Assembly (NCBI GenBank): GCA_973895155.1
Contig: OZ316891.1
Coordinates: 14,229,037-14,293,036, forward strand
DNA from: Marsupella aquatica
Taxonomy: Eukaryota > Plantae > Marchantiophyta
DNA length: 64,000 bases
Reading direction: 5' to 3'
The translations under genes were made by a program, and so were the position numbers. Below, in pieces: positions 1 through 64,000 of the stretch. The first letter of the stretch is position 1, and the number at the start of each line of letters is the position of its first letter. The notes below the pieces were generated by a model. The model saw only the letters and a program-made list of their open reading frames with translations, did no database searches and was not told the origin of the DNA.

Positions 1-3000
1 AGTGACATTAAAGAAGAAGGAACGGCCAGATCATGAGCAGTCCTTGGACAGGATTTGCAAACGGTTGTGAGGCTTGATGGTGGTACAATTTTGCTAAGGT
101 CTCAGAATTATAATATGTCGTTGTGTGCATTCGACTAACTGAATTGATAACAAGAGCAAATCCCGAACAATTTCTAGGATTCTACGGAATCCTTACAGAA
201 ATAGTGAAATGCAGAAATCAATGATGCGTACTCAAAGTCTAAAGCACTAATATCCCTGATAAGAATTACTTTTTAGAATTTCAACATTTGTCAACGAGAA
301 AAATGAGTAGTGGATGTACAAAACGAATTGAGTGTAATTCTTCACTGACCCCCTGTCTGTTCAATTGATGGTGGATAGCAGACCTTGCCATTTGTTTTGT
401 TGAGGTCCCTTAAACAATCTCAATGGCTGAGATGATTCCTGTCTGTTTGGAGATTTGAGGATGGGATTTGGGGTCTTGATAGTCTTGATTTTATCTCTCA
501 ATTTTATCGCCTTTGAGAGACAGAAAATGACGTGAAAGATGGGATCCTCTGGACGCACTCAATCTTCTAGTAACATTTCGGCCACACTGTGAGGCGGATA
601 TCAGTAATGTCGTGATGGTCACAGCCTTGGGCAAGGTTAAAATCTGCCTATGCATGCTCAGAATATCCGAAGTAGTGGAGCTGAATGAAACATGTTCTGT
701 GCAACACACTGTCAAAGGCTACCAGGAAAGCTCACAAAAATAACCAAGTTATTGTGCAGACGAAAGGAGTCGAAGAGAATTGTCTAATCACATGCAATAG
801 AACTGCTTGAATCTCTCTAGTCCCGCTTTCAATCAACCGACAACAATCTTATAGACTTTGTCTTGATATTTGTTTCAAGACTCTACTAGAGCACTCCATA
901 AGGGAATGCCTTGATCAAACTAACCGTGTTGAAGATTTTGAGAAACCTCTGGCCTGAGCACTGCCATCCAATATGAAAGAAGCAAGCGAGTCGATGGAAG
1001 CTAGCGCAGCTGGGATCTCCTGAGATTTTGGAGCAAAGCAGAATCAGACAGTCATGTTCCGGGCGCAGTCAAAGATGTATACACGACCAAACAAATGTTG
1101 TGATTGAGAGACACAGCAAGTATGAGCTTCATCTGGGCCAACGATCTACTCCCTGTGTCCTAAAAGAAGGTTCAGCAAACCATGGTCAGGAAAGGAGACA
1201 TGCACACATATAAGTGAGTGGGAGTACAGAATACCTCCTATAGGGCAAAGTAAGTATTGAGAGAAAGAGTCTCAACAAGGAGCCAAACAATTCAAATCAG
1301 ATGAGATCAACTATGGCAAGGACATGGAAGCTTCTCGACTGGCCAAATATCAGAAACCCCTTCATCTTTCCAGATTCCTTTCATATTTCTCATCCTAACC
1401 GGGTAAGAAGTAAAAGAGGACTCACCCAAGGAGGGTCCTTGCTGCCACAATACCAAGACTTGGCGCTCCAGCCCACTCAAATTGCCAAAGCACTTCCAAA
1501 ACTAGAGCCTGCTCGCCCAACCCGTACTCTGATTAGCCCGAGAACTAAATCTGGTATACTCTAGTGGCATATAATTATCGTCGTGCAGATAAATGGTCCC
1601 CCAGTCGGTCACTTTTTCTTATAGACTGGTACATTCAGATGCGCTGGGATGCCAGAGCTCATGTACAAACACAAGGCAAATAATGAAGGCCTGCCATTTT
1701 CTAGAATTATATCATGGCTACCCAGTCCCAATGCTTGGTTCATTTGAGTGAACTCCAGTGGTCGTCCCTAGATTGGCCCCAAAAACCTAATTTCAACCGA
1801 AGCACTTTTGGCTACAGTTTTGAAACCTGGGTCGCATCAACGAATATTTACAACAAACTGGACTTCAGAAATAATCTGCAGCGCAAAGTAGTCGACAGCA
1901 AACAATTTGGCTCCACATTTGGTAGCCAAAGGCTCGGTCTCAGCCTCAGTAGTGAACTACCCTATTGACTGGAATGTCTATGCTCAATTTGTGAAATCAC
2001 AGGAAAGGCAAAAGAGTGAATTTGCGTTTGCCAGTACCATCTTGGCCTAGCCTGGCTACACCTAGCAGAGCTTGAGATCAAAGTGATCCGGGAAGCCCAG
2101 AAGTTTCTCACTCCCCAAAAAACCAAATAGATCCCCTATTGGACTGAGGGGAGGTTATAATGAAGACTCACGTAGTTGGCCCCAGACTGGTCCCGGGCTT
2201 GGTTTAAATGTTCCAAGTTGACGGTTCAAACTTGTTCCAATGACGTCAATTTTGGCCTAATCATTGAGCAATTGGATTCGACATACCCTTTAAAACCCCA
2301 GCATCTTTTATCTGCAGAGTATTAAGAAAGTTCTCTCAGCAAAGCAAGCTAATCTACTTCAAAGCTGAACCATGGACGCACGAAGAATCAATGTTTTTAT
2401 TCAGTGGGAAGAGCTGTATTTCTTACCCTCTGTGTGACCGTGTCCCGTTCTTTTGTCTATATCTTTGAAGCCCTTCGCCTTTGGCACATGGACTACTCTC
2501 TAGGAAACCTTTCTTTTACAAAAGAATTTTGTAATGCAAAGTTTTGTCATGTTACGTTACTATCAGTAGAGAAGGATCGGCCAGGATCCCAACTTGATCA
2601 CGTGAGGGTAGTTTGGTAATTTTTCAGAAATGTGAAAAATGCTTTGATAGATTCCCGCAGAAGAAATTAACCAGGTGGATGGGGTTTGGTAAAAGTCTGT
2701 CCCACCGATGAGAAAAAGAAGAGTGATCAAGGATTGATTGATGGAATGAATGATTAAATGACTCACTGAGAGAAGTAGTGGACTGGTGCCTTGGAGGCCA
2801 TACGATCCATCTCTTTGAGACCATTGCTGAAGATCCTGATCCTGCTTGCAGTCTCACACTCCAACCTCGTCCCCTCTAGCATTCAGCGATGAATTTGCCA
2901 GTGTGGTACAACTTTGATCTCGACTTTGATGACCCATTTTTGCAAACTCCATTAATACTGCCAATATCGAGGCAAAAGTATGGGTCCTTGGGATTGGCAG

Positions 3001-3261
3001 GGAAGACAAAGATAAAGATTTGAGGAGGGCAAATTATTGCTTCTTGGGCTGGGAATCACCACTCCACCAATGCATGTGGGCAAGAGTGGTCACCTGGCTG
3101 TCTGTTTGAAGGGGCAGAACACGCACATAAGCATTCATGTTTTTTCGCTGCCTTACCTACACAGTGCAACAAACTCCTCTCCTGTGCTCTATAGCAAATC
3201 GACCTGCTCCTGCTCAACCATGTGCTGATCCAAAAATCCAAGTCCAAAGCCAGGGTTAGCC

Positions 3262-3700
3262 GGTGCATTGGTAATCCCATGGGAGTCCTGGTTATTGTGA
3301 TACAATATAATTGGAGAGATGGGGAATCCTTTCTTGACAGCAGCAAGCATTGATAGCAGCAAGCACTTGTAATCCCATGGGAGACTAGATGTTTTGCTAC
3401 AATATGATTGGAGTGATGGGGAATCCTTCCTTGACACCAGCACGCATTGGTAATCCCACGGGAGTCCTGGCTATTCTTATACAATATGATTGGAGAGATG
3501 GGGAATCCTTTCTTGATAGCAAATTTGACAGCAACAAGCATTGGTAATCCCATAGGAGACTGGCTGTTCTGCTACAATATAATTGGAGAGATGGGGAATC
3601 CTTCCTTGACACCAGCACGCATAGGTAATCCTTTGGGAGACTGACTGTTCTGCTACAATATCATTGGGGAGATCGGGAATCCTTCCTTGACACCAGCACT
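3262..3700. repeat. Degenerate tandem minisatellite, about 5 units of ~80-100 bp
   Basis: Recurring gcattggtaatcccatgggag...tacaatat(a/g)attggagagatggggaatcctt(t/c)cttgaca, with units starting near 3265, 3365, 3445, 3538 and 3618. Confidence 0.85.
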
Positions 3701-6700
3701 GCACGGGAAAGACACGAGCAAGGTAGGGATGTGTACACAAAGCACTATCCAAGTGGGCCAGACTACCCAATTGGTGACTGGACCCCAGGATCCTTTGCAA
3801 CAATATTACTTTCCTGGAGGCAGCCTGGAAAATTGTTACCTCTGGGAGCTTATCCACAAAATCCTGCCATTAGAGCATTGGAGGATCCATAGTTGCCCTT
3901 CCATGACAAATACACCTGGTGTACTGGCTCGAAGACATCATACATTGCATTTGATTGCATTATTTTGGATTTGCCGGTCTCTGGGTTGATATGGAATTGG
4001 GCCCAGTACAACCTCAGTTTGGAATCACCCACTAGTCCTGGGAGTTTCAGTCTACAACCCATACAGATCTTCATGGCCGACCACTACCTGAGTAGTGAGA
4101 TGTCCCTGAGAAGTTGTGGGCCATTGCATGCTGGAATATCTGGAAAGACTATAATTATCACTTCCTTGAGCACACTAGGTCCAATGCACCAACTGTCATT
4201 GGGAAATCCTAGCAATGGGTGGGAGTTTATCTGAGGAAGGATTGGGCCAAACATCATCTTAGAATCTAGACAGGAAACTAGAGTGTGGAGGAGGCCTATC
4301 TTGATATGTGTTCTGACTATGGGGCATATGTAGATCTGTGGGAAGTTCACATGGACAGATTGCAAGTCCCACCACATCCATCATGAATTCAGTTCTCAAA
4401 GGCATAGATGCCTCAATGCATCCCAGGCCAATAGTAAAGTAACTACATCAACACACCCATTGGATGAAACCTCATCAGTACCTGAGCATTGGCCAGTCTT
4501 TTGGAGTTTGCTTCTCCTGTTATGGTAGTTAAATAGCTTGTTTAATTTGGCTGTCTTTCTTTGGACAACTTGACATGTGTCCTTGTGAACCCCCCCCCCC
4601 CCCCCTCCCCCCCACCCCCCACCAGAAGAGGTATTGTTAGGCACTTCTAACCTTTGGTCCCCCAGGTGTTCCTCTTTGGGCCACACAGTTGTATGTTGTC
4701 TTTGTGAATGGAATTCAAAATGGTAATTGAAGGCAAGAAACAATATCCTCTCCTCTTCTCTGCCAGCAGCACAAGCCAGATATATGGACTCGGTGTTAAA
4801 TCTTAGTGGATAATAGCAATAGAAAGCTACTCTTGCCTGTTGTCGAGAGTGGAGCCTTCATACAATGACTTTGGGATGTAAATGAAGTTGGAGTTGCAAA
4901 TGGAAAACCTGACTTGGGGCAAGGTGGGTCACTAAAAATCTTACTAATGAATAGTGATGGGAAGCTAGAGTTGGGATCTAGGCTTCTAGAGTGAAGCCTC
5001 GACCGTGACTGTAGGGCCCACCATGTGGATGGAAAGAACAATGCCATATGAGGTATGTCAAATGATGATCTTTTTAATTGGAAGAATGAGCATTTGGGCT
5101 TGTGGTCACTAAAAATGGCCATTGGAAATCAATTGCCAAATCAGTGGACAGGCAACGGGCTTAAATATCCTCACCTTTATTTATGTTCAAAGTAGGGCAA
5201 TTATGCTCCTCTACATCTAATCCCTCCCATCATGATGAGACATATGCGGGGACATATGCATGTTTGGCAATACCAAATTCACTACCAAGTAGTGTCCTAT
5301 GAGATACCCTTGCCTTCCATTCTCCCCTGCCAACTCCACATATAAGACTCAAAGGGCAACCGGCACTTTATTGCCTGCCATTAATTAAAAGATTAATCTT
5401 TCTTATAGCCAATCTACCTTATAGCCAACATGCAATAATTATCTCCAAAATCTTGGTCTTACAACATTTTTATAAGCCAATCGCCTGCATTAGCCCCCTT
5501 TCATTTTGTTCCAGAAATTCACCTGCCATATTTCCTACACTCCACTATGAGTTGCATTAACATTTCAACCCACATCCACTTTGACCTGCTCCCATATTTC
5601 TTGTTGGTGTGGGGTGATATGTGATGATCCTTGATTGCACCTGCTTAGGTGTACAACCATGGAGACCATTTTCTATGCATGATGTTTGTGTGAGACTGTA
5701 CTCCTTACATCCTACTAGGGTATTACATGAGGGTAGTTTATATCACACTGCCAAAGAACAAAAAGCTTCTAATTAGGAGACAAGATCTCAAAGACAGGAG
5801 ACCCAAAAGAGGGCGTAGAGTAATTGTCCAAGACTATTGCCAAAGTGATTGCAAACCTATCTTACCATGGTAAGGGAGGGCGATGGAATTTGGCTGACCT
5901 AGTGGTTGCCAACTCAGCACTTCAGGATCCATCAGCATTGCATTACCCAGGAGTACTACTCTGTTCATCCAGATTTACTTTTGGGGGATTGTTTAGTTCT
6001 GTTTGGGAATAACATTTTAAATATTGTTTTAAATGCCACTGAAGAAAAACCTCAGATAAACTCAACGGTTTGTAATATGTTTTCATTTGTCCAAAATTTC
6101 TTCAAACTATCCCCAAAAGTGGCCCAAATGTACAAATTTGATGACCCAACTTACAATTTCTGCACCCAATTTTTTTGATTAATTAATTAACATTTCACTT
6201 CAAATTAAACTAAAATTAGAATCCACTCGAAATTCGTGCCTTTTCTTTCCAACTTTACTTACCAGTAAATTTCAGTAGAAAATTCAAAGAGCAATTCAAT
6301 CTGGTACGATTGCATGGTATGGTGAAATGTAGGTCATGACTGCATGGAACGGTAGTGTGGTTAGACGATACGACAAATTACTGCTGCTACGGAAGGGATT
6401 TACTCTAAAGACTGCGATCATATATTATTGGGTACTTTTGGCCCTACAATCGAATCCTGTCGTTTGACATTTTCCTTTACTGTACTTTTGTGCTGCAATT
6501 TACAGTCGATGATGACTGAAATAGAAGCCCCAAAGGACCTCCGTGTTTATATAACACTAGCCAGAGGACTCTTACTTGAATGTAAACAGATAATAAAAAA
6601 TATATAATAAAATGTATGTACTATTTTGGCTAATCTTTGTCCCATCCTCTTGTTTTTTTTAATCCTTATTTCAATTTTGTAGAATCCTTATTTTAATTTT

Positions 6701-9396
6701 GTCTTTATTTATTTAGAGTCAATGTCATTTGTATCCATCCTTATTTAGAATTTTGACCTTATTGAACCTCATTATCAATTTTGTCTGTATTGGGTCACTC
6801 TCTAGAGTCTTCACTCTTGACCTAGACCCTTAAGAGTATACTTCAGTTAGAGATTTTATAGTAAGATTTAGATAGATAGAACTTTGTTTGTTGCGAGAGG
6901 GTTAGGAATTGATAAATTAGCGAACAGAAAGAATAGAGAACAAAGGTTTGAAAAAGGGCTTGGATCTCACACAACCCTGGTAGATACAACCAAACATTAA
7001 ATTATACTCGATTGCAGGATTTATCAATTTTTTTCTGAGTAGTTTGCTCTTGTTTAGTTACACTAGGATTTGTGCATATCCTAGTTCCCAAAGCCAAACT
7101 TTCTGTCCATGAGATTTTCTTTCCAGCGTGCCGCTTTTATACTTTTGGGAGCTTTATTAACAACAAGTGAGGTACACGCGCACACAAAGAAAGGTGAATT
7201 CCTGTAGGCCTTTTGAATGCAACATGCTCAGTATTAGAGAGATAAAGGACCAATTAACCAAAAAGGGCCAAACGTAGTAAGAACATTCATTATTAGACGT
7301 TAGGCTTCGGAATCTCCTTGCCTTTGTTGCGAAAGTGACCTGCGCCCCCCCCCCCCCTCCCCCACCCCCACCCCCCACACTATAAGGGGTGGCTGACAGT
7401 TGGGACTTCAGAAAGCGTGAAGGATTTCTACTGGAAGACGAGAATTCTGCTGTTGGGATATGAAATGGTTTGGAATCTTCCAAAATCTTTCTTTCCCGAA
7501 CAAATCTTCTCAACAAGAAGTCCAGTACTTTTTTCACTTTAAGGGGGGGAGAGGAGGGTTTGAGGTCTTTCAATTCTAGCTCAAGTTCCATGTGTCACTC
7601 TCCAGACTTGTAACCCTCCATCAAATCTCACTTTTCGTTTTGGCTGTCATAATTTCGTTGTCCCGGAAATGTTGAAGGTATTGAAGTCAAAATTGTTTAC
7701 ATCCCATTTTTAAGTCAAAGTCTGTGAAAATGTAAAAAATATTGGTCACTAAGGAGTATTGGTTTATCCTTTATATTGCAAGGTTAGATGGGTCAAATCT
7801 AGCATTTCTTGTTTAAGCTAAAATTCTTATCTGACGTACTCTCTTAGTCCAATCAATGGATAGGCACATGCTTGGAAAGATGAGACCTCTCAATCCCCCA
7901 ATCCGTAGTTTTGAAATTTCAATATCCAAAACTTTGTTAGCAAATGATATAAATGAATATAATACGGTTTCTGAAATCCTCCAAATTCAATTTTGAACAA
8001 GGGCATATAGCCATTTGAAAATTATGGTCCCATAGTATCTAAGTATCCAACATTGAGGTTGCATGACTATTGTCGAAGTGTTGCCATTCTGGCCGTGTCA
8101 TCTGTGCAGTCATGTTGTGGTTGCCAAGGTGTCCTAATTTTGGCTGGATGGGTGCCATTGCAGAAATATTACCATTTTGAATTGGTTGATGCACTGAACT
8201 TCTCACGAAACTCCTAAATTTGAGGACACCCCCCTGCACCTTTCCCTCAGGAAGAAAGAATCCAAGGTCTATGCATTTTTCAGGTGCCTTGGCAAGGATG
8301 CTTTGGTGAAATGGCACTCTAGTTTGCTTTGGTGAAAAAAGTCACTAGTGTTCCTGACTCATTGTAAGGCCACTCTAAGTGGAATTGACATTAGCCCAGA
8401 CCATATTTCTCATGCATTTTCCACATGTACCCTGACAAGGCCATTTCATTCATTTGACACTTAACAGGATGTAGGGCATGATCCTGTTGTCAATAACAGG
8501 TCAGTAAGAAGCTTTGTGCACCACAGACATGAGGGGAATATTGACATGCAAACATTAACCCAATGACTCAATGGTTAACAAAACTTTGTTGTTTTCTTTT
8601 TTAATTTTGACAGTGACTTGTGGCTAATCAAAGTCTTTTACAAGCAAAAAAATATTACATTACAACCCGCATTGCAGTAGCTGGAGGTGTAGTATGTCAA
8701 ACAAATAGCCCCTGAAACAGCCCTATGCAACGATTGAGATCCATTGTAGGCGGGATTCTAGGAGGTTTCATTGATCAGATGGCTCACATGCAGCAGAGTA
8801 TCCCAGCTCCCATTGTTGCTCAAACTTGCCAGTGAGAACCTGGTCTCCACACAAGACTTGATCGAGTGCAATTTTCTGTTGCTTCAGTACCCTGCATACT
8901 TGCTTGCTTCTGCAATGCACACACTTTCAAAGTTGAGGAGAATTGTATAGACTCCAGTTGGAACTTTGGTTCCTGGTTTGAAGTGCAAGAGTTACATTTT
9001 TAGTGTGTAACTGGTGGGGTACCCTATCAGGGAGGAAGCAAGGCCAATTGCCTGCATCAAAAGAAACTTGTCACTTTGAGCAATGGCAAGTCAGTTTACC
9101 AGGCAGTGGCTGGAGTTCTTGTTGAACAAAGAAAGGCCCTCACCCATAATACTAAAACTGGATGGTTTAGTATCGTTGGGGGATGTCGTGACATATAGTA
9201 TTGTAGCCAGTGTATCAAAAACATACAAGGCACCAACAATGCACATATGCAAGCTTCTAGCAACCAACATCCATAGAAAAAGTCTCATCACATTTACAAG
9301 TGCCAAGAAAAAGCAAATGAAGTGGTATGTACGTAGTGGAGGTGTAAACCTCTATATCCCCCCCAGACCACAACCAAAAGGAAGGCTGAAGAAAAT

Positions 9397-10700
9397 TCAG
9401 GTAGCACGTGGAGCACAGGAAGGGCAAAACCATAACCCTTCTAGCACTTGGGTAAGTTCAGGCCGAAGGCAGAAAAGATGGTACCCTCCATTGCAATTGT
9501 CACACAACAGCATCTGGTCAGCATCATCAATTTGCAAACACACTTTGCACGGGTAATCAACACTCAGGTGGGATCCAAGTAGAAGTGACAATGGTGGGAT
9601 CCAGGTTAGGCAGATGACAAGGGGTGCAATTCTTGGCATTGTCAGCAATTGTGCGCCCATCTGCCCCTTGTAACTCTAGCACTCCAGACGGTCAAATAGC
9701 CTTCACTCTAAGAATAGTACGACTGGTAGAGGTGTCCAGGGTGTCGATAGCTTGTCGCTGCAAGTACAAAAAATCTCCCACTTCAAACTTCCTGAACTTG
9801 GGCTGAAAAGTGCCCCCTCGTGTGTGTGCATAACGTAGTGTGTCCTTGTGCTGTGCAATGGCCAAATTCTCCATGGCCATGGGCATAACTCTCCTGAATA
9901 GGGCAGCTCTCTCAGAGATCACATCAGACCAAATCACAGCTGAATCCAAGTCCACCACCTGAAGCATGTGAGCAGCAATAGTAAAAGGTGGAACTGGGTG
10001 ACGACCAAACAACAAGAAGTAGGGAGAAAAGTTAGACAGTGATGCATGTCTAGACATCCTATACCCCATGGCAATGTAGGGTAAGGCCAGGTCCCAATCC
10101 TCCTTGTTTTGGGTGAGGCAAATCTTCTGGAGACCCTTCTTGCATGTCTGAACCATGCGCTCTGCCAAGCCATCTGCTTGTGGATGATCTCGTGACGTTT
10201 AGCGATGATCAATGAGGGCCTGATCAAGCAGCTCTTGGAACTCTCCTCTAAACTCTAAGCCCTGGTCAGTGAGACATTCTACACAAGCTCCAAAGTGGCT
10301 GAGAACTTGTTGCAATCCTGAATGCCTGGCTGGTGCTACGGGAGGTCTTATCCGGCAATGCCACAAGTTCTATCCACTTGGAGAAATGCTCTATCATGAT
10401 CATGATGTATAGATTACCCCGAGACGTGAGGGGTAATTCTCAAGCCAAATCACATGACCAGCGATAAAACATGCCCTGAATAGGGAGTGGATGAAGTGTG
10501 GGTTGCCGAGATGTGAAAGAAGTCCTCACCCTATCACATTGTTCACACCAGGCAATAACATCTCGAACCTGGCCATGCATGCCTCTCCAATGATAATGAG
10601 GGACCAAGATGCTGTAAGTCCTCTTAACGCCAAAATGACCAAGCTCAGAATGTACCTAGCTTACGGATAAGGCCAACCCTCTCATGAATGAGTGGAACCA
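9397..10700 (-). pseudogene. Gypsy integrase followed by a PHD finger
   Basis: HHCC zinc-binding and rve core segments, ORF 9692-10168, then a C4HC3 PHD in ORF 9397-9660. Confidence 0.88.
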
Positions 10701-10934
10701 CCACTTCCCTGTCTGGCAAGCAACGCACAAGACGATCTCCCTTCCACAAGTAACGCTAGGACCTTTGTTGAATTCAGTTTCTCTGGGTACGTTGCAGTAA
10801 CATGTATGAGGTACTCCCCATGCTGCAAAAATCTCAGAGTGTCGCTGTCCTCCCATATGTCCACCACAAGTTGGTAAAAAATGTAGCATGGCAGCAAAGC
10901 AAGATAGATAGATGCATGAAATGTAGGCATGATG

Positions 10935-11600
10935 GATACTAGATGCTGGTCAAATCCTTTGTTGTGGACCAACACATCATCAATGTAGCATTTCAAAAAC
11001 TCAGCACCTTGAAGAACCTAGTCCATGACTCTTTGAAAGAATATTGGCGCATTCTTCAATCCAAATGGCATCACCAACCACTCCCATAGTTGGTTACTAC
11101 CATGGAAAGTTGTTTTCTTGCGGTCATTTGCAAGCAGCAAAATCTGGTTAAAGCCTTGCGTTAGATCCACAAGAGTGAAGATGTTTGAGTCTCCAATGCT
11201 GTCAAATAGCTCCTCTGGCCGTGGCATGGGGTACCTGTCCTGGGGTGTGACCAGGTTCAGTGGCTTGTAGTCCCCACACATGCGCTTCTCTGTCCACGTA
11301 CAATCCCCTGGAATCCTTCTTTGCTGGCATCATTGTAGCTGCTGCAAAATCTGATGTAGATGGCTGAATAAGACCAGCTTCATAGAGCTCTTGGCACCTC
11401 TCATCCACCAGCTGCCACTCATGCTTACTCAAACGGTGTCTCCGCTTGAAGATAGGTGTTTCATCAGCCAACTCAATGGAGAACTGCATAGTCTTGCACT
11501 TACCCAAGTCCTTCATAGAGAAAGCAAACACATTCTCATGCTTGAGGAGAAAATTCAGCAGCTGGTCCTTCTGTACGTCTTTTACTCAGGTGCTTGCCCA
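10935..11600 (-). pseudogene. Gypsy reverse transcriptase, frameshifted
   Basis: ORFs 11202-11531, 11018-11281 and the start of 10682-10996 give successive RT motifs, broken by a frameshift and a stop. Confidence 0.9.
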
Positions 11601-12652
11601 TGATGAATGTGTAGTTGGCAACACTAGGAATAGGACTTGATGTACTCGTGCTTGAAGAGCCAGAAGTGCCAGCCTCTCCACTCTCCAAGCTGCTAGCATG
11701 TTGCTGATAAGGTGATGAGGCCTCTCCAAGGCCTGTTGTACCTGCTGATCTGGGTTGGTCCACACCATGAAACTCATAAATTTTGTCAGTCACGTTACAA
11801 GGGACCTCCTCCCCCCCCAACACTTGGACTGAAGCGATGAGTGTTGAATAGAGGTAAGTGCACCTCGTCTAGATGCCATGTAGCAGCACCATGGGGGGAT
11901 CTCTCCGTGACAGCAAATAGCAAACAGCAAACAGTAAACAGCAAACAGCAAAACTCATACCAGCAAATGTGCACCCAAAAAAAGACACCGAATGATAAGA
12001 AAATATTGTCACATATATTGGACCTGAAGCGGCCATTGAGTACATTTATACTAGCGTCGGGCGCTATAAGGAAAACATCCAAATCAAAACCTCTTTGAAC
12101 TACAGACTACAGTAATAGCGTCGAGCGCTACTCTAATCCGACACGTCACGGCGTTCTTATTTAATGTCGTCGTTCTCCATGAAGGGGTAAATAAAACAAG
12201 GAAAACTAAAGACCAGATCCACAACCACCACTTGACTCTGAGCCCAATTCAGAACCGCTACTTTCTGATCTATCAGTGGACTCTGCTTCGTCATCCACAT
12301 ACTTGGATTTTGCAATATCATCTACGAAGTGATTCTGCACAAACTTTCTATCTGAGCCTCTCTTGAGTCTAAGACCCTTACTCTCCCAAGTAAGCGTCCT
12401 GACTGAATCTGCCCGTCGTGCCGCCTTTTCAGCATAAGAGGGGAGAACAAATGGCTTCTCCGGGGTCTGTACAACGTTCCTAGAGACGTTCCTTTGAAGT
12501 TGAAAATGCCTCCAAAGATTCCACTCTGACCTGAGAATTTGAACTGGAGTTCTTTAGTCAAAGTCGGGAAATTGGGCGAATTTCTAGACAAAAGGGAGTA
12601 GAGGAGATTTTTGGAAAAAAGTATAAAATGAGAGAAAGAAAGCTAAAGAAAA

Positions 12653-12922
12653 TTACTCTTCTGACTCTTCATTGTCCTCATCTCCAGATCCAAGGTCCAC
12701 CACATTCTTCGACACCTCATCATCTTTAGATTGCTGAGAAGCATTGACACCCTCATCCTCGTCTTCCGAATCAAAATTTAGAATAGCACGGAGCCTGTCC
12801 AGCTTCTTACTTCCAGGAATCTTCTTACCGGAAGTATCAACAAACTCTGGCCAATTTTCCAGCCCAAGAACGAAGTGACCAGAATAATCTCCAGCCACAA
12901 ACGTACTACCGGAACCTACTGT
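12653..12922 (-). pseudogene. C-terminal part of the E1 methyltransferase-like gene (SAM-binding motif I half plus acidic tail)
   Basis: TVGSGSTFVAGDYSGHFVLGLE resembles FxGSGST..A...GR..IG.E of N4/N6 DNA methylases. It joins in frame to PGDIVMDW (31739 onward) once CACTA-1 and one TGT are removed. Confidence 0.85.
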
Positions 12923-12939
12923 CACTAGAAGAAAACAGG

Positions 12940-13830
12940 GCCCTTTATGACCAATCACCCAATGACAGAGATGAATAAATGACCAAAAGTTTTAATGACA
13001 CAAAAAGAATGACGGGGGAATGACTGTCCACAGTGACCAATAGACTGAAATGACAAAATGTTAATTTTTTCGTCATTTTGTATAATGTCTATAATGACTG
13101 ATGCGACCAAAATGACCCAATTTCCCTAAATGGTCAATTTAGACACATGTCTTAAATGACACAATTAATAACAACAATGATAAATCAGTGTTTAGCAACA
13201 TTATAGTCACTCTGGACAATGACTGAAATGACCAAAAATCTATTTGCATCATTTTGGACAACGGTGATAAATGACAAAAAATGTATTATCGTCATTTTAA
13301 CCAACGGTGTTAAATGACAAAATTTAGGGTCAATCTGAAAATGAGAATATATCAGTGTTTACAACAACATATTGTCATTATGGACTTCTGCCATAAATGA
13401 CTAACTCTAGGGTCAATCTTGAAATTAGGACATATTAGTGTTTACAAGAACATACCGTCATTATGGACTTCTCTCATAAATGACAAAATTTAGGGTCAAT
13501 CTGAAAATGAGAATATATCAGTGTTTACAACAACATATTGTCATTATGGACTTCTGCCATAAATGACTAACTCTAGGGTCAATCTTGAAATTAGGACATA
13601 TCAGTGTTTACAAGAACATACCGTCATTATGGACTTCTCTCATAAATGACTAACTCCACAGTCAATCTTGAATTAGGATATATCGGTGTTTTCAACAACA
13701 TACTGTCATTATGGACTTGTCGCATAAATGACTAAATATAGGGCAATCTAAAAATCAAGATATATCAATGTTTACAATAACATACAGTCATTATGGACTT
13801 ATTACATAAATGACTACTTATAGAGTCATT
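12940..13830. repeat. CACTA-1 left subterminal repeats (AAATGAC/GTCATT), including ~83-bp tandem units
   Basis: Dense atgac/gtcat motifs; atcagtgttt-type anchors at ~13351, 13434, 13518, 13600, 13682 and 13764. Confidence 0.88.
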
Positions 13831-13904
13831 AAAGAACCCAAGAGATATGAAGATTAAAATACTCAATAGTCATTCCAGACACCTATCATAATTGTAGAGT
13901 CATA

Positions 13905-16900
13905 CACCTTTGGAGTGATTTTCCAGAAGTGTCATCATATATGGATGCGCGCATACTATCGTATCCATGGGGCAAATGAAACCTTTTTGTCTCTCCAAGA
14001 AGTAGGGCAATACCAATGGAAGGTTGTCATGCTTTGTTGTAATTGTGTCATGTTTGTGCCGGTGTTTGGACGGGGAATATTTTAATTTGCAAATAAATGC
14101 ATGCATACCATCACATCCAAAGGCAAATAAAAGTTGTTTTTTGGTTCTCCAAGAGGTAGTGCTGCCCCAATGGAATGGGCAGGGGAGTCATGCTTCTCAG
14201 TATGGTGTGGGTGCAGGTTTAGGGAAGAGGAATATTCCAACCTTGCAAGGAATCTAAAGCTAGCTCTCTTTGGAGGTACTAGGGCCTTTATTGGGTCATA
14301 TGTGAGCAATGGCCCGTCATAAATGCCAATGACTAAAAGTAGGGTCATTAAAATTGTCATATGGAGAGTCATATCAGTCTAATGACTGGATTTGTGGTCA
14401 TTTGAGGGGTCCCTTATGTAGTCATTAAGGAAAAGCACAAATGACCATTTTGGGGCTAGGGGCTTGAGGTGGGCCCTAGAGTGCCATGGGCCCCACATAG
14501 AGGTGAGAACCCCTCCACTAGGTGCGGGACACTATACTCATCATTGTCCAACCACTAGTTGCGACATAAACACTTTGGGCACATGTTTTTGTGTTTCCTT
14601 AAGGCATGATGCACCTTTGGGGAAATCACTCCCAAGTCGTACGACTTTGGAGTGATTTGCCAAAAGTGCAACCATGGATGTATACCATCACATCCAAAGG
14701 CAAATAAAACCTGTTTTTTGGTTCTCCAAGAGGTAGTGCTGCACGAATGGAATGGGCAGGGAGTCGTGCTTCTTAGCATGGTGTGGCTGCGGGATTAGGG
14801 TTTGGGAATATTCCAACCTTGCAAGGAATCTAAAGCTGGCTCTCTTTGGAGGTACTAGGGCCTTTATTGGGTCATATGTGAGCAATGGCCCGTCATAAAT
14901 GCCAATTACTACAAGAAAGGTCATTAAAATGGTCACATTGGATGTCATATAAGCGGAATGACCTGAATTATTGTCATTTGAGGGGTCCCTCATGCAGTCA
15001 TTAAGGAAAAGCACAAATGACCATTTTGGGGCTAGGGGCTGGAGGTGCACCCTAGAGTGCCATGGGGCCCCACATAGAGGTGAGAACCCCTCCACGAGGT
15101 GCGGGACACTATACTCATCATTGTCCAACCACTAGTTGCGACATAAACACTTTGGACACATGTTTTTGTGTTTCCTTAAGGCATGATGCACCTTTGGGGA
15201 AATCACTCCCAAGTCGTACGACTTTGGAGTGATTTGCCAAAAGTGTTGCCATGCATGCACACCATCACATACAAAGGCAAATAAAAGTTGTTTTTGGGTT
15301 CTCCAAGAGGTGGTGTTGCACCAATGGAATGGGCAGGGGAGTCGTGCTTCCCTGTATGGTGTGGGTGTGGGTTTAGGAAAGAGGAATATTCCAACCTTGC
15401 AAGGAATCTAAAGCGGGCTCTCTTTGGAGGTACTAGGGCCTTTATTGGGTCATATGTGAGCAATGGACCGTCATAAATATCAATGACTAAAAGCAAGGTC
15501 ATTAAAACTGTCATATGGAGAGTCATATCAATCTAATGACTGGATTTGTGGTCATTTGAGGGGTCCCTTATGCAGTCATTAAGGAAAAGCACAAATGACC
15601 AGTTTGGGGCTAGGGGCTGGAGGTGGGCCCTAGAGTGCCATGTGGCCCCACATAGAGGTGAGAACCCCTCCACTACGTGCGGGACACTATACTCATCATT
15701 GTCCAACCACTAGTTGCGACATAAACACCTTGGACACATGTTTTTGCGTTTACTTAAGGCATGATGCACCTTTGGGGAAATCACTCCCAAGTCGTATGAC
15801 TTTGGAGTGATTTGCCAAAAGTGTCACCATGGATGCATACCACTGTTCCAAACGCAAATGAAGCCCTTTTTTGTCTCTCCAAGAGGTAGCGCAACACCAA
15901 TGGAATGGGTGTGGCAGTGGTGCTTCCCTCTATGATGTGTCTGATGTTTAAAGGTATACGATTATTCCATTTTTGCAAGGAATGTAGAGCGGGCTCTCTC
16001 TGGCGGTACTAGGACCTTCTTTGGGTCATTTTTTAACAAAGTCATGTCATAAGTGCCAATGACCACAAGTAGGGTCATTGAATTGGTCATATGGGATGTC
16101 ATATAATTCAAATGACTGGACTTGTTGTCATTTGAGGGGTCTCTAGTGCAGTCATTGAAGACAAGCATGAATGACCAATTTGGAGCTAAGGGCTGGAGGT
16201 GGGCCCTAGAGTGCCATGTGGCACCACATAGAGCTCGCAACCCCTTCACTAGGTGTCAAATACTATAATTACTATTCTCCAACCACTAGTTGCACCATTA
16301 GCAGTTTGGAGCCATGTTTTTGTGTTTACTTAAGGGATGATATAATCTTGGGGAAATCACTCCCAAGTCGTACGACTTTGGAGTGATTTGCCAAAAGTGT
16401 CACCATTGATGCATACCATCCTATCTAAAGGAAATGAAGCCATTTTTTTTGTCTCTGCAAGAAGTAGTGCAAGGCTGTTGTCCTTCCATGTAATTGTGTC
16501 ATGTTTGTGCTGGTGTTTGGATGGGGAATATTCTATTAAATGAATAGTGATGGGGCACTCAAGAAGGTAGTGTAATCTTCATTGAGTCATTTCTGAAAAA
16601 ATTGGTGTCATAAATACCAATGACTACAAGTAGGGTCATTAAATCTATCATATGGGCTGTCACATAAGTCAAATGACTGGATTTGTGGTCATTTGAGGGG
16701 TCCCTTGTGCAATCATTAAGCAGAAGCACAAATGACCAGTTTGGGGCTGGGGGCTGGAGGTGGGCCCTAGAGTGCCATGGGGCCCCACATAGAGGTGAGA
16801 ACCCCCTCCACTAGGTGCGGGACACTATACTCATCATCGTCCAACCACTAGTTGTGCCATGAACACTTTGGACACATGTTTTTGCATTTACTTAAGGCAT

Positions 16901-17870
16901 GATGCACCTTGGGGAAATCACTCCCAAGTCATACAACTTTGGAGTGATTTGCCAAAAGTGTCACCATGGATGCATACCACCGTATCCAAGCACAAATGGA
17001 GCCATTTTTTGTCTCTCCAAGAAGTAGCGCAACACCAATGGAAGGTTGTCATCTTGTGATGTAATTGTGTCATGTTTGTGCCGGTGTTTGGATGGGGAAT
17101 ACTCCATTTTGCATATGAATAGTGTCGGGGCATTGTGAGTAGGTGTTGTAATCTTCATTGGGTCATTTTGGAGGAATAGTGTGTCATTAATGCCAAAGAC
17201 TGCAGTAAGGGTCATTTTGGCAGTCCTTTTGGAAGTCATTTGTGCCAAATGACTCCATATGGGGTCATTATAGAGGTCCCTCATGGTGTCATTACGGACC
17301 ATCAGAAATGACCCTTTTGGGTCTAGGAGCTTAAGGTGGCCCTAGTGTGCCATGGGGCTCTACATGAAGGTGGCAACCTCTCCACAAGGTGCGGGGTACT
17401 ATACCCACTATTCTCCAACCACTAGTTGCACCATGAGCACTTTGGAGCCATGTTTTTGCAATTACTTAAGGGATGATGCAACCTTGGGGAAATCACTCCC
17501 AAGTCATACAACTTTGGAGTGATTTGCCAAAAGTGTCACCATGCATGCATACCATCCTAAGGCATGCATACAAAAATTGTTTTTGTCTCTCCAAGAGGTA
17601 TATAGTGCAATACTAGTGGAAGACTATGTCCTTCTATATAACTATGTCATGTTTGTGCCGATATTTGGATTTTGGATATATTCTATTAAATTCCAAAGGA
17701 ATTGTAAAGGGGCACTCCGAGAGGTAGTATACTCTTCATTGGGTCATTTTCACATAATGTGTGTCATTAATGTCAATGACTACAATAAGGGTCATTTTGG
17801 TAGTCAGTTGGAGGTCATTTGGAGCAATTGACTGCATATGTGGTCATTAGAGAGGTCCCTCATGGTGTGT
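13905..17870. repeat. Tandem array of about seven ~575-bp units inside CACTA-1
   Basis: Anchor accactagttg at 14551, 15128, 15706, 16282, 16844 and 17418; units contain a long imperfect palindrome. Confidence 0.92.
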
Positions 17871-18269
17871 CATTAATGAAAACACCTCAAATTAGGGTAA
17901 TCTTGGTTGTCATACTAGAGGTCAGAAGTACCAAATGACTGGAAATGTGGTCTTTTCAAAGGCTATTGGGGGGTTCTCTTTGGAGGTACAAGGGAGTTCA
18001 TTGGATCATTTGTGAATTAAATGGTGCTTCAATCTGAGGACTAAACGTGGGGTCACTCACGCTGTCATATTGGAAGCCATTAATGTTGGCATATTGGAGG
18101 TCATATAGTCATGGGAAGGCTCACTTGTTAATGCTTTGGTGTAATGCTCTCAAAAACTCTTAGACAACATAGCCTCATATGTAGTCTTCCCTTGGTCCAA
18201 AAGGACCTTTTATATCGCGGGCATGATTTTTTATATATAACATTGGTCCTTAACATTCTTGTTGGCACC

Positions 18270-18480
18270 TACACAAACAGCCATGACCTTATGGGGGGGT
18301 TGCGACATTATAAGTTATTAACCTTGCCTTCCCTACTTAGGACCTTATGGGGGCGTCCGGACCTTGTTATTACCCTATATAGTCGGTATTTCCCTAGGGC
18401 CTTATGGGGGCGAGGGGGGGGGTGGTTTACATTGTTATTAACCTAGTCTCAACTTCCCTAGGGCCTTATGGGGGGTCCAG
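18270..18480. repeat. Short direct repeats (ctagg(g/a)ccttatggggg)
   Basis: About 4 copies of ccttatgggggg between 18287 and 18476. Confidence 0.65.
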
Positions 18481-21400
18481 ACATATGAGAGATTGTCAGA
18501 ATAGAACCTAATTCATGACCCACGTACAATATCCACCATCCCCATCTGGAGAAATACCTTACTTTTACGGGGTTTAGGCATCCAGCTTTAGGTTTTTCCT
18601 CCTCAAGTGTTCTCGCGTACCAACAGGAGCCCTTTTTCCTGAAAAAACATCGACGGAGAGGGCAATGCTCGATGTGCTCTTTTCTTGGCATGCCTTGTGT
18701 GCACATTGCAAGGGCTTAGGGTTGCGCAGCGTTGTGCATTGCCTCCACCAAGCTTCGACACTCTTCCGAGCACATTTGCTAGACTAGCACAGGGTGGAGT
18801 TGCGGGAGGGGAGGAGCTGCAACACTCTTCCGCGCACAGGTTGGAGTTGCCCCAGGAGCACAGGTTGGAGTTGCGGGAGGGGAGGAGTTGCGTGAGGTTG
18901 GAGGTGCGGAAGGGAAGAGCTGCAGAAGGAAGAGCCGGACACAATCAGAAACAGTCGAGCGACAAGCTGCGGGTCACGAGCTGTGGGTGAGGAGCTACGA
19001 TCGGCAACAAGCTGTGCAAGGTGGATGCGGAAGGCATTTGCGCACTGGGGCCCCGATCATCATGGAAGGCGATTGCTATGGAAGCTCGTGGAGGCAGTGA
19101 AAGCAGGGAGGAAATGATTCTTGCTGTGGAAGGTCGACGATAGCTTCTTGAAGAGGTTGTGGAGTTTGCGGAAGGGAGCCGGTTGTTTGTTTGGTCTCAA
19201 CATTTGTTTCTTTAAGTGGGTGCGAGCTGCTTGCGGAAGGGGAGAGGTGACCTGATTGCGGACGGGGAGAAGGCAAGCTGCTTGCGGAAGGGGAGAGGTC
19301 GAGCAGCTGCTTGCGAAAGGGGAGAGGGCGACTCATTGCGGAAGCTGAGAGTGCAAGCTACTTGCGGAAGGCAGCAGAGCACAAGCTGCTACCTGCAAGT
19401 TGAGGCCTGCTAGCTTCCGCCTCAAAGGTATTGACCTTATTCCCATTGGCGCCCATGCTGTGATTTGCCTGGTTGCTCTGTGCTCTCCACTTCCGGCTCC
19501 ACCCCAGCCTGGGACCTGCAATGTGTTGTGTTGGGACCTGTGTTGCTGTGTGTCAGAGCTCTCTGCTTATGTTTTTTCTCTATCTATCCCTCTCCATTCG
19601 CTACATGTTCTCTGATCTTCTATTCTATTGCCATTTACTACTTGTTCTTTGAGTTTGCTGAGTTTGGTTGTCCACCTTCTCGCCCTCTGTAGCCTTGAGA
19701 GGATTGCTCAATTTGTATGTGACCGCTCCTGTTGCATGCACTTATCTGCACTTACTTTTCAGACAATTTCTACTTTAAAGGACGTCTCTCTTTATTGTAT
19801 ATATCTCTCCTTTTCCATTTAAGACGGAACTGTCTCCACTACTGCTAGTCTCCCGGTTGAGCTTCTTTATTGCCCATTACAATCTATATCAATTTTTTGC
19901 CCACTCAGGTTCTCTGATCTTCAATTCTATTGCCATTTGCTACATGTTCTTTGAGTTTGTTGAGTTTGGTTGTCCACCTTCTCGCCCTCTATAGCCTTTG
20001 CATCACAAGTGCCTGCATTTCCTTCCCTGTCCCATGCTAGCTCCACTGCGGCCTTCCACTACTATCTATGTTGATTCCTTCCACTGCTACAAAATTCTGC
20101 TTTGCAATGCCATCCCAATGCTCATATGTCCCAGTAAAATTCGGGTAGACATAAGTATTAGGCGCAGAGTCTTCTCTCTCTGCTTGCCCAAGATCAGGGT
20201 TTACTGGTTCTAATTGCTAATTCAGTCCCCATTTAGAATGACCTAAGAAATTTAACTATCTTCGAGCTTTATTGTTTGTTTTGGCAAAATCTTCCCTTGC
20301 GGCCAGCAGCTGAGGCAGCATCCACGATGTCCGATACATTTTTCAAGACATAGGTAAGCTGGCTGGGGAATGCCTTTCTCCTCAATCTCAAGAGATGATT
20401 TTTCTGGAGTCTGCTCACGTATTGCTCTTGCTTGTCCAGAACTTGAACGGCTATTTACCACAACTAAATCAAGTGCCCGAGTTCTGACCGAGTTGTCCTA
20501 TGTCTGTCTGCTGTTGATTTCTGATTGCTACTTGTTGGATTTGTCTGCTATGTTCAGTTCAGTTTGTTGTCTTGTTGTCGTCTGGCAATTATTGTCAATT
20601 ATTCTGACTGCGTGAAAGGCTGTTCTATTTAGTGCTGCCTAATTGAACATAAAAATATGCTATTAAGTTGATTGAGTTAGGCAAATCAGGATGCCATACC
20701 CTTGTGTTCAAAATTCTATATCTGGCAGTGTTTGTTGTGTTTGTTGTGTTCAAAATTCTATTGGCAGTGTCAACCTAGAAAGATAACCTGATGTATCGCC
20801 AACCTTTTCAGTGTGCTGCCAAAGTCCCTGTAGATGCCACTCCTTCTCTGTTTTAAATGAGTAAACTCCTTTCCTCCATATTGAAATGTCATCCTGGACC
20901 TAAGCTGCGAGGAACTGCGAGGTGAGTCGTGACAATCTTTGTGGTGCAAGGTGAGCTTGATCTCTTATTATTACAATGTAGTCCTTAGTTTTCCATTGTA
21001 TGATGTTTTCCTTAGTCTGTCTATGTTCCTCAATGAAAATTTGGTTTCCTTACTCTTCTTTTGACATCCCTCTGTATCATAGCCTTTTCTTTTCTCTTTT
21101 TTTTACTGAAGAGAAGTGCAGGCATGTATGGTGAATCCTCACTTGATTCCAGCAACGACTCTGTAGAATTTTGTCGCCAAAAAGTTTCAGAGTTTTGTGT
21201 GTGGTTTGCCAACTGCTGTGCCACCTCAGAGAATTCCTTAGTGGCTTTTGTACAAGCCTTGCTCTTCAACTATGGTAATTTACAGCTAATTGTCTGATGT
21301 TCACACAACATCCATACACAGCAATGAATACAACTCCATGAATACAGCCACATGATTTCCTTTGGTCTGCAAACTGGACAAAACTAAACTAAACTCAGCT

Positions 21401-22107
21401 TGGTCAATTTTAAATTCTTCGTAAGGGTCTCTGACAGCAGCCCGGTATAGTCATTTGTGCACGAAGATAGAGTACGGTGCAGCTTTTGAAAAAGTGGGTG
21501 GACCAGCAGCTTGTTGAGAGTAAAGCAACTTATGGTTCTGTAACAGATGTGTGCAGTAGCTTAAGATGTAGAAGGCACACAATAAAACTTGATTTTTACA
21601 GATTTAAAAAAGGGCAGGGTGAGTGAGCACTGCATGTTGAACTCACAGGTCCGAATCTTGATTTGATTTCGCTGCTAAAATTCGTATCTCTTGCCTGAGT
21701 CCCAGTTTGCTGGAGTTTTGTTGCTCTCTGTGCTTTGTTGTGCACATTGTTGTGTTTGCTTTGTCCATTTTAAAACTTGAGAGCCAAATGAATGCTTTGC
21801 TGAAACTCAATTGCTATTTGTTCTGTGTTGCCCTTACAGATTTTAAAAAGGCAGGGTGAGTGAGCACTGCTGTACAGCAAGCGAAGGCATACAGGTTGCA
21901 ATATTTGTGATTGCTTCCAATCATAGGCCAAGGTTATTTGCGCTGCTCAGTCCTAAATGCTTTGCCATCTATAAAGCATTGGTTTATGCTGCACCCTTGT
22001 GGTTACATGTCATATTTTATGCTGCACCCTCATTCTTTTGTGTCATGCTGCACCCTGTTATTCCTTCTTGTTTCACAATCTGATGTAGGGTCTGAGTGTG
22101 CAGGACC

Positions 22108-22767
22108 ATGGCTCGCAATAAGCAGAAGGCCATGAATCGTTGCAGAGGTGAATCCTCTCAAGCACCTCAATTGTCCTTATATTCAGACATTGAGATTAAC
22201 CAGAATAGTCCACATGTATGTGCGATTTGTGATGAGGGAGGGGATCTCATTGTTTGTGATGGGCCTTGCCACCGACATTTCCATAAGAATGTTTCCTGTC
22301 CTTTGGGTCAACAATGGCTATGCCCAACTATATCCCTCGCTGATGGCCATGTTGGAGAATGGCTTTGTGTTGATTGCAAGAATGAGGAACATTCTTGCTT
22401 TAAGTGCCATGTGTCTGGAAAAATTGGTGAAGAGGTAAGAAAATGTCCAGACTCTCTTTGTGCCCGGTTTTACTGTCGGCAGTGTTTGGTTCCTGGCACA
22501 GCATCATGTGGACTCCATATTTGTCTTACTTGTGGACAGGGGCCCAATGATGGGGCTAATGGCTTTTTGGTTCAGTGCATGAGGTGTCCTAAGGCATGGC
22601 ACAAGGACTGCCTGCTGTTTATCCAACAGAGGGGATTTGCCCATGATCGAACAATTTGGGATCACTCAGCGCATGGGCAGCCCAAGAAGGGGATGTTTTA
22701 CTGTCCTGACCATGACATTGACCCTACACTAGGCACTCCTGCTAGGAGCCACATATCTTGGATTTGA
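22108..22767 (+). CDS. EDM2/NSD-type multi-PHD-finger protein carried by CACTA-1
   Basis: CAICDEGGDLIVCDGPCHRHFH..WLCVDC..CFKC..C..CARFYC..CGLHICLTC..CMRCPKAWHKDCL..FYCPDHDIDPTLGTPARSHI follows the pattern of the plant EDM2 PHD cassette. Intronless open frame from ATG 22108. Confidence 0.8.
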   Translation: MARNKQKAMNRCRGESSQAPQLSLYSDIEINQNSPHVCAICDEGGDLIVCDGPCHRHFHKNVSCPLGQQWLCPTISLADGHVGEWLCVDCKNEEHSCFKCHVSGKIGEEVRKCPDSLCARFYCRQCLVPGTASCGLHICLTCGQGPNDGANGFLVQCMRCPKAWHKDCLLFIQQRGFAHDRTIWDHSAHGQPKKGMFYCPDHDIDPTLGTPARSHISWI

Positions 22768-23367
22768 TTGAGGCTGGATGGAACACAAACTTGAGATAGA
22801 GCTTTTTGATGGTTTCACGTGGACTTAAACAATTTTCAGAGTGCTAAAACATGTGGACTATTTATATGCAGTTTGATGAACTCCTCATGTATACACACTC
22901 TACGACAGTGCATTGCGGATTGAGGCAATTAATTTTGAGAAATCAACTTTATTATCTTTTCCAGGGTAGGATTCCGATTTTCAAGCATGTGCTTTGAGTG
23001 TGACTTTCCTCCATATTGATGTCTAAACTTCACTTGTAAATTTGTCACTGGTGTCACAAACGTTACTTATTCCAGACCTGTCTGCTCACATTCCTAATAG
23101 GCAAACAAATACTGGAAATGATGAAGGCACAGAGATTTACGTTCATAGTATCATTCTGATGACACTGTATGTGATGCTCTATTTGTATGCAAGAAGGAGA
23201 AGGTGCCCTACTACAGTGGATTTGAGAAACTGGGCTCTGTGGGTTTGAGCAATTGGACTGTGGTTGGCATCGGTTGTACAACTGTGACGGTAGGCCCAAT
23301 TTTGTATGCATGTCACTCTGATTCAGTTTGAAAATCATAGTTTGAATACAATTTCAATCAAGCTAGC

Positions 23368-26300
23368 ATGGCACAATTGCCACAGAATACGTTAGGTGTG
23401 GGTAGAACTCCAAAGTTGCCGCTCTTCCATCCAGCTAGAGTACAACATCGTGATGATGCTTTGTGGGTTCGAGAACAGAAGGCCTGCCACAAGAGTGGGG
23501 ACCATAAGATGTACTGCCCTTGTGTGAACTGCAAAGGGAATTATAGGACTAATCGGAATACTGCTAGACTGCACCTTATTAAACATGGTCGGTACCCTGC
23601 ATGTCGAGTGTGGGTGGGAGAGGGACAGGACTCTTCTGATGAAGAGTGGGGTGCTGACTACATGTCACAACATGGCCCTGAGGCATTGAGGGTAGCAAAC
23701 CTTCAGTAGGCAACCTGTGCACAACAGCCAACTGTAGATGTTGAAGAACATTTATTTGTAGATGTTCCAGAGTATCCAACTGTGGATGTTCCAGAGTATC
23801 CAACTGTGGATGTTCCAGAGTATCCAACTGTGGATGTTCAAGAACATCCAACTATAGATGTCGAAGAACATATTAGGGCTCTACTAGAAGAAACGTTGCT
23901 GAGAACCAGTGAAGAATCCCCTGAGCATGAGCTAGATGATCAGGACCATTTTGACTTGGATTTTGTACTTGGGGATGATGAGAGTGAAGGAGGTGCCCAT
24001 CCTGTAAACCCCCTTGAAACCTCCAAAACTCCTGTGGAGACTGATCCTGCACAGTTATCTTTAGATGCAGCAATGCAACCTTTGTTCCCAGGCAGCAAAA
24101 TAGATGTTGTGTCATTCATGTTGCTTCTGCTGAACATCTGTCATGGCCATGGATTCTCAAACAAAGGAGTGAATGCATTGTTGTCTTTGATGGGGGAGCA
24201 TGGTATGCCTACAGAGCATAATCTGCCCAAGAACTTATATGCTGCAAAGCAGCTATTGAGAAAGCTTGGCTTGGATTATGAGAGAATCCCTGTCTGTGAG
24301 AAAGGTTGTATGCTCTTTAGGGGTGAGAATGCCAAGTTAGAAAACTGTTCAGTGTGTCAGCAGCCCAAGATGAAGAGAGTGGGGAATTCATTACAGGCAA
24401 GGAAGGTAGTGCGGTATTTCCCTATAATTCCCAGGTTGAAGAGATTGTATGCCACTGCTGGTACATCTAAACTCATGACTTGGCATCATGAGAATAGAAG
24501 CACAGACAACATGGTTCGGCACGCAGCAGATTCAAAGGCTTGGAAGCATGTGGATACAAATATTGATCGGGAATTTGCAGCTGAACCAAGGAATGTGCGA
24601 TTTGGGTTGGCACTTGATGGGGTGAATCCCTTTGGGAATAATTCCACAGCTTGGTCTACCTGGCCAATACTGTTGTTGAATTACAATTTACCTCCTTGGC
24701 TTACCACCAAGAAGTTCTTTGTCATGCTAGCTATGCTGATTCCAGGACCTGATTCAGTAACAGAGGAACAGCTAGACATAATATTGGGCCCATTCTATGA
24801 GGAGTTGGAGCTGTTGTGGAAGAAAGGAGTGCCCTGCTTTGACAAATTGCCACGCCCAGGATTGTCTCAACACTTCAACCTTAGGGCTGTGCTATTGTGG
24901 ACAATCAATGATTACCCTGCATATGGTTTAATATCTGGACAACAACACTCTGGATACAAAGGATGTGTCATCTGTGGGCCAGAATGTGTGGCACGTGGTT
25001 CTAAGCACTTGCAGAAATTAGAGTACAGTGGCCACCGTCGATGGTTAGCAGCAAGGCATCTTTTTCGTAGACCAGATAGTGCACAATACTTTGATGGTGC
25101 AATTGAGAGTCGACCTGCACCGTGTAGAATGACAAGCTCTGATAGAAAGAAGTGGGGAGACGAGACAACAGAATATTTGAAGAAGGGAGGAACCAAGGTT
25201 GAGGATGAGAAATGCCCCATAAAGGTGCATGGAGTGAAGAGGGCTACTGGTCTGTACAAGTTGCCCTATTGGAATGTAAGACTCCATACTACTACAATGA
25301 ATTTCTGCAATCTCTTCATATGACTTTGAAATATATTCTCTTCGTATACTTCCTGTAGCCCAGATTTTGTAATTGTTGTATTCAATGCACTAATTTCTGA
25401 ATTGTGTCCACTGCACAAACTACTGCCCAGTGATGCCAAAAGTTGTATTCAATGCCCTAATTTCTGAATTGTGTGTCCACTGCAGAAACTACTCATTAAC
25501 CATTGTCTAGATCCCATGCACTGTGAGAAGAATCTTGCACACAACATTGTGCACACTATCATTGGGACCAAGGACACTCCTTCTGTGAGAGAAGACATGA
25601 AGCTCTTACAGGTGCGTCAACACCTATGGCTTGTACCCAATCCAGCTCCCAAGCGTAAGGATGACAAATTGTTGATGCCCCCAGCCCCATATTGCCTGAG
25701 CAAGAAGGAAAGAACAAGGTTCTTGGAGGTTTTATTGACCTTGAAAGGGCCCACTGGTTTTTCAAGTTCTTTGGCAAAGTGTGTTACAAAATCCAAGAAA
25801 CTCTCTGGGTTGAAATCACATGATTTCCACCAACTCATGCAACAGATTCTCCCTCTGGCAACAATGGGATTACTTGATGAAGGGGTTCGCTTGGCCATAG
25901 CTGGGGTGAGCAATATCTATCGCCAGATCTGTACGAAGGTGTGGGACCCTTCAATGTATGAGAATTTGATGATGGATGTTGCATTCACTCTCTGCATTTT
26001 GGAAATCCATTTTCCACCAAGCTTCTTTGATGTCATGACCCATTTAATGATTCACCTAGTGGAGGAATTAGACTTGTGTGGCCCAGTTACAGTCGGATGG
26101 ATGTACCCAATAGAGAGGAACCTGAAGGTATTGAAGGGTTATGTACGAAACAAGGCACGTCCAGAGGCTTCTATGGCTGAAGGCTATGTATTAGATGAGT
26201 CTTTGGGATTTCTTTCTGAATACATGATTGATGCAAAGGGAGAGGGAAAACGAACCTGGGAGTTGGAGGAGGATGCTGGCGTTGCAGGCATTGTTTTGGA

Positions 26301-27385
26301 AGGGGCTGCAAAGGCGATAACTTTGGATTGGTCTGAAATGATGGCCATGCATCATTATATATTAGAGAATGAAGAGACAGTGGCTCCATGGTACAGGTAC
26401 ATAAACCCTAGAAACTCTCCTATCCTTAGGCATATGGATCATAATTATGTTGCCCCATTGTGTTTGTATATTCATGGTGGATCGTGCACTAATGTCTTCA
26501 GTGTTGTTGTTGCCATGCAGGATATATGATGCTACCAATGAGACTGTTACCAAACGAAGAGTGGATTTCCGGAAGGAGTGGATGAGGAAGCCTGCCAATC
26601 GAAGAAAACCAGTGGAATTTCCCGTAGACTGCCAAGAATTGCCACCTTTCAGGGAATGGTTTCAAACATTAGTCAATACCCATAATTTTGAGAAAGAGTC
26701 TGAGCGGTCATTACTATCTGCATACTCCACACCACCTAGTTTGAAGGCACGACTGTATAGGGCATGTAGAGCCTATGGGCACCATTGGAGGACTATTCCA
26801 TCCTTGGGGTGCTTGAGTGATTGTGATTCTGGTGCTTTCAGCACTTTTGATTCTGGGATGGCTTCTACATTCACTGAGAAGCGAGTGGACAGGTCTGGTG
26901 CAACCATAGAAGAATCTGTACAGTATGTAGGGGCCTTGACAGATATCTTGGTACTGAATTATGGCAGCTTGAGGAAAGAGGTGATTCTTTTCAAAGGGAA
27001 ATGGGCAGATCCATCATGGACTCCTAAATCCTCAGCCAGTATGAGGTATACCAAGTCTGGTCTTTGGCAGGTGAATTTCCATAGAGAACTGGGTGTGTCC
27101 AAGAAAATGGATTACGTTTTCCCAAAGCAAGTGGAGCAGGTTTTCTTCCACCCAAATGAGAAGGGGATAGCATGGAGAACAATCCTCCACAAAGAATCCA
27201 GGTCCACAAGGGTGTTAGGTGATTACACAGACGTTGATTTCCATGCTACAATGGAAAACAATGCCAAATTACACATCAAATTGGCTAAGGCCTGTAGGTC
27301 CAGAGAAAATCCAGGACCAAGTACTGGTCCCAAACGAGGCAGAGATGCAGAGGGATCTGCAAGAAAGGGCAGGCCTAAGCAGTGA
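23368..27385 (+). pseudogene. CACTA TnpD-type transposase (transposase-associated domain, Transposase_21, DUF4218, DUF4216), 3 exons, one in-frame TAG at 23707
   Basis: CPCVNCKG..LHLIKHG; RYFPIIPRLKRLY; RNVRFGLALDGVNPF; STWP..YNLPPW; DYPAYG; DPMHCEKN; KSHDFH; FPPSFFDVMTHL; WMYPIER. GT-AG introns 25276-25485 and 26397-26520 restore the frame. Confidence 0.93.
23729..23870 (+). repeat. In-frame 24-bp coding repeat (PTVDVPEY) in the TnpD N-terminus
   Basis: ccaactgtggatgttccagagtat and variants, about 6 copies. Confidence 0.85.
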
Positions 27386-27479
27386 ATAGGTTTTAGCTAG
27401 GTGTGTGAAGTCCATAGATGGACTACATGTATGGACTATTTATGAAATCAGACTAATGGTTTACCCATTTGTGCAGTTG

Positions 27480-30400
27480 GTGAATGCAGCCTGTGAAAGG
27501 AAGATTGCAAGGGTTGTCACATTCTGTGAATCCTTATGAGGAGGCCCGAAATCAGAACATAGAGCATAATGTCAGAATTATGCGTGATCTAGGACTGGGG
27601 CCAGACTGCAAGCTGATGTGTGTGTTGATATGTCTATTGCAAATTTGATTCAGTAGATGGAGTTGTCAGGTTCATGTTCTGTTTTCATATTCCAGATTGG
27701 TCTCATACTAGTATGGATCCTGTACATAAGTACTAGTGTTACGGTGTTGTAGATTCATTTTGCCTGTATGTTTGATCTGCATTGGTGTATGTTGATGATT
27801 GCTTTGTTCCTTAGAGGCCCAACCACACATGTACAACGAGAGAGAGGAAAGCCTGCTTTGGTGAAAGGTACTTCAACTGAAACATTGCCAAAGAGGAGGA
27901 GCTCTAGACTATCAGAAGTTACCAAGGTGAACATGGCAGAGTTTGGTGATGATGGCTATGGTTCTCCTTCTGAGTATGACACTGAGGATTCTGACATTGG
28001 AGGGTCAGAACCAGAGAGTGCACAACAGGTAATGCTTGAACTTCATCATCCTAATAGGAAGGGATCCTTGTCCCTTTTTCAAATTATATGTTGATATGCT
28101 TACGTTGTCCATGATGTAGGTACAGAAACAAAATCGTGGTCCTAAGAAGACTGGGCCTGGTGGAGGTGGGCTAGTGAGATGTTGGAAAGACCCAGACACT
28201 GGACTCTTATATGAAAGTGAGTGGATTGTACTGTTCTACTTTTCAGGTGTGTTTGGAAGTTGATATTCTACTTGGAAATGAAATTAATTGAAGTGCTTTG
28301 GTGTTGTGTGTTTGTTTAGTGGTTCCATCAGCATCTGAAGGCAGATCAGGTCAATCTGATGTACTACATTCCAGAGGATCTTCAGGTAATACACAATCTG
28401 CTCGTCATGCATATGCAAGTACATTTGCTCAACTTTTCAATCATGTACATATTTTTTGATTGAATGCATGTGTGTGCATTGCAGGAGGGGCCTCTGAGAT
28501 GCGCAGGGAATGAAGGCATGCTAAGAAGCAGTTTGATAATACTGCCAAACAACGAAGGGATTGCGGAGAGGTGCCCAAACACATTAAAGTGAGTATTGTA
28601 CTTGTTTGTAGATTTAGACAAATCTGATCCTCTCTGTTGTTGTGTGTATAAAACCTGGACTCTGCATAAATTCCAGAGTTATGATCTGACATTGTCTGTG
28701 AAATGCAGATTTATGACAATGATATTGATGATTCTGATGGCAACAAACAATACTGGCTGGAGGAACTTCGTGGCAACGTACTCAGAGTCTTTGATGTATC
28801 AAAGCCAAAATGGACTGATCATCCACAAGTTCATACAACCACAGTGTGGAATAACATGGCAGCTAAGTGGGAGTATGTGGGTGGGGAATTTATTAACACC
28901 AAATTCCAGAGTCATTGTCGTGGCATATTGAAGAGAGAGCGCCATAAAATGCATGTTTATTGGAAGAAAGTTTGCAATGAGGATCCAACCAAACCTGGGC
29001 CATCTGGTGTTGATCCAAAGAAATGGGCAGCTTTGGTATCTCATTTTACCAGTCCAGCATTGATATCTTTGAGTAAACAGATGACTGATAAAAGAGCACG
29101 AGTGCAAGATACCTCTCACTTTGGAAGGGGAGGGCATGCTGCAGCAGCAAAGAGAATGGTAAATTGTCTATCATTTTCACTATCAATTCTGTCTTGTTTG
29201 TGAATCTTGATGAAAACAAACTCTGTGATTTCTCATTCATTGTGTGTTTGAACAGAAGCAGAAGAGAGGATCAAGCCCAGGTATATCTGACCTGAAAGAA
29301 AACCATGGTAGTCAGGGTTCATTGCCAAAGGTGACAATGAGCCCATCATTGGCAAGTGCAGAAGGTCAGACTGGTAGTTTTGTGGGAGCAAAGGTGAGCC
29401 CATCATTGGCAAGTGGGGAGGGTAAAAGTGCTAGCTTACTGGGGCAAGGAAACAGACATGGATCAGCTGTGAGTATTGTCATACCAATTTGATTTGTACA
29501 TCATTCTCCATTTGACAGAGCCAGTGTTGTGTCGTTTGTAAGTTTGACAGTGAGACTGTTGTGTTGGTTTGTGGTTCATTTACAGACCCCACATTCAAAA
29601 GAAGAGATCACTGCCATTGGGGCTGTGAAATTGGATGTCGCTGAGTTGAAAGGCACTGTGAGGGAGTTGACAAACATGATGACTACATGGATGGCACATC
29701 ACCCCAGTAATGCACAAGTTCCAACAGTTGTGCCTAGTCACAGTAAGTTGACTACAACTACCAAACAAGGTAGTAGAAAGCGATCTCTTACTTTTTCAGG
29801 CGATAATGAAGGTAAAATTCTCTATCATGTATACACTGTCCATTCAATGCAATTATTGTGATGTGTATATGTCATTGCATGTTTATAATGTTCTTGCATG
29901 TTTTTAGTGTGATTATATGTTGCTGGTGTATACATGTTTGTTTATGCATTTCTTTTGTGTGTGTTTTATGACAGCATCTTTAGGGGAGCCTCCTGTGTCG
30001 CAGGGAAGACCAACTGACACAGCTAACAGTACTCTAAAGCAAACTGAATTGGAAGTGAACCTTTTGCCATCTAAGTTGCCCAAAGAAGCCATTTCAGATG
30101 CCTTTCAGTTGCCAGAGGATAAGTAGACTCAGTTGACACCAGATGTAACCCCAGAATCATCTGAGTTGCCAAAAGAAACTCCCATTCCAAGTGAACAGGA
30201 TGACACTCCATCAACTAGAAAGGGAAAGAAGAAAAGGAAGAAAGGATCCTCAACAAATGCATCACCTGCACAGAAGAAACCAATGCAGTCTCCTAACCCC
30301 GTTGCAAAGGTAAATGTGTGTTTGATTTGAGTGTTCTTCTATCTTTCAATTTCTGTTTATTGCATTTTTAACAAAATGTGTTGTTCACAGTTTGCAAGAG

Positions 30401-30651
30401 GAGATTTGGTGAAGATGAAGAGCGTTGTGGACAATTCCATGATAGTGGCAGAAGGTGAGGTGACAGGGCTGCCAGGAGAAGATAAGTTTCATTGTGCAGA
30501 TTTTGAAAGCCCTTTCTTGCGAGTGCGTGTGATTGAAGTGTTTGTAGATGTGGCATTGCCATTTGCCAATTCAGGGGAGAACCAGTCTAAATTATCTGAT
30601 GTGAAAGGGATGAATTCCCTATGGAACTCTAGATTGCTTAAGAAGCAATAG
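27480..30651 (+). CDS. CACTA-1 second gene, TnpA-like (Transposase_24-like and Tnp1/En/Spm-like domains), multi-exon, probably with a stop at ~30124
   Basis: YEEARNQNIEHNVRIMRDLGL; PSGVDPKKWAALVSHF..RARVQDTSHFGRGG; C-terminal VAEGEV..FH..RVRVIEV..LPF..LW; many GT-AG junctions. Exon limits approximate. Confidence 0.75.
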
Positions 30652-30999
30652 AAATAGCACTCTATCAAGAAACAATAGACATGATAGAATGACAACTCTG
30701 TTTTTCTATAAACATGCAGAGTGATTGGTATGTCAGGTTGTAACAATTGACAATCTAATATTATTGATGTCAATGTAATTTTGTTTCATAAATTTGCATT
30801 GAGTTCAATATTTACCGTGAGACTTATGAAGGTATCTTGTATGAATATCAATTGGATTTGTGATATATATCGAATGTTTCTTTAAGTTTTCATTTAGCAA
30901 CTCTATTGAATGGCTTTGTAATATATGATTTTTGATTGACATCAAGTTTTATCTATCATGATCACTTAAATTTGAATTTCTCCAAATCATTGAATACTT

Positions 31000-31720
31000 C
31001 GTCTGAATGACTGGCTTGAATGACTAAATGACTGGCTAGAATGACTGATGTAATGGTCATTATTCACAACTATCTTTGTGACCAATATGACTCAACTCTG
31101 GTCATTAAAGACATAGACTAAATGATTCAAAGAATGACATATACAATGACCTTTCTCATGGTCATTATAAACAAGTCCACTATGACTCACTTTATGTCAT
31201 TCAAGACATGTCATTAATGACTAATGTGTATCTTTACGTGTCTTCTCCCAATTGAACCACGTGTCTCAATATGACTTGTTTATACTATAGTCATTTTGGA
31301 CACGTCCAAAATGACCCAAATATATTGCCAAATGGTGAATCCTCTTTGAACCACGTGTCACTATTTGATTTGTTATATAATGTACGTCATTTTGGACAAG
31401 TCCAAAATGACCAATGTTATTTGTTTTTTTATTGCCACGTGTCGTTGTGTGATTGGGTACGGGGACCATCGACGATCAACGGCAATTGACCGTCGATGGT
31501 GATTTGTGTCGTCATTTTGGACCGTTCAACATTTATGACCATATCATAAAAATGGTCATTTAGGATAGTATGAAATGACCACATGTTTTTAGCGTCATTT
31601 GTCCAAAAGGACCGTGACCAAAATGTCCGTTGTGACGTGTCTGGAAAGACGAGAACAATTGCGTCATTGTTTTGTTAAAAAGACCTGATTAATAGTCATT
31701 GTTTCGGTCATAAAATACAT
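31000..31720. repeat. CACTA-1 right subterminal repeats
   Basis: Dense atgac/gtcat motifs in both orientations before the right TIR. Confidence 0.85.
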
Positions 31721-31735
31721 TGTTTTCTACTAGTG

Positions 31736-34700
31736 TGTCCAGTCCATAACGATATCTCCAGGAAGAGTCACCAATTCCAAAATAGTTTGCATGAAACCCA
31801 CAGGCAAGCGTGAATTTCTTGCAAATTGGAGCTCAAGAGTCGGGTCATGTCGCGGCAACGAAAACCCAATGATGTTAGTGACGGAAGGGTCTTCTGCATT
31901 CGATAGTGGCCGGAACTTGGGGTCTTTCGGGACCCTTCCCTTTGACAAAATGCGGCAAAATATATTAAGAGTAAGTGTGAATATCTGCAACACAGTTTCC
32001 CAATGAAGGCAGTATAAGAAAACAGACACATATATATTAGCACTTGGCGCTAGTCAACCCTTCATCCTTACAAAAGATAAGTGAAGTGTAGATAAAGCGA
32101 ATGCTGATAGTAGCGTCGGGCGCTAGTATGTGCAAGAGGAATTGTTACCTGAGTATCATATCGGGGTCTATACATTGGTGCAGTCATGACCACATGGTGG
32201 GTTGAAATACACTGGAAACTCTTAGAATCCTGGTAAGCGGCAATCACTTCAGATACCTGATCATAGTCTCCTCTGTGTAAAATTGCAAGTAGGCCATCGT
32301 CAGCCAGGAACGGCTCCATGGCTCGGAAGAAAGAGCTGGGAATAGTGTAATCCTGAAGGTTCCACTTGGGAACTTTCCGATCAAGAAGTGTTGGTTTTAA
32401 TCCAGTGGGAATGTAGGTGAAACCAGCATCTACACCAAAGCCCCTCTCTTTTCCGCCACGCATTACTCCCTTCTCTCTGTCTCCTGACTTTACCAATTCC
32501 TTTCCCCAGGCCTCAACTTTAGTAACCCACATGGGCTTCATCCCCTTGTTAAATACTGAATCGTAAAATTTGTTTAAATTGGACTCCACAAAACAGTGTC
32601 TAGAACACCTTTGTTTAAAATTCCCGACATCTCTCTGGAGTCCACAGGAAATAACGTCTCGAGTAGATGATGTTGCTCTGTCCTCATCGGCGCCTCTCTT
32701 TTTCTTTTTCTTAGTGCTAGTTGTGTCAACAGGGACAATGGATTTGCCAGCACCATCCGGGGTCCCTTGATCCGGGGTTTCTTGAGCTCCAGTGTTTGCC
32801 TCCGATGCCTGAGGAGTTGCATCATTCTTCCCTTCGGCAGCCGGGACCTTCGTGTCGGACTTTTGACCTCTTGTTAGGCACAGAAACTTGCATGAGTCCA
32901 ACCTTTCAGACTAGCGCCAGGCACTATTAATCAAAGGAATTTCCAAATGAAACTTCTTCATAAGCAGTGCCAACAAGTAACCAAAAAGCGCATAGACTAC
33001 TCACTTTTCTTGAAGGACCTTGTGGAGTCACTTGGTGCAGCTGACTCATTCTTCGCCTTTGCTCTTGGCTTCCGGCTTCGGTCAACGTGCATGACAAGAG
33101 ACTCGCAATTCTTCTATAACTCAGATGCAAATTTGTCAACATCAGACTGGAGACCTTGCTTCATTGTAGACACATAGTTGGCAGGGATCTGGGACTTCTG
33201 CAACTTCATGAAGGCATCCTTCTTAGCTTCGTCGAACGGAAAATCCCATTTGTCCGTGTCGAGGTACCACGGACAGTGAAGTCTCTCCCACTCCGACAAT
33301 GAACGTGGTGGAAACTTTCCCTCCGCTGGGTACATCAAATACAGGTCGGCAAGAGCGTCTCCATCTTTGATAGACACTCATTTCTGAAATGCAGCAGGGT
33401 ATGCCCACAGAGTGTCAGGAGATCTAAGCTCCATCCACATGTAAAACCGGTATAGATATCGTTTGGCTCTTTTCCGGTTCCGCTCTGTGTAATCTTCCTT
33501 GTCCACATATTTGGAAGGCCACAAGTTGTTGAAGAATTTTGCCTTGACAAGATCCCCAAAGTTTCTGAATTCATCGAGAATGATCTTAAGCATGGCCTCC
33601 ATTGACTCACACCCAGACTTTGTGAGACGGTCAACCGGCATCCGGTCAGAAATCTGTTTGAAGGAAGTGTGAAGCATTCTAGTTGCAATTCCCTCCACAA
33701 AATTCCAAGTATGCCATGTATGGCACCACTGCTTCACAGGCTCGTTGTTGACACTTGCAGGATGGAAAAACTGTTTCCGAATCTCGGGAGTGCAGTGGGC
33801 TACTAGAAGGGTGCACCTCAATTTTGGATCCAGGTATGAAACAATAGTAAACAACCTGGCTCGATCCATTGTGCATACAACTATGTCTGGCTTCTTCTCC
33901 CATTTTTTCTTCTCGGTTACGGGATACATCTCAGCACAGATTCCCAAATAATCTCCAAAATCCGGATGAAGTAAAGGGGTGATCTTTGTCACTTTGATCG
34001 ACCAATCTTTGGTCGCCTCTTTCATCATTGCCTCATGCCTCTTTGTGGTCTCCTCTTCTGACCAAGGAGCCCCTTGAGCTTTGGCTAAAGCCATATCAGA
34101 CTTAAATTGATTTGAGTAAGACTTGATTTTGTCCACACATAGAATGTAGATGAGAGCGTCCTGTGGCATTTTATGTGTAAACCAAGACCCCTTTCTTGTC
34201 TTGTTTCAGATCGCCTCAAACTTTGCCATGTTTGCGGTGTCTATGAGTGGCTTATAGTGATCAAGATCACGCGACAGAAGTTGGGAAATTTTGTTCGCGT
34301 CAAGAATCCAGGAAGGCTCGACGACTGCTTGTCCAAGCCTGGATGCAATGAAAAGGAATTAGTGCCGGGCGCTAGCAAAAATTGGGGAATGAACACTTTC
34401 GCAAAGCATGTTTGGTCCAAAATGAATGACAGGGGTAACAACAGTTAACAAAAATAAATTACTGGTTCACGGTGTGCATTGCTGCCTCGAGCTCAACTAG
34501 CAAACCTCTGTCACCATTGAAAATGACGCAAATCACACGAGGATGATACTTCAAGTTGTCCAGATTCTCCCTTGTGACGATTGACCAGGAGTACAATCGA
34601 TGATTTCCGTCAAACACACAAAACATTTTATCTTTTAGAATATGGAAAGCTGGGTCCGCATCACACTCTTCCTCAAACTTGTCATTCTCTGCGACCCAGA

Positions 34701-35120
34701 TTGGATCCCAAGAGTCCTGGATCTTGGTGGTGCATATCTGAGGAACCCCATTGGCATTCGCAGGCTGAATGTAGAAAGCCATCCCAATGCGCGAGTTGTA
34801 CCCGGTGACCCGGAATGATTCTTTCAACTTCTTGATCGATGCACTTTCTTTCTATAAGGTTCAAACAACCTCCATGGGTAGCAATCTACACAGAGGAATT
34901 TGAGGTGGCTCCTTATTGAATCCTCAAAAATCCTTCCCGAACGACAATGCATGCTTTGATATTACCTCATCCATCGATAAGCCTATGTCACTGACTTCAC
35001 CCATGGAGACCTACTTCGGGTCCATTCTCCCTCTTCTCGACCTCGGGAAGGGCTGTGCAGATTCTGCTTTGGAAGTTGACAGGGACGCAGTCGATCGAGT
35101 GACGCAACGGGTGTATACTG
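31736..35120 (-). pseudogene. E1 ParB/Sulfiredoxin-like plus beta-class DNA amino-methyltransferase-like gene, multi-exon, with stops and a frameshift; continues at 12922-12653
   Basis: ParB-like segment R..DQEVER(I)KESFRVTGY..FCVFDGNHRLYSW (34459-34880); motif IV-like GVDAGFTYIPTG..VPKWN..EPFLADDGLLAI (32068-32901); RLPVGFMQTILELVTLPGDIVMDW leading into motif I. Motif IV precedes motif I, the beta order. Confidence 0.75.
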
Positions 35121-35563
35121 AACCAGCAAATAAAGACTAAGAGGACTTAGAATGACCACCATCAACCTCCCCCATTCTCGTATCACCCAGCCAAAAATTG
35201 CCGTGGAGAGCGACTCGACCACCCCGCACTATCGTACGCGCCGTGCAGTTCTTGTGATGATCACGTCTCAAAATGTACGGGACCAATAAAGGACGCACAT
35301 ACGCACTTGACAAACTTGTACAGTCCGAGGTATGAGCGCTTAGATGGACTAAATTATCTCCAACGAGCAATCTCAACCTCGTATTAAGACACCGATACAA
35401 TGGGCCCAGCCATTCGATATTCACGGCCCCAAGTACAGATGGCATTCTCCGATTGGACTTTCATCCCAGACAAAAGCAAAAAGGGTTCCGTGAACCTCAA
35501 TCTACAATAATATTACCGTTGTAAAGTGACCGTTGGAACCACAACAGTGTCGGTAGATCAAGA

Positions 35564-36901
35564 TAGCGCCAGGCGCTATTATACAACATACCTTCAAATG
35601 TATCGGAAAAAACGTCTTCATGTAGCTACAGGCATTGTTATCGATAATACTGTCTCTAAATTTTCAAATTTTGTGTTGGTGTCAACAAGCCAACTTTAGT
35701 AGCGCTCGGCGCTAGTATTCAAATAAATCATGAAATCAGAGTGCAATGACAACAAACATGAATGCATGAACCCATTCATTCAGAGAATATTCCAATAAAT
35801 TTTAATAGCGCCTGGAGCTATTAAAATGCACATCAATTGAACAAAATTTGTTCAAAGAAAAGTAAAACATAACTCCTAACGGGTCTATCTTGTGATTCCT
35901 TTAATTAATAGCGCCCAACGCTATAAAAAACAATTTAAAGATAAGACATGTCCCGACCGAGTTAAAGACACTTTGTTTCTCATAATAGCACCGAACGCTA
36001 CTAAAAACATTGGTAGCCAGCGAGTGTTTCCAACAATTTCAAAGAAATCGATCAGGTTCACATTCAGAATTACAATGCAAACACGAGAGTAGAATCGGAA
36101 ATTAAACCTTGGTATTCTGAATTCAAAAGCATTGACACCGATGTAAAAACGAACGGCTGTGCCATTCATATACAAAATGTTACACTACACTAGAAATCCG
36201 ACATACGATGAAGGAACGGTATGTGTTTCCTATCGGAAAAACACATGTGGAAACAGATCCTCCTTTGCCTTCCCTCGTGGAGGTGCCATTGAAAGTGAGG
36301 ACAAGGGACGAGGACAATAACAAGAAGCGAGGACAAGAATGCGAATGAGGACAAGAGCGCGAGTGAGGACAAGAATGAGAAACGAGGACAAGAATGAGAA
36401 TGAGAACGCGCCCGAAAGCAAAGTAGAACCACTGGGCCCGAAAGCGAGAACGAGAACCACGTGCCCGAAAGATGAGCCACAACTTTGCCTTAGTGAAGAA
36501 TGGCTCTACAATGAGGACATCGAAGGAGAACAACAAGATATAAGGAGAATTTGCACTTTGTCCCTGGTACCCACTTCAAAGAGGACCCTCGGACAGCACT
36601 TTCGGAGACGCATCCTTTCTGACATATTTGGACCCGGGCGGATCGGATTCGAGAAGATCCAATGGAGATCTTCAAGCGTGCCAACTTAATGACTCGTACT
36701 GTATCACATTATCGTACTTTTCTTTCCATTGAATGTTTTCAAGTCCATTGAAATAGGTAGCGCCAGGCGCTATTATTAATTTCCCTTGTACTCCTCACCC
36801 AAGAATGTTTGCACCCAAAGGTAGCGCCAGGCACTATTATTATTGGCCTACGTAGTCCTCACCCAAGAGTGTTTTACACCTTGAGGTAGCGCCAGGCGCT
36901 A
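35564..36901. promoter_or_regulatory. Cluster of eight 15-bp palindromes TAGCGCCNGGCGCTA between the divergent E1 genes (putative protein-binding sites)
   Basis: Copies at 35564, 35700, 35806, 35909, 35986, 36758, 36822 and 36887. A regulatory role is inference. Confidence 0.7.
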
Positions 36902-37040
36902 ATAACTAGGAACCCAAATCTTGCCGTTGGTAAGACGACAAAACATCATTGATGGAGTGCGTCCAAATCTATAACGACTCTATAGTGAGAATACAACGTT
37001 TACTTCTCATACTCGAATCTCATGATAAACATATTTCATT

Positions 37041-37975
37041 TTGTGTGGGGCAAAGGCATATCCCTCTTTTGAAGCCATGGCTCAAAATATTGTTGTCACG
37101 AGGAAGGACACTCGGGATGTAATCACAATCCCTGTCCTCGAATCATGTGAATCAAAGCGTGTTTTAGAGGAATATTTGGGAGTGAGATTTGATGTCGCCA
37201 AGGAGTCTATTTTAGCGATCTCGTTGGTGTTGGTTTGCTTGGGGGAGACTCTAGTTTTCAACGATGTTGTTCATGGTCAAAGATATTGGACTCTGGAGGC
37301 TCCAAGAGAATATGAGATTTTTGTTTTGAGAGATTTTGGGGCCTCCTCTACTCATCCTCCCACAGCGGCTAAACTCGATGTCATTGAACTCTCAGAAAGT
37401 TTTGGAGATGATAAGCAAGCGACAACTACTCTCAGAGAGAAGATTCCAGTTTACCCATCCGAGATTAAAAAGGAGTCTAATGCGGATCGAGAAAAGATCG
37501 TGCCTTTGACTATGTACCGGCAGAGTGCAATAGATACAATCTTGAAATCCAAAGGTCATAGTGAATTGTCTTGGTTTATAAGGGGGAGTGATTTTGTTCA
37601 TCACGTAGTGCCTAGTCTTCCCACATCTTACAATGGGAATGTGGTTTTTGAGTTACCCCCGGTAGACTGTGTGAACGCAAAAGGTGAACGTTTGAAAGAT
37701 ATGGATCGCGGTAAGGATTGTTATTATTGGACTCGGATTGTGAAAACATCTTCAAATGTTCTTCCGAAGAAAATGTGGGATTTCGGGAAAGTCCAGTGTA
37801 CGGGATCGTTGCAATGTCGAAATAATGCTTGTCCGTGGTGGAAAGACAACAAGTTTTGAAATAATGAGATGTGGGCAAGAACCCCAAAACTTTTGGGCCC
37901 ATTCCGAGTTGGGGAATTGATCTCCGAAGGTGGAGTTGTTTGTCACCATTGCTCCGAACCTCCGATGTGCGCCCT
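37041..37975 (+). pseudogene. Truncated N-terminus of a putative MULE-related transposase with a GCM/WRKY-like Zn module
   Basis: LPTSYNGNVVFELPP..MDRGKDCYYWTRIVKTSS..QCTGSLQCRNNACPW; after TGA 37857 the same frame gives NEMW..FRVGE..VCHHCSEPPMC and then loses coherence. The family call is from recalled similarity; no DDE core is in the window. Confidence 0.6.
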
Positions 37976-38950
37976 GGGCCCTTACTCTGTGTATATTAAT
38001 GGAACCGGCCTGTGAACGCCCCTCCCCTCCAAACCCCTTTAGTAGTATTTTTTGCCCTTTTAAAAAGCTCTTATTAGTATTAATAAATTACTTTTGGGTC
38101 ATTAAGAAAGCCCTTTAGGCTATTATAATCTTCATCAAAATGACATTAAATATGCTCTTCAGGTGTTATAAAAAATTATGTCAAAGAGATTCTAAGTCAA
38201 ACAGATTGGAATAAACATTTCACATTATCAAAAGCAAAAACAGGAACAACATATTCTTTATGTACACACTTCCTCGCAAGAAGGTAGGAGTCAAGGCATT
38301 TAAGAGTCAAACAAACTCATACAAGTATCCAAATTTAAGTTGTAAACATTTTACGCTGTCATCTATGAAAACCGTAAGTCCACATTGCACTTAAGTTTGT
38401 CCCATAGTTTGTTGAGCATATTCATCATCGTTTACAGGAAAGTTATCCTTTGAGTCTAAAGCATTGGAAAACTTATTACATTTAAACTAATTCTTTGATC
38501 ACTAGAAGTGATAAATATCCACCGAGGTACATAAGTGACTCTGGATTGAGACTCTCTATCACTTGTGGCATCATAGAATCCCCACCTGACGCAACATGCA
38601 TTGAACAATGGTGTCAACTTGACCTCCTCCTTCTTTGGGGGCCCTACAAGGCCATATATACCCCTACACCGTTTGATATAGAAACCCCAATTTAAGAAAA
38701 ACCGAACTTTGGAAATTCCGAAAATCACTAAATATTATTATTTTAATAAAAAGGGGGCGACATGACGCATGGCTGCGTGTGAAACCCTGAAAATGACTGC
38801 AACGTCACATTTTAACCAATCCAACTTGACGGGACCAAGAGACATGCTCACGCGAATAATAATAATAGAGAAATAAATCTTTGAGATCCTTTATATATGA
38901 TAACCAGTATATAAGGAGTTTACAAATGGTTTCTAGAACGACAATACAAA

Positions 38951-39680
38951 TTAATCTGATCTCATGCCGACTATTATTTTGGAAGCATCCAAAATTGGGC
39001 GTCTGTTAAATTGCTCTACTAGATATCTATCTCCATGCCTCTGAATCACAGGGTCTTCCCATAGAGTATGATTATAATCATAATCTCTAAAAATAGATTT
39101 AACTGACCAATCTGGATAATCTCTTCCATTGGCAATGACAAGCGGCTCACAAGAGTTTGCTAGCTTGCTAAGATACGGAATCAGCAAGTTAATCAGGAAA
39201 CTGTCGTCGACCGACCCAAAATATTTGGGCGGAAATAATGATCCAACAACAGGATCTAAACAAGCATGAAATGCATCGGATTCGATAAGCATTATGTTTT
39301 GCTGCAGATACGCCTTCGTATAAATTCCAACCTTCTCAAAACACTTCAAAAATATCCGCTTATTTGATGTCACCCCATCGCATAAGTAACAATGAGACTG
39401 ATCCCAAATATACTTAAATGAGGCCATTTCCATCGCAGTAAAAATAGATGCTAAAATCTGATCTAAAAGGTTCTTCCCAAGAGAGGACCAGATCCCTACA
39501 TCGAAATTCTCAAAACAGAATCTCAAGAATTCATGAAGATGAGGCCTTGGAAAAATGTATATATTCCCAATCCGAATTCCAGTTGAGACCGCCATCAGTC
39601 GGGAATGCGGTGCAGTGTAACAGAGTAGATGCTCCACGTCTAAAACTATGAGCCCGTTTTCTTTGCTGCAATGAATCTCC
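38951..39680 (-). CDS. FCP1/SCP-like (NIF) HAD phosphatase-like domain 3, degenerate
   Basis: GLIVLDVEHLL..IFPRPHLHEFLRFCFENFDVGIWSS..IWDQSHC..FLKCF..NIMLIES..DDSFL..LIPYL. Confidence 0.8.
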
Positions 39681-39765
39681 TATAGAGAAACACAAGAAGA
39701 TGCATGAGCCCGTATGGATGTAGTCACGCGAATGGTCGCGTCACATATTACAGAGAAAACATCCT

Positions 39766-40473
39766 CTACACTCTGGCCATTGATAAGTGACGTCTGTTGA
39801 AGTGCTTGATAAGAACTTGATCCGCATGTCTCTGCACGTACAGATGCTCCCATATATCCTCGTTCAGATCCCAATCTCGATGTAGATTTCTAATCAACCA
39901 GATGGGATAATCGAACTTGTTAGCGAATGCAAGACAAAGCCCTGAATTTGATAGCTTTCGTAAATATGGAATGAGGTCATCCCTCAAAAAGACATCATCC
40001 AACGATCCTTGAAATGACTTAGCGAACAATAATCCGCATACAGCTGTCTGGCATGTATGGGAAGGACAGGCATCAATCTGGATTATATTCTCTGGTCGAT
40101 AATCTTGAAACATATCACGTAGTCTCTCGATAGATTTGAAGACAACAGTCTTATAATTTTTCTTCACATAACCAAGATTCCAACAATGATCCCGTGTGAA
40201 CACATATATCAGCTGCGACAGGTCGGTGCTCGACAACACTTCTGAAAGTATCTGATAAACCAGTTTATCATCGAGAATAGACCAGACCATCACATCAAAA
40301 TGATCATAATAGAATTTTATAAGATCATGAAGATGCGGCCTCGGAATGACACATAGAGATCCGATACGAATTCCAGGTGCCGACTTGAGCTGAGGAGTAT
40401 ATTTTGAAACAGAGCACAAGAAGTTTTCCAGTCCTAAAACTAGAAGTTGACGCGACCTGCTCCACTTAGACAC
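39766..40473 (-). CDS. FCP1/SCP-like (NIF) HAD phosphatase-like domain 2, degenerate
   Basis: LLVLGLENFL..IPRPHLHDLIKF..FDVMVWS..VFKSI..ENIIQIDACP..DDVFLRDDLIPYL; no motif I aspartate. Confidence 0.8.
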   Translation of the reverse strand: MSKWSRSRQLLVLGLENFLCSVSKYTPQLKSAPGIRIGSLCVIPRPHLHDLIKFYYDHFDVMVWSILDDKLVYQILSEVLSSTDLSQLIYVFTRDHCWNLGYVKKNYKTVVFKSIERLRDMFQDYRPENIIQIDACPSHTCQTAVCGLLFAKSFQGSLDDVFLRDDLIPYLRKLSNSGLCLAFANKFDYPIWLIRNLHRDWDLNEDIWEHLYVQRHADQVLIKHFNRRHLSMARV

Positions 40474-40598
40474 CTGTAAATGAACAATTCGATTCTCATA
40501 TTATGCAATTGCAAACAACCACGCGACCGGGCGTGTCACTCCCAAAAGTTCAATTTCAATCAATTTATAAATAATAATTGATAATAAACAATAAACGT

Positions 40599-41506
40599 TT
40601 ACTTATTGGACTTATCCCGGGCTTCTATAGCATGGTCTTTTTTGGCAGATAAGTATTTCATAAATTTGTCAAACTTTTCTAAATGGTCTTTATTCCCCTG
40701 ATTACGAATGATCACGTTTCTCCTCCAAAGATTCGTCTTATCAATATAATCTTTCTCAAGATTTTCTTGAGAGAACGTTGGAATCCCATATCCACTAAGG
40801 AGCTCGCGGAATGTCAACTTGTCAATTGACATGTCGCATAGATATGGATATAGTTTCTTTCTAAAAAATAGGTCATCATCGAGCCCAAAATATGCATCGG
40901 GATACAGCGATGAATAAAAGTCATTAAGGCTCGTCTTATATGCAGCGTCATCGATAAGAATGACATTCTCGATGTTGTAATCTTTAATATCGGCGGCAAT
41001 GTCCGAGAGACATTTGACAAATATAGGGATGTCATTATTATTCTTCCCAATAAATCGAGTTGATTCTTGTCCCCATATAAATTTAATATGTTTCAAAACT
41101 TTGGGTCGAAGTATCAGCCTTACACAAGATAGAATATTCCGTTTGAACATGCACGACCAGATCGCAATGTCGTATAGATCTGCCACCTTCTCAAGAAATT
41201 CCATTAAATCAGGCCTTGGATAGATAACCTTGTGCATCTGTCTCACACCCCTTGACCGAATGGGCATCCCAGGGCTGATCTTATCTGACCAGATAAGTAC
41301 CCGATTCAGATCGAAAATTACAAGTCTCTTCTGAACCGGTGACTTCTTTGCCGATGGAATAGGCGCCATCTGTACCTGTGATTTTTGTGCCATAGGGTTT
41401 GGAGAACGTACTAGAACGGTCTGTTTGTTTCCCGCCTCCGGACGATCACCGGACTTCCGGACTGGTGCCTTCGATACTCGATCAGGGGGTTTCGGGATAG
41501 GCTTCT
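40599..41506 (-). CDS. FCP1/SCP-like (NIF) HAD phosphatase domain 1
   Basis: KRLVIFDLNRVL..IYPRPDLMEFLEKV..YDIAIWSC..FIWGQE..FVKCL..NVILIDDAAYKTSLN. Confidence 0.85.
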
Positions 41507-41633
41507 GTAAAACATTAAGAAATGAAAATAAGTTTATAACGCGAACGGTCGTGTGACTACAAAGAGAGACACTGAAATGAAGTGTATTACCTGTACAAGA
41601 CGGTCGTTCAGTGCTGGAATTCCGCCGGAAATG

Positions 41634-42380
41634 TCAATCATAGCAGATCCCGGTAACTAGGTTACTTGCGGACGTCGGCTTGCGGAAGTCCATGTCAAAT
41701 AACAACAAGACTATCTCCCTACGGAATTTCTTAATTTGATCTACGGCAAAATTAATTCCGTTTCCTTGACACAAGCACTTGGCGTATCTCAAGATAAACA
41801 CACCACAACTGTGGCCGTCACTCTGGTGAGGAATATCATTCCGATATATCCATTCCCAACCTGAGAGATCCAAGTTGACACCAGTTCTCCAGCCAATTTC
41901 GTCGGCGTAGTACTTCCCAACAATATCTAGCACCCCAGGATTTTGTCGATTATGAACTAGAGAATCTAGGTACTCCAGCCGTTTCTCCTTCGGATACAAG
42001 ACTACCAATGACCAATGTTCTTTCACAGCATTGTGTACTGGAAAGACCAGTTTCTCGTATTCACTGATTTTTAGCGGAAACTCCTTTGTCCAAGCTGCTC
42101 TCTCCTTGTCAAAAATGGTAGGATCCATGGAGAGAAGCTCAAAATGGTGTGTTTGGAAGAATTTGACAAGGTCTGACTTTCCAACTCTATCGAGAATCAG
42201 TTCGAGAAAACTCAAATAAGCGTTAATTATATCATCGGTGAGCAACTCGCGCGGTCTCAGACACATCATATGTTTCCTCTTGATCGAGTGTTGTAAGAAC
42301 TTGGTCAATAGCTCTTCCATATCCTTAGAAGGATCAAGGCATTGATCTATTCGACTAGCCAAATTTTCAAAAAACTGCAA
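41634..42380 (-). CDS. Ulp1/SENP-family (peptidase C48) SUMO-protease domain
   Basis: CLRPRELLTDDIINAYL; FPVHNAVKEHWSLVVL; LEYLDSL; IPHQSDGHSCGVFIL. The His-Asp-Cys triad and oxyanion Gln are present. Confidence 0.93.
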   Translation of the reverse strand: MQFFENLASRIDQCLDPSKDMEELLTKFLQHSIKRKHMMCLRPRELLTDDIINAYLSFLELILDRVGKSDLVKFFQTHHFELLSMDPTIFDKERAAWTKEFPLKISEYEKLVFPVHNAVKEHWSLVVLYPKEKRLEYLDSLVHNRQNPGVLDIVGKYYADEIGWRTGVNLDLSGWEWIYRNDIPHQSDGHSCGVFILRYAKCLCQGNGINFAVDQIKKFRREIVLLLFDMDFRKPTSASNLVTGICYD

Positions 42381-42508
42381 AAAATAGAGATTTCAGTAAG
42401 CCTTCAAATAACGTATTGAGGTTGTAGCCTAAGGGTTGTAGCCTCAGAAAATAGAAACAATAACAGATCAATAATAAAATAATGACGTCTATAATAGAAA
42501 CTTTAAGC

Positions 42509-44262
42509 TTATAGCTTGCGAATGACCTTTGGATTGGGTGGATCCGGCCATTTTGCAGCTGATCTCTTGGGTGCCTCAATCGCAACAACATCCTTCAGCC
42601 CTCCTCGAGACCGCAGTGATCGCTCCACCGGACCAGTTTGCGAAGGTTGGAGCGATGAGACGGGAAGACCTTCAAATGGTTGTGGCATTTGATTCAAATA
42701 TTCCACAATCTGGGAATCCGATTCCAAAATATCCGGTGCCACAATTTCTGCGCGAGTCACCTCTGCAATATATCGGGGTCGAGACCATGAACCCGGTCGC
42801 GTCAAGTCAGCTGTTAGTCTCTTAACGACTTGAGCCGAGTCTGGTGCCAAAAACGTTCCCAGGTCTTGCACTCGATTCACGGAAAAGCGGACATTATTGA
42901 TGATTGTCTCCATTCTGGATGCAGTGGCAGTCTTCTCCTCGGTAATCAAAAGACCCTTCCAATATTGCAAAGCAAGGACTGCCTGGACTCGGAGCTACTC
43001 CGGTGAATATTTATTCCAATCATCCAATGAGACCGTACTTAAGGGTGGATCGTTAAATTCAAACTCCGGGCGAAGAAAATAGTCTAATATTTTCTTCTTA
43101 ACTGCAACTGAGGGTGAAGAAGGCTTCTTCAAATTCAGCCTTATTTTCGGTAGACGTTGTGCCTCAGGAATAAGCGAAAGATCCTTGGCCCTCTCGGCCT
43201 CCTTCCTCGCTGCCTCCAGTCTTGCGGCTTCTTCTCTCTCCAGTCTTGCGGAATCCACCTTTTCCGCCTCCAACTTCTCCGCCTCCACCCTCTCCGGTCT
43301 TGCGGTCTCGTCCGCCATCCTCTCGGCCAGCAGCCTCTCAGCCGCCTCACTCTCCGCCTTGGCCCTATTTTCCTCTGTCACTAAAAGGACTCTCGCAGCC
43401 TCCGCTTTCTCCGCCTGGGCTTTCTCAGCCTGGGCTTTCTCCGCCTGGGCTTTCTGAGCCTGGGCTTTATGAGCCTGGGCTTTCTGAGCCTGGGCTTTCT
43501 GAGCCTAGGCTTTCTCGGCATCCGCTTTCTCCGCCTGGGCTTTCTCCGCCTGGGCTTTCTCCGCCTGGGCTTTTTGAGCCTGGGCTTTCTCAGCCTGGGC
43601 TTTCTCAGCCTCTGCTTTCTCCGCCTCGGCTTTCTCAGCCTCGACTTTCTCCTTCTTCTTCGCGACAGTTGCTTTTCTAGCTGCTGCCTTTTCTTCTTAA
43701 CCTCCTTCTTTTGAAGCTGCTCTTGTCGGGCCGCCTCTTGTCGGGATGCCTCCTCCTGCCGGGCCACCTCCTTCTTTTGAAGCTCCTCTTGCCGGGCTGC
43801 CTCCTGCCGGGCCGCTTCCTTCTTTTGAAGCTTCTCTTGCCGGGCCGCCTCCTGCCGGGCCTCCGCCAGCCTGGCCTCCTCCAGCCTGGCCTCCTCGTGC
43901 CGGGCCGCATCGTGCCGGGCCTCCTCCTACCGGGCCTCCTCCTGCCGGGCCGCCTCCTCTTGGTCCACCTCATGTCGAGGCTCCTGTGTGGCCTCTTCAT
44001 CAGAGTACTCAGCGTCCTCGGAACCCTCCATCTCCTCGTCCTCTTCATCAGCGTCCTCAGCGTCCTTCATCTCCTCTTCGTCACTCTCTTCATCTCCTCT
44101 ATTGTCGGAATCTCCGACGTCGTTCTGCGTATCGGTCATCCACTCTGGATCTTGGTCATTGACATCCCCATCCGCGTCACCTTCCGCGTCACCTTCCCCC
44201 TCACCATCCGCATCACCATTGCTCCCTGCATCCTCAACATTGAAGCCACAGTCGACTTGATC
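42509..44262 (-). pseudogene. Acidic and A/E/K/Q/R-rich coiled-coil linker exon of the E2 giant gene (15-bp repeats EAARQ and AEKAQ)
   Basis: D/E tract at 43990-44250, tandem EAARQ and AEKAQ units, in-frame TAG stops and a frameshift near 43690. Confidence 0.7.
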
Positions 44263-44378
44263 TGAATAAAATCAGATCATTTGATAAGAATGACTCACGC
44301 GTGAAAAGAAATGTTATGAATGTCCACGCGCATGTTCGCGTGACGCAATAAAAAGTAAGAGGTTTCAAAAGTAACTTA

Positions 44379-47300
44379 CCTTGGATTGGCCCACTAGGGT
44401 ACTCCGTTGGTCGAATGTATAATCGATCGGAATCTTCAGAGAGTGCATACTCTTGCAATAATTGATTACAAATATTATCAGGGATATGTTGTTCGTGGAG
44501 GACATCCAAAACATCAGCCCTGAGAGCAGTTACGGATGGACGGTACTTCATTAATTTATCTATACATTTTTCTATACTAGCCCGTACTGGGTCAATCAAT
44601 GACAGCGTTGTATCAATTATCGCCGTGGTGTGTTGCAAGAAACAAGACAACTCCCTATGCGTTGCCACAGGGCAGTAATATTTTACATTGGATCCAGCAT
44701 CCTGTAAAAAAAAGCCAAAATTAGTTCACAATATTAATTGAGAATATAATAATCTAAATAATCTTACAATCGAAACCCCAAAATATAAATAAAAAAACTT
44801 ACCATTAAGCACTAGATCAAGTTCGTTCCCTCACCGAAGCATATAGCCCATTCCCCACATTGGACGAATTGACTAATAATACTTTCAAAGAATGGAAGTA
44901 TCTTTTCTGGGGAAGGTGTCGTGAACTCGCCGCTCTCTTCAAAATTGGCTATCTTCTCAATCTGATATTTGGAGACCAATTGGAACTCGAGGGCTTGTGG
45001 ATCGCCCATTGTGCTGAAGGCCAAGCTGTGAAAAGCGTAGGTTACAATAAGCTTCTTCTCCTTCGGCCTCTTCTGAATATAATGGCTATCGACAGCAACG
45101 TAGTGTGTGTACTTCCCTAATTCCCGTTTGATTAAGTAAGACTCAACGGGAGAGGCTACAATAATAACCACATGGTGTGGTTTTGCCCCTATCTCGCTAG
45201 TAGCACGAAATAACCCCTCATAGAATGAGCAATTTGGCGGACGCAAATCTCCCATTGATGAGGGATCAAAATAAATCAAGCTCGCAAGGTTCTTGTCTTC
45301 ACGTATGATACAGTCTGCAAACCCAGCATTTTGTATATCCTGCAGGGATCGCAATTTCAGCCTCTCACCGACCGGCCGCACTAGTTGGTTTCCTTGACTA
45401 TCAACTGATTTCTGTATTTCTTCCACCAACCTGTAGAATATAGGGTCAATCTCCTTCAACAAATTATCATTACTAATATTTACATTTAAGCACTTCTTCA
45501 GATAACCACTCAACGCATCTCTCAACTGCTTCAGCACCATCTTGTCGAGCTTAAAGCGATCAATCATTCCTTTGACCCGCAATTTCCGTGCTGAATCTGT
45601 CAGACTTTTCAGCTCCATCCGGGTGGATGTTTCCCCGTTGAGTTTACTCAATAATAAAATCTCAAACTCAACTTTCGTCTTCTTCTTTATACAGAATTGC
45701 TCCAAACTCATGCTGGTCGTTGACAACACTGGAGCCTCAGAGGACTTCCTCGCCTTACCAGATTTTACTTTGATGCTTCGGTTTTTGAGTATAGACAGTC
45801 TTTCGCTCAACATATATTCCGCTGCCTTTCGAAGAACCGAGTCTGAGCACCCTTGACAAGAACGGAACGTCTTCTTCAGAAGATGATAAGCACAAGGATT
45901 ATCCGCAATTTTGACGGCATCCCTCTGTAAAATTCCGTTGTAAATTACAAGCTCTCCTATCCTTGATAGTTCGTAGACCTCCATCCACTTCTTGAATGTT
46001 TCGTCCTCCATTGTAAAGAGAAACGGAGCCAATTCTCCAAATTTCATCATTTCGTTCTTCCCCATTTGAGCCCATGGGCAGACAAAACTCGTAGCTCTCA
46101 TAAATACCTGAAAAACAATGGAAACATGACAATTCTAAGCTTGACGCGACCGTTTGCGTGACAAAAGTTTATACGATAATGTGATCGAAGAGGGTTATTT
46201 ATATACCTTCCAATTTGGATGACGATAATGTGATCCAGGCCGCCCAAATGAGTTCCAGATATTACGACACTGTCGTACAATGGTCAAAAATTGTCCTTCT
46301 TCCATTGATGTTTGATGACAGTGGTTCAGAGCTTTCGATAATCCCATCAAATGAACATTATTGTCGTTGTTGAGCGTTGCCCAAAACATTACAGCTTCTA
46401 CAGTACCGCAAGCATCTCGTACAACTTGGCTAACTTTGTCGTCCTCTCTCAGCAATTTGTACGCCATTATTGTGTGCTGGCCTCCGAGTATCCAGAAATG
46501 ACTGGTCAAATGTCCTCCTCCTTTGGCGATGAATCGTAGGGCGTCCCATTGTAGTCGGGATCTCTGTCGGCCTCCGACTGAACCCACTTCACAGGGACTA
46601 AAAAGCAGCATCGCTTCTCGAACTTTATAGTCGAATGAGAGAGGAGTGAATTCTTTAGCCTATGTGTAATCCTGATTCCACTCTCGGCACTTGATGTGGT
46701 CCGGTGCAAGATGACAACGTGATGTCTCAACAAAAAATGACTTGCTATTAAATATATTCACAGCACTATATTCTTTGAGGAAAGAATCGAACAGAGCCCC
46801 GACATTCGCTGAGGTAATTACTTTTGGAAGATTCTTCGCAGAGTATACTTCAACCTTGCTCACTGGCGGGGCCTTTCCCAAGCAAAATCCCTGGTTGAAA
46901 GGAACTCTCTGGAACTCAAGTACGTCAATAATGTATTGACAAATCAAATCTCCCGTTGATGCCTCTGGATCGGAAGGATATCCCACACTAGTAACCTTTT
47001 CCAAGGCGTGCCTTGCACCTAGAAGATCATCGATTCTGGGCTGATTGAAGGTTACATATTGCGTTCGATCCAAACAAATGCTTATTTTGTCTTCCTGCTG
47101 GTCGTCGCTAACTAGCAGAACCAATCCCTTTGTACACTCTTTAACTTTCATGTTCTTCTCAAAGAAACACTCGAGAATTTTTGATCTCTCCAAAACTGTA
47201 GCTTTATCATTTCTTGCCACCACAAGACGGACAGCCCCATTGCGAACGACTATTCCAAAATCGGATATCTCAGTCGATTCAAAGAGATGGATACTCTTTG

Positions 47301-47442
47301 TCTCCATTGTTCTCTCTCTGATTGACTTTCCTTGATATGCAAGTATGGATGTCTCCGCGGGAGTCATTTTTGTCTTGGTTTTCTTTCGAGAAGCAGCTTT
47401 AGACGAGTCTCTTTTCCGCTTTGAGGTTCCGGTAGGATCCAT
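44379..47442 (-). pseudogene. E2 ParB-like plus degenerate DNA methyltransferase-like region, multi-exon
   Basis: CREWNQDY..RLKNSLL..CFLVPVK..HFWILGGQHTIMA (ParB/DGQHR-like); ASLIYFDP (motif IV-like); EKILPFFESIISQFVQCGEWAICFGEGT (resembles EKP..L...I.....GD.VLDPF.GSG). Candidate GT-AG introns ~46200-46110 and ~44802-44703. Confidence 0.6.
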
Positions 47443-47517
47443 TCTGAAATAGACAAATATTGAAAGTTAAACGTTTATTATAAAATACTAACACGCGCAT
47501 GGTCACGTTGTGCCGAA

Positions 47518-48048
47518 TTACATTTTAGGAATGTTTATCCTGACCCAATCTTCTCGCTCATCTTCATCTAACCAAAACCAAAGGTTCCTAAACGTGTCAA
47601 GTTCAGATCCTTCAAATCCACCCAGAATGTCTAGCGGCGGGAGAGTTCTGATGGATTCTGTAAATCTGAATGCTACACTCCATGAAGTCAAATGCCTTTG
47701 AAGCGATTCATATCCTGGTCTATCAGTGAAGTCGTAAGCTACCAAGGTGACCGTCGCCCAAGTACTACTATAAGTAACTATGTGGCACCACTTCTTACTG
47801 ACTATTCGAATGGCGATCAAGTCCATGACCCGATTTTTAATCGCAGTATCCGACAAATTCCCAAGACAGTGGAAAAACTCTTTGACTAATGGCCAAATAT
47901 ATTTCTCGACAATATCGTCCGAAAGACCGGGTATCAGGTCTTCAGCTTGACTCCATATCATGTTTCGGTTCAGAACCTTTGCACGTGCAATGCGCTCCAT
48001 CATCATTTGACGATGAGATTTTCGATTCATGTCAAAGGACTGCAGCAT
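47518..48048 (-). CDS. F-box-like protein or exon, copy 1
   Basis: LIPGLSDDIVEKYIWPLV..LIAIRIVSKKWCHIVT..W. Confidence 0.65.
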   Translation of the reverse strand: MLQSFDMNRKSHRQMMMERIARAKVLNRNMIWSQAEDLIPGLSDDIVEKYIWPLVKEFFHCLGNLSDTAIKNRVMDLIAIRIVSKKWCHIVTYSSTWATVTLVAYDFTDRPGYESLQRHLTSWSVAFRFTESIRTLPPLDILGGFEGSELDTFRNLWFWLDEDEREDWVRINIPKM

Positions 48049-48125
48049 AATATGGAAAAGATTAAGAACAAGAACCTATCCATTAAGAACTGGGACCACC
48101 GAGATTCTGAGAAAATCTACCAAAC

Positions 48126-48649
48126 CTTTTGATTAGGACATCTCGTTCTTCCTCATCTAAATTGTTATATTTGTTCGTAAACAATGCGATTTTGTCAGAA
48201 GTAGTAGTCCCAAGAACAGATATTTCTGGAAGCATAGAAATATCCTGTCGAATAACTCAATAGACTGAGTCAAACTCCAACTCGTCAGTTTCGGGTATGT
48301 TGTAAAGAGCATCATTTGCGACATCGACAATCCGGTTTGCTTGTTTGAGGATAGCCCATAACCTTGTATTTGTAACTAAAAATTTCCACTTCTTGCTACA
48401 AGCTCCAAACTGAATAAGGTCTCGGACCCTATCGATAACCAAATCGTTATCGAGGTGTCGATATCCACGCAATCTTTCAATTGAAATAAAGTGTTTGTAG
48501 AGTATTGGCCAAATGTTTGAAATGACCAAAACATCTGGTATTCCTCCAATGAGACTAGAGGAGGTTTCATCCAGCGTATCCCATATTGTTTTCTGTTTCT
48601 TTTCATGAGATGAAAGGAAATCTCGAGCCTCATTCAAAAGTTGGCTCAT
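48126..48649 (-). pseudogene. F-box-like paralogue, copy 2 (internal TGA at 48257)
   Basis: LIGGIPDVLVISNIWPIL..FGACSKKWKFLVT..W. Read-through gives ISMLPEISVLG..LDEEERD, which matches the copy 1 tail IRTLPPLDILG..LDEDERED. Confidence 0.62.
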
Positions 48650-48714
48650 CCTGCTTTTATCATATCACAAAACATTGTTAGAAGACATACGACGCGCTTG
48701 GTCACATAAGTTAA

Positions 48715-49278
48715 CTAGAATTCCTTAAAAGTGTAGATGTCACCCTCAAGGTATCCAACTTCGTGGCATCTGACTGTAAATTTCCATTTTTCAAGAGGGT
48801 GAAGAGCATCGTAAGTCTTCGCGAAGAGTTCCCTAAGATCTCTGGACATTGACCCCATGAATTTAATTCTTGGGTATTTCTGGAAGAAACTTTGAATTGT
48901 CGATGAGAGAGACTCATTTCCGATCGGTTTAGTAGGATTTCCAGGGAAAGCCAAATCTAATAAACTCAACTTGATTACACCCAGAAGATAGGTATTCCCA
49001 ACAAGGTGGCGCCATCTGCAACACACCGAAGATAGTCCTACAAACTCATCCAATTCCTTTATTGAGAAATTTCCTGCATTAGCCGAGGAATTAAAAGTCT
49101 CCTTGATCCGAGGCCATATCAATTCCACGACAATGAAATCTGGAAGTCCAGGTAGTAGTGTTTCAACAAATACAAAATATCCCGCCAGCAGACCATCTTG
49201 GCTTCTGTCCAAAACGTCAAATATTGGGCATAGATATCTGAAGCTCTCCAGACCAGGTTCACCCATGACTCTTTTCAA
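48715..49278 (-). CDS. F-box-like paralogue, copy 3
   Basis: LLPGLPDFIVVELIWPRI..LSSVCCRWRHLVG. Confidence 0.65.
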   Translation of the reverse strand: MKRVMGEPGLESFRYLCPIFDVLDRSQDGLLAGYFVFVETLLPGLPDFIVVELIWPRIKETFNSSANAGNFSIKELDEFVGLSSVCCRWRHLVGNTYLLGVIKLSLLDLAFPGNPTKPIGNESLSSTIQSFFQKYPRIKFMGSMSRDLRELFAKTYDALHPLEKWKFTVRCHEVGYLEGDIYTFKEF

Positions 49279-49299
49279 CCAAATGATATATCCCAGAGA

Positions 49300-49805
49300 T
49301 TATTTTCACGCGACTGGTCGCGTCTACAAATCAGAATGCATAAACAATTCTTTGAGAGACTGATTTTTTCGGGTCACAACGTGAAATCATAAATGTTGCT
49401 TCGTCCTCTAACAGAACCAGTCAATGAGAGAGCAACCTCAGACGTGACTGGTCGCGTCAACTGAACCTAAACAACTATATCCACTGAACCTTCTGTGGAG
49501 ATTTGGATATGATACGCGCTCAGTAAATCTATCCAGTTTTCTTCTCACACGCGACTGGTCGCGTCAACTGGTCCTAAAAAGAACCTTACCTCCTCTAACA
49601 GAACCAGTCAATGAGAGAGCAACCTCAAACGCGACTGGTCGCGTCAACTGAACCTAAACAACTATATCCATTGAACCTTCTGTGGAGATTTGGATATGGT
49701 ACGCGCTCAGTAAATCTATCCAGTTTCCTTCTCACACGCGACTGGTCACGTCAACTGGTCCTAAAAGGAACCTCACAGTATTTTCACGCGACTGGTCGCA
49801 TCAAC
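49300..49805. repeat. ~187-bp tandem duplication region carrying six ACGCGACTGGTCGCGT palindromes
   Basis: cctctaacagaacc at 49405 and 49592; palindromes at 49308, 49442, 49549, 49629, 49736 and 49786. Confidence 0.88.
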
Positions 49806-52349
49806 AGCTCAAACAACTTTTGGACAATTGGATAATACAGTGATACAACTGTGATTACTGACCCGTACGGACAAGGAAATCCGAGTAAGCATGATTTCAT
49901 TCATTTGTATTCATTCATTTGTATTCATTCATGAACTTTACAATAATTCAGATGTTTGAGCTCTGTCATTGTGAAACTATTATATATTAGAAGTTTAGAG
50001 AATGATCCAGCTAAGATGATTCAATTTAGCAGTCTACTGGTTGTATTCGTCAATTAAAGGATTCAGTGTAATGAGATTCACATAACATGAGAGTTTATAT
50101 GATTAAATTCACAGCGTGCAAGTTTGTAATGACTTACTTAAGACGATTCAGGTTGTATTTTAATTAGTGAGTTTGTATGATTCACACATATTTGAGTTTA
50201 CAAACAAACCGCATTATGAAAACTGTGCTTAACAATCAAGAGAAATTTTAGCAAACCACAATCAACACCAGGTGAAAATGTAGAAATTACACCTGAATTC
50301 TGAAAAATTGATGTAATCGTCTGAGAGATTGACGTCCAAGCACTTGAACACCTTGCTGCGGCATTCCAGAAAGTAAATATAAGATTGAAGATATTAATAT
50401 GCTAAGCAACAACAACACAGCTTCTATACTTCTATACATAGATCTTCGCTGCCACCAATTGAATAACATGTGCTTAATGCTAAGGAGCTCATTATGTCGA
50501 GTTAAAAAGACTCTTTGAGAAGTCTTTGAGTGGATAGGCAAATTGAGCATGAATAAAAGCGCACTAAACCTGAAGATTCAAAGAGGTGAAACAAACCTGA
50601 ATGCTGAATGGAAGGAGCTAAAACAAGCTGCCAAAAAGTAGTTTGAGCTGCTGAAACACGTTGATCGAGCTGATATGAGCTTAAAATTGGCTGACACGAG
50701 CTGATACAAGCACTCCTAAAAAGCTAGCTGCAACGAACTAGCAAACTAGAAGTGAATACGAGCTGTAAATGCGAGCTGCAATGCACCAACGAGCTCCTGG
50801 TCGAAACGATGGACAACTACTAAGAGCTGCAATGCGCCGACAAGCACCTGACCACAACGAACGAGCTGCAACGACAAAAATGAAATCCAGGGCAGGAGCG
50901 AGAGCGACGAGAGCAGGCGCGCAAAAGTCTAGGGAGCAAGAAACAACAACAATGAACAATGAACTCGAGACCGTGGGCGCCGACACTAAGGAAGGACTAA
51001 TTAGGGTATTGTTTTAGCATAACCCTAATAACAGCCTAGCGACAGGAAGGTTCCAGATGATCTCCGTACACTCCACCATCGACTGAACAAACTATGCAAT
51101 CGTGAAAAAAAGATTACCGGATTCCTTTTGATTTTTCGTACTAAAGGAGATTTCTATTTGATGGCCAATTTGAAATTTAAACCGGTAATTATGCAACTGC
51201 GAAAGATTGTTAGTGGGGACCCCCGGATCCGGATCCGGATCCGTATCTTCACTATATCTGCCAATTCAAATCCAAAATGTGAACGAACGACAACTTTCTC
51301 ACGATCGTTCCATCACGTAGTGGAGGCAAACTTCAAAATCATTCCATTTTGGTAGTGGAGACCGTCGGATCCGGATCCGTACTCCACTCTCTATCTTGCC
51401 AATTCAAACCCTTACTCTAAACAACGTAAAATGATTCTCACGGTCAGGGAGAACCGATATTCAAAATCAATCCTGTACAATGATTCTCACGACTGGAGAC
51501 TCAACCAATTTTCAAAATCAAAATCGAGTCCAGATGAACACATCCTCCATGGAGTCAATAGACTGATCTCATTGCTCACGGATCATTCTTCATTTTCAGT
51601 TTCTCCTGACTAGGATACTAGCTGGGCTCTCAGCGGAGGCTGATCCAAGGCACATTTGAGGTGGAGCAGATTGGATCATTCGACTATTCCAGTCGGAGGC
51701 GGAGCTCATTCAAGCAACGTTGGCGCAGTTCTTGTTGTATCACCTTCAATCTTGGGGAGAGCACATTCGATCAAGCGGGAGAGTTGCGACGAAGCGAGAC
51801 GACAAACATTTAGAACCTCCATAGTCTGCCTCATTCATCGAAGCATTCTAGCGGACCAACAAAGAGCGGCTATTCTGAAATCACAGTTTGGTCGAGGATT
51901 TTGATCTTGATACGATCAACAAGTTGTCATTCTCTGGTGGTGGGATTTGATCACGATACTCAAGGAAATTGGAGTTCGAAGGAGGAGGCTTAGTTGGCTG
52001 GGACGAGGAGGGTACGCTGGAAGGAAGAGGCTTGGCTGGGAGGAGGGTTTCCGCCAACATCGGAGGGTTGCCGCCAACATTGCTGAGACCACACGCAACT
52101 GAATAACTTGTAAGTATCAATCAGCATTAATTCCACAATAAATGAGGAGAGTAGTTGCCTTAAATCACGCATTCAATGCATGAATTGAGTCAATGAAGTT
52201 ATGATCCAATTTCTCACTCCGATTTTGATCAATCCGTGTTTCAAGTCCAATACAGAAGCAATGTATCAGAAGTACTAGTAGAGGATCCGAATGAATTCTC
52301 TAGTCTAAAATTGTATGGCGTACGCGTATAGTTGTTCGTACATTTTGCT

Positions 52350-53300
52350 ATTATTTATTGTAGTCGACGGCCTAGCAAAACGAAACGTAATCGAGGTCCA
52401 TTTTTCAGATCTTCCTGATCTCAACTTGTTAGTAGGATGACCTATTTTTTGGTTACACATGCAGTTCGTCACGCGCACAGTCGCGTGAACCAATTTATCT
52501 CGTGTCTTTTGATATTGTTTATTGTAGTCGACAGCCTAGCAAATTGGCCAGACATCTATTTTAAAACCAATGTCTTCGTTTCATCATGCGCACGGTTGCG
52601 TTAATGTTGTAGAGGTCAGCGAAAGTTCTGCACTCTTAGACGTAATCGCCCTTTATTTCAGAGATCTTCCTGATCTCAACTTGTTAGTAGGATGACCTGT
52701 TTTTTGGTTACACATGTAGTTCGTCACGCGCACAGTTGCATGAACCAATTTATCTCGTGTCTTTTGATAATGTTTATTGTAGTCGAAAGCCCAGAGAATT
52801 GGCCAGAAATCTATTTTGAAACCGAGTTCTGATTCACGCGACCGGTCACGTTAATATTTTAGAGGTCAGCGAAAGCTCTGCACTCTTAGACGTAATCGCC
52901 CTTTATTTCTCAGATCTTTCTGATCTCAACTTGTTAGTAGGATGACCTGTTTTTTGGGTTACACATGTAGTTCATCACGCGCACAGTCGCGTGAACCAAT
53001 TTATCTTGATATTGTTTATTGTAGTCGACTGCCCAACGAATTGGCCAGAAATATATTTTAAAACCGAGGTCTTCGTTTCATCACGCGCCCGGTCGCGTTA
53101 ATGTTTTAGAGGTCAGCAAAAGCTTTGCACTCTTAGACGTAATCGCCCTTTATTTCTCAGATCTGCCTGATCTCAACTTGTTAGTAGGATGACCTGTTTT
53201 TGGTTACACATGTAGTTCATCACGCGCACAGTCGCGTGAACCAATTTATCTCAGGTCTTTTTGATATTGTTTATTGTAGTCGACAGCCTAGCGAATTGTC
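52350..53300. repeat. About four ~250-bp tandem units carrying seven ACGCG-N6-CGCGT-type palindromes
   Basis: gatctcaacttgttagtaggatgacct at ~52417, 52672, 52922 and 53168; palindromes at 52471, 52586, 52726, 52836, 52977, 53083 and 53222. Confidence 0.9.
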
Positions 53301-53500
53301 AGTCAGAGGAATCTCGATTTTTCCTTGATTGCAAAAATGGTTACATCGATCCCAAAGGACTTCGGATATGGAATCCATATCCACTAGCACTATCCAGGAA
53401 TTTAAGCTACACAGTATCTATAACAAGTTCTAACTTGAACTACTCTTGAATCTGTAGTTCTAATCTTCGACTACTCAAAATATTGTTGACTTCGATCGAG

Positions 53501-54043
53501 TCAGTCATTCCAAGATGAAGGCATCCACTCATCGGTGTCTGGTGTGGATTCCCTTGAATCCATAAATTCTTCCTTTGCCCAAGTCCTAACGTCCATAGAT
53601 TTTCTCGGCTTGCTCTTTCTATAATACAAATTAGAATCTTTGTTCATCTCTAATTGCCTTTTCTTCGGTGCGTCCACTTTCTTGGCCTCCTTCTTGACTG
53701 TCTTAGCGTCTGCTGCTGCTTCCCCCGAAATGGATTCGACGCATGCTCTGACCTTCAACTTCTCCCCCCTCGAAACGGATTCCACGAGGGCTTTGCCCTT
53801 TAACTTCTCCCCTGATGCCATCTTTGTAGTCATCTCTGTCGGATTGGTCTCCATCTGATCTTCCATCGACAAATGTGGCAAACAATGTCGTCTCTTACAA
53901 AACATTTGACCCGATTTAGTCACCATAAACATTATATTACATCGCTGACACATTCTGTAAGGAGTACCATGAATTCGATACGTCCAACCTTCTGAATCAT
54001 CCGTCGAAACATCCTCATTCTTTGAGCTCAGCGGAGTAGTCAT
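53501..54043 (-). CDS. Hypothetical 180-aa protein with a small Cys/His cluster
   Basis: Open ATG-started frame; YRMCQRCNIMFMVTKSGQMFCKRRHC; internal repeat SGEKLKGKALVESVS/RGEKLKVRACVESIS. Confidence 0.45.
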   Translation of the reverse strand: MTTPLSSKNEDVSTDDSEGWTYRIHGTPYRMCQRCNIMFMVTKSGQMFCKRRHCLPHLSMEDQMETNPTEMTTKMASGEKLKGKALVESVSRGEKLKVRACVESISGEAAADAKTVKKEAKKVDAPKKRQLEMNKDSNLYYRKSKPRKSMDVRTWAKEEFMDSRESTPDTDEWMPSSWND

Positions 54044-54699
54044 CGCCCTTCAAACAAGAGATGCTGACCGAGACTAAGAATTGGAAATGAGAGAGCTGAT
54101 GTGCGAATAGATTATCCAGTAGCCAGAAAGTGGAATGCGTGGGGGAATGAGCAATAGAGATCATCTCAATGCTTTATACTGTTTAGTCTCCACTAGTCAT
54201 TGTACATAGTGGTTTCTAGAAGAGGGTGCGCGTTTGACTGGCGCGTATTAGAATTGGCGGGAAGTTCAGTTGTCCTCTAATTATGACTTTAATTTCACGT
54301 TTGGCGACCGCCCCGGGAATACTGATTGCTAGTGAAGTACTGAGATTTCTTATGAAGGTCAATAGTTACTGACTGTCCGGTGTCCACTCATTGGTAAACT
54401 GGTACTGTCCACTCATTTTTCCTGAGTGGAGTTGAAATGATTTTTCGTAATCGATTGTAGTCATTCTCATTCACTTGAAATGACTGACGGACCATGCATT
54501 ATCTTTACCAGTATGTGTGATGCCTTTAGATCCGTAATTGTATCTTCCTGTCTCGCGCGCAATCGTATCTTACTTATGAAGTACCAATTACGAGCTAGAG
54601 TTTGGGCCTAGCCTTCTAGCTTCTACGTCGTAGACCCTGTACCCTCTGACTAAGGTCACGCGACATGCCTTTAGATCCGTACACTAGTACATTTTCGGG

Positions 54700-55200
54700 C
54701 CTTTATTCGATAGGATTTACATCGGATCCCTTCAGGAAAATTAACGCAAAAATTTCTATCATCCGATGCAATTCCCAACGCACTTTGCGATGCGCAAACC
54801 ATCGCATATTGACCATCGGACTTCCATCGGACTTTCCGATATTTTTTACGACGGACGTTCCGTTGTAACGTGTTACGGATATTTTATGTCCGTTGTAAAA
54901 TGAATCGGATAACTAACACGCGATGGCACACGACGATTTCCTATGTCCGATACTATTTAAATCGGTATGTCCGATATATTTGACATGGCAATTTGTGAAG
55001 GAATTTGTATCGGACATTGCGTTATTTATAATAACGGAAAGTGCGTTACTTTTTGTATCGGACTATCCGATATATTTAAGATGGGAACCTTGAAGGAGGG
55101 GTCCGATGCGTTGGGGATGGGAAAGTTCGAAGGCAGCAGCATCGGACACTGCTATATTACCGATACGGATGGTAACGGACTTGCAACGGATTATCAAATG
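54700..55200. repeat. CACTA-2 left subterminal repeats (TCCGAT/ATCGGA)
   Basis: More than ten tccgat/atcgga motifs in both orientations. Confidence 0.8.
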
Positions 55201-55531
55201 TTCTGGGGGTGGAATACAGGGTTTCATGGGTGGTTTTTTGGGGGTTTGGGTATTGGTTTAGGGTTGAAGGTGACATACACCAATTAGGAACCAAAGATAA
55301 TGCTATAAACACGAGGTCAAAATATCATATTCAAAAAGGGGATCACCCCAATATGTACAAAATGGATTAGGCCTACTGGGTAGACCCATCCTGGTCGTGA
55401 TGGCATGATAGAAGATGTAAAGAGAGCTTTGACTAGAGACTACACTGAGCTATATACAAGGTACCTCCGAGTGAGTGTCTAATCAAAGCTGTCTAGCACT
55501 AGATACCCGACCACCTAAATGCAACTAACCT

Positions 55532-57900
55532 CTAAAAAGGTGTGTTGCGTCCCTTCTTCTTCTTTGGGCAAGAACGAAGGGTGGGTACAGGTCTAGCATC
55601 ATGAGAGCCCTCCTCCCTCTGGCTGCCCACAACCGTGGCAGCCACCTGCTCACCAGATGGCATGGGTTGGCCTGATGCAGGCCTAGACCCTGACCCACTA
55701 GATGCACCGCTAGGGTGGTCAGGCAAGGTAGATGTCCCACCAACCCCCGACACGGCAGAGTGAAAGGACGCCTCAGCTCCTCCCGCAGACCTGCTAGAGT
55801 GATGGGATGGTGCGCCGACAGATCCTGTGGGTGGCCCATGTCGTGCTGTACTCCCACCAGACTCACGAGATGGTGCGCGCCCTCTAGATCCACCATCCGG
55901 CACGTCGCCACTACCTCGTCGGGAAGGGCCACCTGCACCAGATACTCCTACGCGATCGCCTCGTCCCATGCCATCACCTCTACTACCCCCTGAGTGCCTG
56001 GGCCCCGCACCCCGTGATGCTCCACAGCGATGGGAGCCCACACCATCAGCAGCATGTGACCCGCCCCTCCCTGCTGATGGGGCAACGGCACCAGATGGGG
56101 CAACAACACCTCGGACCTAAGGAGTAGGGGTGACTGTGGGCACCCTCCCCAACCCTGCCTCAGCATCCTGCTCAGAATCTGAGTCCAGCTCCTCCGACCC
56201 AGACCCCTCCTCATCCTGCGCAATAGGGTTTAATTGCAGTTAGAATGAATGGTCCCGACCATAACTCTAACAAATTCATGACAACCTTAAACATTATATC
56301 ACCCTAGGGTGAACACTTACCTCTCCCAACTCATCCTCAAGGTGGCGCTTTAGAGCGCGGGGTCCATCCGTCTTTGCCAAATTCCTCTCCAACGGCGCAA
56401 TAGGGCGACCATACTCCCGCTCCTGAAATTTAAAGATCCAAACCATAGAGGCCAGGTTAATATCAAATCTAGTATTAGCGTGCCCTACCCTAAACCAAGC
56501 CACCCTACATAGCCCTAATGTAACCTTAAACCATAGTTCACCCTAACTTATACTCTACCCTAGTAAAAAATTAACGTTAAGTACGTTCATTCAAAAATTT
56601 AAATGTTTTGCCGAGGGGTCCGATTCAGAGTCTGATACAGCCTGCATCGGACGTCTATCGGATGCGTAACAAGAAAAATGGCATGACACGGTGTCCGATG
56701 CTGCTTCCGATGCAAAACCTATCGGATGAGTATCGGAAAGAACAGGCCCGAGAGCAAAAATGAGTTTTGCAAAGGGTTTAAACAAAAGACATAAGGCACA
56801 AACAACTCATTCTTCGTGCGAGGAGTCAGGTGATCAGGGAGTCGAGGTGGGGAGGAGAGGGAGGGCACTTACAAACTCAGCCTTCAATCGATTGGAGCCG
56901 CCTTGCCCCATCCGGTGAGTGATGGTTGGCCTCCCCTGCACTCTCTCCAATGCTACTATGATGTGCCTTGGTGGTTTGGGGAGTCTTGCTGCCTGAGCTG
57001 CCCATTGTTGCAGGTTCTGTTGAAGGGGGAGGATATCAACATTCTCCCCAGCCTTTCGCTTCTCCTCTGCCAGCCTAATTTCGTTGTCCCAATGTCTTCT
57101 TTTCAGCCAGGCACGGACTGAGAGTTCCTCCTCAAGCCAAGCCGCCCACTCATCCGGGGAAACATCGTCTGGACAACCCTCCTCCCTGATCACCTCTGCA
57201 TCCACTGCCATATCTCCAAGGTACTTTCTGAATTTCTCTCGCTGATGATTGCGCATGTCTGAGAGTGATGCTGAAATTCGTTTGTTTAGGAACCTGTCAT
57301 CAATGTAGGCCCCGTTCCTGAACCGTTCCTTCACCTGCTCTCTGATTCTCAATCTCTCTTCCTCCTTCTTCTTGCCCCAGTAATCCAGTGGCCCCAAATT
57401 GGCCCTCAGCACCTGCTTGAATTGGCTTCAGAATAGATGGTAGCTCTTAGGCAATGGACCACCACCCGAATTGAGAGCTAGCTCAGGCCTGAGAGCTCTC
57501 TCTGCCTCCTTTCGCCTCTGCTCCTCCAATCGCACCTTCTCAATTGCCCTAGCTTCTTTTTGAAGCTTTTTCTCTCGTTTTCTTGGAGACAGTGTCTCCT
57601 CTGCATCCCCCTTGCCTCTCTTTGCCTCTTTCTTCCTCTTCTTTGCCTCCTTCTCACTTGCAATGCTTGCAGCAGCAGTCTTCTCTGCCTCACGCCGAGA
57701 GGCATCAATCAGCGTTTGGAGGAGTGGGACTACTCTCTCTGCGTCCTCCACACTCAGCCCTGCCTTGGCCACAAAAATGTCCCTCATAACTTCATTGTAT
57801 GGCTGGGACGGTCCCCCTTGCTCTCCACCACCACCTGATCCCCCTTCGTCTCCCCCACCACCTGATCCCCCGCCCCCCTCCATCTCTCCTCCTCCTTCAA
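55532..57900 (-). CDS. CACTA-2 TnpA/Transposase_24-like gene, multi-exon, divergent from the transposase
   Basis: CPDDVSPDEWAAW..RPTITHRMGQGGSNRLKAEF followed by a GT donor near 56871; small exon ending LEDELGE with a donor near 56320; G/S-rich last exon. Exon structure approximate. Confidence 0.55.
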
Positions 57901-58539
57901 GCTCTCCTTGATCTAGCTTCAAAAAATTTGAAAAACACCAAGTGCAAAACGGGGCCCGACGCGCGGGTCTTCGCACCTGCATCGGTTCTTTTTTCCGAAA
58001 CAAAACCTGCTGCTTCCGATTCTTTCTATTTCAGACTTTGCGAAACCAAAGGTATCGGACACGCAATCGGACTTTCCGAAACTATCTGCTTCGGACCCCT
58101 CGTCCTTTTCTTGTGGCCGTGTATTTACCAAGTGTGGCCCGTTTCCTATTGCATCGGACCCCTCATGAATTTATATCGGATACCTCTTGGCTTTCCCAAA
58201 GGGGGTCCAATATAATGTTTTGAATTTGGGTTGGGTATAATGGGATTGGAGGGTTTAGAGTATAATTTAGGATATTTAGGTTTTGTATGGGGTAAGTGCA
58301 CATGGTTGGAGTTATTATTTGCTTTCATATTTGAATCCGCGTTTTGTAGGGCTCTACATATGTGAACGGGACAGTGAACGTGTCATGCATGTAGAGGGAC
58401 CTCTTGCAAGTTTCTTTGTTGCGGAGAACAAATTTTGGGGTTTGTACCGGACTATGTAATTTTTTTGATAAGCTATGGTCTTGCATGCTTAATATATTGG
58501 GCTCTAATTAATGATGCAATTGTGTATAGAGTCTTGGTG

Positions 58540-59250
58540 TTTTAGGGGTGGTTGTGGTGATGGGAACTCAATACTATGATATGTAATATAGGATCAAGAA
58601 AATACTACAAGAAGTTTTTGTATGAACCATTTTCGGGTGAAAGCCTTTTGTTTCATTTCTTTATAGGGGATTATGGGTGTACGTAGAGGTTTTATTAGTA
58701 TAACATTATACCTTTTGTTAGGATAATATTAAACCCCTTCATTAGGCTAATCTTTGTGTTTGGATTTGATGTGTAGTACATTGCTTTTGGAGGGGTGGTT
58801 AACTTTTTTTGAGGGGGTAGGGAGGTTTCGATTTTGGACAATGCACTATGCATGAAACCGTGCATCCAGGAGGTATGATGTCCTCTTGCAAGTTCCTTGC
58901 AAGTTTAGGGATGGTTGTGGTGATGGGAACTCAATACTATGATATATGATAGACAAAATACTACAAGAAGTTTTTGTACGAACCATTTCTTGGTGAAAGC
59001 TATTTGGATCATTTCTTTGGAGGGGTTTATGGGCTTAGGGTTATGGGGTTTTACTAGGATAAGGTTACACCTTTTCTTAGGATAAGGTTCAACCTCCATA
59101 TATTAGCTAGGCTAATGGTTGTGTTGGATTTGATGCACAGTACCTTGCGTTTGGAGGGGTGGTTCAATGTTTGTGAGGGGGTAGATAGGTTTTGTTTTGG
59201 ACAATGCACTATGCATAGTGTGAGACCGCGCATCTAGGAGGTATGATGTC
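58540..59250. repeat. ~360-bp tandem duplication in the CACTA-2 intergenic region
   Basis: ggttgtggtgatgggaactcaatactatgatat at ~58550 and ~58913; ggacaatgcactatgcat and gaggtatgatgtcc also occur twice. Confidence 0.75.
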
Positions 59251-59570
59251 CCCGCTTCACGAGCCGCATCATTTACACTTAATTTGTATGTTGGAATTTT
59301 TTTATATGTGGTGTGTTCTTCCTACACTCTTTCGCACTTACAGATTATGTATGCTCATTAGCAAAATGCTCACCCATATATGCAGAGATTTTGGATGTCC
59401 CACACCTTGTGTGTAGAAAATACGACACAGTAGGCTGGCAAAGCGCGGGTATCATTGAGGTACAACAGGACTTTTGTATCTCATGCATTAATTAATTCTA
59501 TTTTGATACTCCAACACTTGTCTTCTTTTATGCAGCTTACATGAATTCAGAGTGTACTTCATGCATGCAG

Positions 59571-59800
59571 ATGTCTACTTCTGATAGTTCCACGTCAGAT
59601 TCAGACTCAGACACAAGCTCGTCTGAGGGGGAGGTTCCTCCACCCCCTCCTCCAGATCGTCCTCATGCTCCACTAGGACCCATACCTTGCTGGTGTGTGA
59701 GATGTAAGGGAATTGTGGTTCGACATGCGTGGGAGACTTGTGAGCACATCGAGAACTATGGCCGCCACGAGGGTGATATGCCAGGGTATTTGCCTAGCCA
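59571..59800 (+). CDS. Probable first exon of the CACTA-2 transposase locus (transposase-associated Zn domain)
   Basis: IPCWCVRCKG..TCEHIENYG parallels CPCVNCKG..LHLIKHG of CACTA-1; GT donor near 59802. Confidence 0.6.
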
Positions 59801-60314
59801 GGTATATATATGTTTATGTCCCCTATTCATTCCATATATGCATTCCAATTTAGGGTATTGCTTAATTATCTTGCATTTACATCCTGGCACTACTTAATTT
59901 ATTGATTTGTGTAAAACCATTGTACGTGTGTTGAAATAGGTGCCTCGTAGGCCCCCACCTCCTTTGGTTCCTGAAGCTGTGTGGTTGGAAGGGTTTCTAG
60001 CAAGGGCCAGGGAGTTGCTTGCAGTTCCTCCTGCCCAGATGCCTCTTAGCCCACCTGCTCCTATCCCCACTCCCGTGCCCACACATGAGCATGTAGAGGG
60101 GGAACCGGTCTCTCGGCCCGAGGTTGTGACTACTAGAGTCCTACGTACACGACCACGATCTGGTAGACGTAGACGGCAGTATGGACCACTGGACCAGGTA
60201 GACAGACGAGAGGAGGTGTTAGGTACTAGTGATTGACCAGCCGGTAACGTAGATTATATTTGCGTTGAGGGCAGGTTTCGACTATCCTATCTCACTGGTA
60301 GGGCTGCCGAAGTT

Positions 60315-60896
60315 TTGAAGGACTTTTCTCCAAGTCTCTTCAAATTTCCAGATTTTATTCCTACAGATGAACCAGTTCAGATATGGGGTCGCCCTTGGAT
60401 AGTGAAGGCATCCTCTATTGGTCATGATATAGGATATGGTCTTTTTGCTTTGGAGGATATTGTGGTCCCTCCAAAGCCATGGAGACGTGGTTACGATGGA
60501 GAGCACCTCTTTCCTTACATTGGGGCTGTATATAACTCCAAGAGTTGGAATATTTTGTTGCGTCAACACCCAAGTTGGGGGGTGTATGCATTGAGGATGG
60601 ACTCAGACCCGGATGAGGTCTTCACTAGGCCGTGGCATTGCCGGATGATTGATGGTGACCCTATTCGGAACGGTAATTTAGCAGGGTACATCAATAGTAC
60701 CACAGGTAGAGATAGAGGTTTGGAGGCTAATGTAGAGTGGATTCAAATGTTTGGTCCACCTAGACATCCATATTTTGTGAAACATATGGACGACCATATC
60801 ATGACAGTAGCTGTTAGGACCATTAGAGCTGGTGAGGAGTTATTGTGTGAGTATGAGTGGGATGCACCAAAATTGTCCTTGCGTTGTCGTCCATGA
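60315..60896 (+). CDS. SET-domain (lysine methyltransferase-like) ORF or exon inside CACTA-2
   Basis: VKASSI..GYGLFALEDI; PYIG; NLAGYINST (RFINHS-like); ANVE; AVRTIRAGEELLCEY. Confidence 0.85.
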   Translation: MKDFSPSLFKFPDFIPTDEPVQIWGRPWIVKASSIGHDIGYGLFALEDIVVPPKPWRRGYDGEHLFPYIGAVYNSKSWNILLRQHPSWGVYALRMDSDPDEVFTRPWHCRMIDGDPIRNGNLAGYINSTTGRDRGLEANVEWIQMFGPPRHPYFVKHMDDHIMTVAVRTIRAGEELLCEYEWDAPKLSLRCRP

Positions 60897-61061
60897 TAGT
60901 TTCTTGGACTTACATACATGTATATATATATGTCAATTTATTTTACATGTTTACATGAGAATGATGTTGTTCAGCAGTGCATGTGTTGATGAGATTAATT
61001 AATTGATGTTGTATGATAGAATCAATATGTAACGCCTGATATTGGGGTAATATCACAAGCT

Positions 61062-64000
61062 ATGCGACAACACCTTGTTGAGGCCATGGTGGCCAACTGT
61101 GGGCATGAACCACAAAGGCAAGAGGATGGGGTACGACATGATGGTGATGATCCTATCCAAGACCATCTTGATGAGGAGAGGGCCATGGATGAGCTCATGG
61201 ACCAATTCTATGATGATCACGATGACATTGGTTTGGAGGACATTGGTTCAACCCATGAAAGGACTAGTCATCCACATCCTTCTAGGGGGTCCCAAGACAA
61301 GCAATGGGAGGAGGCGCAACGTCATGCCCGTACTCGCATATTCGAGGGGAGTAGGTTATCTCGGCTCTCATCAATAATGTTGTTGCTCAACTTGCAGCAA
61401 AGACATGGGGCAAGCAATCTACTTTTGGATGATGTTTTCCGTACCTTGCATGATCGTATTTTGCCAGTAGGCAATGCATTGCCAGCCTCTTGGAAAGAGG
61501 CTAAACAGGTGTTGAGGTCCATTGGCCTGAAGTATGAGGTGATACATGCATGTATGGATGATTGCATTCTTTTTAGGGGTGAGCATGAAAATGCCACTAC
61601 ATGTCCTAAATGTCAGAAGCCACGGTACCGTGATGACATGTTGACGGGGAAGGTACCGCAAAAGGTTATGAGGTACTTTCCTCTTATCCCTCGATTGCGA
61701 CATCAATTCCGATGTGCAGAGTTGGCTGGATGATGGTATGGCACTCACAAAATCGTTTTGATATGGCTGTACCCTCTAGTGCCATGCGGATGATGGTTGA
61801 CTCTTCTGCCAATCGATTTGTAGAGGATAGATGGGGAGAGTTCAAAATTGACCCACGACATGTTCGACTAGGCTTGGCAGCAGACGGTATCAGCCCTTTT
61901 GCTTTGACAGGAAAAGCCAAAGCATATTCGGTGTGGCCAGTAGTGTTGACAAACTACAACATCCCTCCTTGGATGGCCATGAAGAAAGGTCACCTACTAC
62001 TCTCCATGATTATTCTGGGTCCTAAGCAAGTTAAAAAGATTGATGTGTACTTGCAGCCATTGATTGATGAGTTGATACAACTGTGGAGAGGAGTGGATTG
62101 TTATGATGGACGTCACAACACAGGAGGTTTATCCCGCGTATTTACTCTAAAGGCCATCCTTATGTGGACCATGCATGATTTACCAGGTATGGTAAACCCT
62201 TATTTCCTCTAGTACCTAAACCTTGTATTTAATTGCAATTATGCAGATTTTTGCCTTGATGAACCTTATTTTATGAATGTGTTTTCTATGCACTGGGCAG
62301 GGTTTGGATATGTTTCTGGATTGCAAACATCAGGCTATCGAGCTTGCTCTACATGTGGACCCGATTTGGAGGGGGTGGCCAGGCCCAAGTCAAGTACTCT
62401 GCAAAAAATTGTTTACATTGGTCATACTAAATATCTTCCACCAGACCATCCTTGGAGGAGTGATCCATTCCTTTATGATACTGATGAGGGCCAACCTGAT
62501 ATTCGTCCTCAACCTCAGCGGAAGGATCCAGCATATTGGAGAGAGGTATGGGGGAGAGTTCAGGATCCGAGTGATCCATTACCATTATTCAGATGTGGCA
62601 TGACCCGTTTGTCTGCATTGTCACAATTGCCATATTGGTCAGATATGCCCATTAATCACTTGTTAGACCCTATGCACATTGAGGGGAATGTGGGGAAATC
62701 ATTGATTCGCCATCTATATGGGGAGAAAAATAACAATTGGAGAGAAAGTTGTGAGGAGATGGGGATGCATGGTCTTTTGGGTTTTTGGCCATCTTTGGAC
62801 CCCCCTGGTGCTCCCCCTAGCATCCATCCTCCTTGGGTTTTGACAAGGGCAGAGCGCATTGAGTTTCGCAGACGTATTGGGTTGATGAGGTTTCCCACAG
62901 GTTATGGTACCAATCTTCGGAAGGCATTTGGGGGGGAGGATTCTCCAAAATGGCCATCTTTCTTGAAGACACATGATTATCATCGGTTGCTTGAACATGT
63001 TCTTCCAGTTGCTATTATTGGATTGGGTAGTGAGGAACTTCGTGATGCCCTTTGGTCATTGGGTAAGCTCTTAAGATGGGTATGTCAAAAGGAGGTACAG
63101 GAGTCCGATGACATTGCTGCTATGGAGATATTTGGAGTAGAGGTTGTCTGCAAGTTGGAGAAGGCACTCCCTCCCTCATTCTTTGATGGTCAGGTTCATT
63201 TCCTCATACATTTAGTGCGCGAGGTTGCAATTGCAGGCCCAGTACATTGTCGATGGATGTATTGGGTAGAGCGTTATATGGGGGTGATGAAGTCATATGT
63301 CTTTAATCGCGCTAGGGTGGAAGGTAGCATTGCGGAGCGTCATCTTGGAGCAGAGAGTATGTTTTACTGTACAAACATAGTTGCCACACTAGATCCTAGT
63401 GCTCCTAGGGGATGGATAGATGAGGCAGCACGAGAGGCTGACTACGAGGATGATAGACTCACTGGGGCATCTGGAGAGCGTCTCATAGGCTCAGCAGAGC
63501 GTTTACAGCTCACAACATTTATGTTGTATAACTCACCCGAGGTTGTCGGGGAGTGGACAACATTTTATGAGGAGGAGAAGCAAAACAGTCGACGCCCACG
63601 ATTATTTCCCAAGTTTCACCCATACATGAAGGAGAAGTTGTTAGAAGTGGATGCCCTGGTGGGTACCGGGGAGAGTGTATTACACTACCCAAACGTGACA
63701 GATAAACTTCGTACCTTGGTTCATGGTCCACTACTTATAGTCACGACTCGGACTGCCATGTGGTCAAAGGGGAGACATTTTCGTGTGGAACGACTTGATG
63801 AGAAGAGGGCGGCTACACAGGATTGTGGGGTAATGGGTTGGTTCACCCAAGATTCCCAGAGTAGCATGTCAAACATGAATCCCATTCGCTCCACCGTGGC
63901 CCATTATGGGAAGATTGAGGAGATCCTAACAGTGAAGTACCATGCACATACTACTTTGGAGGAAGTGGTATTCAAGTGCAAATGGTTCAAGATGAATCTT
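61062..64000 (+). pseudogene. CACTA-2 TnpD-type transposase, frameshift near 61730, runs off the window
   Basis: IHACMDDCILF..CPKCQKPRY; RYFPLIPRL; RLGLAADGISPF; SVWPV..YNIPPW; HDLPG; intron ~62188-62300; then DPMHIEGN, KTHDYH, LPPSFFD..HL, RWMYWVER, apparently open to 64000. Confidence 0.92.

Follow-up and report, generated by a model that had tools for sequence, protein, structure and literature searches.

Dispersed element-specific palindromes and candidate ParB-type accessory proteins in two decayed elements of Marsupella aquatica

Two decayed elements and their genes

The window, that is, the whole 64,000-nucleotide stretch analysed here, contains two adjacent elements, E1 and E2, together with the CACTA elements CACTA1 and CACTA2 (Table 1). 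Both E1 and E2 are decayed, and each is one copy of a multi-copy element that is likely a DNA transposon from a non-seed plant. Many contigs in the DNA runs cover E1, which indicates that it is multi-copy, and at 37969–37971 other E1 copies in these runs diverge into different sequence; the left end near 11900 was placed by a step in CpG. The methyltransferase-like gene of E1 was found without the CACTA1 interruption in DNA runs X1 and X2. Because CACTA1 is inserted into E1, it is the younger insertion here. For neither E1 nor E2 were terminal inverted repeats or a target-site duplication found, and Pfam search gave no catalytic transposase domain in either; Mutator, KDZ, Plavaka and Sola were the transposon classes considered. 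The window copies of both look truncated or interrupted, and both are pseudogenes.

The divergent Cys-rich ORF of E1, which has no Pfam match and no meaningful PDB match, possibly represents the N-terminus of a transposase and may resemble GCM/Mutator zinc fingers. The phosphatase, Ulp1 and F-box cargo of E2 prompted consideration of an endogenous virus; this candidate was rejected, as introns are present and no viral core genes were seen.

Table 1. Features of the two elements and of the CACTA1 insertion (positions in the window).
Feature	Position	Strand	Remarks
Element E1	11900..37970		ends approximate; split by CACTA1; multi-copy, decayed
E1 palindromes, TAGCGCCNGGCGCTA	12052..36901		14 sites, ≤3 mismatches; starts 12052, 12116, 32038, 32111, 32912, 34360, 35564, 35700, 35806, 35909, 35986, 36758, 36822, 36887
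E1 continuation past CACTA1	12656..12922	-	remaining putative motif I, motifs II-III, acidic tail
CACTA1	12923..31735	+	nested in E1 methyltransferase-like gene; TIR CACTAG..., TSD TGT; CpG-depleted control
E1 exon into putative motif X and start of motif I	31736..31984	-	broken by CACTA1
E1 exon with degenerate motif IV region after a low-complexity linker	32149..32910	-	beta-class methyltransferase-like
E1 helical middle exon	33003..34340	-	3 stops; P0029 match, model all-helical
E1 exon, ParB/Srx-like domain	34462..35181	-	FDGNHR; 5 in-frame stops
Divergent Cys-rich ORF of E1	37029..37970	+	truncated; loose ends at 37969-37971
Element E2	38851..54681		ends approximate; multi-copy (DNA runs), decayed; right side meets CACTA2 at 54682
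Three NIF/FCP1-like phosphatase ORFs in E2	38951..41633	-	Pfam NIF E 5e-15, 6e-11, 9e-12
E2 palindromes, ACGCGACNNGTCGCGT	39726..53237		17 sites, ≤3 mismatches, free 2-base centre; starts 39726, 40521, 41539, 44326, 46144, 47493, 49308, 49442, 49549, 49629, 49736, 49786, 52471, 52836, 52977, 53083, 53222
Ulp1 (Peptidase_C48) ORF in E2	41634..42392	-	Pfam E 3.4e-19
E2 exon, alpha/beta domain preceded by a helical part	44803..46110	-	3 homologues
Weakly ParB-like E2 exon (GGQH)	46198..47466	-	two frameshifts relative to other copies
Three E2 ORFs	47518..49299	-	two weak Pfam F-box matches (E 0.005, 0.0096, below cut-off); third without match

Predicted domains of the E1 and E2 proteins

The preliminary description credited both elements with a spliced protein that combines a ParB/Srx-like motif with a beta-order methyltransferase-like domain. 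The motifs are present in both (FDGNHR in E1, LGGQHT in E2); the two folds are predicted for the E1 family; in E2 the profile match to the first is weak and to the second absent. The ParB-like exon of E1 has 191 relatives, about 10 of which are unrelated repeat proteins (e.g. P0012 and P0022) and were excluded from the alignments; none was found in viral or prokaryote collections. One homologue, P0029, shares 33% identity with E1 in the ParB-like domain and 25% over 458 columns with the middle exon. Its model has a pLDDT of 79–98 per block in residues 131–300, with the C-terminus below 50 and without a fold. When this model was compared with 48,161 chains using VIA, all four matches with Z of at least 5 were ParB/Srx proteins: KorB (Z 7.2, rmsd 4.0, 135 aligned), PadC (Z 6.5, rmsd 4.8, 130 aligned), Pnob8 ParB-N (Z 5.7, rmsd 3.2, 99 aligned) and Srx (Z 5.5, rmsd 4.0, 89 aligned). 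Similarly, ParB or Noc accounted for nine of the ten best Foldseek matches. The structural scores are modest, every Foldseek E being above 0.001 and every Z below 8. The E1 family is thus predicted from the P0029 model to have a ParB/Srx N-terminal fold.

The GxxR motif reads GNHR in E1, and its arginine is kept in 96 of the 114 motif-bearing proteins (151 scanned). At the position equivalent to ENxxR, as read manually, the one feature left in the family is an invariant N, located where the exon ends. The helical region that follows the ParB domain in the P0029 model gave no clear structural match when taken alone; the corresponding middle exon of E1 may be a candidate DNA-reading region. Profile searches were less informative: Pfam found neither ParB nor N6_N4_Mtase in the E1 and E2 pieces and returned only weak matches to DUF1015 (5/56) and DndB (3/56), PDB sequence searches gave nothing relevant, and in the atlas the E1 exon led to one cluster with 11% ParB_N and a second with 31% DUF3723, both leads only.

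The C-terminal part of the E1 family is predicted to be a beta-class amino-methyltransferase-like domain with a degenerate catalytic motif. PF01555 was unmatched on the separate E1 pieces, and the motif-I continuation piece gave weak phage matches, 13 of the 15 listed being annotated as DNA methylases. With three phage beta-class enzymes, the E1-family region aligned over 187 columns (HHalign 96.3%, E 1.9e-9) in the beta-class order IV...X-I-II-III with a SAM-binding loop. The pairwise comparisons gave z 6.5–13.1, with 0/200 shuffles each, two of the three templates having been picked via the motif-I piece, and z was -0.9 to 3.0 when that piece was dropped. The catalytic (S/D/N)PP(Y/F/W) is absent from E1 (Y-I-P-T) and from three homologues (D-M-P-S, D-F-P-I and D-V-P-F).

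The GGQH exon of E2 carries indels at 46508 and 46662 relative to other copies in the DNA runs, and is 42% identical to the intact P0155 over 406 columns. The arginine of GxxR is lost both in the window copy and in P0155, where the motif is GGQHT. HHalign between E2 and the E1 family is weak (4.9%, E 0.008; 0.07–0.22% for five shuffles), with GGQH aligned to DGNH; direct BLAST between the E1 and E2 proteins is not significant, and the atlas scores for E2 are all below 0.9. The HHalign result weakly suggests a ParB identity for E2. The model of its C-terminal part is of low confidence (pLDDT 45) and matches generic alpha/beta folds only, with no methyltransferase among the best 50 VIA rows; HHalign against the methyltransferase profile gives 0.05%, and the residues equivalent to the catalytic motif differ between homologues.

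Private palindromes and CpG retention

The word TAGCGCCNGGCGCTA occurs at three exact sites in E1 and at 14 when up to three mismatches are allowed, against a mean of 0.5 and a maximum of 2 in 30 block shuffles, which agrees with the 14 copies given in the preliminary description. For E2, where about 20 copies had been counted, the literal word ACGCGACCGGTCGCGT has no exact copy and 15 at ≤3 mismatches; leaving the central 2 bases free gives 17 at ≤3 (shuffle mean 0.53, maximum 2) and 23 at ≤4, part of them probably chance. A repeated-palindrome search without a prior motif ranks both words top in their own regions. At ≤3 mismatches each motif is absent from the opposite element, from both CACTA elements and from the left flank, so the earlier observations that the two sets do not mix and spare the CACTA elements hold. 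So does their placement in introns and spacers: none of the 31 sites lies inside an exon (0/14 in E1, 0/17 in E2), with hand-drawn exons making up 72% and 62% of the elements. One E2 site with four mismatches (42787) falls within an ORF. In both elements the intron that follows the ParB-like exon contains a site, and the spacer separating the divergent ParB-like gene and Cys-rich ORF of E1 holds eight of its 14 sites. The flanks are unrelated at all 14 E1 sites; five of the 17 E2 sites have flanks in common with another site, leaving 12 independent groups. C>T/G>A changes make up 15 of the 16 mismatches to the E1 motif.

CACTA1 has repeated palindromes of its own, the top one in eight copies, and such repeats are therefore not unique to ParB-bearing elements.

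At two related loci, L002 and L003, the intron that follows the ParB exon contains a third palindrome, TCGGCGA-N3-TCGCCGA. These loci form a separate clade (100/99) in a tree of 52 rows matching both anchor motifs; the palindrome was defined only after the two had been inspected, and a match arose in 7 of 200 shuffles of L002. A motif of this type was not found in the other four of the six loci, namely L004, the overlapping pair L005/L006, and L001, where some 60 bases of the intron can be seen. The intron position is conserved in L001–L004, and L001–L003 are also CpG-rich (0.67–1.16). Members of the E1 family in land plants are diverse and include intact homologues from Riccia and Adiantum.

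With the motifs masked, CpG observed/expected is 0.67–0.72 in E1 and 0.85 in E2, versus 0.30 in CACTA1 and 0.28 in gypsy. The silent-site CpG odds ratio is 0.32 for E1 and 0.71–0.74 for E2, versus 0.05 for CACTA1 and 0.06 for the gypsy flank. Hence CACTA1, though younger than E1, is more CpG-depleted. The silent-site ratio of CACTA2 is 0.23, near that of E1, and CACTA2 has no ParB-like gene within the window. In E2 the CpG retention is strongest and the ParB evidence weakest. The CpG retention of E1 and E2 gives indirect support for protection from methylation.

Known systems and possible function

The pairing had been put forward as an undescribed system; the concept has in fact been proposed already, for Ectocarpus (PMC12477816) and for Bostrychia (bioRxiv 10.1101/2025.02.11.637652). 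The accessory protein of Ectocarpus Sola1-1_Ec32, about 1,100 aa and divergent from the transposase in a layout that E1 would share, resembles the E1 protein by its description as having ParB-like and 4mC/6mA-type methyltransferase domains, and it has been suggested that it binds its own element and modifies it; its host is a brown alga and the main text lacks the string 'palindrom', whereas in E1 the sites are mapped and the catalytic motif is degenerate (PMC12477816). Self-binding and modification, compared with VANDAL, are likewise proposed for PAG3/PAG2 of Bostrychia Plavaka elements, whose hosts are red algae rather than a land plant. PAG3 is a ParB-domain accessory gene with adjoining inverted repeats; unlike the E1 gene, it is fused to a 2OG oxygenase, the methylase being a separate gene, and the repeats are tandem arrays beside the gene, in contrast to the single sites dispersed through the introns of E1 and E2. 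The same source describes red-algal ParB-domain accessory genes as highly mobile, switching transposon superfamilies, and singles out VANC as the sole transposon protein for which binding and modification of its own element are known (bioRxiv 10.1101/2025.02.11.637652).

For VANC21/VANC6 of Arabidopsis VANDAL elements the function is experimentally demonstrated, methylation being lost over the element. Their short element-specific motifs in introns and spacers, with family-specific targets, resemble those of E1 and E2, for which the VANC-like layout drawn earlier is borne out; the VANC motifs, however, are 8–9 bp, non-palindromic and often tandem, and the source reports no ParB or methyltransferase domain, unlike in the E1 family (PMC5735166). 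With bacterial ParB-parS, KorB and BisD, the last of which switches on genes across a mobile element, the E1 family would share the ParB/Srx fold, GxxR and palindromes of 15–17 bp; the helical region after its ParB domain may stand in for the helix-turn-helix by which ParB reads parS, and it differs in lacking ENxxR beyond the invariant N and in being eukaryotic, spliced and fused to a methyltransferase-like domain (PMC12409273). Marchantia DN4MT1 is also a beta-class amino-methyltransferase of a non-seed plant, but it represents host genes with an intact TSPPY that act genome-wide in sperm, and ParB is unmentioned in the main text (bioRxiv 10.1101/2021.02.12.428880). E1 and E2 are a land-plant variant of the concept, with dispersed element-specific sites and a first indirect sign of protection.

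As the leading account, held with less than even confidence, we propose that the ParB-type accessory protein of each family binds its own palindrome and shields the element from host CG methylation. The CG-rich private palindrome in introns and spacers would be recognised by the element's own protein, presumably as a dimer and via the helical stretch that follows its ParB domain. Loading may be nucleotide-gated (GxxR is kept in the E1 family and lost in E2), and the loaded protein would spread along the element and keep host CG methylation off, with the methyltransferase-like domain probably being a DNA- or SAM-binding module more than an enzyme.

What else could read the palindromes? It is unlikely, though worth serious consideration, that a transposase or another cargo protein binds them and activates the element while the ParB-like protein has a different role. 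The divergent Cys-rich ORF, the eight E1 sites beside it and the palindromes of CACTA1 speak for such an arrangement, and transposases, TnpA included, may themselves be sequence-specific activators (bioRxiv 2026.08.24.746577). Against it, sites lie within internal introns of the ParB gene in E1, E2, L002 and L003, and the red-algal inverted-repeat arrays adjoin the superfamily-switching ParB-domain genes (bioRxiv 10.1101/2025.02.11.637652). Less probable is an active 4mC/6mA writer, guided by ParB to the palindromes, whose amino-methyl mark would block host 5mC or take precedence over it. A like proposal exists for Sola1-1 (PMC12477816), Marchantia has a beta-class 4mC enzyme (bioRxiv 10.1101/2021.02.12.428880), E1 has the beta-class motif order and a well-kept SAM-binding half, and the homologues retain D-x-P, one as D-V-P-F; yet the catalytic motif is missing in E1 and its three homologues, and in E2 the equivalent residues are variable and the methyltransferase fold was not recovered.

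We consider it quite improbable that the elements are CpG-rich because they came recently from a host with weak methylation, with the palindromes used for transposition pairing or packaging rather than anti-silencing. The high mobility of accessory genes among elements (bioRxiv 10.1101/2025.02.11.637652) would fit this, as would the C>T/G>A decay of the window copies, which means that protection is not acting on these copies now; the diversity of the E1 family in land plants, the conserved intron position and the CpG richness of the related loci argue against it. Least probable of all, the palindromes might serve as binding sites for host transcription factors, or act as splicing or RNA hairpin signals, spread by local duplication and unrelated to the ParB-like protein. 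Every site is non-coding and some E2 sites share flanks, but the E1 flanks are all unrelated, and three lineages have three different words of similar design. Moreover, loops of 1–3 bases make poor RNA hairpins.

In the window two candidate protein–motif pairs lie next to each other, with CpG content contrasting internally, and relatives carry a third motif; with intact homologues available in Riccia and Adiantum a swap experiment is therefore straightforward. Starting from the shielding account, we regard as doubtful the wider claim that a diversifying ParB/parS-like code, carried by transposons, operates in non-seed land plants, in which each element family has a ParB-fold clamp of its own, a private palindrome stands about once per intron and a loaded clamp excludes CG methylation element-wide. 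If true, such a code would be a second, independently evolved and programmable anti-silencing system beside VANC, and a bacterial partition module would have given plant chromatin a nucleotide-gated sliding clamp. It would then also offer a modular route to demethylating chosen plant DNA and extend ParB clamp biology to eukaryotic chromatin.

Nested architecture and state of the copies

The window is built of nested repeats, in which E1 and E2, two adjacent elements that are likely DNA transposons, are accompanied by two CACTA elements, one nested in the E1 gene (CACTA1) and one adjoining E2 on its right side (CACTA2).

Features of the window (window positions)
Feature	Position	Strand	Content
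Gypsy-type remnant	~9,000-11,870		RVT_1
E1	~11,900 to 37,970		Split by CACTA1
CACTA1	12,923-31,735		CACTAG termini, TGT duplication, Transposase_21
CACTA1 subterminal repeats	14137-17600 and 13287-13865		Tandem, ~577-bp (6 copies) and 83-bp; each 577-bp unit with one long palindrome in three copies
CACTA1 ORF	22096-22767	+	NSD-like PHD finger, upstream of transposase
E2	~38,850 to 54,681		CACTA2 begins at its right end
E2 cargo	38951-42392 and 47518-49299	-	Three NIF/FCP1-like phosphatase ORFs, Ulp1 protease, weak F-box-like ORFs
E2 coding repeats	43345-43995		15-bp tandem; low-complexity acidic/alanine-rich stretch after methyltransferase-like exons
E2 tandem units	52446-53261 and 49424-49800		~250-bp and 187-bp, palindrome included
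CACTA2 left end	54600-55100		CpG o/e peak 1.7-2.2, repeated ATCGGA-type palindromes
CACTA2 ORF	60237-60896	+	SET domain (Pfam E 5e-6), immediately upstream of transposase

Contigs covering the elements numbered 5,189, 2,174, 7,177 and 209 in four DNA sequencing runs, depth not being equal to copy number; since thousands of such contigs cover both, E1 and E2 are repeated families. The E2 array at 49.5 kb has far greater depth in these runs, which suggests longer arrays in other copies. The window copies of E1 and E2 are both dead. Eight in-frame stops lie in the first two exon ranges of E1, the frameshifts of E2 are absent from other copies, and the divergent Cys-rich ORF of E1, which may resemble GCM/Mutator fingers but drew no meaningful match in Pfam or PDB searches, is truncated near 37,970. 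Neither a transposase catalytic domain nor termini were found in E1 or E2. Two DNA runs contain an E1 gene that lacks the CACTA1 insertion.

Element-specific palindromes

With up to 3 mismatches allowed, the E1 palindrome occurs at 14 sites and the E2 palindrome, given a free 2-base centre, at 17, against ~0.5 and at most 2 in 30 shuffles for either. Both come out top in a search without a prior motif, which also returned a repeated palindrome of CACTA1's own (8 copies). The preliminary description was right that E2 has a repeated motif; the literal word that it gave has no exact copy. Its observation that the two sets do not mix is borne out at ≤3 mismatches, neither palindrome occurring in the other element, and both are likewise absent from CACTA1 and CACTA2, as it had said, and from the left flank. 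The sites are also non-coding: none of the 31 falls in an exon, with exons making up 72% of E1 and 62% of E2, on a map hand-drawn from ORFs, splice signals and homologue alignments while the site positions were known. The flanks of all 14 E1 sites are unrelated, and the 17 E2 sites form 12 groups by flank similarity. Mismatches in the E1 palindrome are C>T or G>A in 15 of 16 cases.

One metagenome scan yielded six related loci. A third palindrome, TCGGCGA-N3-TCGCCGA, defined post hoc from loci L002 and L003 themselves, is present at both within the intron that follows their ParB exon; the two loci form one clade separate from E1, and their introns are otherwise diverged. L003 has two sites (0/200 shuffles) and L002 has one (at least one reached in 7/200 shuffles). 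The motif was not seen in L001 (in a short view of the intron), L004 or L005/L006. Upstream of a degenerate ParB-like exon, at a distance of 4-6 kb, are decayed ORFs (L006:3487-5713) that by eye resemble a hAT-type transposase.

Domains of the encoded proteins

The E1 ParB exon as query retrieved 191 relatives, ~10 of which are unrelated repeat proteins; among 30 homologues looked up, every one with a named organism belongs to Riccia sorocarpa (seven) or Adiantum (four), which suggests a non-seed plant host. The model of a Riccia homologue (P0029, 1,191 aa) is confident at residues 131-300 and mostly so to ~640. Its top structural match is KorB (Z 7.2, rmsd 4.0, 135 aligned), and the only four chains with Z of at least 5, namely KorB, PadC, Pnob8 ParB-N and sulfiredoxin, all agree with the ParB/Srx-like domain proposed for E1; Foldseek gave the same ranking without significance. 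The nucleotide-binding motif GxxR is retained in 96 of 114 motif-bearing E1-family proteins. When joined across the intron and CACTA1, the C-terminal part of E1 aligns to three phage beta-class methyltransferases (HHalign 96.3%), chiefly through the SAM-binding half, with which two of the three templates had been found. The proposed methyltransferase-like domain of E1 is upheld as an alignment; the catalytic motif is degenerate in E1 and three homologues.

For the E2 protein, four homologues were found. Its GGQH region is in register with the E1-family DGNH, with an HHalign score of only 4.9%, and is without the arginine of GxxR. The exon that follows has a low-confidence model of a generic alpha/beta domain, with no methyltransferase match by model or profile comparison. 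The E2 cargo genes share a single orientation, and the Pol II CTD, SUMO and ubiquitin pathways are their possible targets.

Precedents, CpG retention and the role of the palindromes

The palindrome/ParB feature is real and is a variant of a kind of system already proposed. An Ectocarpus Sola element has an accessory protein with ParB and a 4mC/6mA methyltransferase, for which self-binding and modification are proposed (PMC12477816); ParB-domain PAG3 genes have tandem inverted repeats alongside and are compared with VANDAL (bioRxiv 2025.02.11.637652); and chlorophyte Dam is fused to ParB-type HTH (PMC4738411). Further literature bears on the topic (PMC5735166, PMC12409273, PMC6446971, PMC1702500, PMC9156397, a Marchantia 4mC preprint, bioRxiv 2026.08.24.746577). 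The concept, described at the outset as a candidate new system, had been put forward in Ectocarpus and Bostrychia. Our literature search turned up no account of members in land plants, of cognate palindromes that are dispersed, or of retained CpG; the Ectocarpus/Bostrychia supplements and a 2011 review cited there may hold motif detail.

Once the motifs are masked, E1 has a CpG o/e of 0.67-0.72 and E2 one of 0.85; the values are lower in CACTA2 (0.54), the nested CACTA1 (0.30) and the gypsy remnant (0.28). The CpG odds ratios at silent codon boundaries are 0.32 (E1 gene), 0.72 (E1 divergent ORF) and 0.71-0.74 (E2), against 0.05 (CACTA1), 0.06 (gypsy remnant) and 0.23 (CACTA2). Local age does not explain the contrast, because CACTA1 is the later insertion. 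The retention in E1 and E2 points to lineages with a long escape from CG methylation, but the odds ratio of the E1 gene is close to that of CACTA2, and recent arrival from another host may also have played a part. Since CACTA2 is less CpG-depleted than CACTA1 and has the SET-domain ORF, it may carry a chromatin-modifying accessory gene of its own.

Several roles can be weighed against these observations. Binding of the palindromes by a transposase is unlikely. That the protein is an active amino-methyl writer, considering both the SAM-binding alignment and the degenerate motif, seems to us quite improbable. Ranked below it is a non-silencing role of the palindromes combined with recent arrival from another host. 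Least probable is that the palindromes are unrelated host or RNA signals. We tentatively prefer that a putative ParB-type protein binds its own family's palindrome and limits silencing.

Follow-up and report, generated by a model that had tools for sequence, protein, structure and literature searches.

The 64-kb window, meaning the whole stretch of Marsupella aquatica DNA analysed (64,000 nucleotides), contains a gene on the minus strand that runs from an ATG at 47442 to a TAA at 38951 and whose open reading frames (ORFs) are broken by seven gaps of 86-152 nt each, with an A+T content of 55-79% and YAG at every gap end. An earlier note, drawn from the sequence only, had described minus-strand ORFs parted by short AT-rich gaps. 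This was borne out, and the gaps it listed are present, but the one at 42526-42375, before the Ulp1 exon, had been overlooked. This gene, likely transposon-borne, is indeed split, its splices being predictions, but a single chain of 2,500 aa carrying three phosphatases is probably not its product. The features are listed below in the direction of transcription.

47518..49299, minus strand: three related short ORFs upstream of the gene, 26-27% identical mutually
46207..47442, minus strand: exon 1, N-terminal region without assigned domain plus ParB-like segment (GGQHT)
46108..46206, minus strand: intron 1, 99 nt, phase 0, one palindrome (46142)
44803..46107, minus strand: exon 2, 435 codons, helical region, then methyltransferase fold without catalytic PPY
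44702..44802, minus strand: intron 2, 101 nt, phase 0, donor ATG/GTAAGT
44380..44701, minus strand: exon 3, likely completes the methyltransferase fold
44262..44379, minus strand: intron 3, 118 nt, phase 1, perfect donor, one palindrome (44324)
42527..44261, minus strand: exon 4, acidic stretch, coiled-coil-like 5-residue repeats (15-bp units), linker
42375..42526, minus strand: likely intron 4, 152 nt, phase 0, donor AAG/GTCATT
41591..42374, minus strand: exon 5, Ulp1/C48 protease, 5-base deletion at 41645
41505..41590, minus strand: intron 5, 86 nt, phase 0, one palindrome (41537)
40599..41504, minus strand: NIF1 exon, 301 codons, motif DLNRV, TAA end (40601-40599), Pfam E 8.8e-12
39766..40473, minus strand: NIF2 exon, 235 codons, phase-0 acceptor 40474, GLENF, TAG end (39768-39766), Pfam E 5.7e-11
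38951..39679, minus strand: NIF3 exon, 242 codons, phase-0 acceptor 39680, DVEHL, TAA end, Pfam E 5.1e-15

Splicing, decay and the predicted product

Introns 1-3, intron 5 and the 152-nt gap at 42526-42375 all join in frame. Junctions 1 (NWK/VFMRA, 46206/46108, phase 0), 2 (CLM/DAGSN, 44802/44702, phase 0) and 3 (PIQ/DQVDC, 44379/44262, phase 1) read in frame as they stand, the latter two as previously proposed, and the proposed join LVQ/KPIPK past a frameshift in the Ulp1 exon (junction 5, 41590/41505) keeps the frame in other copies, where 5 extra bases are present at 41645. Donors at the five upstream junctions score 7-9 of 9 letters. The borders of introns 1 and 2 are preserved in distant relatives: the junction 1 column is read through by all four Calypogeia models that extend to the end of exon 1, and all eight representative homologs that reach the intron 2 donor column read on as VS or VR and then diverge. 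Similarity to a diverged copy drops out across 46115-46205, in intron 1, while a copy with 66 differences in run X1 aligns over 44370-44701 only, corresponding to the borders of exon 3. Introns 1-3 and 5 are very probably real. Intron 4, which is in frame and has 7/9 donor letters, a T-rich acceptor and no homolog support, is quite probably real as well. A GC donor at 42519 was discarded, having 4/9 letters and the wrong phase.

This copy has four indels and one stop that are absent from other genomic copies, in keeping with the earlier claim that the breaks reflect decay, but the stops ending NIF1 and NIF2 are shared with the majority copies. Exon 1 contains two compensating deletions, near 46662 and 46508, where other copies carry two bases and one base more, respectively, and its shifted frame agrees with a homolog (P0009). 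Exon 2 has one premature TAG (44814-44812) and exon 4 has three (43929, 43507 and 42997) together with a frameshift at 43688; this frameshift and the 42997 stop are missing from other copies. Not all premature stops are CAG-to-TAG changes, as the stop at 46662 stems from a deletion.

The predicted product of the first six exons is 2,098 aa long, with the domain order ParB-like (weak), helical, beta-class amino-methyltransferase fold without DPPY, acidic/coiled-coil, Ulp1 with H-D-C and NIF1. Of the single spliced polypeptide of ~2,500 aa envisaged earlier, the part from the ParB-like segment to the first NIF domain is supported (~2,100 aa), whereas the NIF-NIF junctions were not borne out and the stops there are shared.

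Domains and the three NIF exons

The Ulp1 exon matches Pfam Peptidase_C48 (E 3.4e-19, 70 bits versus a cut-off of 20.7) and SENP2 (E 7.8e-18, triad aligned), and contains the catalytic His (EHWSL), Asp (YLDSL) and oxyanion Gln plus Cys (HQSDGHSCG), upholding the SUMO protease assignment, with the His-Asp-Cys triad and Gln kept. Among the gene's domains, the predicted catalytic set is complete in Ulp1 only, and the description of a 'multi-enzyme' protein was overstated, as the methyltransferase fold and all NIF domains are without catalytic motifs.

For the segment that had been called ParB-like, only weak matches were found (Pfam ParBc_2, E 0.076; Atlas 0.91-0.94, two clusters having ParB_N on 15-19% of their members), with none above cut-off in Pfam and further profile searches. 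The ParB/Srx nucleotide motif is GxxR, and the segment reads GGQHT at this position. In the neighbouring element, a ParB-like ORF matches galectin-8 (E 6e-4) better than ParB/DGQHR (E 0.067 and 0.089); the galectin-8 match is read as chance, yet it weakens the ParB label of that ORF. Exon 2 and the ParB-like piece have no pairwise similarity to that element's look-alike ORFs.

The methyltransferase-like assignment stands by fold only. The exon 2 family comprises 23 homologs, and its structure model has a pLDDT of 82 (a single-sequence fold, at pLDDT 35, was uninformative). Foldseek matched this model to M1.HpyAVI and CcrM (E 2.3e-4), comparison with MboIIA gave Z 12.9 and rmsd 3.4 over 163 aligned residues, the top 19 rows of structure matches were amino-methyltransferases throughout, and the fold match extends to the last residue of exon 2. 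No Pfam match was found among 22 members of the family, nor any match of note to PHROG and solved-structure sequences. Fold and motif order agree, but the catalytic (D/N/S)PP(Y/F) is missing from all nine aligned rows that reach the site, its position being inferred from model strand 275-280 (Asp kept in 8/9, PPY in 0/9). The modelled fold is of the beta-class N4C/N6A DNA methyltransferase type and is likely dead.

The three FCP1-like phosphatases noted previously correspond to three NIF matches above the Pfam cut-off of 21.8 bits (45.4, 42.8 and 55.9 bits for NIF1, NIF2 and NIF3), but they are probably not in tandem in one chain, and the NIF/FCP1-like catalytic motif, DxDx(T/V), occurs in none of them (DLNRV, GLENF and DVEHL). 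NIF2 lacks both a start codon and the catalytic Asp (GLENF). The sole solved relative found with the NIF profile was UBLCP1 (E 5.9e-9), not FCP1/SCP, which leaves a Pol II CTD target conjectural, and the NIF profile search returned one protein among 3,128 candidates. The Arabidopsis CTD phosphatase CPL2 is described, in the available part of the source, as repressing rather than activating (PMC12663933).

The stops of NIF1 (TAA 40601-40599) and NIF2 (TAG 39768-39766) showed no substitution or indel at a share of at least 40% in four runs, and a run X1 contig over 40460-40642, at depth 811, was gapless with 2 differences. Because the majority copies in four runs have the same stops, these are not decay of this copy; conserved stops are found at both NIF-NIF junctions, the observation that the earlier note had named as counting against its single polypeptide. 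P0028 (47% identical), a single distant homolog, ends in NIF2's stop column. The acceptors of NIF1, NIF2 and NIF3 are all in phase 0, that of NIF3 being CAG in the majority copies. Since the NIF1 and NIF2 stops are shared and all three acceptors are in phase 0, alternative last exons become the likelier arrangement: NIF2 and NIF3 probably lie outside one chain with NIF1, and we tentatively take them, a little short of even confidence, to be alternative last exons.

It is improbable that a single chain of ~2,570 aa includes all three NIF domains, by joining 40602 to AG 40457 (phase 2) and 39771 to 39680 (phase 0). Both joins are open in frame, the NIF-NIF gaps are intron-sized and contain the palindrome of introns 1, 3 and 5, and neither NIF2 nor NIF3 has its own start codon. 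However, this in-frame path runs via weak sites at both junctions (donors with 5/9 and 4/9 letters). GT 40602 is in phase 2 whereas the strong AG 40474 is in phase 0, and a splice between them meets a stop after 11 codons, while three other AGs lie closer than AG 40457, which has 4 T in its 18 bases compared with 8-12 for the other acceptors; GT 39771 keeps the frame with AG 39680 but shows only 4/9 donor-consensus letters. In addition, P0028 has Ser where a phase-0 GT needs Val, as well as the stop in NIF2's column, and a diverged subfamily with other gap sequence (loose alignment end at 39744) retains the NIF2 TAG. A row of separate genes is decidedly improbable too, with a ParB-methyltransferase-coiled-coil gene ending at TAA 42511-42509, a Ulp1-NIF1 gene from ATG 42320, and NIF2 and NIF3 separately started or untranslated duplicates. 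Such a row would fit the in-frame stop five codons past the intron 4 donor, the unusual C at +3 of that donor and the ATG just ahead of C48, as well as the algal ParB-methyltransferase proteins so far described, which carry no Ulp1 in the available text (PMC12477816), and the finding of no longer fused proteins in searches with exon 2 and the NIF1 exon, a null that is weak as evidence. Against it, the 152-nt gap has a phase-matched donor (7/9) and a T-rich YAG acceptor and offers scant room for a terminator plus promoter, and NIF2 and NIF3 are without an in-frame ATG ahead of the domain, yet open in relatives.

The element, its palindrome and its CpG content

Contigs on the 9 kb numbered 1,662 in run X1 and 2,853 in run X3, at several identity levels, and we hold with high confidence that the locus is a multi-copy mobile element. 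It is a decayed copy of a multi-copy repeat, and its gene is likely accessory cargo of a large DNA transposon of bryophytes. A CACTA insertion cuts the right part of the element, and no transposase, terminal repeats or target-site duplication of the element were found within the 64-kb window. The three short upstream ORFs, two of which have F-box similarity below cut-off (Pfam E 0.005 and 0.0096), are likely cargo of the same element. Relatives are 27-53% identical, five of them in a liverwort assembly. No related loci were found in the metagenome contigs, viral contigs or prokaryote genomes scanned, and the scans of viral contigs give no support to a viral origin.

Besides the 152-nt gap at 42526-42375, two features go beyond the earlier note, namely a palindrome in the gene's gaps and in tandem repeats, and CpG retention relative to the neighbours. 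The palindrome is 20 bp long and CG-rich, TSACGCGM-N4-TCGCGT(SA), and 19 of its 20 distinct sites in the 64-kb window fall within 39724..53239, with 35 strand matches observed versus 0.26 expected, many of the sites being tandem copies and not independent. It occurs in 5/7 gene gaps (39724, 40521, 41537, 44324 and 46142), the gaps making up 9% of the gene, and never in exons; the other sites lie at 47491 (upstream of the ATG) and 49306, with five in or beside a 187-bp tandem repeat and seven in a 255-bp tandem repeat. In X1, X3 and X5, a 10-base insertion at 44297 completes a second palindrome in intron 3 of other copies. The neighbouring element carries another palindrome, TAGCGCCNGGCGCTA. 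An RNA hairpin is a less likely reading of the palindrome, as its arm variants are uncompensated.

The observed/expected CpG ratio was 0.90 in the element versus 0.24 in the neighbouring CACTA and 0.16 in Ty3, a comparison that covers three neighbours in one window. At codon boundaries, observed versus expected CpG counts were 89/99.4 in the gene, 27/113.9 in CACTA and 3/18.9 in the Ty3 ORFs, and NCG codons made up 78/390 in the gene versus 18/557 in the comparison ORFs; retention at synonymous positions was seen over all eight coding pieces. CpG retention would also fit an element that had arrived recently by horizontal transfer, or unmethylated host sequence captured not long ago. In this copy, 24 of 32 picked near-fixed differences are C-to-T, 21 of these 24 at CG or CHG. 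Because of this CG/CHG decay, any protection was not permanent.

Proposed function and likeness to known systems

As a whole, the explanation that we consider best, at about even confidence, is that the 2,098-aa spliced product is a self-targeted anti-silencing factor of a decayed bryophyte transposon copy. The ParB-like and helical N-terminal part, as a dimer, would bind the 20-bp palindrome, a target confined to introns, spacers and tandem repeats of the element. The methyltransferase fold, without its catalytic motif, may bind DNA or act as a scaffold, and the acidic and coiled-coil stretch may be a spacer. The intact Ulp1 domain would remove SUMO from silencing proteins or chromatin on the element so bound, and the NIF domain could be a weak enzyme or a decoy. 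NIF1, NIF2 and NIF3 would be spliced from a common phase-0 donor (41590), giving isoforms of ~2,100, 2,030 and 2,040 aa that differ at the C-terminus. The DNA-targeted anti-silencing role suggested earlier gains circumstantial support because an element-specific palindrome lies in introns and tandem repeats and CpG is not depleted; palindrome-guided anti-silencing is possible, though we lean slightly against it. A fuller version is rather unlikely: a VANC-independent, parS/ParB-like anti-silencing system in a land-plant transposon lineage, whose phage-type ParB-methyltransferase module would load at family-specific intronic 20-bp palindromes, bring a SUMO protease and, through alternative last exons, exchange one of three phosphatase-like tails for another. 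This system would have kept CG methylation off the lineage for so long that CpG is not depleted, and neighbouring families would use other palindromes.

The same gene structure could have another job, which we regard as doubtful, with the ParB-like part bringing the palindromes together so that the element's ends are paired or its promoters switched on for transposition, Ulp1 and NIF acting as regulators of the complex or as hitch-hikers, and high CpG reflecting recent horizontal arrival. CACTA elements in the same window have repeated subterminal motifs of their own, transposase-derived regulators are described, in the available part of the source, as binding cognate motifs and activating transcription (10.64898/2026.08.24.746577), and this copy is methylation-mutated. 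However, the palindromes lie inside introns, far from the ends, as VANC motifs do, while relatives at 27-53% identity, five in the liverwort assembly, point to long residence in methylating plant genomes, and CpG is retained at synonymous positions in all eight coding pieces. For the anti-silencing reading, the locus supplies the 20-bp palindrome as a candidate site and the neighbour's different palindrome as a control for specificity, and its composition hints at escape from CG methylation; transformable models exist in this plant group. The locus is relevant to the wider question of the function of transposon-borne Ulp1 domains and, if the reading is true, land plants would have a second anti-silencing system that is sequence-specific, convergent on Ulp1.

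Zisupton/KDZ transposons carry a SUMO-protease domain. They resemble the present element in being large and in having F-box-like and Ulp1 cargo (an F-box isoform is described in the available text; PMC12062965), but no KDZ, CxC, SWIM or SAP matches were found among the ORFs scanned here. The Marchantia DN4MT1 4mC methyltransferases are likewise prokaryote-type beta-class amino-methyltransferases in a liverwort, but the available account describes TSPPY in an active host gene (10.1101/2021.02.12.428880), whereas FDPSS is found here, within a repeat. Similarly, the three NIF domains resemble UBLCP1/FCP1/SCP in exceeding the Pfam cut-off but differ in that none has DxDx(T/V) or a BRCT or ubiquitin-like match.

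Closer in architecture are algal proteins described in the available texts, namely the 1,104-aa ParB-like plus N4C/N6A methyltransferase accessory protein of the Ectocarpus transposon Sola1-1_Ec32 (PMC12477816) and, in red-algal Plavaka elements with PAG2/PAG3, the ParB-type PAG3 beside inverted-repeat arrays (10.1101/2025.02.11.637652). By domain order and fold, as the algal proteins are described, they share a ParB-like part (weak here) ahead of an amino-methyltransferase fold, a large repeat and inverted-repeat arrays nearby, together with a self-binding role that is a proposal in either. In contrast, the present gene belongs to a land plant, has lost the catalytic motif, is fused to coiled-coil, Ulp1 and NIF parts, and has palindromes within its own introns. 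VANC proteins of VANDAL MULEs, with motifs in introns and tandem repeats (PMC5735166), and the Ulp1-bearing VANC anti-silencing protein KAONASHI (KIU; PMC13317346) share with this locus, as far as the available texts go, a short motif that is specific to the family and placed in introns, spacers and tandem repeats, a repetitive peptide region and an Ulp1 domain. The motif here is, however, a 20-bp palindrome versus a 9-bp word, those texts describe no ParB-like, methyltransferase-fold or NIF parts for VANC, and demethylation is proven for VANC whereas the CpG signal here is at most an indirect sign of it; no Pfam match to a VANC-type domain or VANA transposase was found among the ORFs scanned. 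No account of ParB, methyltransferase, Ulp1 and NIF combined in a bryophyte turned up in the open literature searched, a result on which supplements (e.g. on Bostrychia accessory-gene elements) may bear. Overall, by analogy, the locus resembles both the algal ParB-methyltransferase accessory genes and the VANC/KIU anti-silencers.

Genomic setting and repeat status

Plant repeat DNA fills the window, including a Ty3-like piece and two CACTA elements flanking the region of the split gene, whose own element sits between the CACTA copies. The features are as follows.

up to near 31735: CACTA element with Transposase_21
31736-37980: second, decayed element (the left element), with a split gene on the minus strand
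32071-32910, minus strand: last ORF of the left element, possibly methyltransferase-like (by eye only)
34462-34851, minus strand: DGNHR ParB/DGQHR-like ORF of the left element (E 0.067-0.089)
37029-37980: Cys-rich ORF of the left element, divergent from its split gene
47442-38951, minus strand: the gene
from near 54682: second CACTA element

More than half of the stretch's words were present in four public DNA runs. Because thousands of contigs from these runs align on the gene at identities from <90 to >99%, its element is a multi-copy repeat, read and contig depth in these runs being no measure of copy number. Relatives of exon 2 from the liverwort Calypogeia fissa fall into at least four clusters (P0004, P0005, P0009 and P0020) among the 10 of 23 relatives looked up, and P0022, outside the look-up, has the same form; the Calypogeia relatives make a bryophyte host likely. 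Chromatin-type cargo is present in both CACTA elements, at 22096-22764 and 60237-60893: PHD fingers of the NSD-like kind (E 2.5e-7) plus a SET domain (E 5e-6). The Cys-rich ORF of the left element had no Pfam match, and presumably resembles the start of a GCM-type transposase.

Exon structure and the NIF junctions

From an ATG at 47442 to a TAA at 38951, the gene is split into eight coding pieces by seven gaps of 86-152 nt (55-79% A+T); the six gaps listed in the earlier note are present, but a seventh, at 42526-42375, had been overlooked. Junctions 1-3 splice in frame, being open as the sequence stands. At junction 1, exon-1-like sequence passes into exon-2-like sequence at the same place in four annotated-style relatives, and six contig ORFs, read from stop to stop, open just ahead of that column with a Gln or Lys codon that ends in AG. 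In all eight representative homologs that extend to the end of exon 2, the next residues are VS or VR, as a translated phase-0 GT donor would read, after which the sequences diverge; two more cluster members share this continuation past the exon. One copy carrying 66 differences aligns with 44370-44701 but nowhere else nearby, marking the borders of exon 3. Intron 4 (42526-42375) is predicted from frame and site quality, its donor matching 7 of 9 letters of the donor consensus.

Among the 12 of 23 indel and 40 of 766 substitution differences listed, other copies have extra bases (two at 46662, one each at 46508 and 43688, and five at 41645); at 42997, where this copy has a stop, they carry a sense codon. 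The stops at 44814, 43929 and 43507 do not appear among the 40 listed substitutions; at the first of these positions, homologs show Q, E or K.

The single chain of about 2,500 aa proposed previously is supported for exons 1-6, which form one predicted frame up to the NIF1 stop (2,098 codons) when X is placed at each break, but weakens at the NIF junctions, where stops are shared and donors weak. Over 39600-40720, the NIF1 and NIF2 stops and the sites around them showed no indels and no substitutions at ≥40% share in four of four runs, and one contig of run X1 (record 8, depth 811) covers 40460-40642 with two differences. Donor 40602 is in phase 2 versus phase 0 for the strong acceptor at 40474, giving a stop after 11 codons, and the frame is regained through weak downstream AGs only; donor 39771 matches 4 of 9 consensus letters. 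In the homolog P0028, 47% identical to NIF2, the stop lies nine residues past the last FN, as in NIF2, with Ser where a GT donor would require Val, and the NIF2 TAG is kept in a diverged subfamily whose following gap differs (a loose end at 39744). NIF1-NIF3 may be alternative last exons, an arrangement that fits these shared stops, the lack of start codons in NIF2 and NIF3, the weak NIF-NIF donors, and the phase-0 acceptors that begin all three NIF exons (like that paired with donor 41590). A phase-0 donor-like site in the NIF1 exon linker (41375, CAG/GTACAG, 6 of 9) could also splice to NIF2 or NIF3.

Palindromes and CpG retention

Two features go beyond the earlier note: a palindrome and retained CpG. 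The palindrome, TSACGCGM-N4-TCGCGT(SA), had 35 strand matches versus 0.26 in shuffles, at 20 distinct sites, 19 of them within 39724-53239. Five fall within the gaps, which account for 9% of the gene's length, and none in exons, while twelve are in or beside two tandem arrays; other copies complete one further site in intron 3 and carry the consensus base at 40534. The left element's own palindrome is TAGCGCCNGGCGCTA, with 11 of its 13 sites falling within 32038-36901. Two further TAGCGCCNGGCGCTA-like palindromes next to fragmentary acidic ORFs at 12052-12130 are perhaps a fragment of a related element. Elsewhere, about six 576-bp tandem units at 13900-18000 each hold a 52-59 nt palindrome, three short ORFs that are paralogs of one another, bear a split F-box-like signature and have palindrome-like sites between them lie upstream of the gene (47518-49299), and an ORF of 182 codons on the minus strand, containing a Cys/His cluster (53504-54049; no match in a Pfam scan), adjoins the 255-bp palindrome array.

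CpG o/e was undepleted over 34-56 kb (0.74-1.06 per 2 kb) versus 0.12-0.65 in the rest of the window. At codon boundaries it was 0.90 in the gene, an intermediate 0.56 in the left element, 0.24 in the CACTA ORFs and 0.16 in Ty3, with NCG codons at 78/390 in the gene versus 18/557 (p 3e-17, with the caveats that codons are not entirely independent of one another and that two of the CACTA ORFs share a slight overlap). This copy departs from the majority mostly by C-to-T, with 21 of 24 such changes in CG or CHG (38% expected), among 32 near-fixed positions chosen by eye (14 of 24 differences in the 39600-40720 comparison and 18 of the 40 listed for the whole gene). Because CpG is high yet this copy has CG and CHG changes, the multiplying lineage has stayed CpG-rich, with the dead copy now being methylation-mutated. 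The pattern is consistent with active copies having been protected, but recent arrival would fit too.

Domains and likeness to known systems

Ulp1 was matched by Pfam (E 3.4e-19), its catalytic triad aligning with that of SENP2, and the ParB-like segment matched weakly. Exon 2 had no profile match; its first 240 residues are helical, and a model built from 22 sequences (pLDDT 82) resembles, between residues 244 and 435, amino-methyltransferases of the beta class (Foldseek E 2.3e-4; Z 12.9; viral library concordant; Atlas 0.76, counted as a lead only). The catalytic position reads FDPSS and PPY occurs in none of nine rows, so this domain is likely inactive, as is said of the METTL14 and DIRS1 methyltransferase domains in excerpts of PMC4738411. 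Three NIF matches exceeded the Pfam cut-off, with UBLCP1 the closest solved relative, and the DxDx(T/V) motif was absent from all three.

Inferring every functional step, we commit to a reading in which the product would be a self-targeted anti-silencing factor. Its N-terminal half would bind the palindrome as a dimer, the dead methyltransferase fold would serve as DNA clamp or scaffold, Ulp1 would deSUMOylate locally, and the exchangeable NIF tails would be weak enzymes or decoys. Since repression, as seen with the CTD phosphatase CPL2 (PMC12663933), is the more probable effect of a CTD phosphatase that is active, NIF decoys fit better than the multi-enzyme protein with three phosphatases suggested earlier; overall, that note's observation was confirmed in part and its interpretation supported in part.

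In a literature search, the combination of ParB-like, methyltransferase, Ulp1 and NIF domains was not found described in bryophytes. According to excerpts of the sources, Ectocarpus Sola1-1 has a 1,104-aa gene with ParB-like and N4C/N6A methyltransferase domains, similar proteins from transposons of green and red algae possibly forming a class of self-modifying accessory proteins (PMC12477816), and red-algal PAG3 has a ParB-like domain with inverted-repeat arrays alongside (10.1101/2025.02.11.637652). The short motifs that VANC is described as binding lie in introns, in spacers and in tandem repeats (PMC5735166; PMC10398659), and KIU genes are described as VANCs with a Ulp1 of unknown role (PMC13317346). 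We infer a likeness in mode of action, rather than established membership, between the gene and both the algal ParB-methyltransferase accessory proteins and VANC/KIU.

Follow-up and report, generated by a model that had tools for sequence, protein, structure and literature searches.

VANC and TnpA are demonstrated cases of sequence-specific transposon self-protection, whereas a ParB-like version has so far been a proposal, made in red algae. In the available sections of the respective reports, VANC of the Arabidopsis VANDAL elements is described as anti-silencing, with motif gain via tandem duplication (PMC5735166), and TnpA of Spm as binding family-specific, CpG-containing motifs and lowering methylation (10.64898/2026.08.24.746577). 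The available text on bacterial ParB reports binding to 16-bp palindromes and spreading over 10-20 kb, its relative VirB being an anti-silencer (PMC10770331). Plavaka elements (EnSpm) of the red alga Bostrychia carry PAG3, a ParB-like gene with adjacent inverted-repeat arrays, and the accessible part of that preprint proposes self-binding as a prediction (10.1101/2025.02.11.637652). DUF3723 is a conserved accessory gene of giant mobile elements, the fungal Starships, in a paper whose accessible text does not contain the word ParB (PMC9156397). ParB-like genes together with intronic palindromes in land-plant transposons are undescribed in the literature that we searched, which mostly excluded subscription papers and bioRxiv supplements.

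Here we describe a palindrome repeated through a mobile element, E2, in a 64-kb window (the whole stretch of DNA analyzed). Our reading, to which we give an even chance as a whole, is that the palindrome may be a family-specific site for an element-encoded dimer, most likely the predicted ParB-like protein of E2, and may help the activity of the element. E2 is a broken copy of a high-copy mobile element of at least 16.7 kb, represented by 5942 contigs in run X1 and 3352 in run X2, with 30 of 30 bins covered (runs X5 and X6 drew on small shares of the data only). None of 30 ORFs matches the ubiquitin-conjugating domain of Pfam, which speaks against a ubiquitin E2 in the "E2 gene cluster" of the first-pass annotation, and we therefore take "E2" as its label for an element. 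The left end is placed where contigs of other copies begin (37972-37976), with a loose end behind 37971. The coding parts, with splicing inferred from GT-AG signals and the ends of homologs, are as follows.

37972..54681: inferred extent of E2; the left end interrupts an ORF of a neighboring element, E1, and on the right E2 borders a CACTA end at 54682
38951..41504, minus strand: three NIF/FCP1-like phosphatase domains (Pfam E 5e-15, 6e-11 and 9e-12)
41634..42392, minus strand: Ulp1/C48 SUMO-protease domain (Pfam E 3e-19), with His, Gln and Cys motifs present
42509..44261, minus strand: acidic and 5-residue-repeat region, frameshifted
44803..46107, minus strand: helical region and alpha/beta region; a likeness to methyltransferases is not supported
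46207..47443, minus strand: predicted ParB/DUF3723-like exon with a GGQHT motif, frameshifted in this copy
47522..49299, minus strand: three F-box-like exon units with 23-33% mutual identity (F-box E 0.005 and 0.01, below the cut-off)

The DxDxT motif is present in none of the three NIF/FCP1-like domains. A Cys/His-containing ORF lies at 53501-54049. Homologs were obtained by a word-index protein search (P0002 and P0003) and extended by 24 (P0004-P0027); P0003 had no tblastn match in phages, nor did P0027 in plasmids. A methyltransferase domain in E2 was considered and not supported, the profile scoring -1.4 bits with 21 of 200 shuffles as high and the ESM Atlas giving no match above 0.81; a metagenome scan with the 44.8-46.1 kb exon gave 263 pattern matches, none of them confirmed. 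We found no transposase in 37972-54681, no inverted partner of the 37972 end within the window, no Helitron-type ends (hairpin plus CTRR) by eye and no Rfam match in 30-56 kb, and the scanned E2 ORFs in the window gave no Pfam match to MuDR transposase (VANA) or the VANC protein. A single inferred end of E2 falls within the window, and further parts of the element may extend beyond it.

The palindrome has the form ACGCG-N6-CGCGT, with two-fold symmetric arms often lengthened to TCACGCG...CGCGTGA, and occurs in 21 copies, all between 39.7 and 53.2 kb: seven single in GT-AG introns, one coding and 13 in two clusters. The dispersed copies and the non-coding intervals around them are listed below.

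39726..39741: palindrome in intron J (39680-39771, minus strand)
40521..40536: palindrome in intron I (40474-40602), whose donor and acceptor phases are mismatched in this copy
41539..41554: palindrome in intron H (41505-41590)
42787..42802: degenerate coding-sequence palindrome that retains its right half
44295..44304: remnant of a second palindrome in intron F, completed by 10 extra bases in other copies (runs X1, X2 and X5)
44326..44341: palindrome in intron F (44262-44379)
44702..44802, minus strand: intron E, 79% AT, without palindrome; homolog P0002 also stops at this donor
46144..46159: palindrome in intron D (46108-46206), with C at 46155 in most other copies, nearer the consensus
47493..47508: palindrome in intron C (47444-47521)
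48692..48707: weak palindrome in intron or spacer A (48651-48715)

The seven non-coding sites are those of the first-pass annotation, and all are present at its coordinates, each in a different small AT-rich interval bounded by GT-AG (65-129 bp, 55-68% AT). In order of position, they differ from its 16-mer by 2, 2, 2, 4, 2, 4 and 5 mismatches, and from ACGCG-N6-CGCGT by 0, 1, 1, 0, 1, 1 and 2. The annotation had seen one palindrome per intron or spacer through most of the cluster, which is true of seven of nine non-coding gaps; the remaining two, intron 44702-44802 and a gap at about 42375-42508, lack the motif. It had seen no full copy in coding sequence, which needs correction: the copy at 42787, with 4 mismatches, scores 14.3 bits and outscores the listed site at 48692 (8.8 bits). 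A half-site is also present in the exon at 40450.

The motif density is far above background. Allowing up to 3 mismatches to ACGCG-N6-CGCGT, the window holds 15 matches, against a shuffle mean of 0.01 and none of 100 shuffles with as many. When a PWM was trained on the 13 clustered copies alone and applied to the 64 kb, the best matches outside the training set were six intronic sites, and between 38.9 and 49.3 kb it found 7 matches of 9 bits or more, where Markov controls gave 0.09. Non-coding sequence makes up 10.5% of the interval yet holds 7 of the 8 dispersed matches (p about 1e-6), which are spaced one every 0.8-1.8 kb. The 6-bp spacing between the inverted halves is constant in 21 of 21 sites. 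The spacer itself is polar, with T at position 11 in 20 of 21 sites and a mirroring A in 11, a polarity that a symmetric dimer does not require.

The introns that hold these sites are otherwise dissimilar, as had been claimed at first pass. After masking of the motif, none of 28 intron pairs aligned above shuffles, so that the introns are not copies of one small mobile element and show no full-length homology of the introner/MITE type; identity between introns is 0.29-0.30 in the flanks versus 0.74 in the motif. Moreover, the palindrome persists before duplicated NIF exons whose protein sequences share only 21-36% identity, which points to selection. The contrary explanation, that the motif is a functionless residue, either the footprint of a tiny mobile or intron-creating element or a by-product of exon duplication, has in our estimate a slim chance. 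It draws on the fact that the NIF and F-box units are tandem duplicates and on a comparison of motif with flank conservation that was not positive by count, made on one intron, in which 3 of 16 motif positions vary across copies versus 11 of 83 in the rest of the intron. A neutral residue accords poorly, however, with introns that share no homology beyond the 16-20 bp, with a position in mid-intron, away from the ends, and with a CpG-rich motif, which should decay before its flanks rather than survive them. It also accords poorly with the age of intron D, which, judged from sequence similarity that stops there in 11 of 11 homologs reaching that point, down to 27% identity, is old.

The first-pass annotation had favored selection "rather than tandem amplification". 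The unrelated flanks and the persistence before diverged NIF exons support the first half of this claim, but the second half is not supported, as most sites lie in tandem arrays and both intron units and exon units are tandemly duplicated. Thirteen of the 21 sites, 11 of them within tandem arrays, lie beyond the coordinates of that annotation, in two clusters.

49308..49801: 6 clustered palindromes, of which a 187-bp x2 tandem repeat (49404-49773) contains 4
52471..53237: cluster of 7 palindromes, all inside a 255-bp x3.6 tandem array (52400-53298)

In other E2 copies, sites were gained by tandem duplication of motif-bearing intron units of 35 bp and 40 bp.

We also weighed whether the palindrome forms an RNA hairpin that aids the splicing of short introns, or a DNA hairpin or cruciform. 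The intronic sites, 34-64 nt upstream of the acceptor, and the polarity of the spacer are consistent with this, but we consider it very improbable: on the transcribed strand the arm substitutions turn 8 pairs into G-U and 9 into mismatches, none of the 21 sites shows a compensatory change, 10 sites have a disrupted sixth pair (C facing T), 13 sites belong to the non-intronic clusters and the motif is missing from intron E. Of the arm substitutions, 16 of 17 are C>T or G>A at CpG, which makes the sites of this copy look once methylated.

The neighboring element E1, which the first-pass annotation had missed, carries its own palindrome, TAGCGCCnGGCGCTA, in 14 copies against 0.57 expected, some of them in introns.

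11900..12922, minus strand: E1 continued past the CACTA insertion, with 2 further E1 palindromes and the remaining part of the methyltransferase SAM-binding motif
12923..31735, plus strand: CACTA transposon within E1, with the 3-bp target duplication TGT; CpG-depleted comparison element
31736..37971: main part of E1, with methyltransferase-like exons and 12 copies of TAGCGCCnGGCGCTA, 4 in three introns and 8 upstream
34459-34851: predicted ParB-like ORF of E1 (DGQHR E 0.088; PHROG ParB-like E 0.066)
37029-37971: E1 ORF interrupted by E2

The E1 and E2 palindromes never mix: TAGCGCCnGGCGCTA has no copy in E2, and at up to 4 mismatches the E2 motif has 19 matches in the window and none in E1. 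This exclusivity bears on the idea that the motif recruits a host transcription factor for unmethylated CGCG or CACG half-sites and acts as an intronic enhancer. CAMTA-, NAC- or E2F-like factors are candidates for such half-sites, which are CpG-rich and placed in introns and upstream. We nevertheless regard a host factor as quite improbable, given the inverted halves at a fixed 6-bp spacing in all 21 sites, the absence of the motif from the other elements of the 64 kb and the different palindrome that E1 has in the same positions, which fits family-specific rather than host-wide recognition. A site for an element-encoded protein is what the E2 palindrome probably represents.

Which protein would bind it is less certain. 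The E2 exon at 46207..47443 is predicted to be ParB-like on the basis of weak or feature-level matches. In the ESM Atlas, residues 225-410 of homolog P0003 adjoin DUF3723 clusters (0.95; 179-183 features in common) and a ParB_N cluster (0.92; 125 in common), with similarities to ParB/DUF3723 clusters of 0.92-0.96 overall. The E2-family domain gave a sub-threshold match to Pfam ParBc_2 (E 0.069) and 1 of 15 homologs touched a ParB PHROG (E 0.099), while a 15-sequence profile found no ParB among PDB sequences and Pfam PF12520 (DUF3723) gave no match. ParB CTPases carry GxxR, with the CTP-binding arginine; GGQHT or DGQHS, without this arginine, stands in 9 of 9 E2-family rows covering the motif, and DGNHR of E1 fits GxxR. 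Both AlphaFold models are of low confidence (pLDDT 37 and 34), and the helical region after the domain is predicted at pLDDT <60 only, with no helix-turn-helix demonstrated. The E1 ParB-like domain was undetected by the E2-family profile among 816 window ORFs, and non-circular E1-E2 domain comparisons were negative. The SAM-binding motif I of a beta-class N4C/N6A methyltransferase in E1 scored 21.9 bits (0 of 200 shuffles) with a profile built from 42 viral-contig and E. coli enzymes, and PF01555 matched one E1 flank at E 0.24.

The first-pass annotation had named no binding partner. We give the predicted ParB-like protein a slightly better than even chance of being the binder. Alternatively, the binder may be another element protein, either a transposase or TnpA/VANC-like regulator beyond the window or a small Cys/His ORF, the ParB-like domain being a bystander. 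VANC and TnpA, which have no ParB domain, recognize clustered motifs specific to their families (PMC5735166; 10.64898/2026.08.24.746577, available sections), no E2 transposase lies inside the window, and the polar spacer recalls the same-orientation VANC motifs. Yet the VANC and TnpA motifs are, in the same sections, non-palindromic and 9-10 bp long (PMC5735166; 10.64898/2026.08.24.746577), TnpA sites are terminal while E2 has its first full site 1754 bp inside the inferred left end and its clusters in the interior, and both adjacent elements couple a 15-16-bp palindrome with a ParB-like ORF. We hold a different binder to be unlikely. Other E2 ORFs, for example the one at 53501-54049, could fill that role.

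Taking the ParB-like protein as the binder, our working model is that introns would provide places for a site without disturbing the long coding sequence, and that sites would have spread by local tandem duplication and exon-unit duplication, then been retained as their flanks diverged. A ParB-type dimer would bind each palindrome and spread along the DNA. Host chromatin or silencing proteins would then be the targets of the attached SUMO-protease, F-box-like and phosphatase-like domains, and loading at spaced sites would help to keep E2 active. That the putative pair serves anti-silencing, as VANC does, is a tentative suggestion with somewhat less than an even chance. Codon-junction CpGs, observed over expected, number 92/107.6 (0.86) in E2 and 23/45.1 in E1, against 9/52.5 (0.17) in the first CACTA and 9/23.1 in the second. 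CpG loss in E2 is thus low, and its high CpG could also reflect recent arrival. More speculatively, and rather doubtfully, plant transposon families may have recast the bacterial ParB-type clamp as self-recognition, each with its own palindrome and matching protein. Clamps loaded at intronic sites would coat a 15-20-kb element and deliver SUMO-protease, F-box, pseudo-phosphatase or amino-methyltransferase domains that shield it against host methylation, E1 and E2 being two orthogonal pairs. If true, this would establish a eukaryotic ParB-like clamp with orthogonal site-protein pairs and give a reason why some giant plant elements retain CpGs. With a palindrome and a predicted ParB-like ORF in each of two neighboring elements, and CpG-depleted CACTA elements as internal controls, specificity is directly testable by protein/site swap.

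Compared with the described systems, insofar as the available parts of the papers cited above portray them, E2 has DUF3723 as the nearest named family to its domain by language-model features; unlike in Starships, no tyrosine recombinase was seen, and there was no PF12520 match. As in Plavaka with PAG3 (17-19 kb), a giant element combines a ParB-like accessory gene, predicted in the case of E2, with palindrome or inverted-repeat arrays, and an N6-methylase accessory gene is present, here in E1. Unlike in Plavaka, no Plavaka transposase was seen in 37972-54681, the host is green-plant-like rather than a red alga, E2 sites also occur singly in introns, two adjacent families have different palindromes, and the predicted ParB-like exon lies in series with F-box-like, Ulp1 and NIF-like domains where PAG3 has a 2OG oxygenase; the PAG2/PAG3 cassette combinations (ParB plus 2OG oxygenase, methylase plus SET) do not occur in E2 or E1, whose ORFs gave no Pfam match to 2OG oxygenase or SET. 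E2 has the clustered palindromes of about 16 bp of ParB-parS and of Shigella VirB-virS, and a domain of 10-20 kb, the VirB clamp countering silencing; unlike ParB-parS, it lacks ParA, lies in a eukaryotic, intron-containing gene and has a ParB-like domain that is a prediction. The proposed system resembles Spm TnpA in pairing an element-encoded protein with family-specific, CpG-containing motifs, although TnpA sites and hypomethylation are limited to the termini and E2 sites are internal. The VANDAL protein VANB is a Ulp1-type protease cargo, and E2 likewise carries a Ulp1-type protease. Finally, E2 shares with VANDAL/VANC a short, family-specific motif in introns and upstream, in the same orientation and gained in tandem, but VANC motifs are 9-bp non-palindromes in dense arrays, whereas E2 has single palindromes, about one per intron.

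The palindromes of E2, a mobile element probably spanning about 37972-54681, are a real feature. All seven single sites that the first-pass annotation listed, between 39726 and 48707, are present, and the window holds its 16-mer well above background (15 matches at no more than three mismatches, 0.01 expected). Three of the seven depart from that 16-mer at 4-5 positions but from the core ACGCG-N6-CGCGT at only 0-2. The palindromes number 21 (39726-53237), 8 dispersed and 13 in two clusters, with 11 of the 13 inside repeats (a 187-bp repeat present twice and a 255-bp array of 3.6 units). A weight matrix trained on the 13 clustered copies only and scanned over the 64 kb ranked 39726, 46144, 41539, 44326, 40521 and 47493 highest among non-training matches, followed at ranks 7-9 by 42787, 31649 (outside E2) and 48692. 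The site at 42787 is coding and outranks the listed 48692 by this matrix, which corrects the earlier remark that no full copy was seen in coding sequence.

We rejected a ubiquitin E2 cluster as the identity of E2, since a Pfam scan of 30 ORFs gave no ubiquitin-conjugating domain. On the minus strand, read from right to left, E2 comprises:

Three F-box-like units
An exon carrying the motif GGQHT
An exon that combines helical and alpha/beta parts
An acidic repeat region
A Ulp1 protease (Pfam E 3e-19)
Three NIF-like domains (Pfam E 5e-15 to 6e-11)

The DxDxT motif is missing from all three NIF-like domains (38951-41504), which are therefore likely pseudo-phosphatases. Contigs from four public runs cover 35.5-55 kb; the number of matching contigs (5942 from run X1, 3352 from X2) and their spread of identities (below 90 to above 99%) indicate that E2 is a many-copy family. 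The window's copy is broken by a 2-base loss at 46662 relative to other copies and by more frameshifts and stops. Premature stops at 44812-44814, 48257-48259 and 48715-48717 are consistent with C-to-T change; the homologous protein P0002 carries Gln in place of the first of these stops, and 48259 differs in other copies. Because some run contigs start at 37972-37976 and others continue with unlike sequence past 37971, the left end is likely 37972, within a gene of the adjoining element E1. On the right, a CACTA end begins at 54682, and no transposase was found between 37972 and 54682. Run X6 (organism D) has high depth over the opening 35 bp of the inserted element (37972-38006), which suggests a terminus common to different species.

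Eight minus-strand intervals with GT-AG ends, each 65-129 bp long, appear to be introns, judging from these signals and from where homolog similarity ends. Similarity stops at the predicted donor of intron D in all 11 aligned homologs reaching it, down to 27% identity, and that of P0002 stops at the predicted donor of intron E. By eye, the exons flanking introns C and J join in frame; a stop lies at the exon junction of intron A and intron I is out of phase in the window's copy, so that some intervals may be spacers, or this copy may be damaged there. The proposal of one palindrome per intron or spacer through most of the cluster agrees with seven of the eight intervals; intron E (44702-44802) and a gap at ~42375-42508 have none. 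Non-coding sequence forms 10.5% of the span, yet has 7 of the 8 dispersed sites (p about 1e-6, conservative because the 10.5% counted a stretch later recognised as coding). The introns are otherwise dissimilar, as had been noticed: with motifs and splice signals masked, none of 28 pairs aligns better than shuffles, and identity is 29-30% in the 25-bp flanks against 74% in the motif.

The NIF units are 21-36% identical, each has a motif-bearing intron in front of it, and among these introns the palindromes have outlasted all other similarity; they may have spread along with exon duplication. At 44297 a second palindrome is complete in other copies (X1, X2, X5), and a motif-bearing unit is duplicated, of 35 bp in intron D (X1, X2, X4) or, in one X1 contig, of 40 bp in intron C. 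Most copies by depth have C at 46155 in intron D (8808/10331 in X1, 434/575 in X2, 6437/6959 in X4), and in the intron D motif of a diverged subfamily A is swapped for C at position 6, a position free among the 21 sites. In intron D, the one intron compared, variable positions by count are no rarer in the motif (3 of 16) than elsewhere (11 of 83). That the palindrome is a neutral residue is a rival, less likely explanation. CpG transitions account for 16 of 17 arm changes, as would be expected for a copy once methylated. Observed/expected CpG at codon junctions is 0.86 in E2, 0.51 in E1, and 0.17 and 0.39 in the two CACTA elements; recent arrival would be an alternative to protection in explaining the retention in E2.

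E1 lies in two pieces (11.9-12.9 kb and 31.7-38.0 kb) divided by an 18.8-kb CACTA element (12923-31735) with a TGT target duplication. Its own palindrome, TAGCGCCnGGCGCTA, has 14 copies (0.57 expected) at 12052-12130 and 32038-36901: 4 in three introns, 8 upstream and 2 past the CACTA insertion; some of these lie within a 64-bp tandem repeat of E1. The two motifs are exclusive, with no E2 palindrome in E1 and no TAGCGCCnGGCGCTA in E2. A beta-class amino-methyltransferase SAM motif in E1 scores 21.9 bits, reached by 0/200 shuffles, against -1.4 bits for the corresponding E2 region, with 21/200 shuffles as high. The CACTA insertion cuts this SAM-binding motif in two. An N4C/N6A methylase-like gene carried by an element in a plant-like genome may be relevant to how enzymes such as Marchantia DN4MT1 arose. 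The E1 ORF at 37029-37971, broken off at 37971/37972, has a Cys/Trp pattern that we take to be GCM-like; it has no Pfam match and is probably the front of the E1 transposase gene. The CACTA genes and the CpG depletion mark the host as plant-like. Both CACTA elements encode cargo of a chromatin type, comprising NSD-like PHD fingers and a SET domain (22096-22767, 60237-60896). The first CACTA element also contains tandem arrays of 83 bp and about 577 bp with 50-bp palindromes (13200-18000) and, near its right end (31290-31411), GTCATTTTGGAC-type palindromes.

Against an RNA hairpin as a rival reading of the E2 palindrome, the arm substitutions leave 8 G-U pairs and 9 mismatches on the transcribed strand, with no compensatory change, so that sequence, not pairing, is kept. 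The spacer is polar, in one direction in nearly all sites, a polarity that a symmetric dimer would not call for. The palindrome is read as a DNA site, probably a family-specific one for a dimeric, element-encoded protein; a site for a host factor is a rival.

As to the binder, ESM Atlas features place P0003, an intact homolog of the GGQHT exon, beside DUF3723 clusters at 0.95 and beside a ParB_N cluster at 0.92 (a low number of features shared, 35% of its members annotated), and the window's piece of the exon matches Pfam ParBc_2 weakly (E 0.069). A search of 1.84 billion representatives returned 24 relatives; in an alignment of 15 rows that cover the domain, the conserved features are CHLAP..KCR, GGQHT and an Asn further downstream. 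A PDB search with this profile gave no match, the ParB PHROG was near just 1 of the 15 members, and structure prediction gave no usable fold. An E1 ORF with DGNHR matches DGQHR and the ParB PHROG weakly; no link to the E2 domain was detectable by profile. GGQHT has Thr where ParB has its CTP-binding Arg, and GxxR is absent from the E2 domain. On balance, this domain probably has a ParB/Srx-type fold, and the predicted ParB-like protein is the most likely binder, an assignment we make with modest confidence. Another element protein is a rival, for which the minus-strand ORF at 53501-54049 (182 aa, a CxxC...C..HC pattern, no family match), adjoining the 255-bp array, is a candidate. Our tentative working model is that the ParB-like protein would bind sites about 1 kb apart and spread from them, possibly letting attached enzyme-like domains counter silencing.

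The literature searched yielded no report for land plants of ParB-like genes with intronic palindromes in transposons, and the accessible text of PMC4738411 and 10.1101/2021.02.12.428880 does not describe the element. VANC motifs, which originate through tandem duplication, lie in introns and upstream DNA and all point the same way (PMC5735166), TnpA targets terminal motif clusters (10.64898/2026.08.24.746577), red-algal Plavaka elements have a ParB-like gene next to inverted-repeat arrays, with self-binding proposed (10.1101/2025.02.11.637652), ParB sites are 16-bp palindromes and VirB counters silencing with such a clamp (PMC10770331), and DUF3723 is a gene of Starship elements (PMC9156397). 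Since VANDAL genes were not found in E2 and its domain lacks GxxR, we class it with neither VANDAL/VANC nor ParB-parS; it resembles the former in the layout of its sites and the latter in their shape. To these systems the window adds two adjoining elements with orthogonal palindromes and a CpG contrast to their neighbours.
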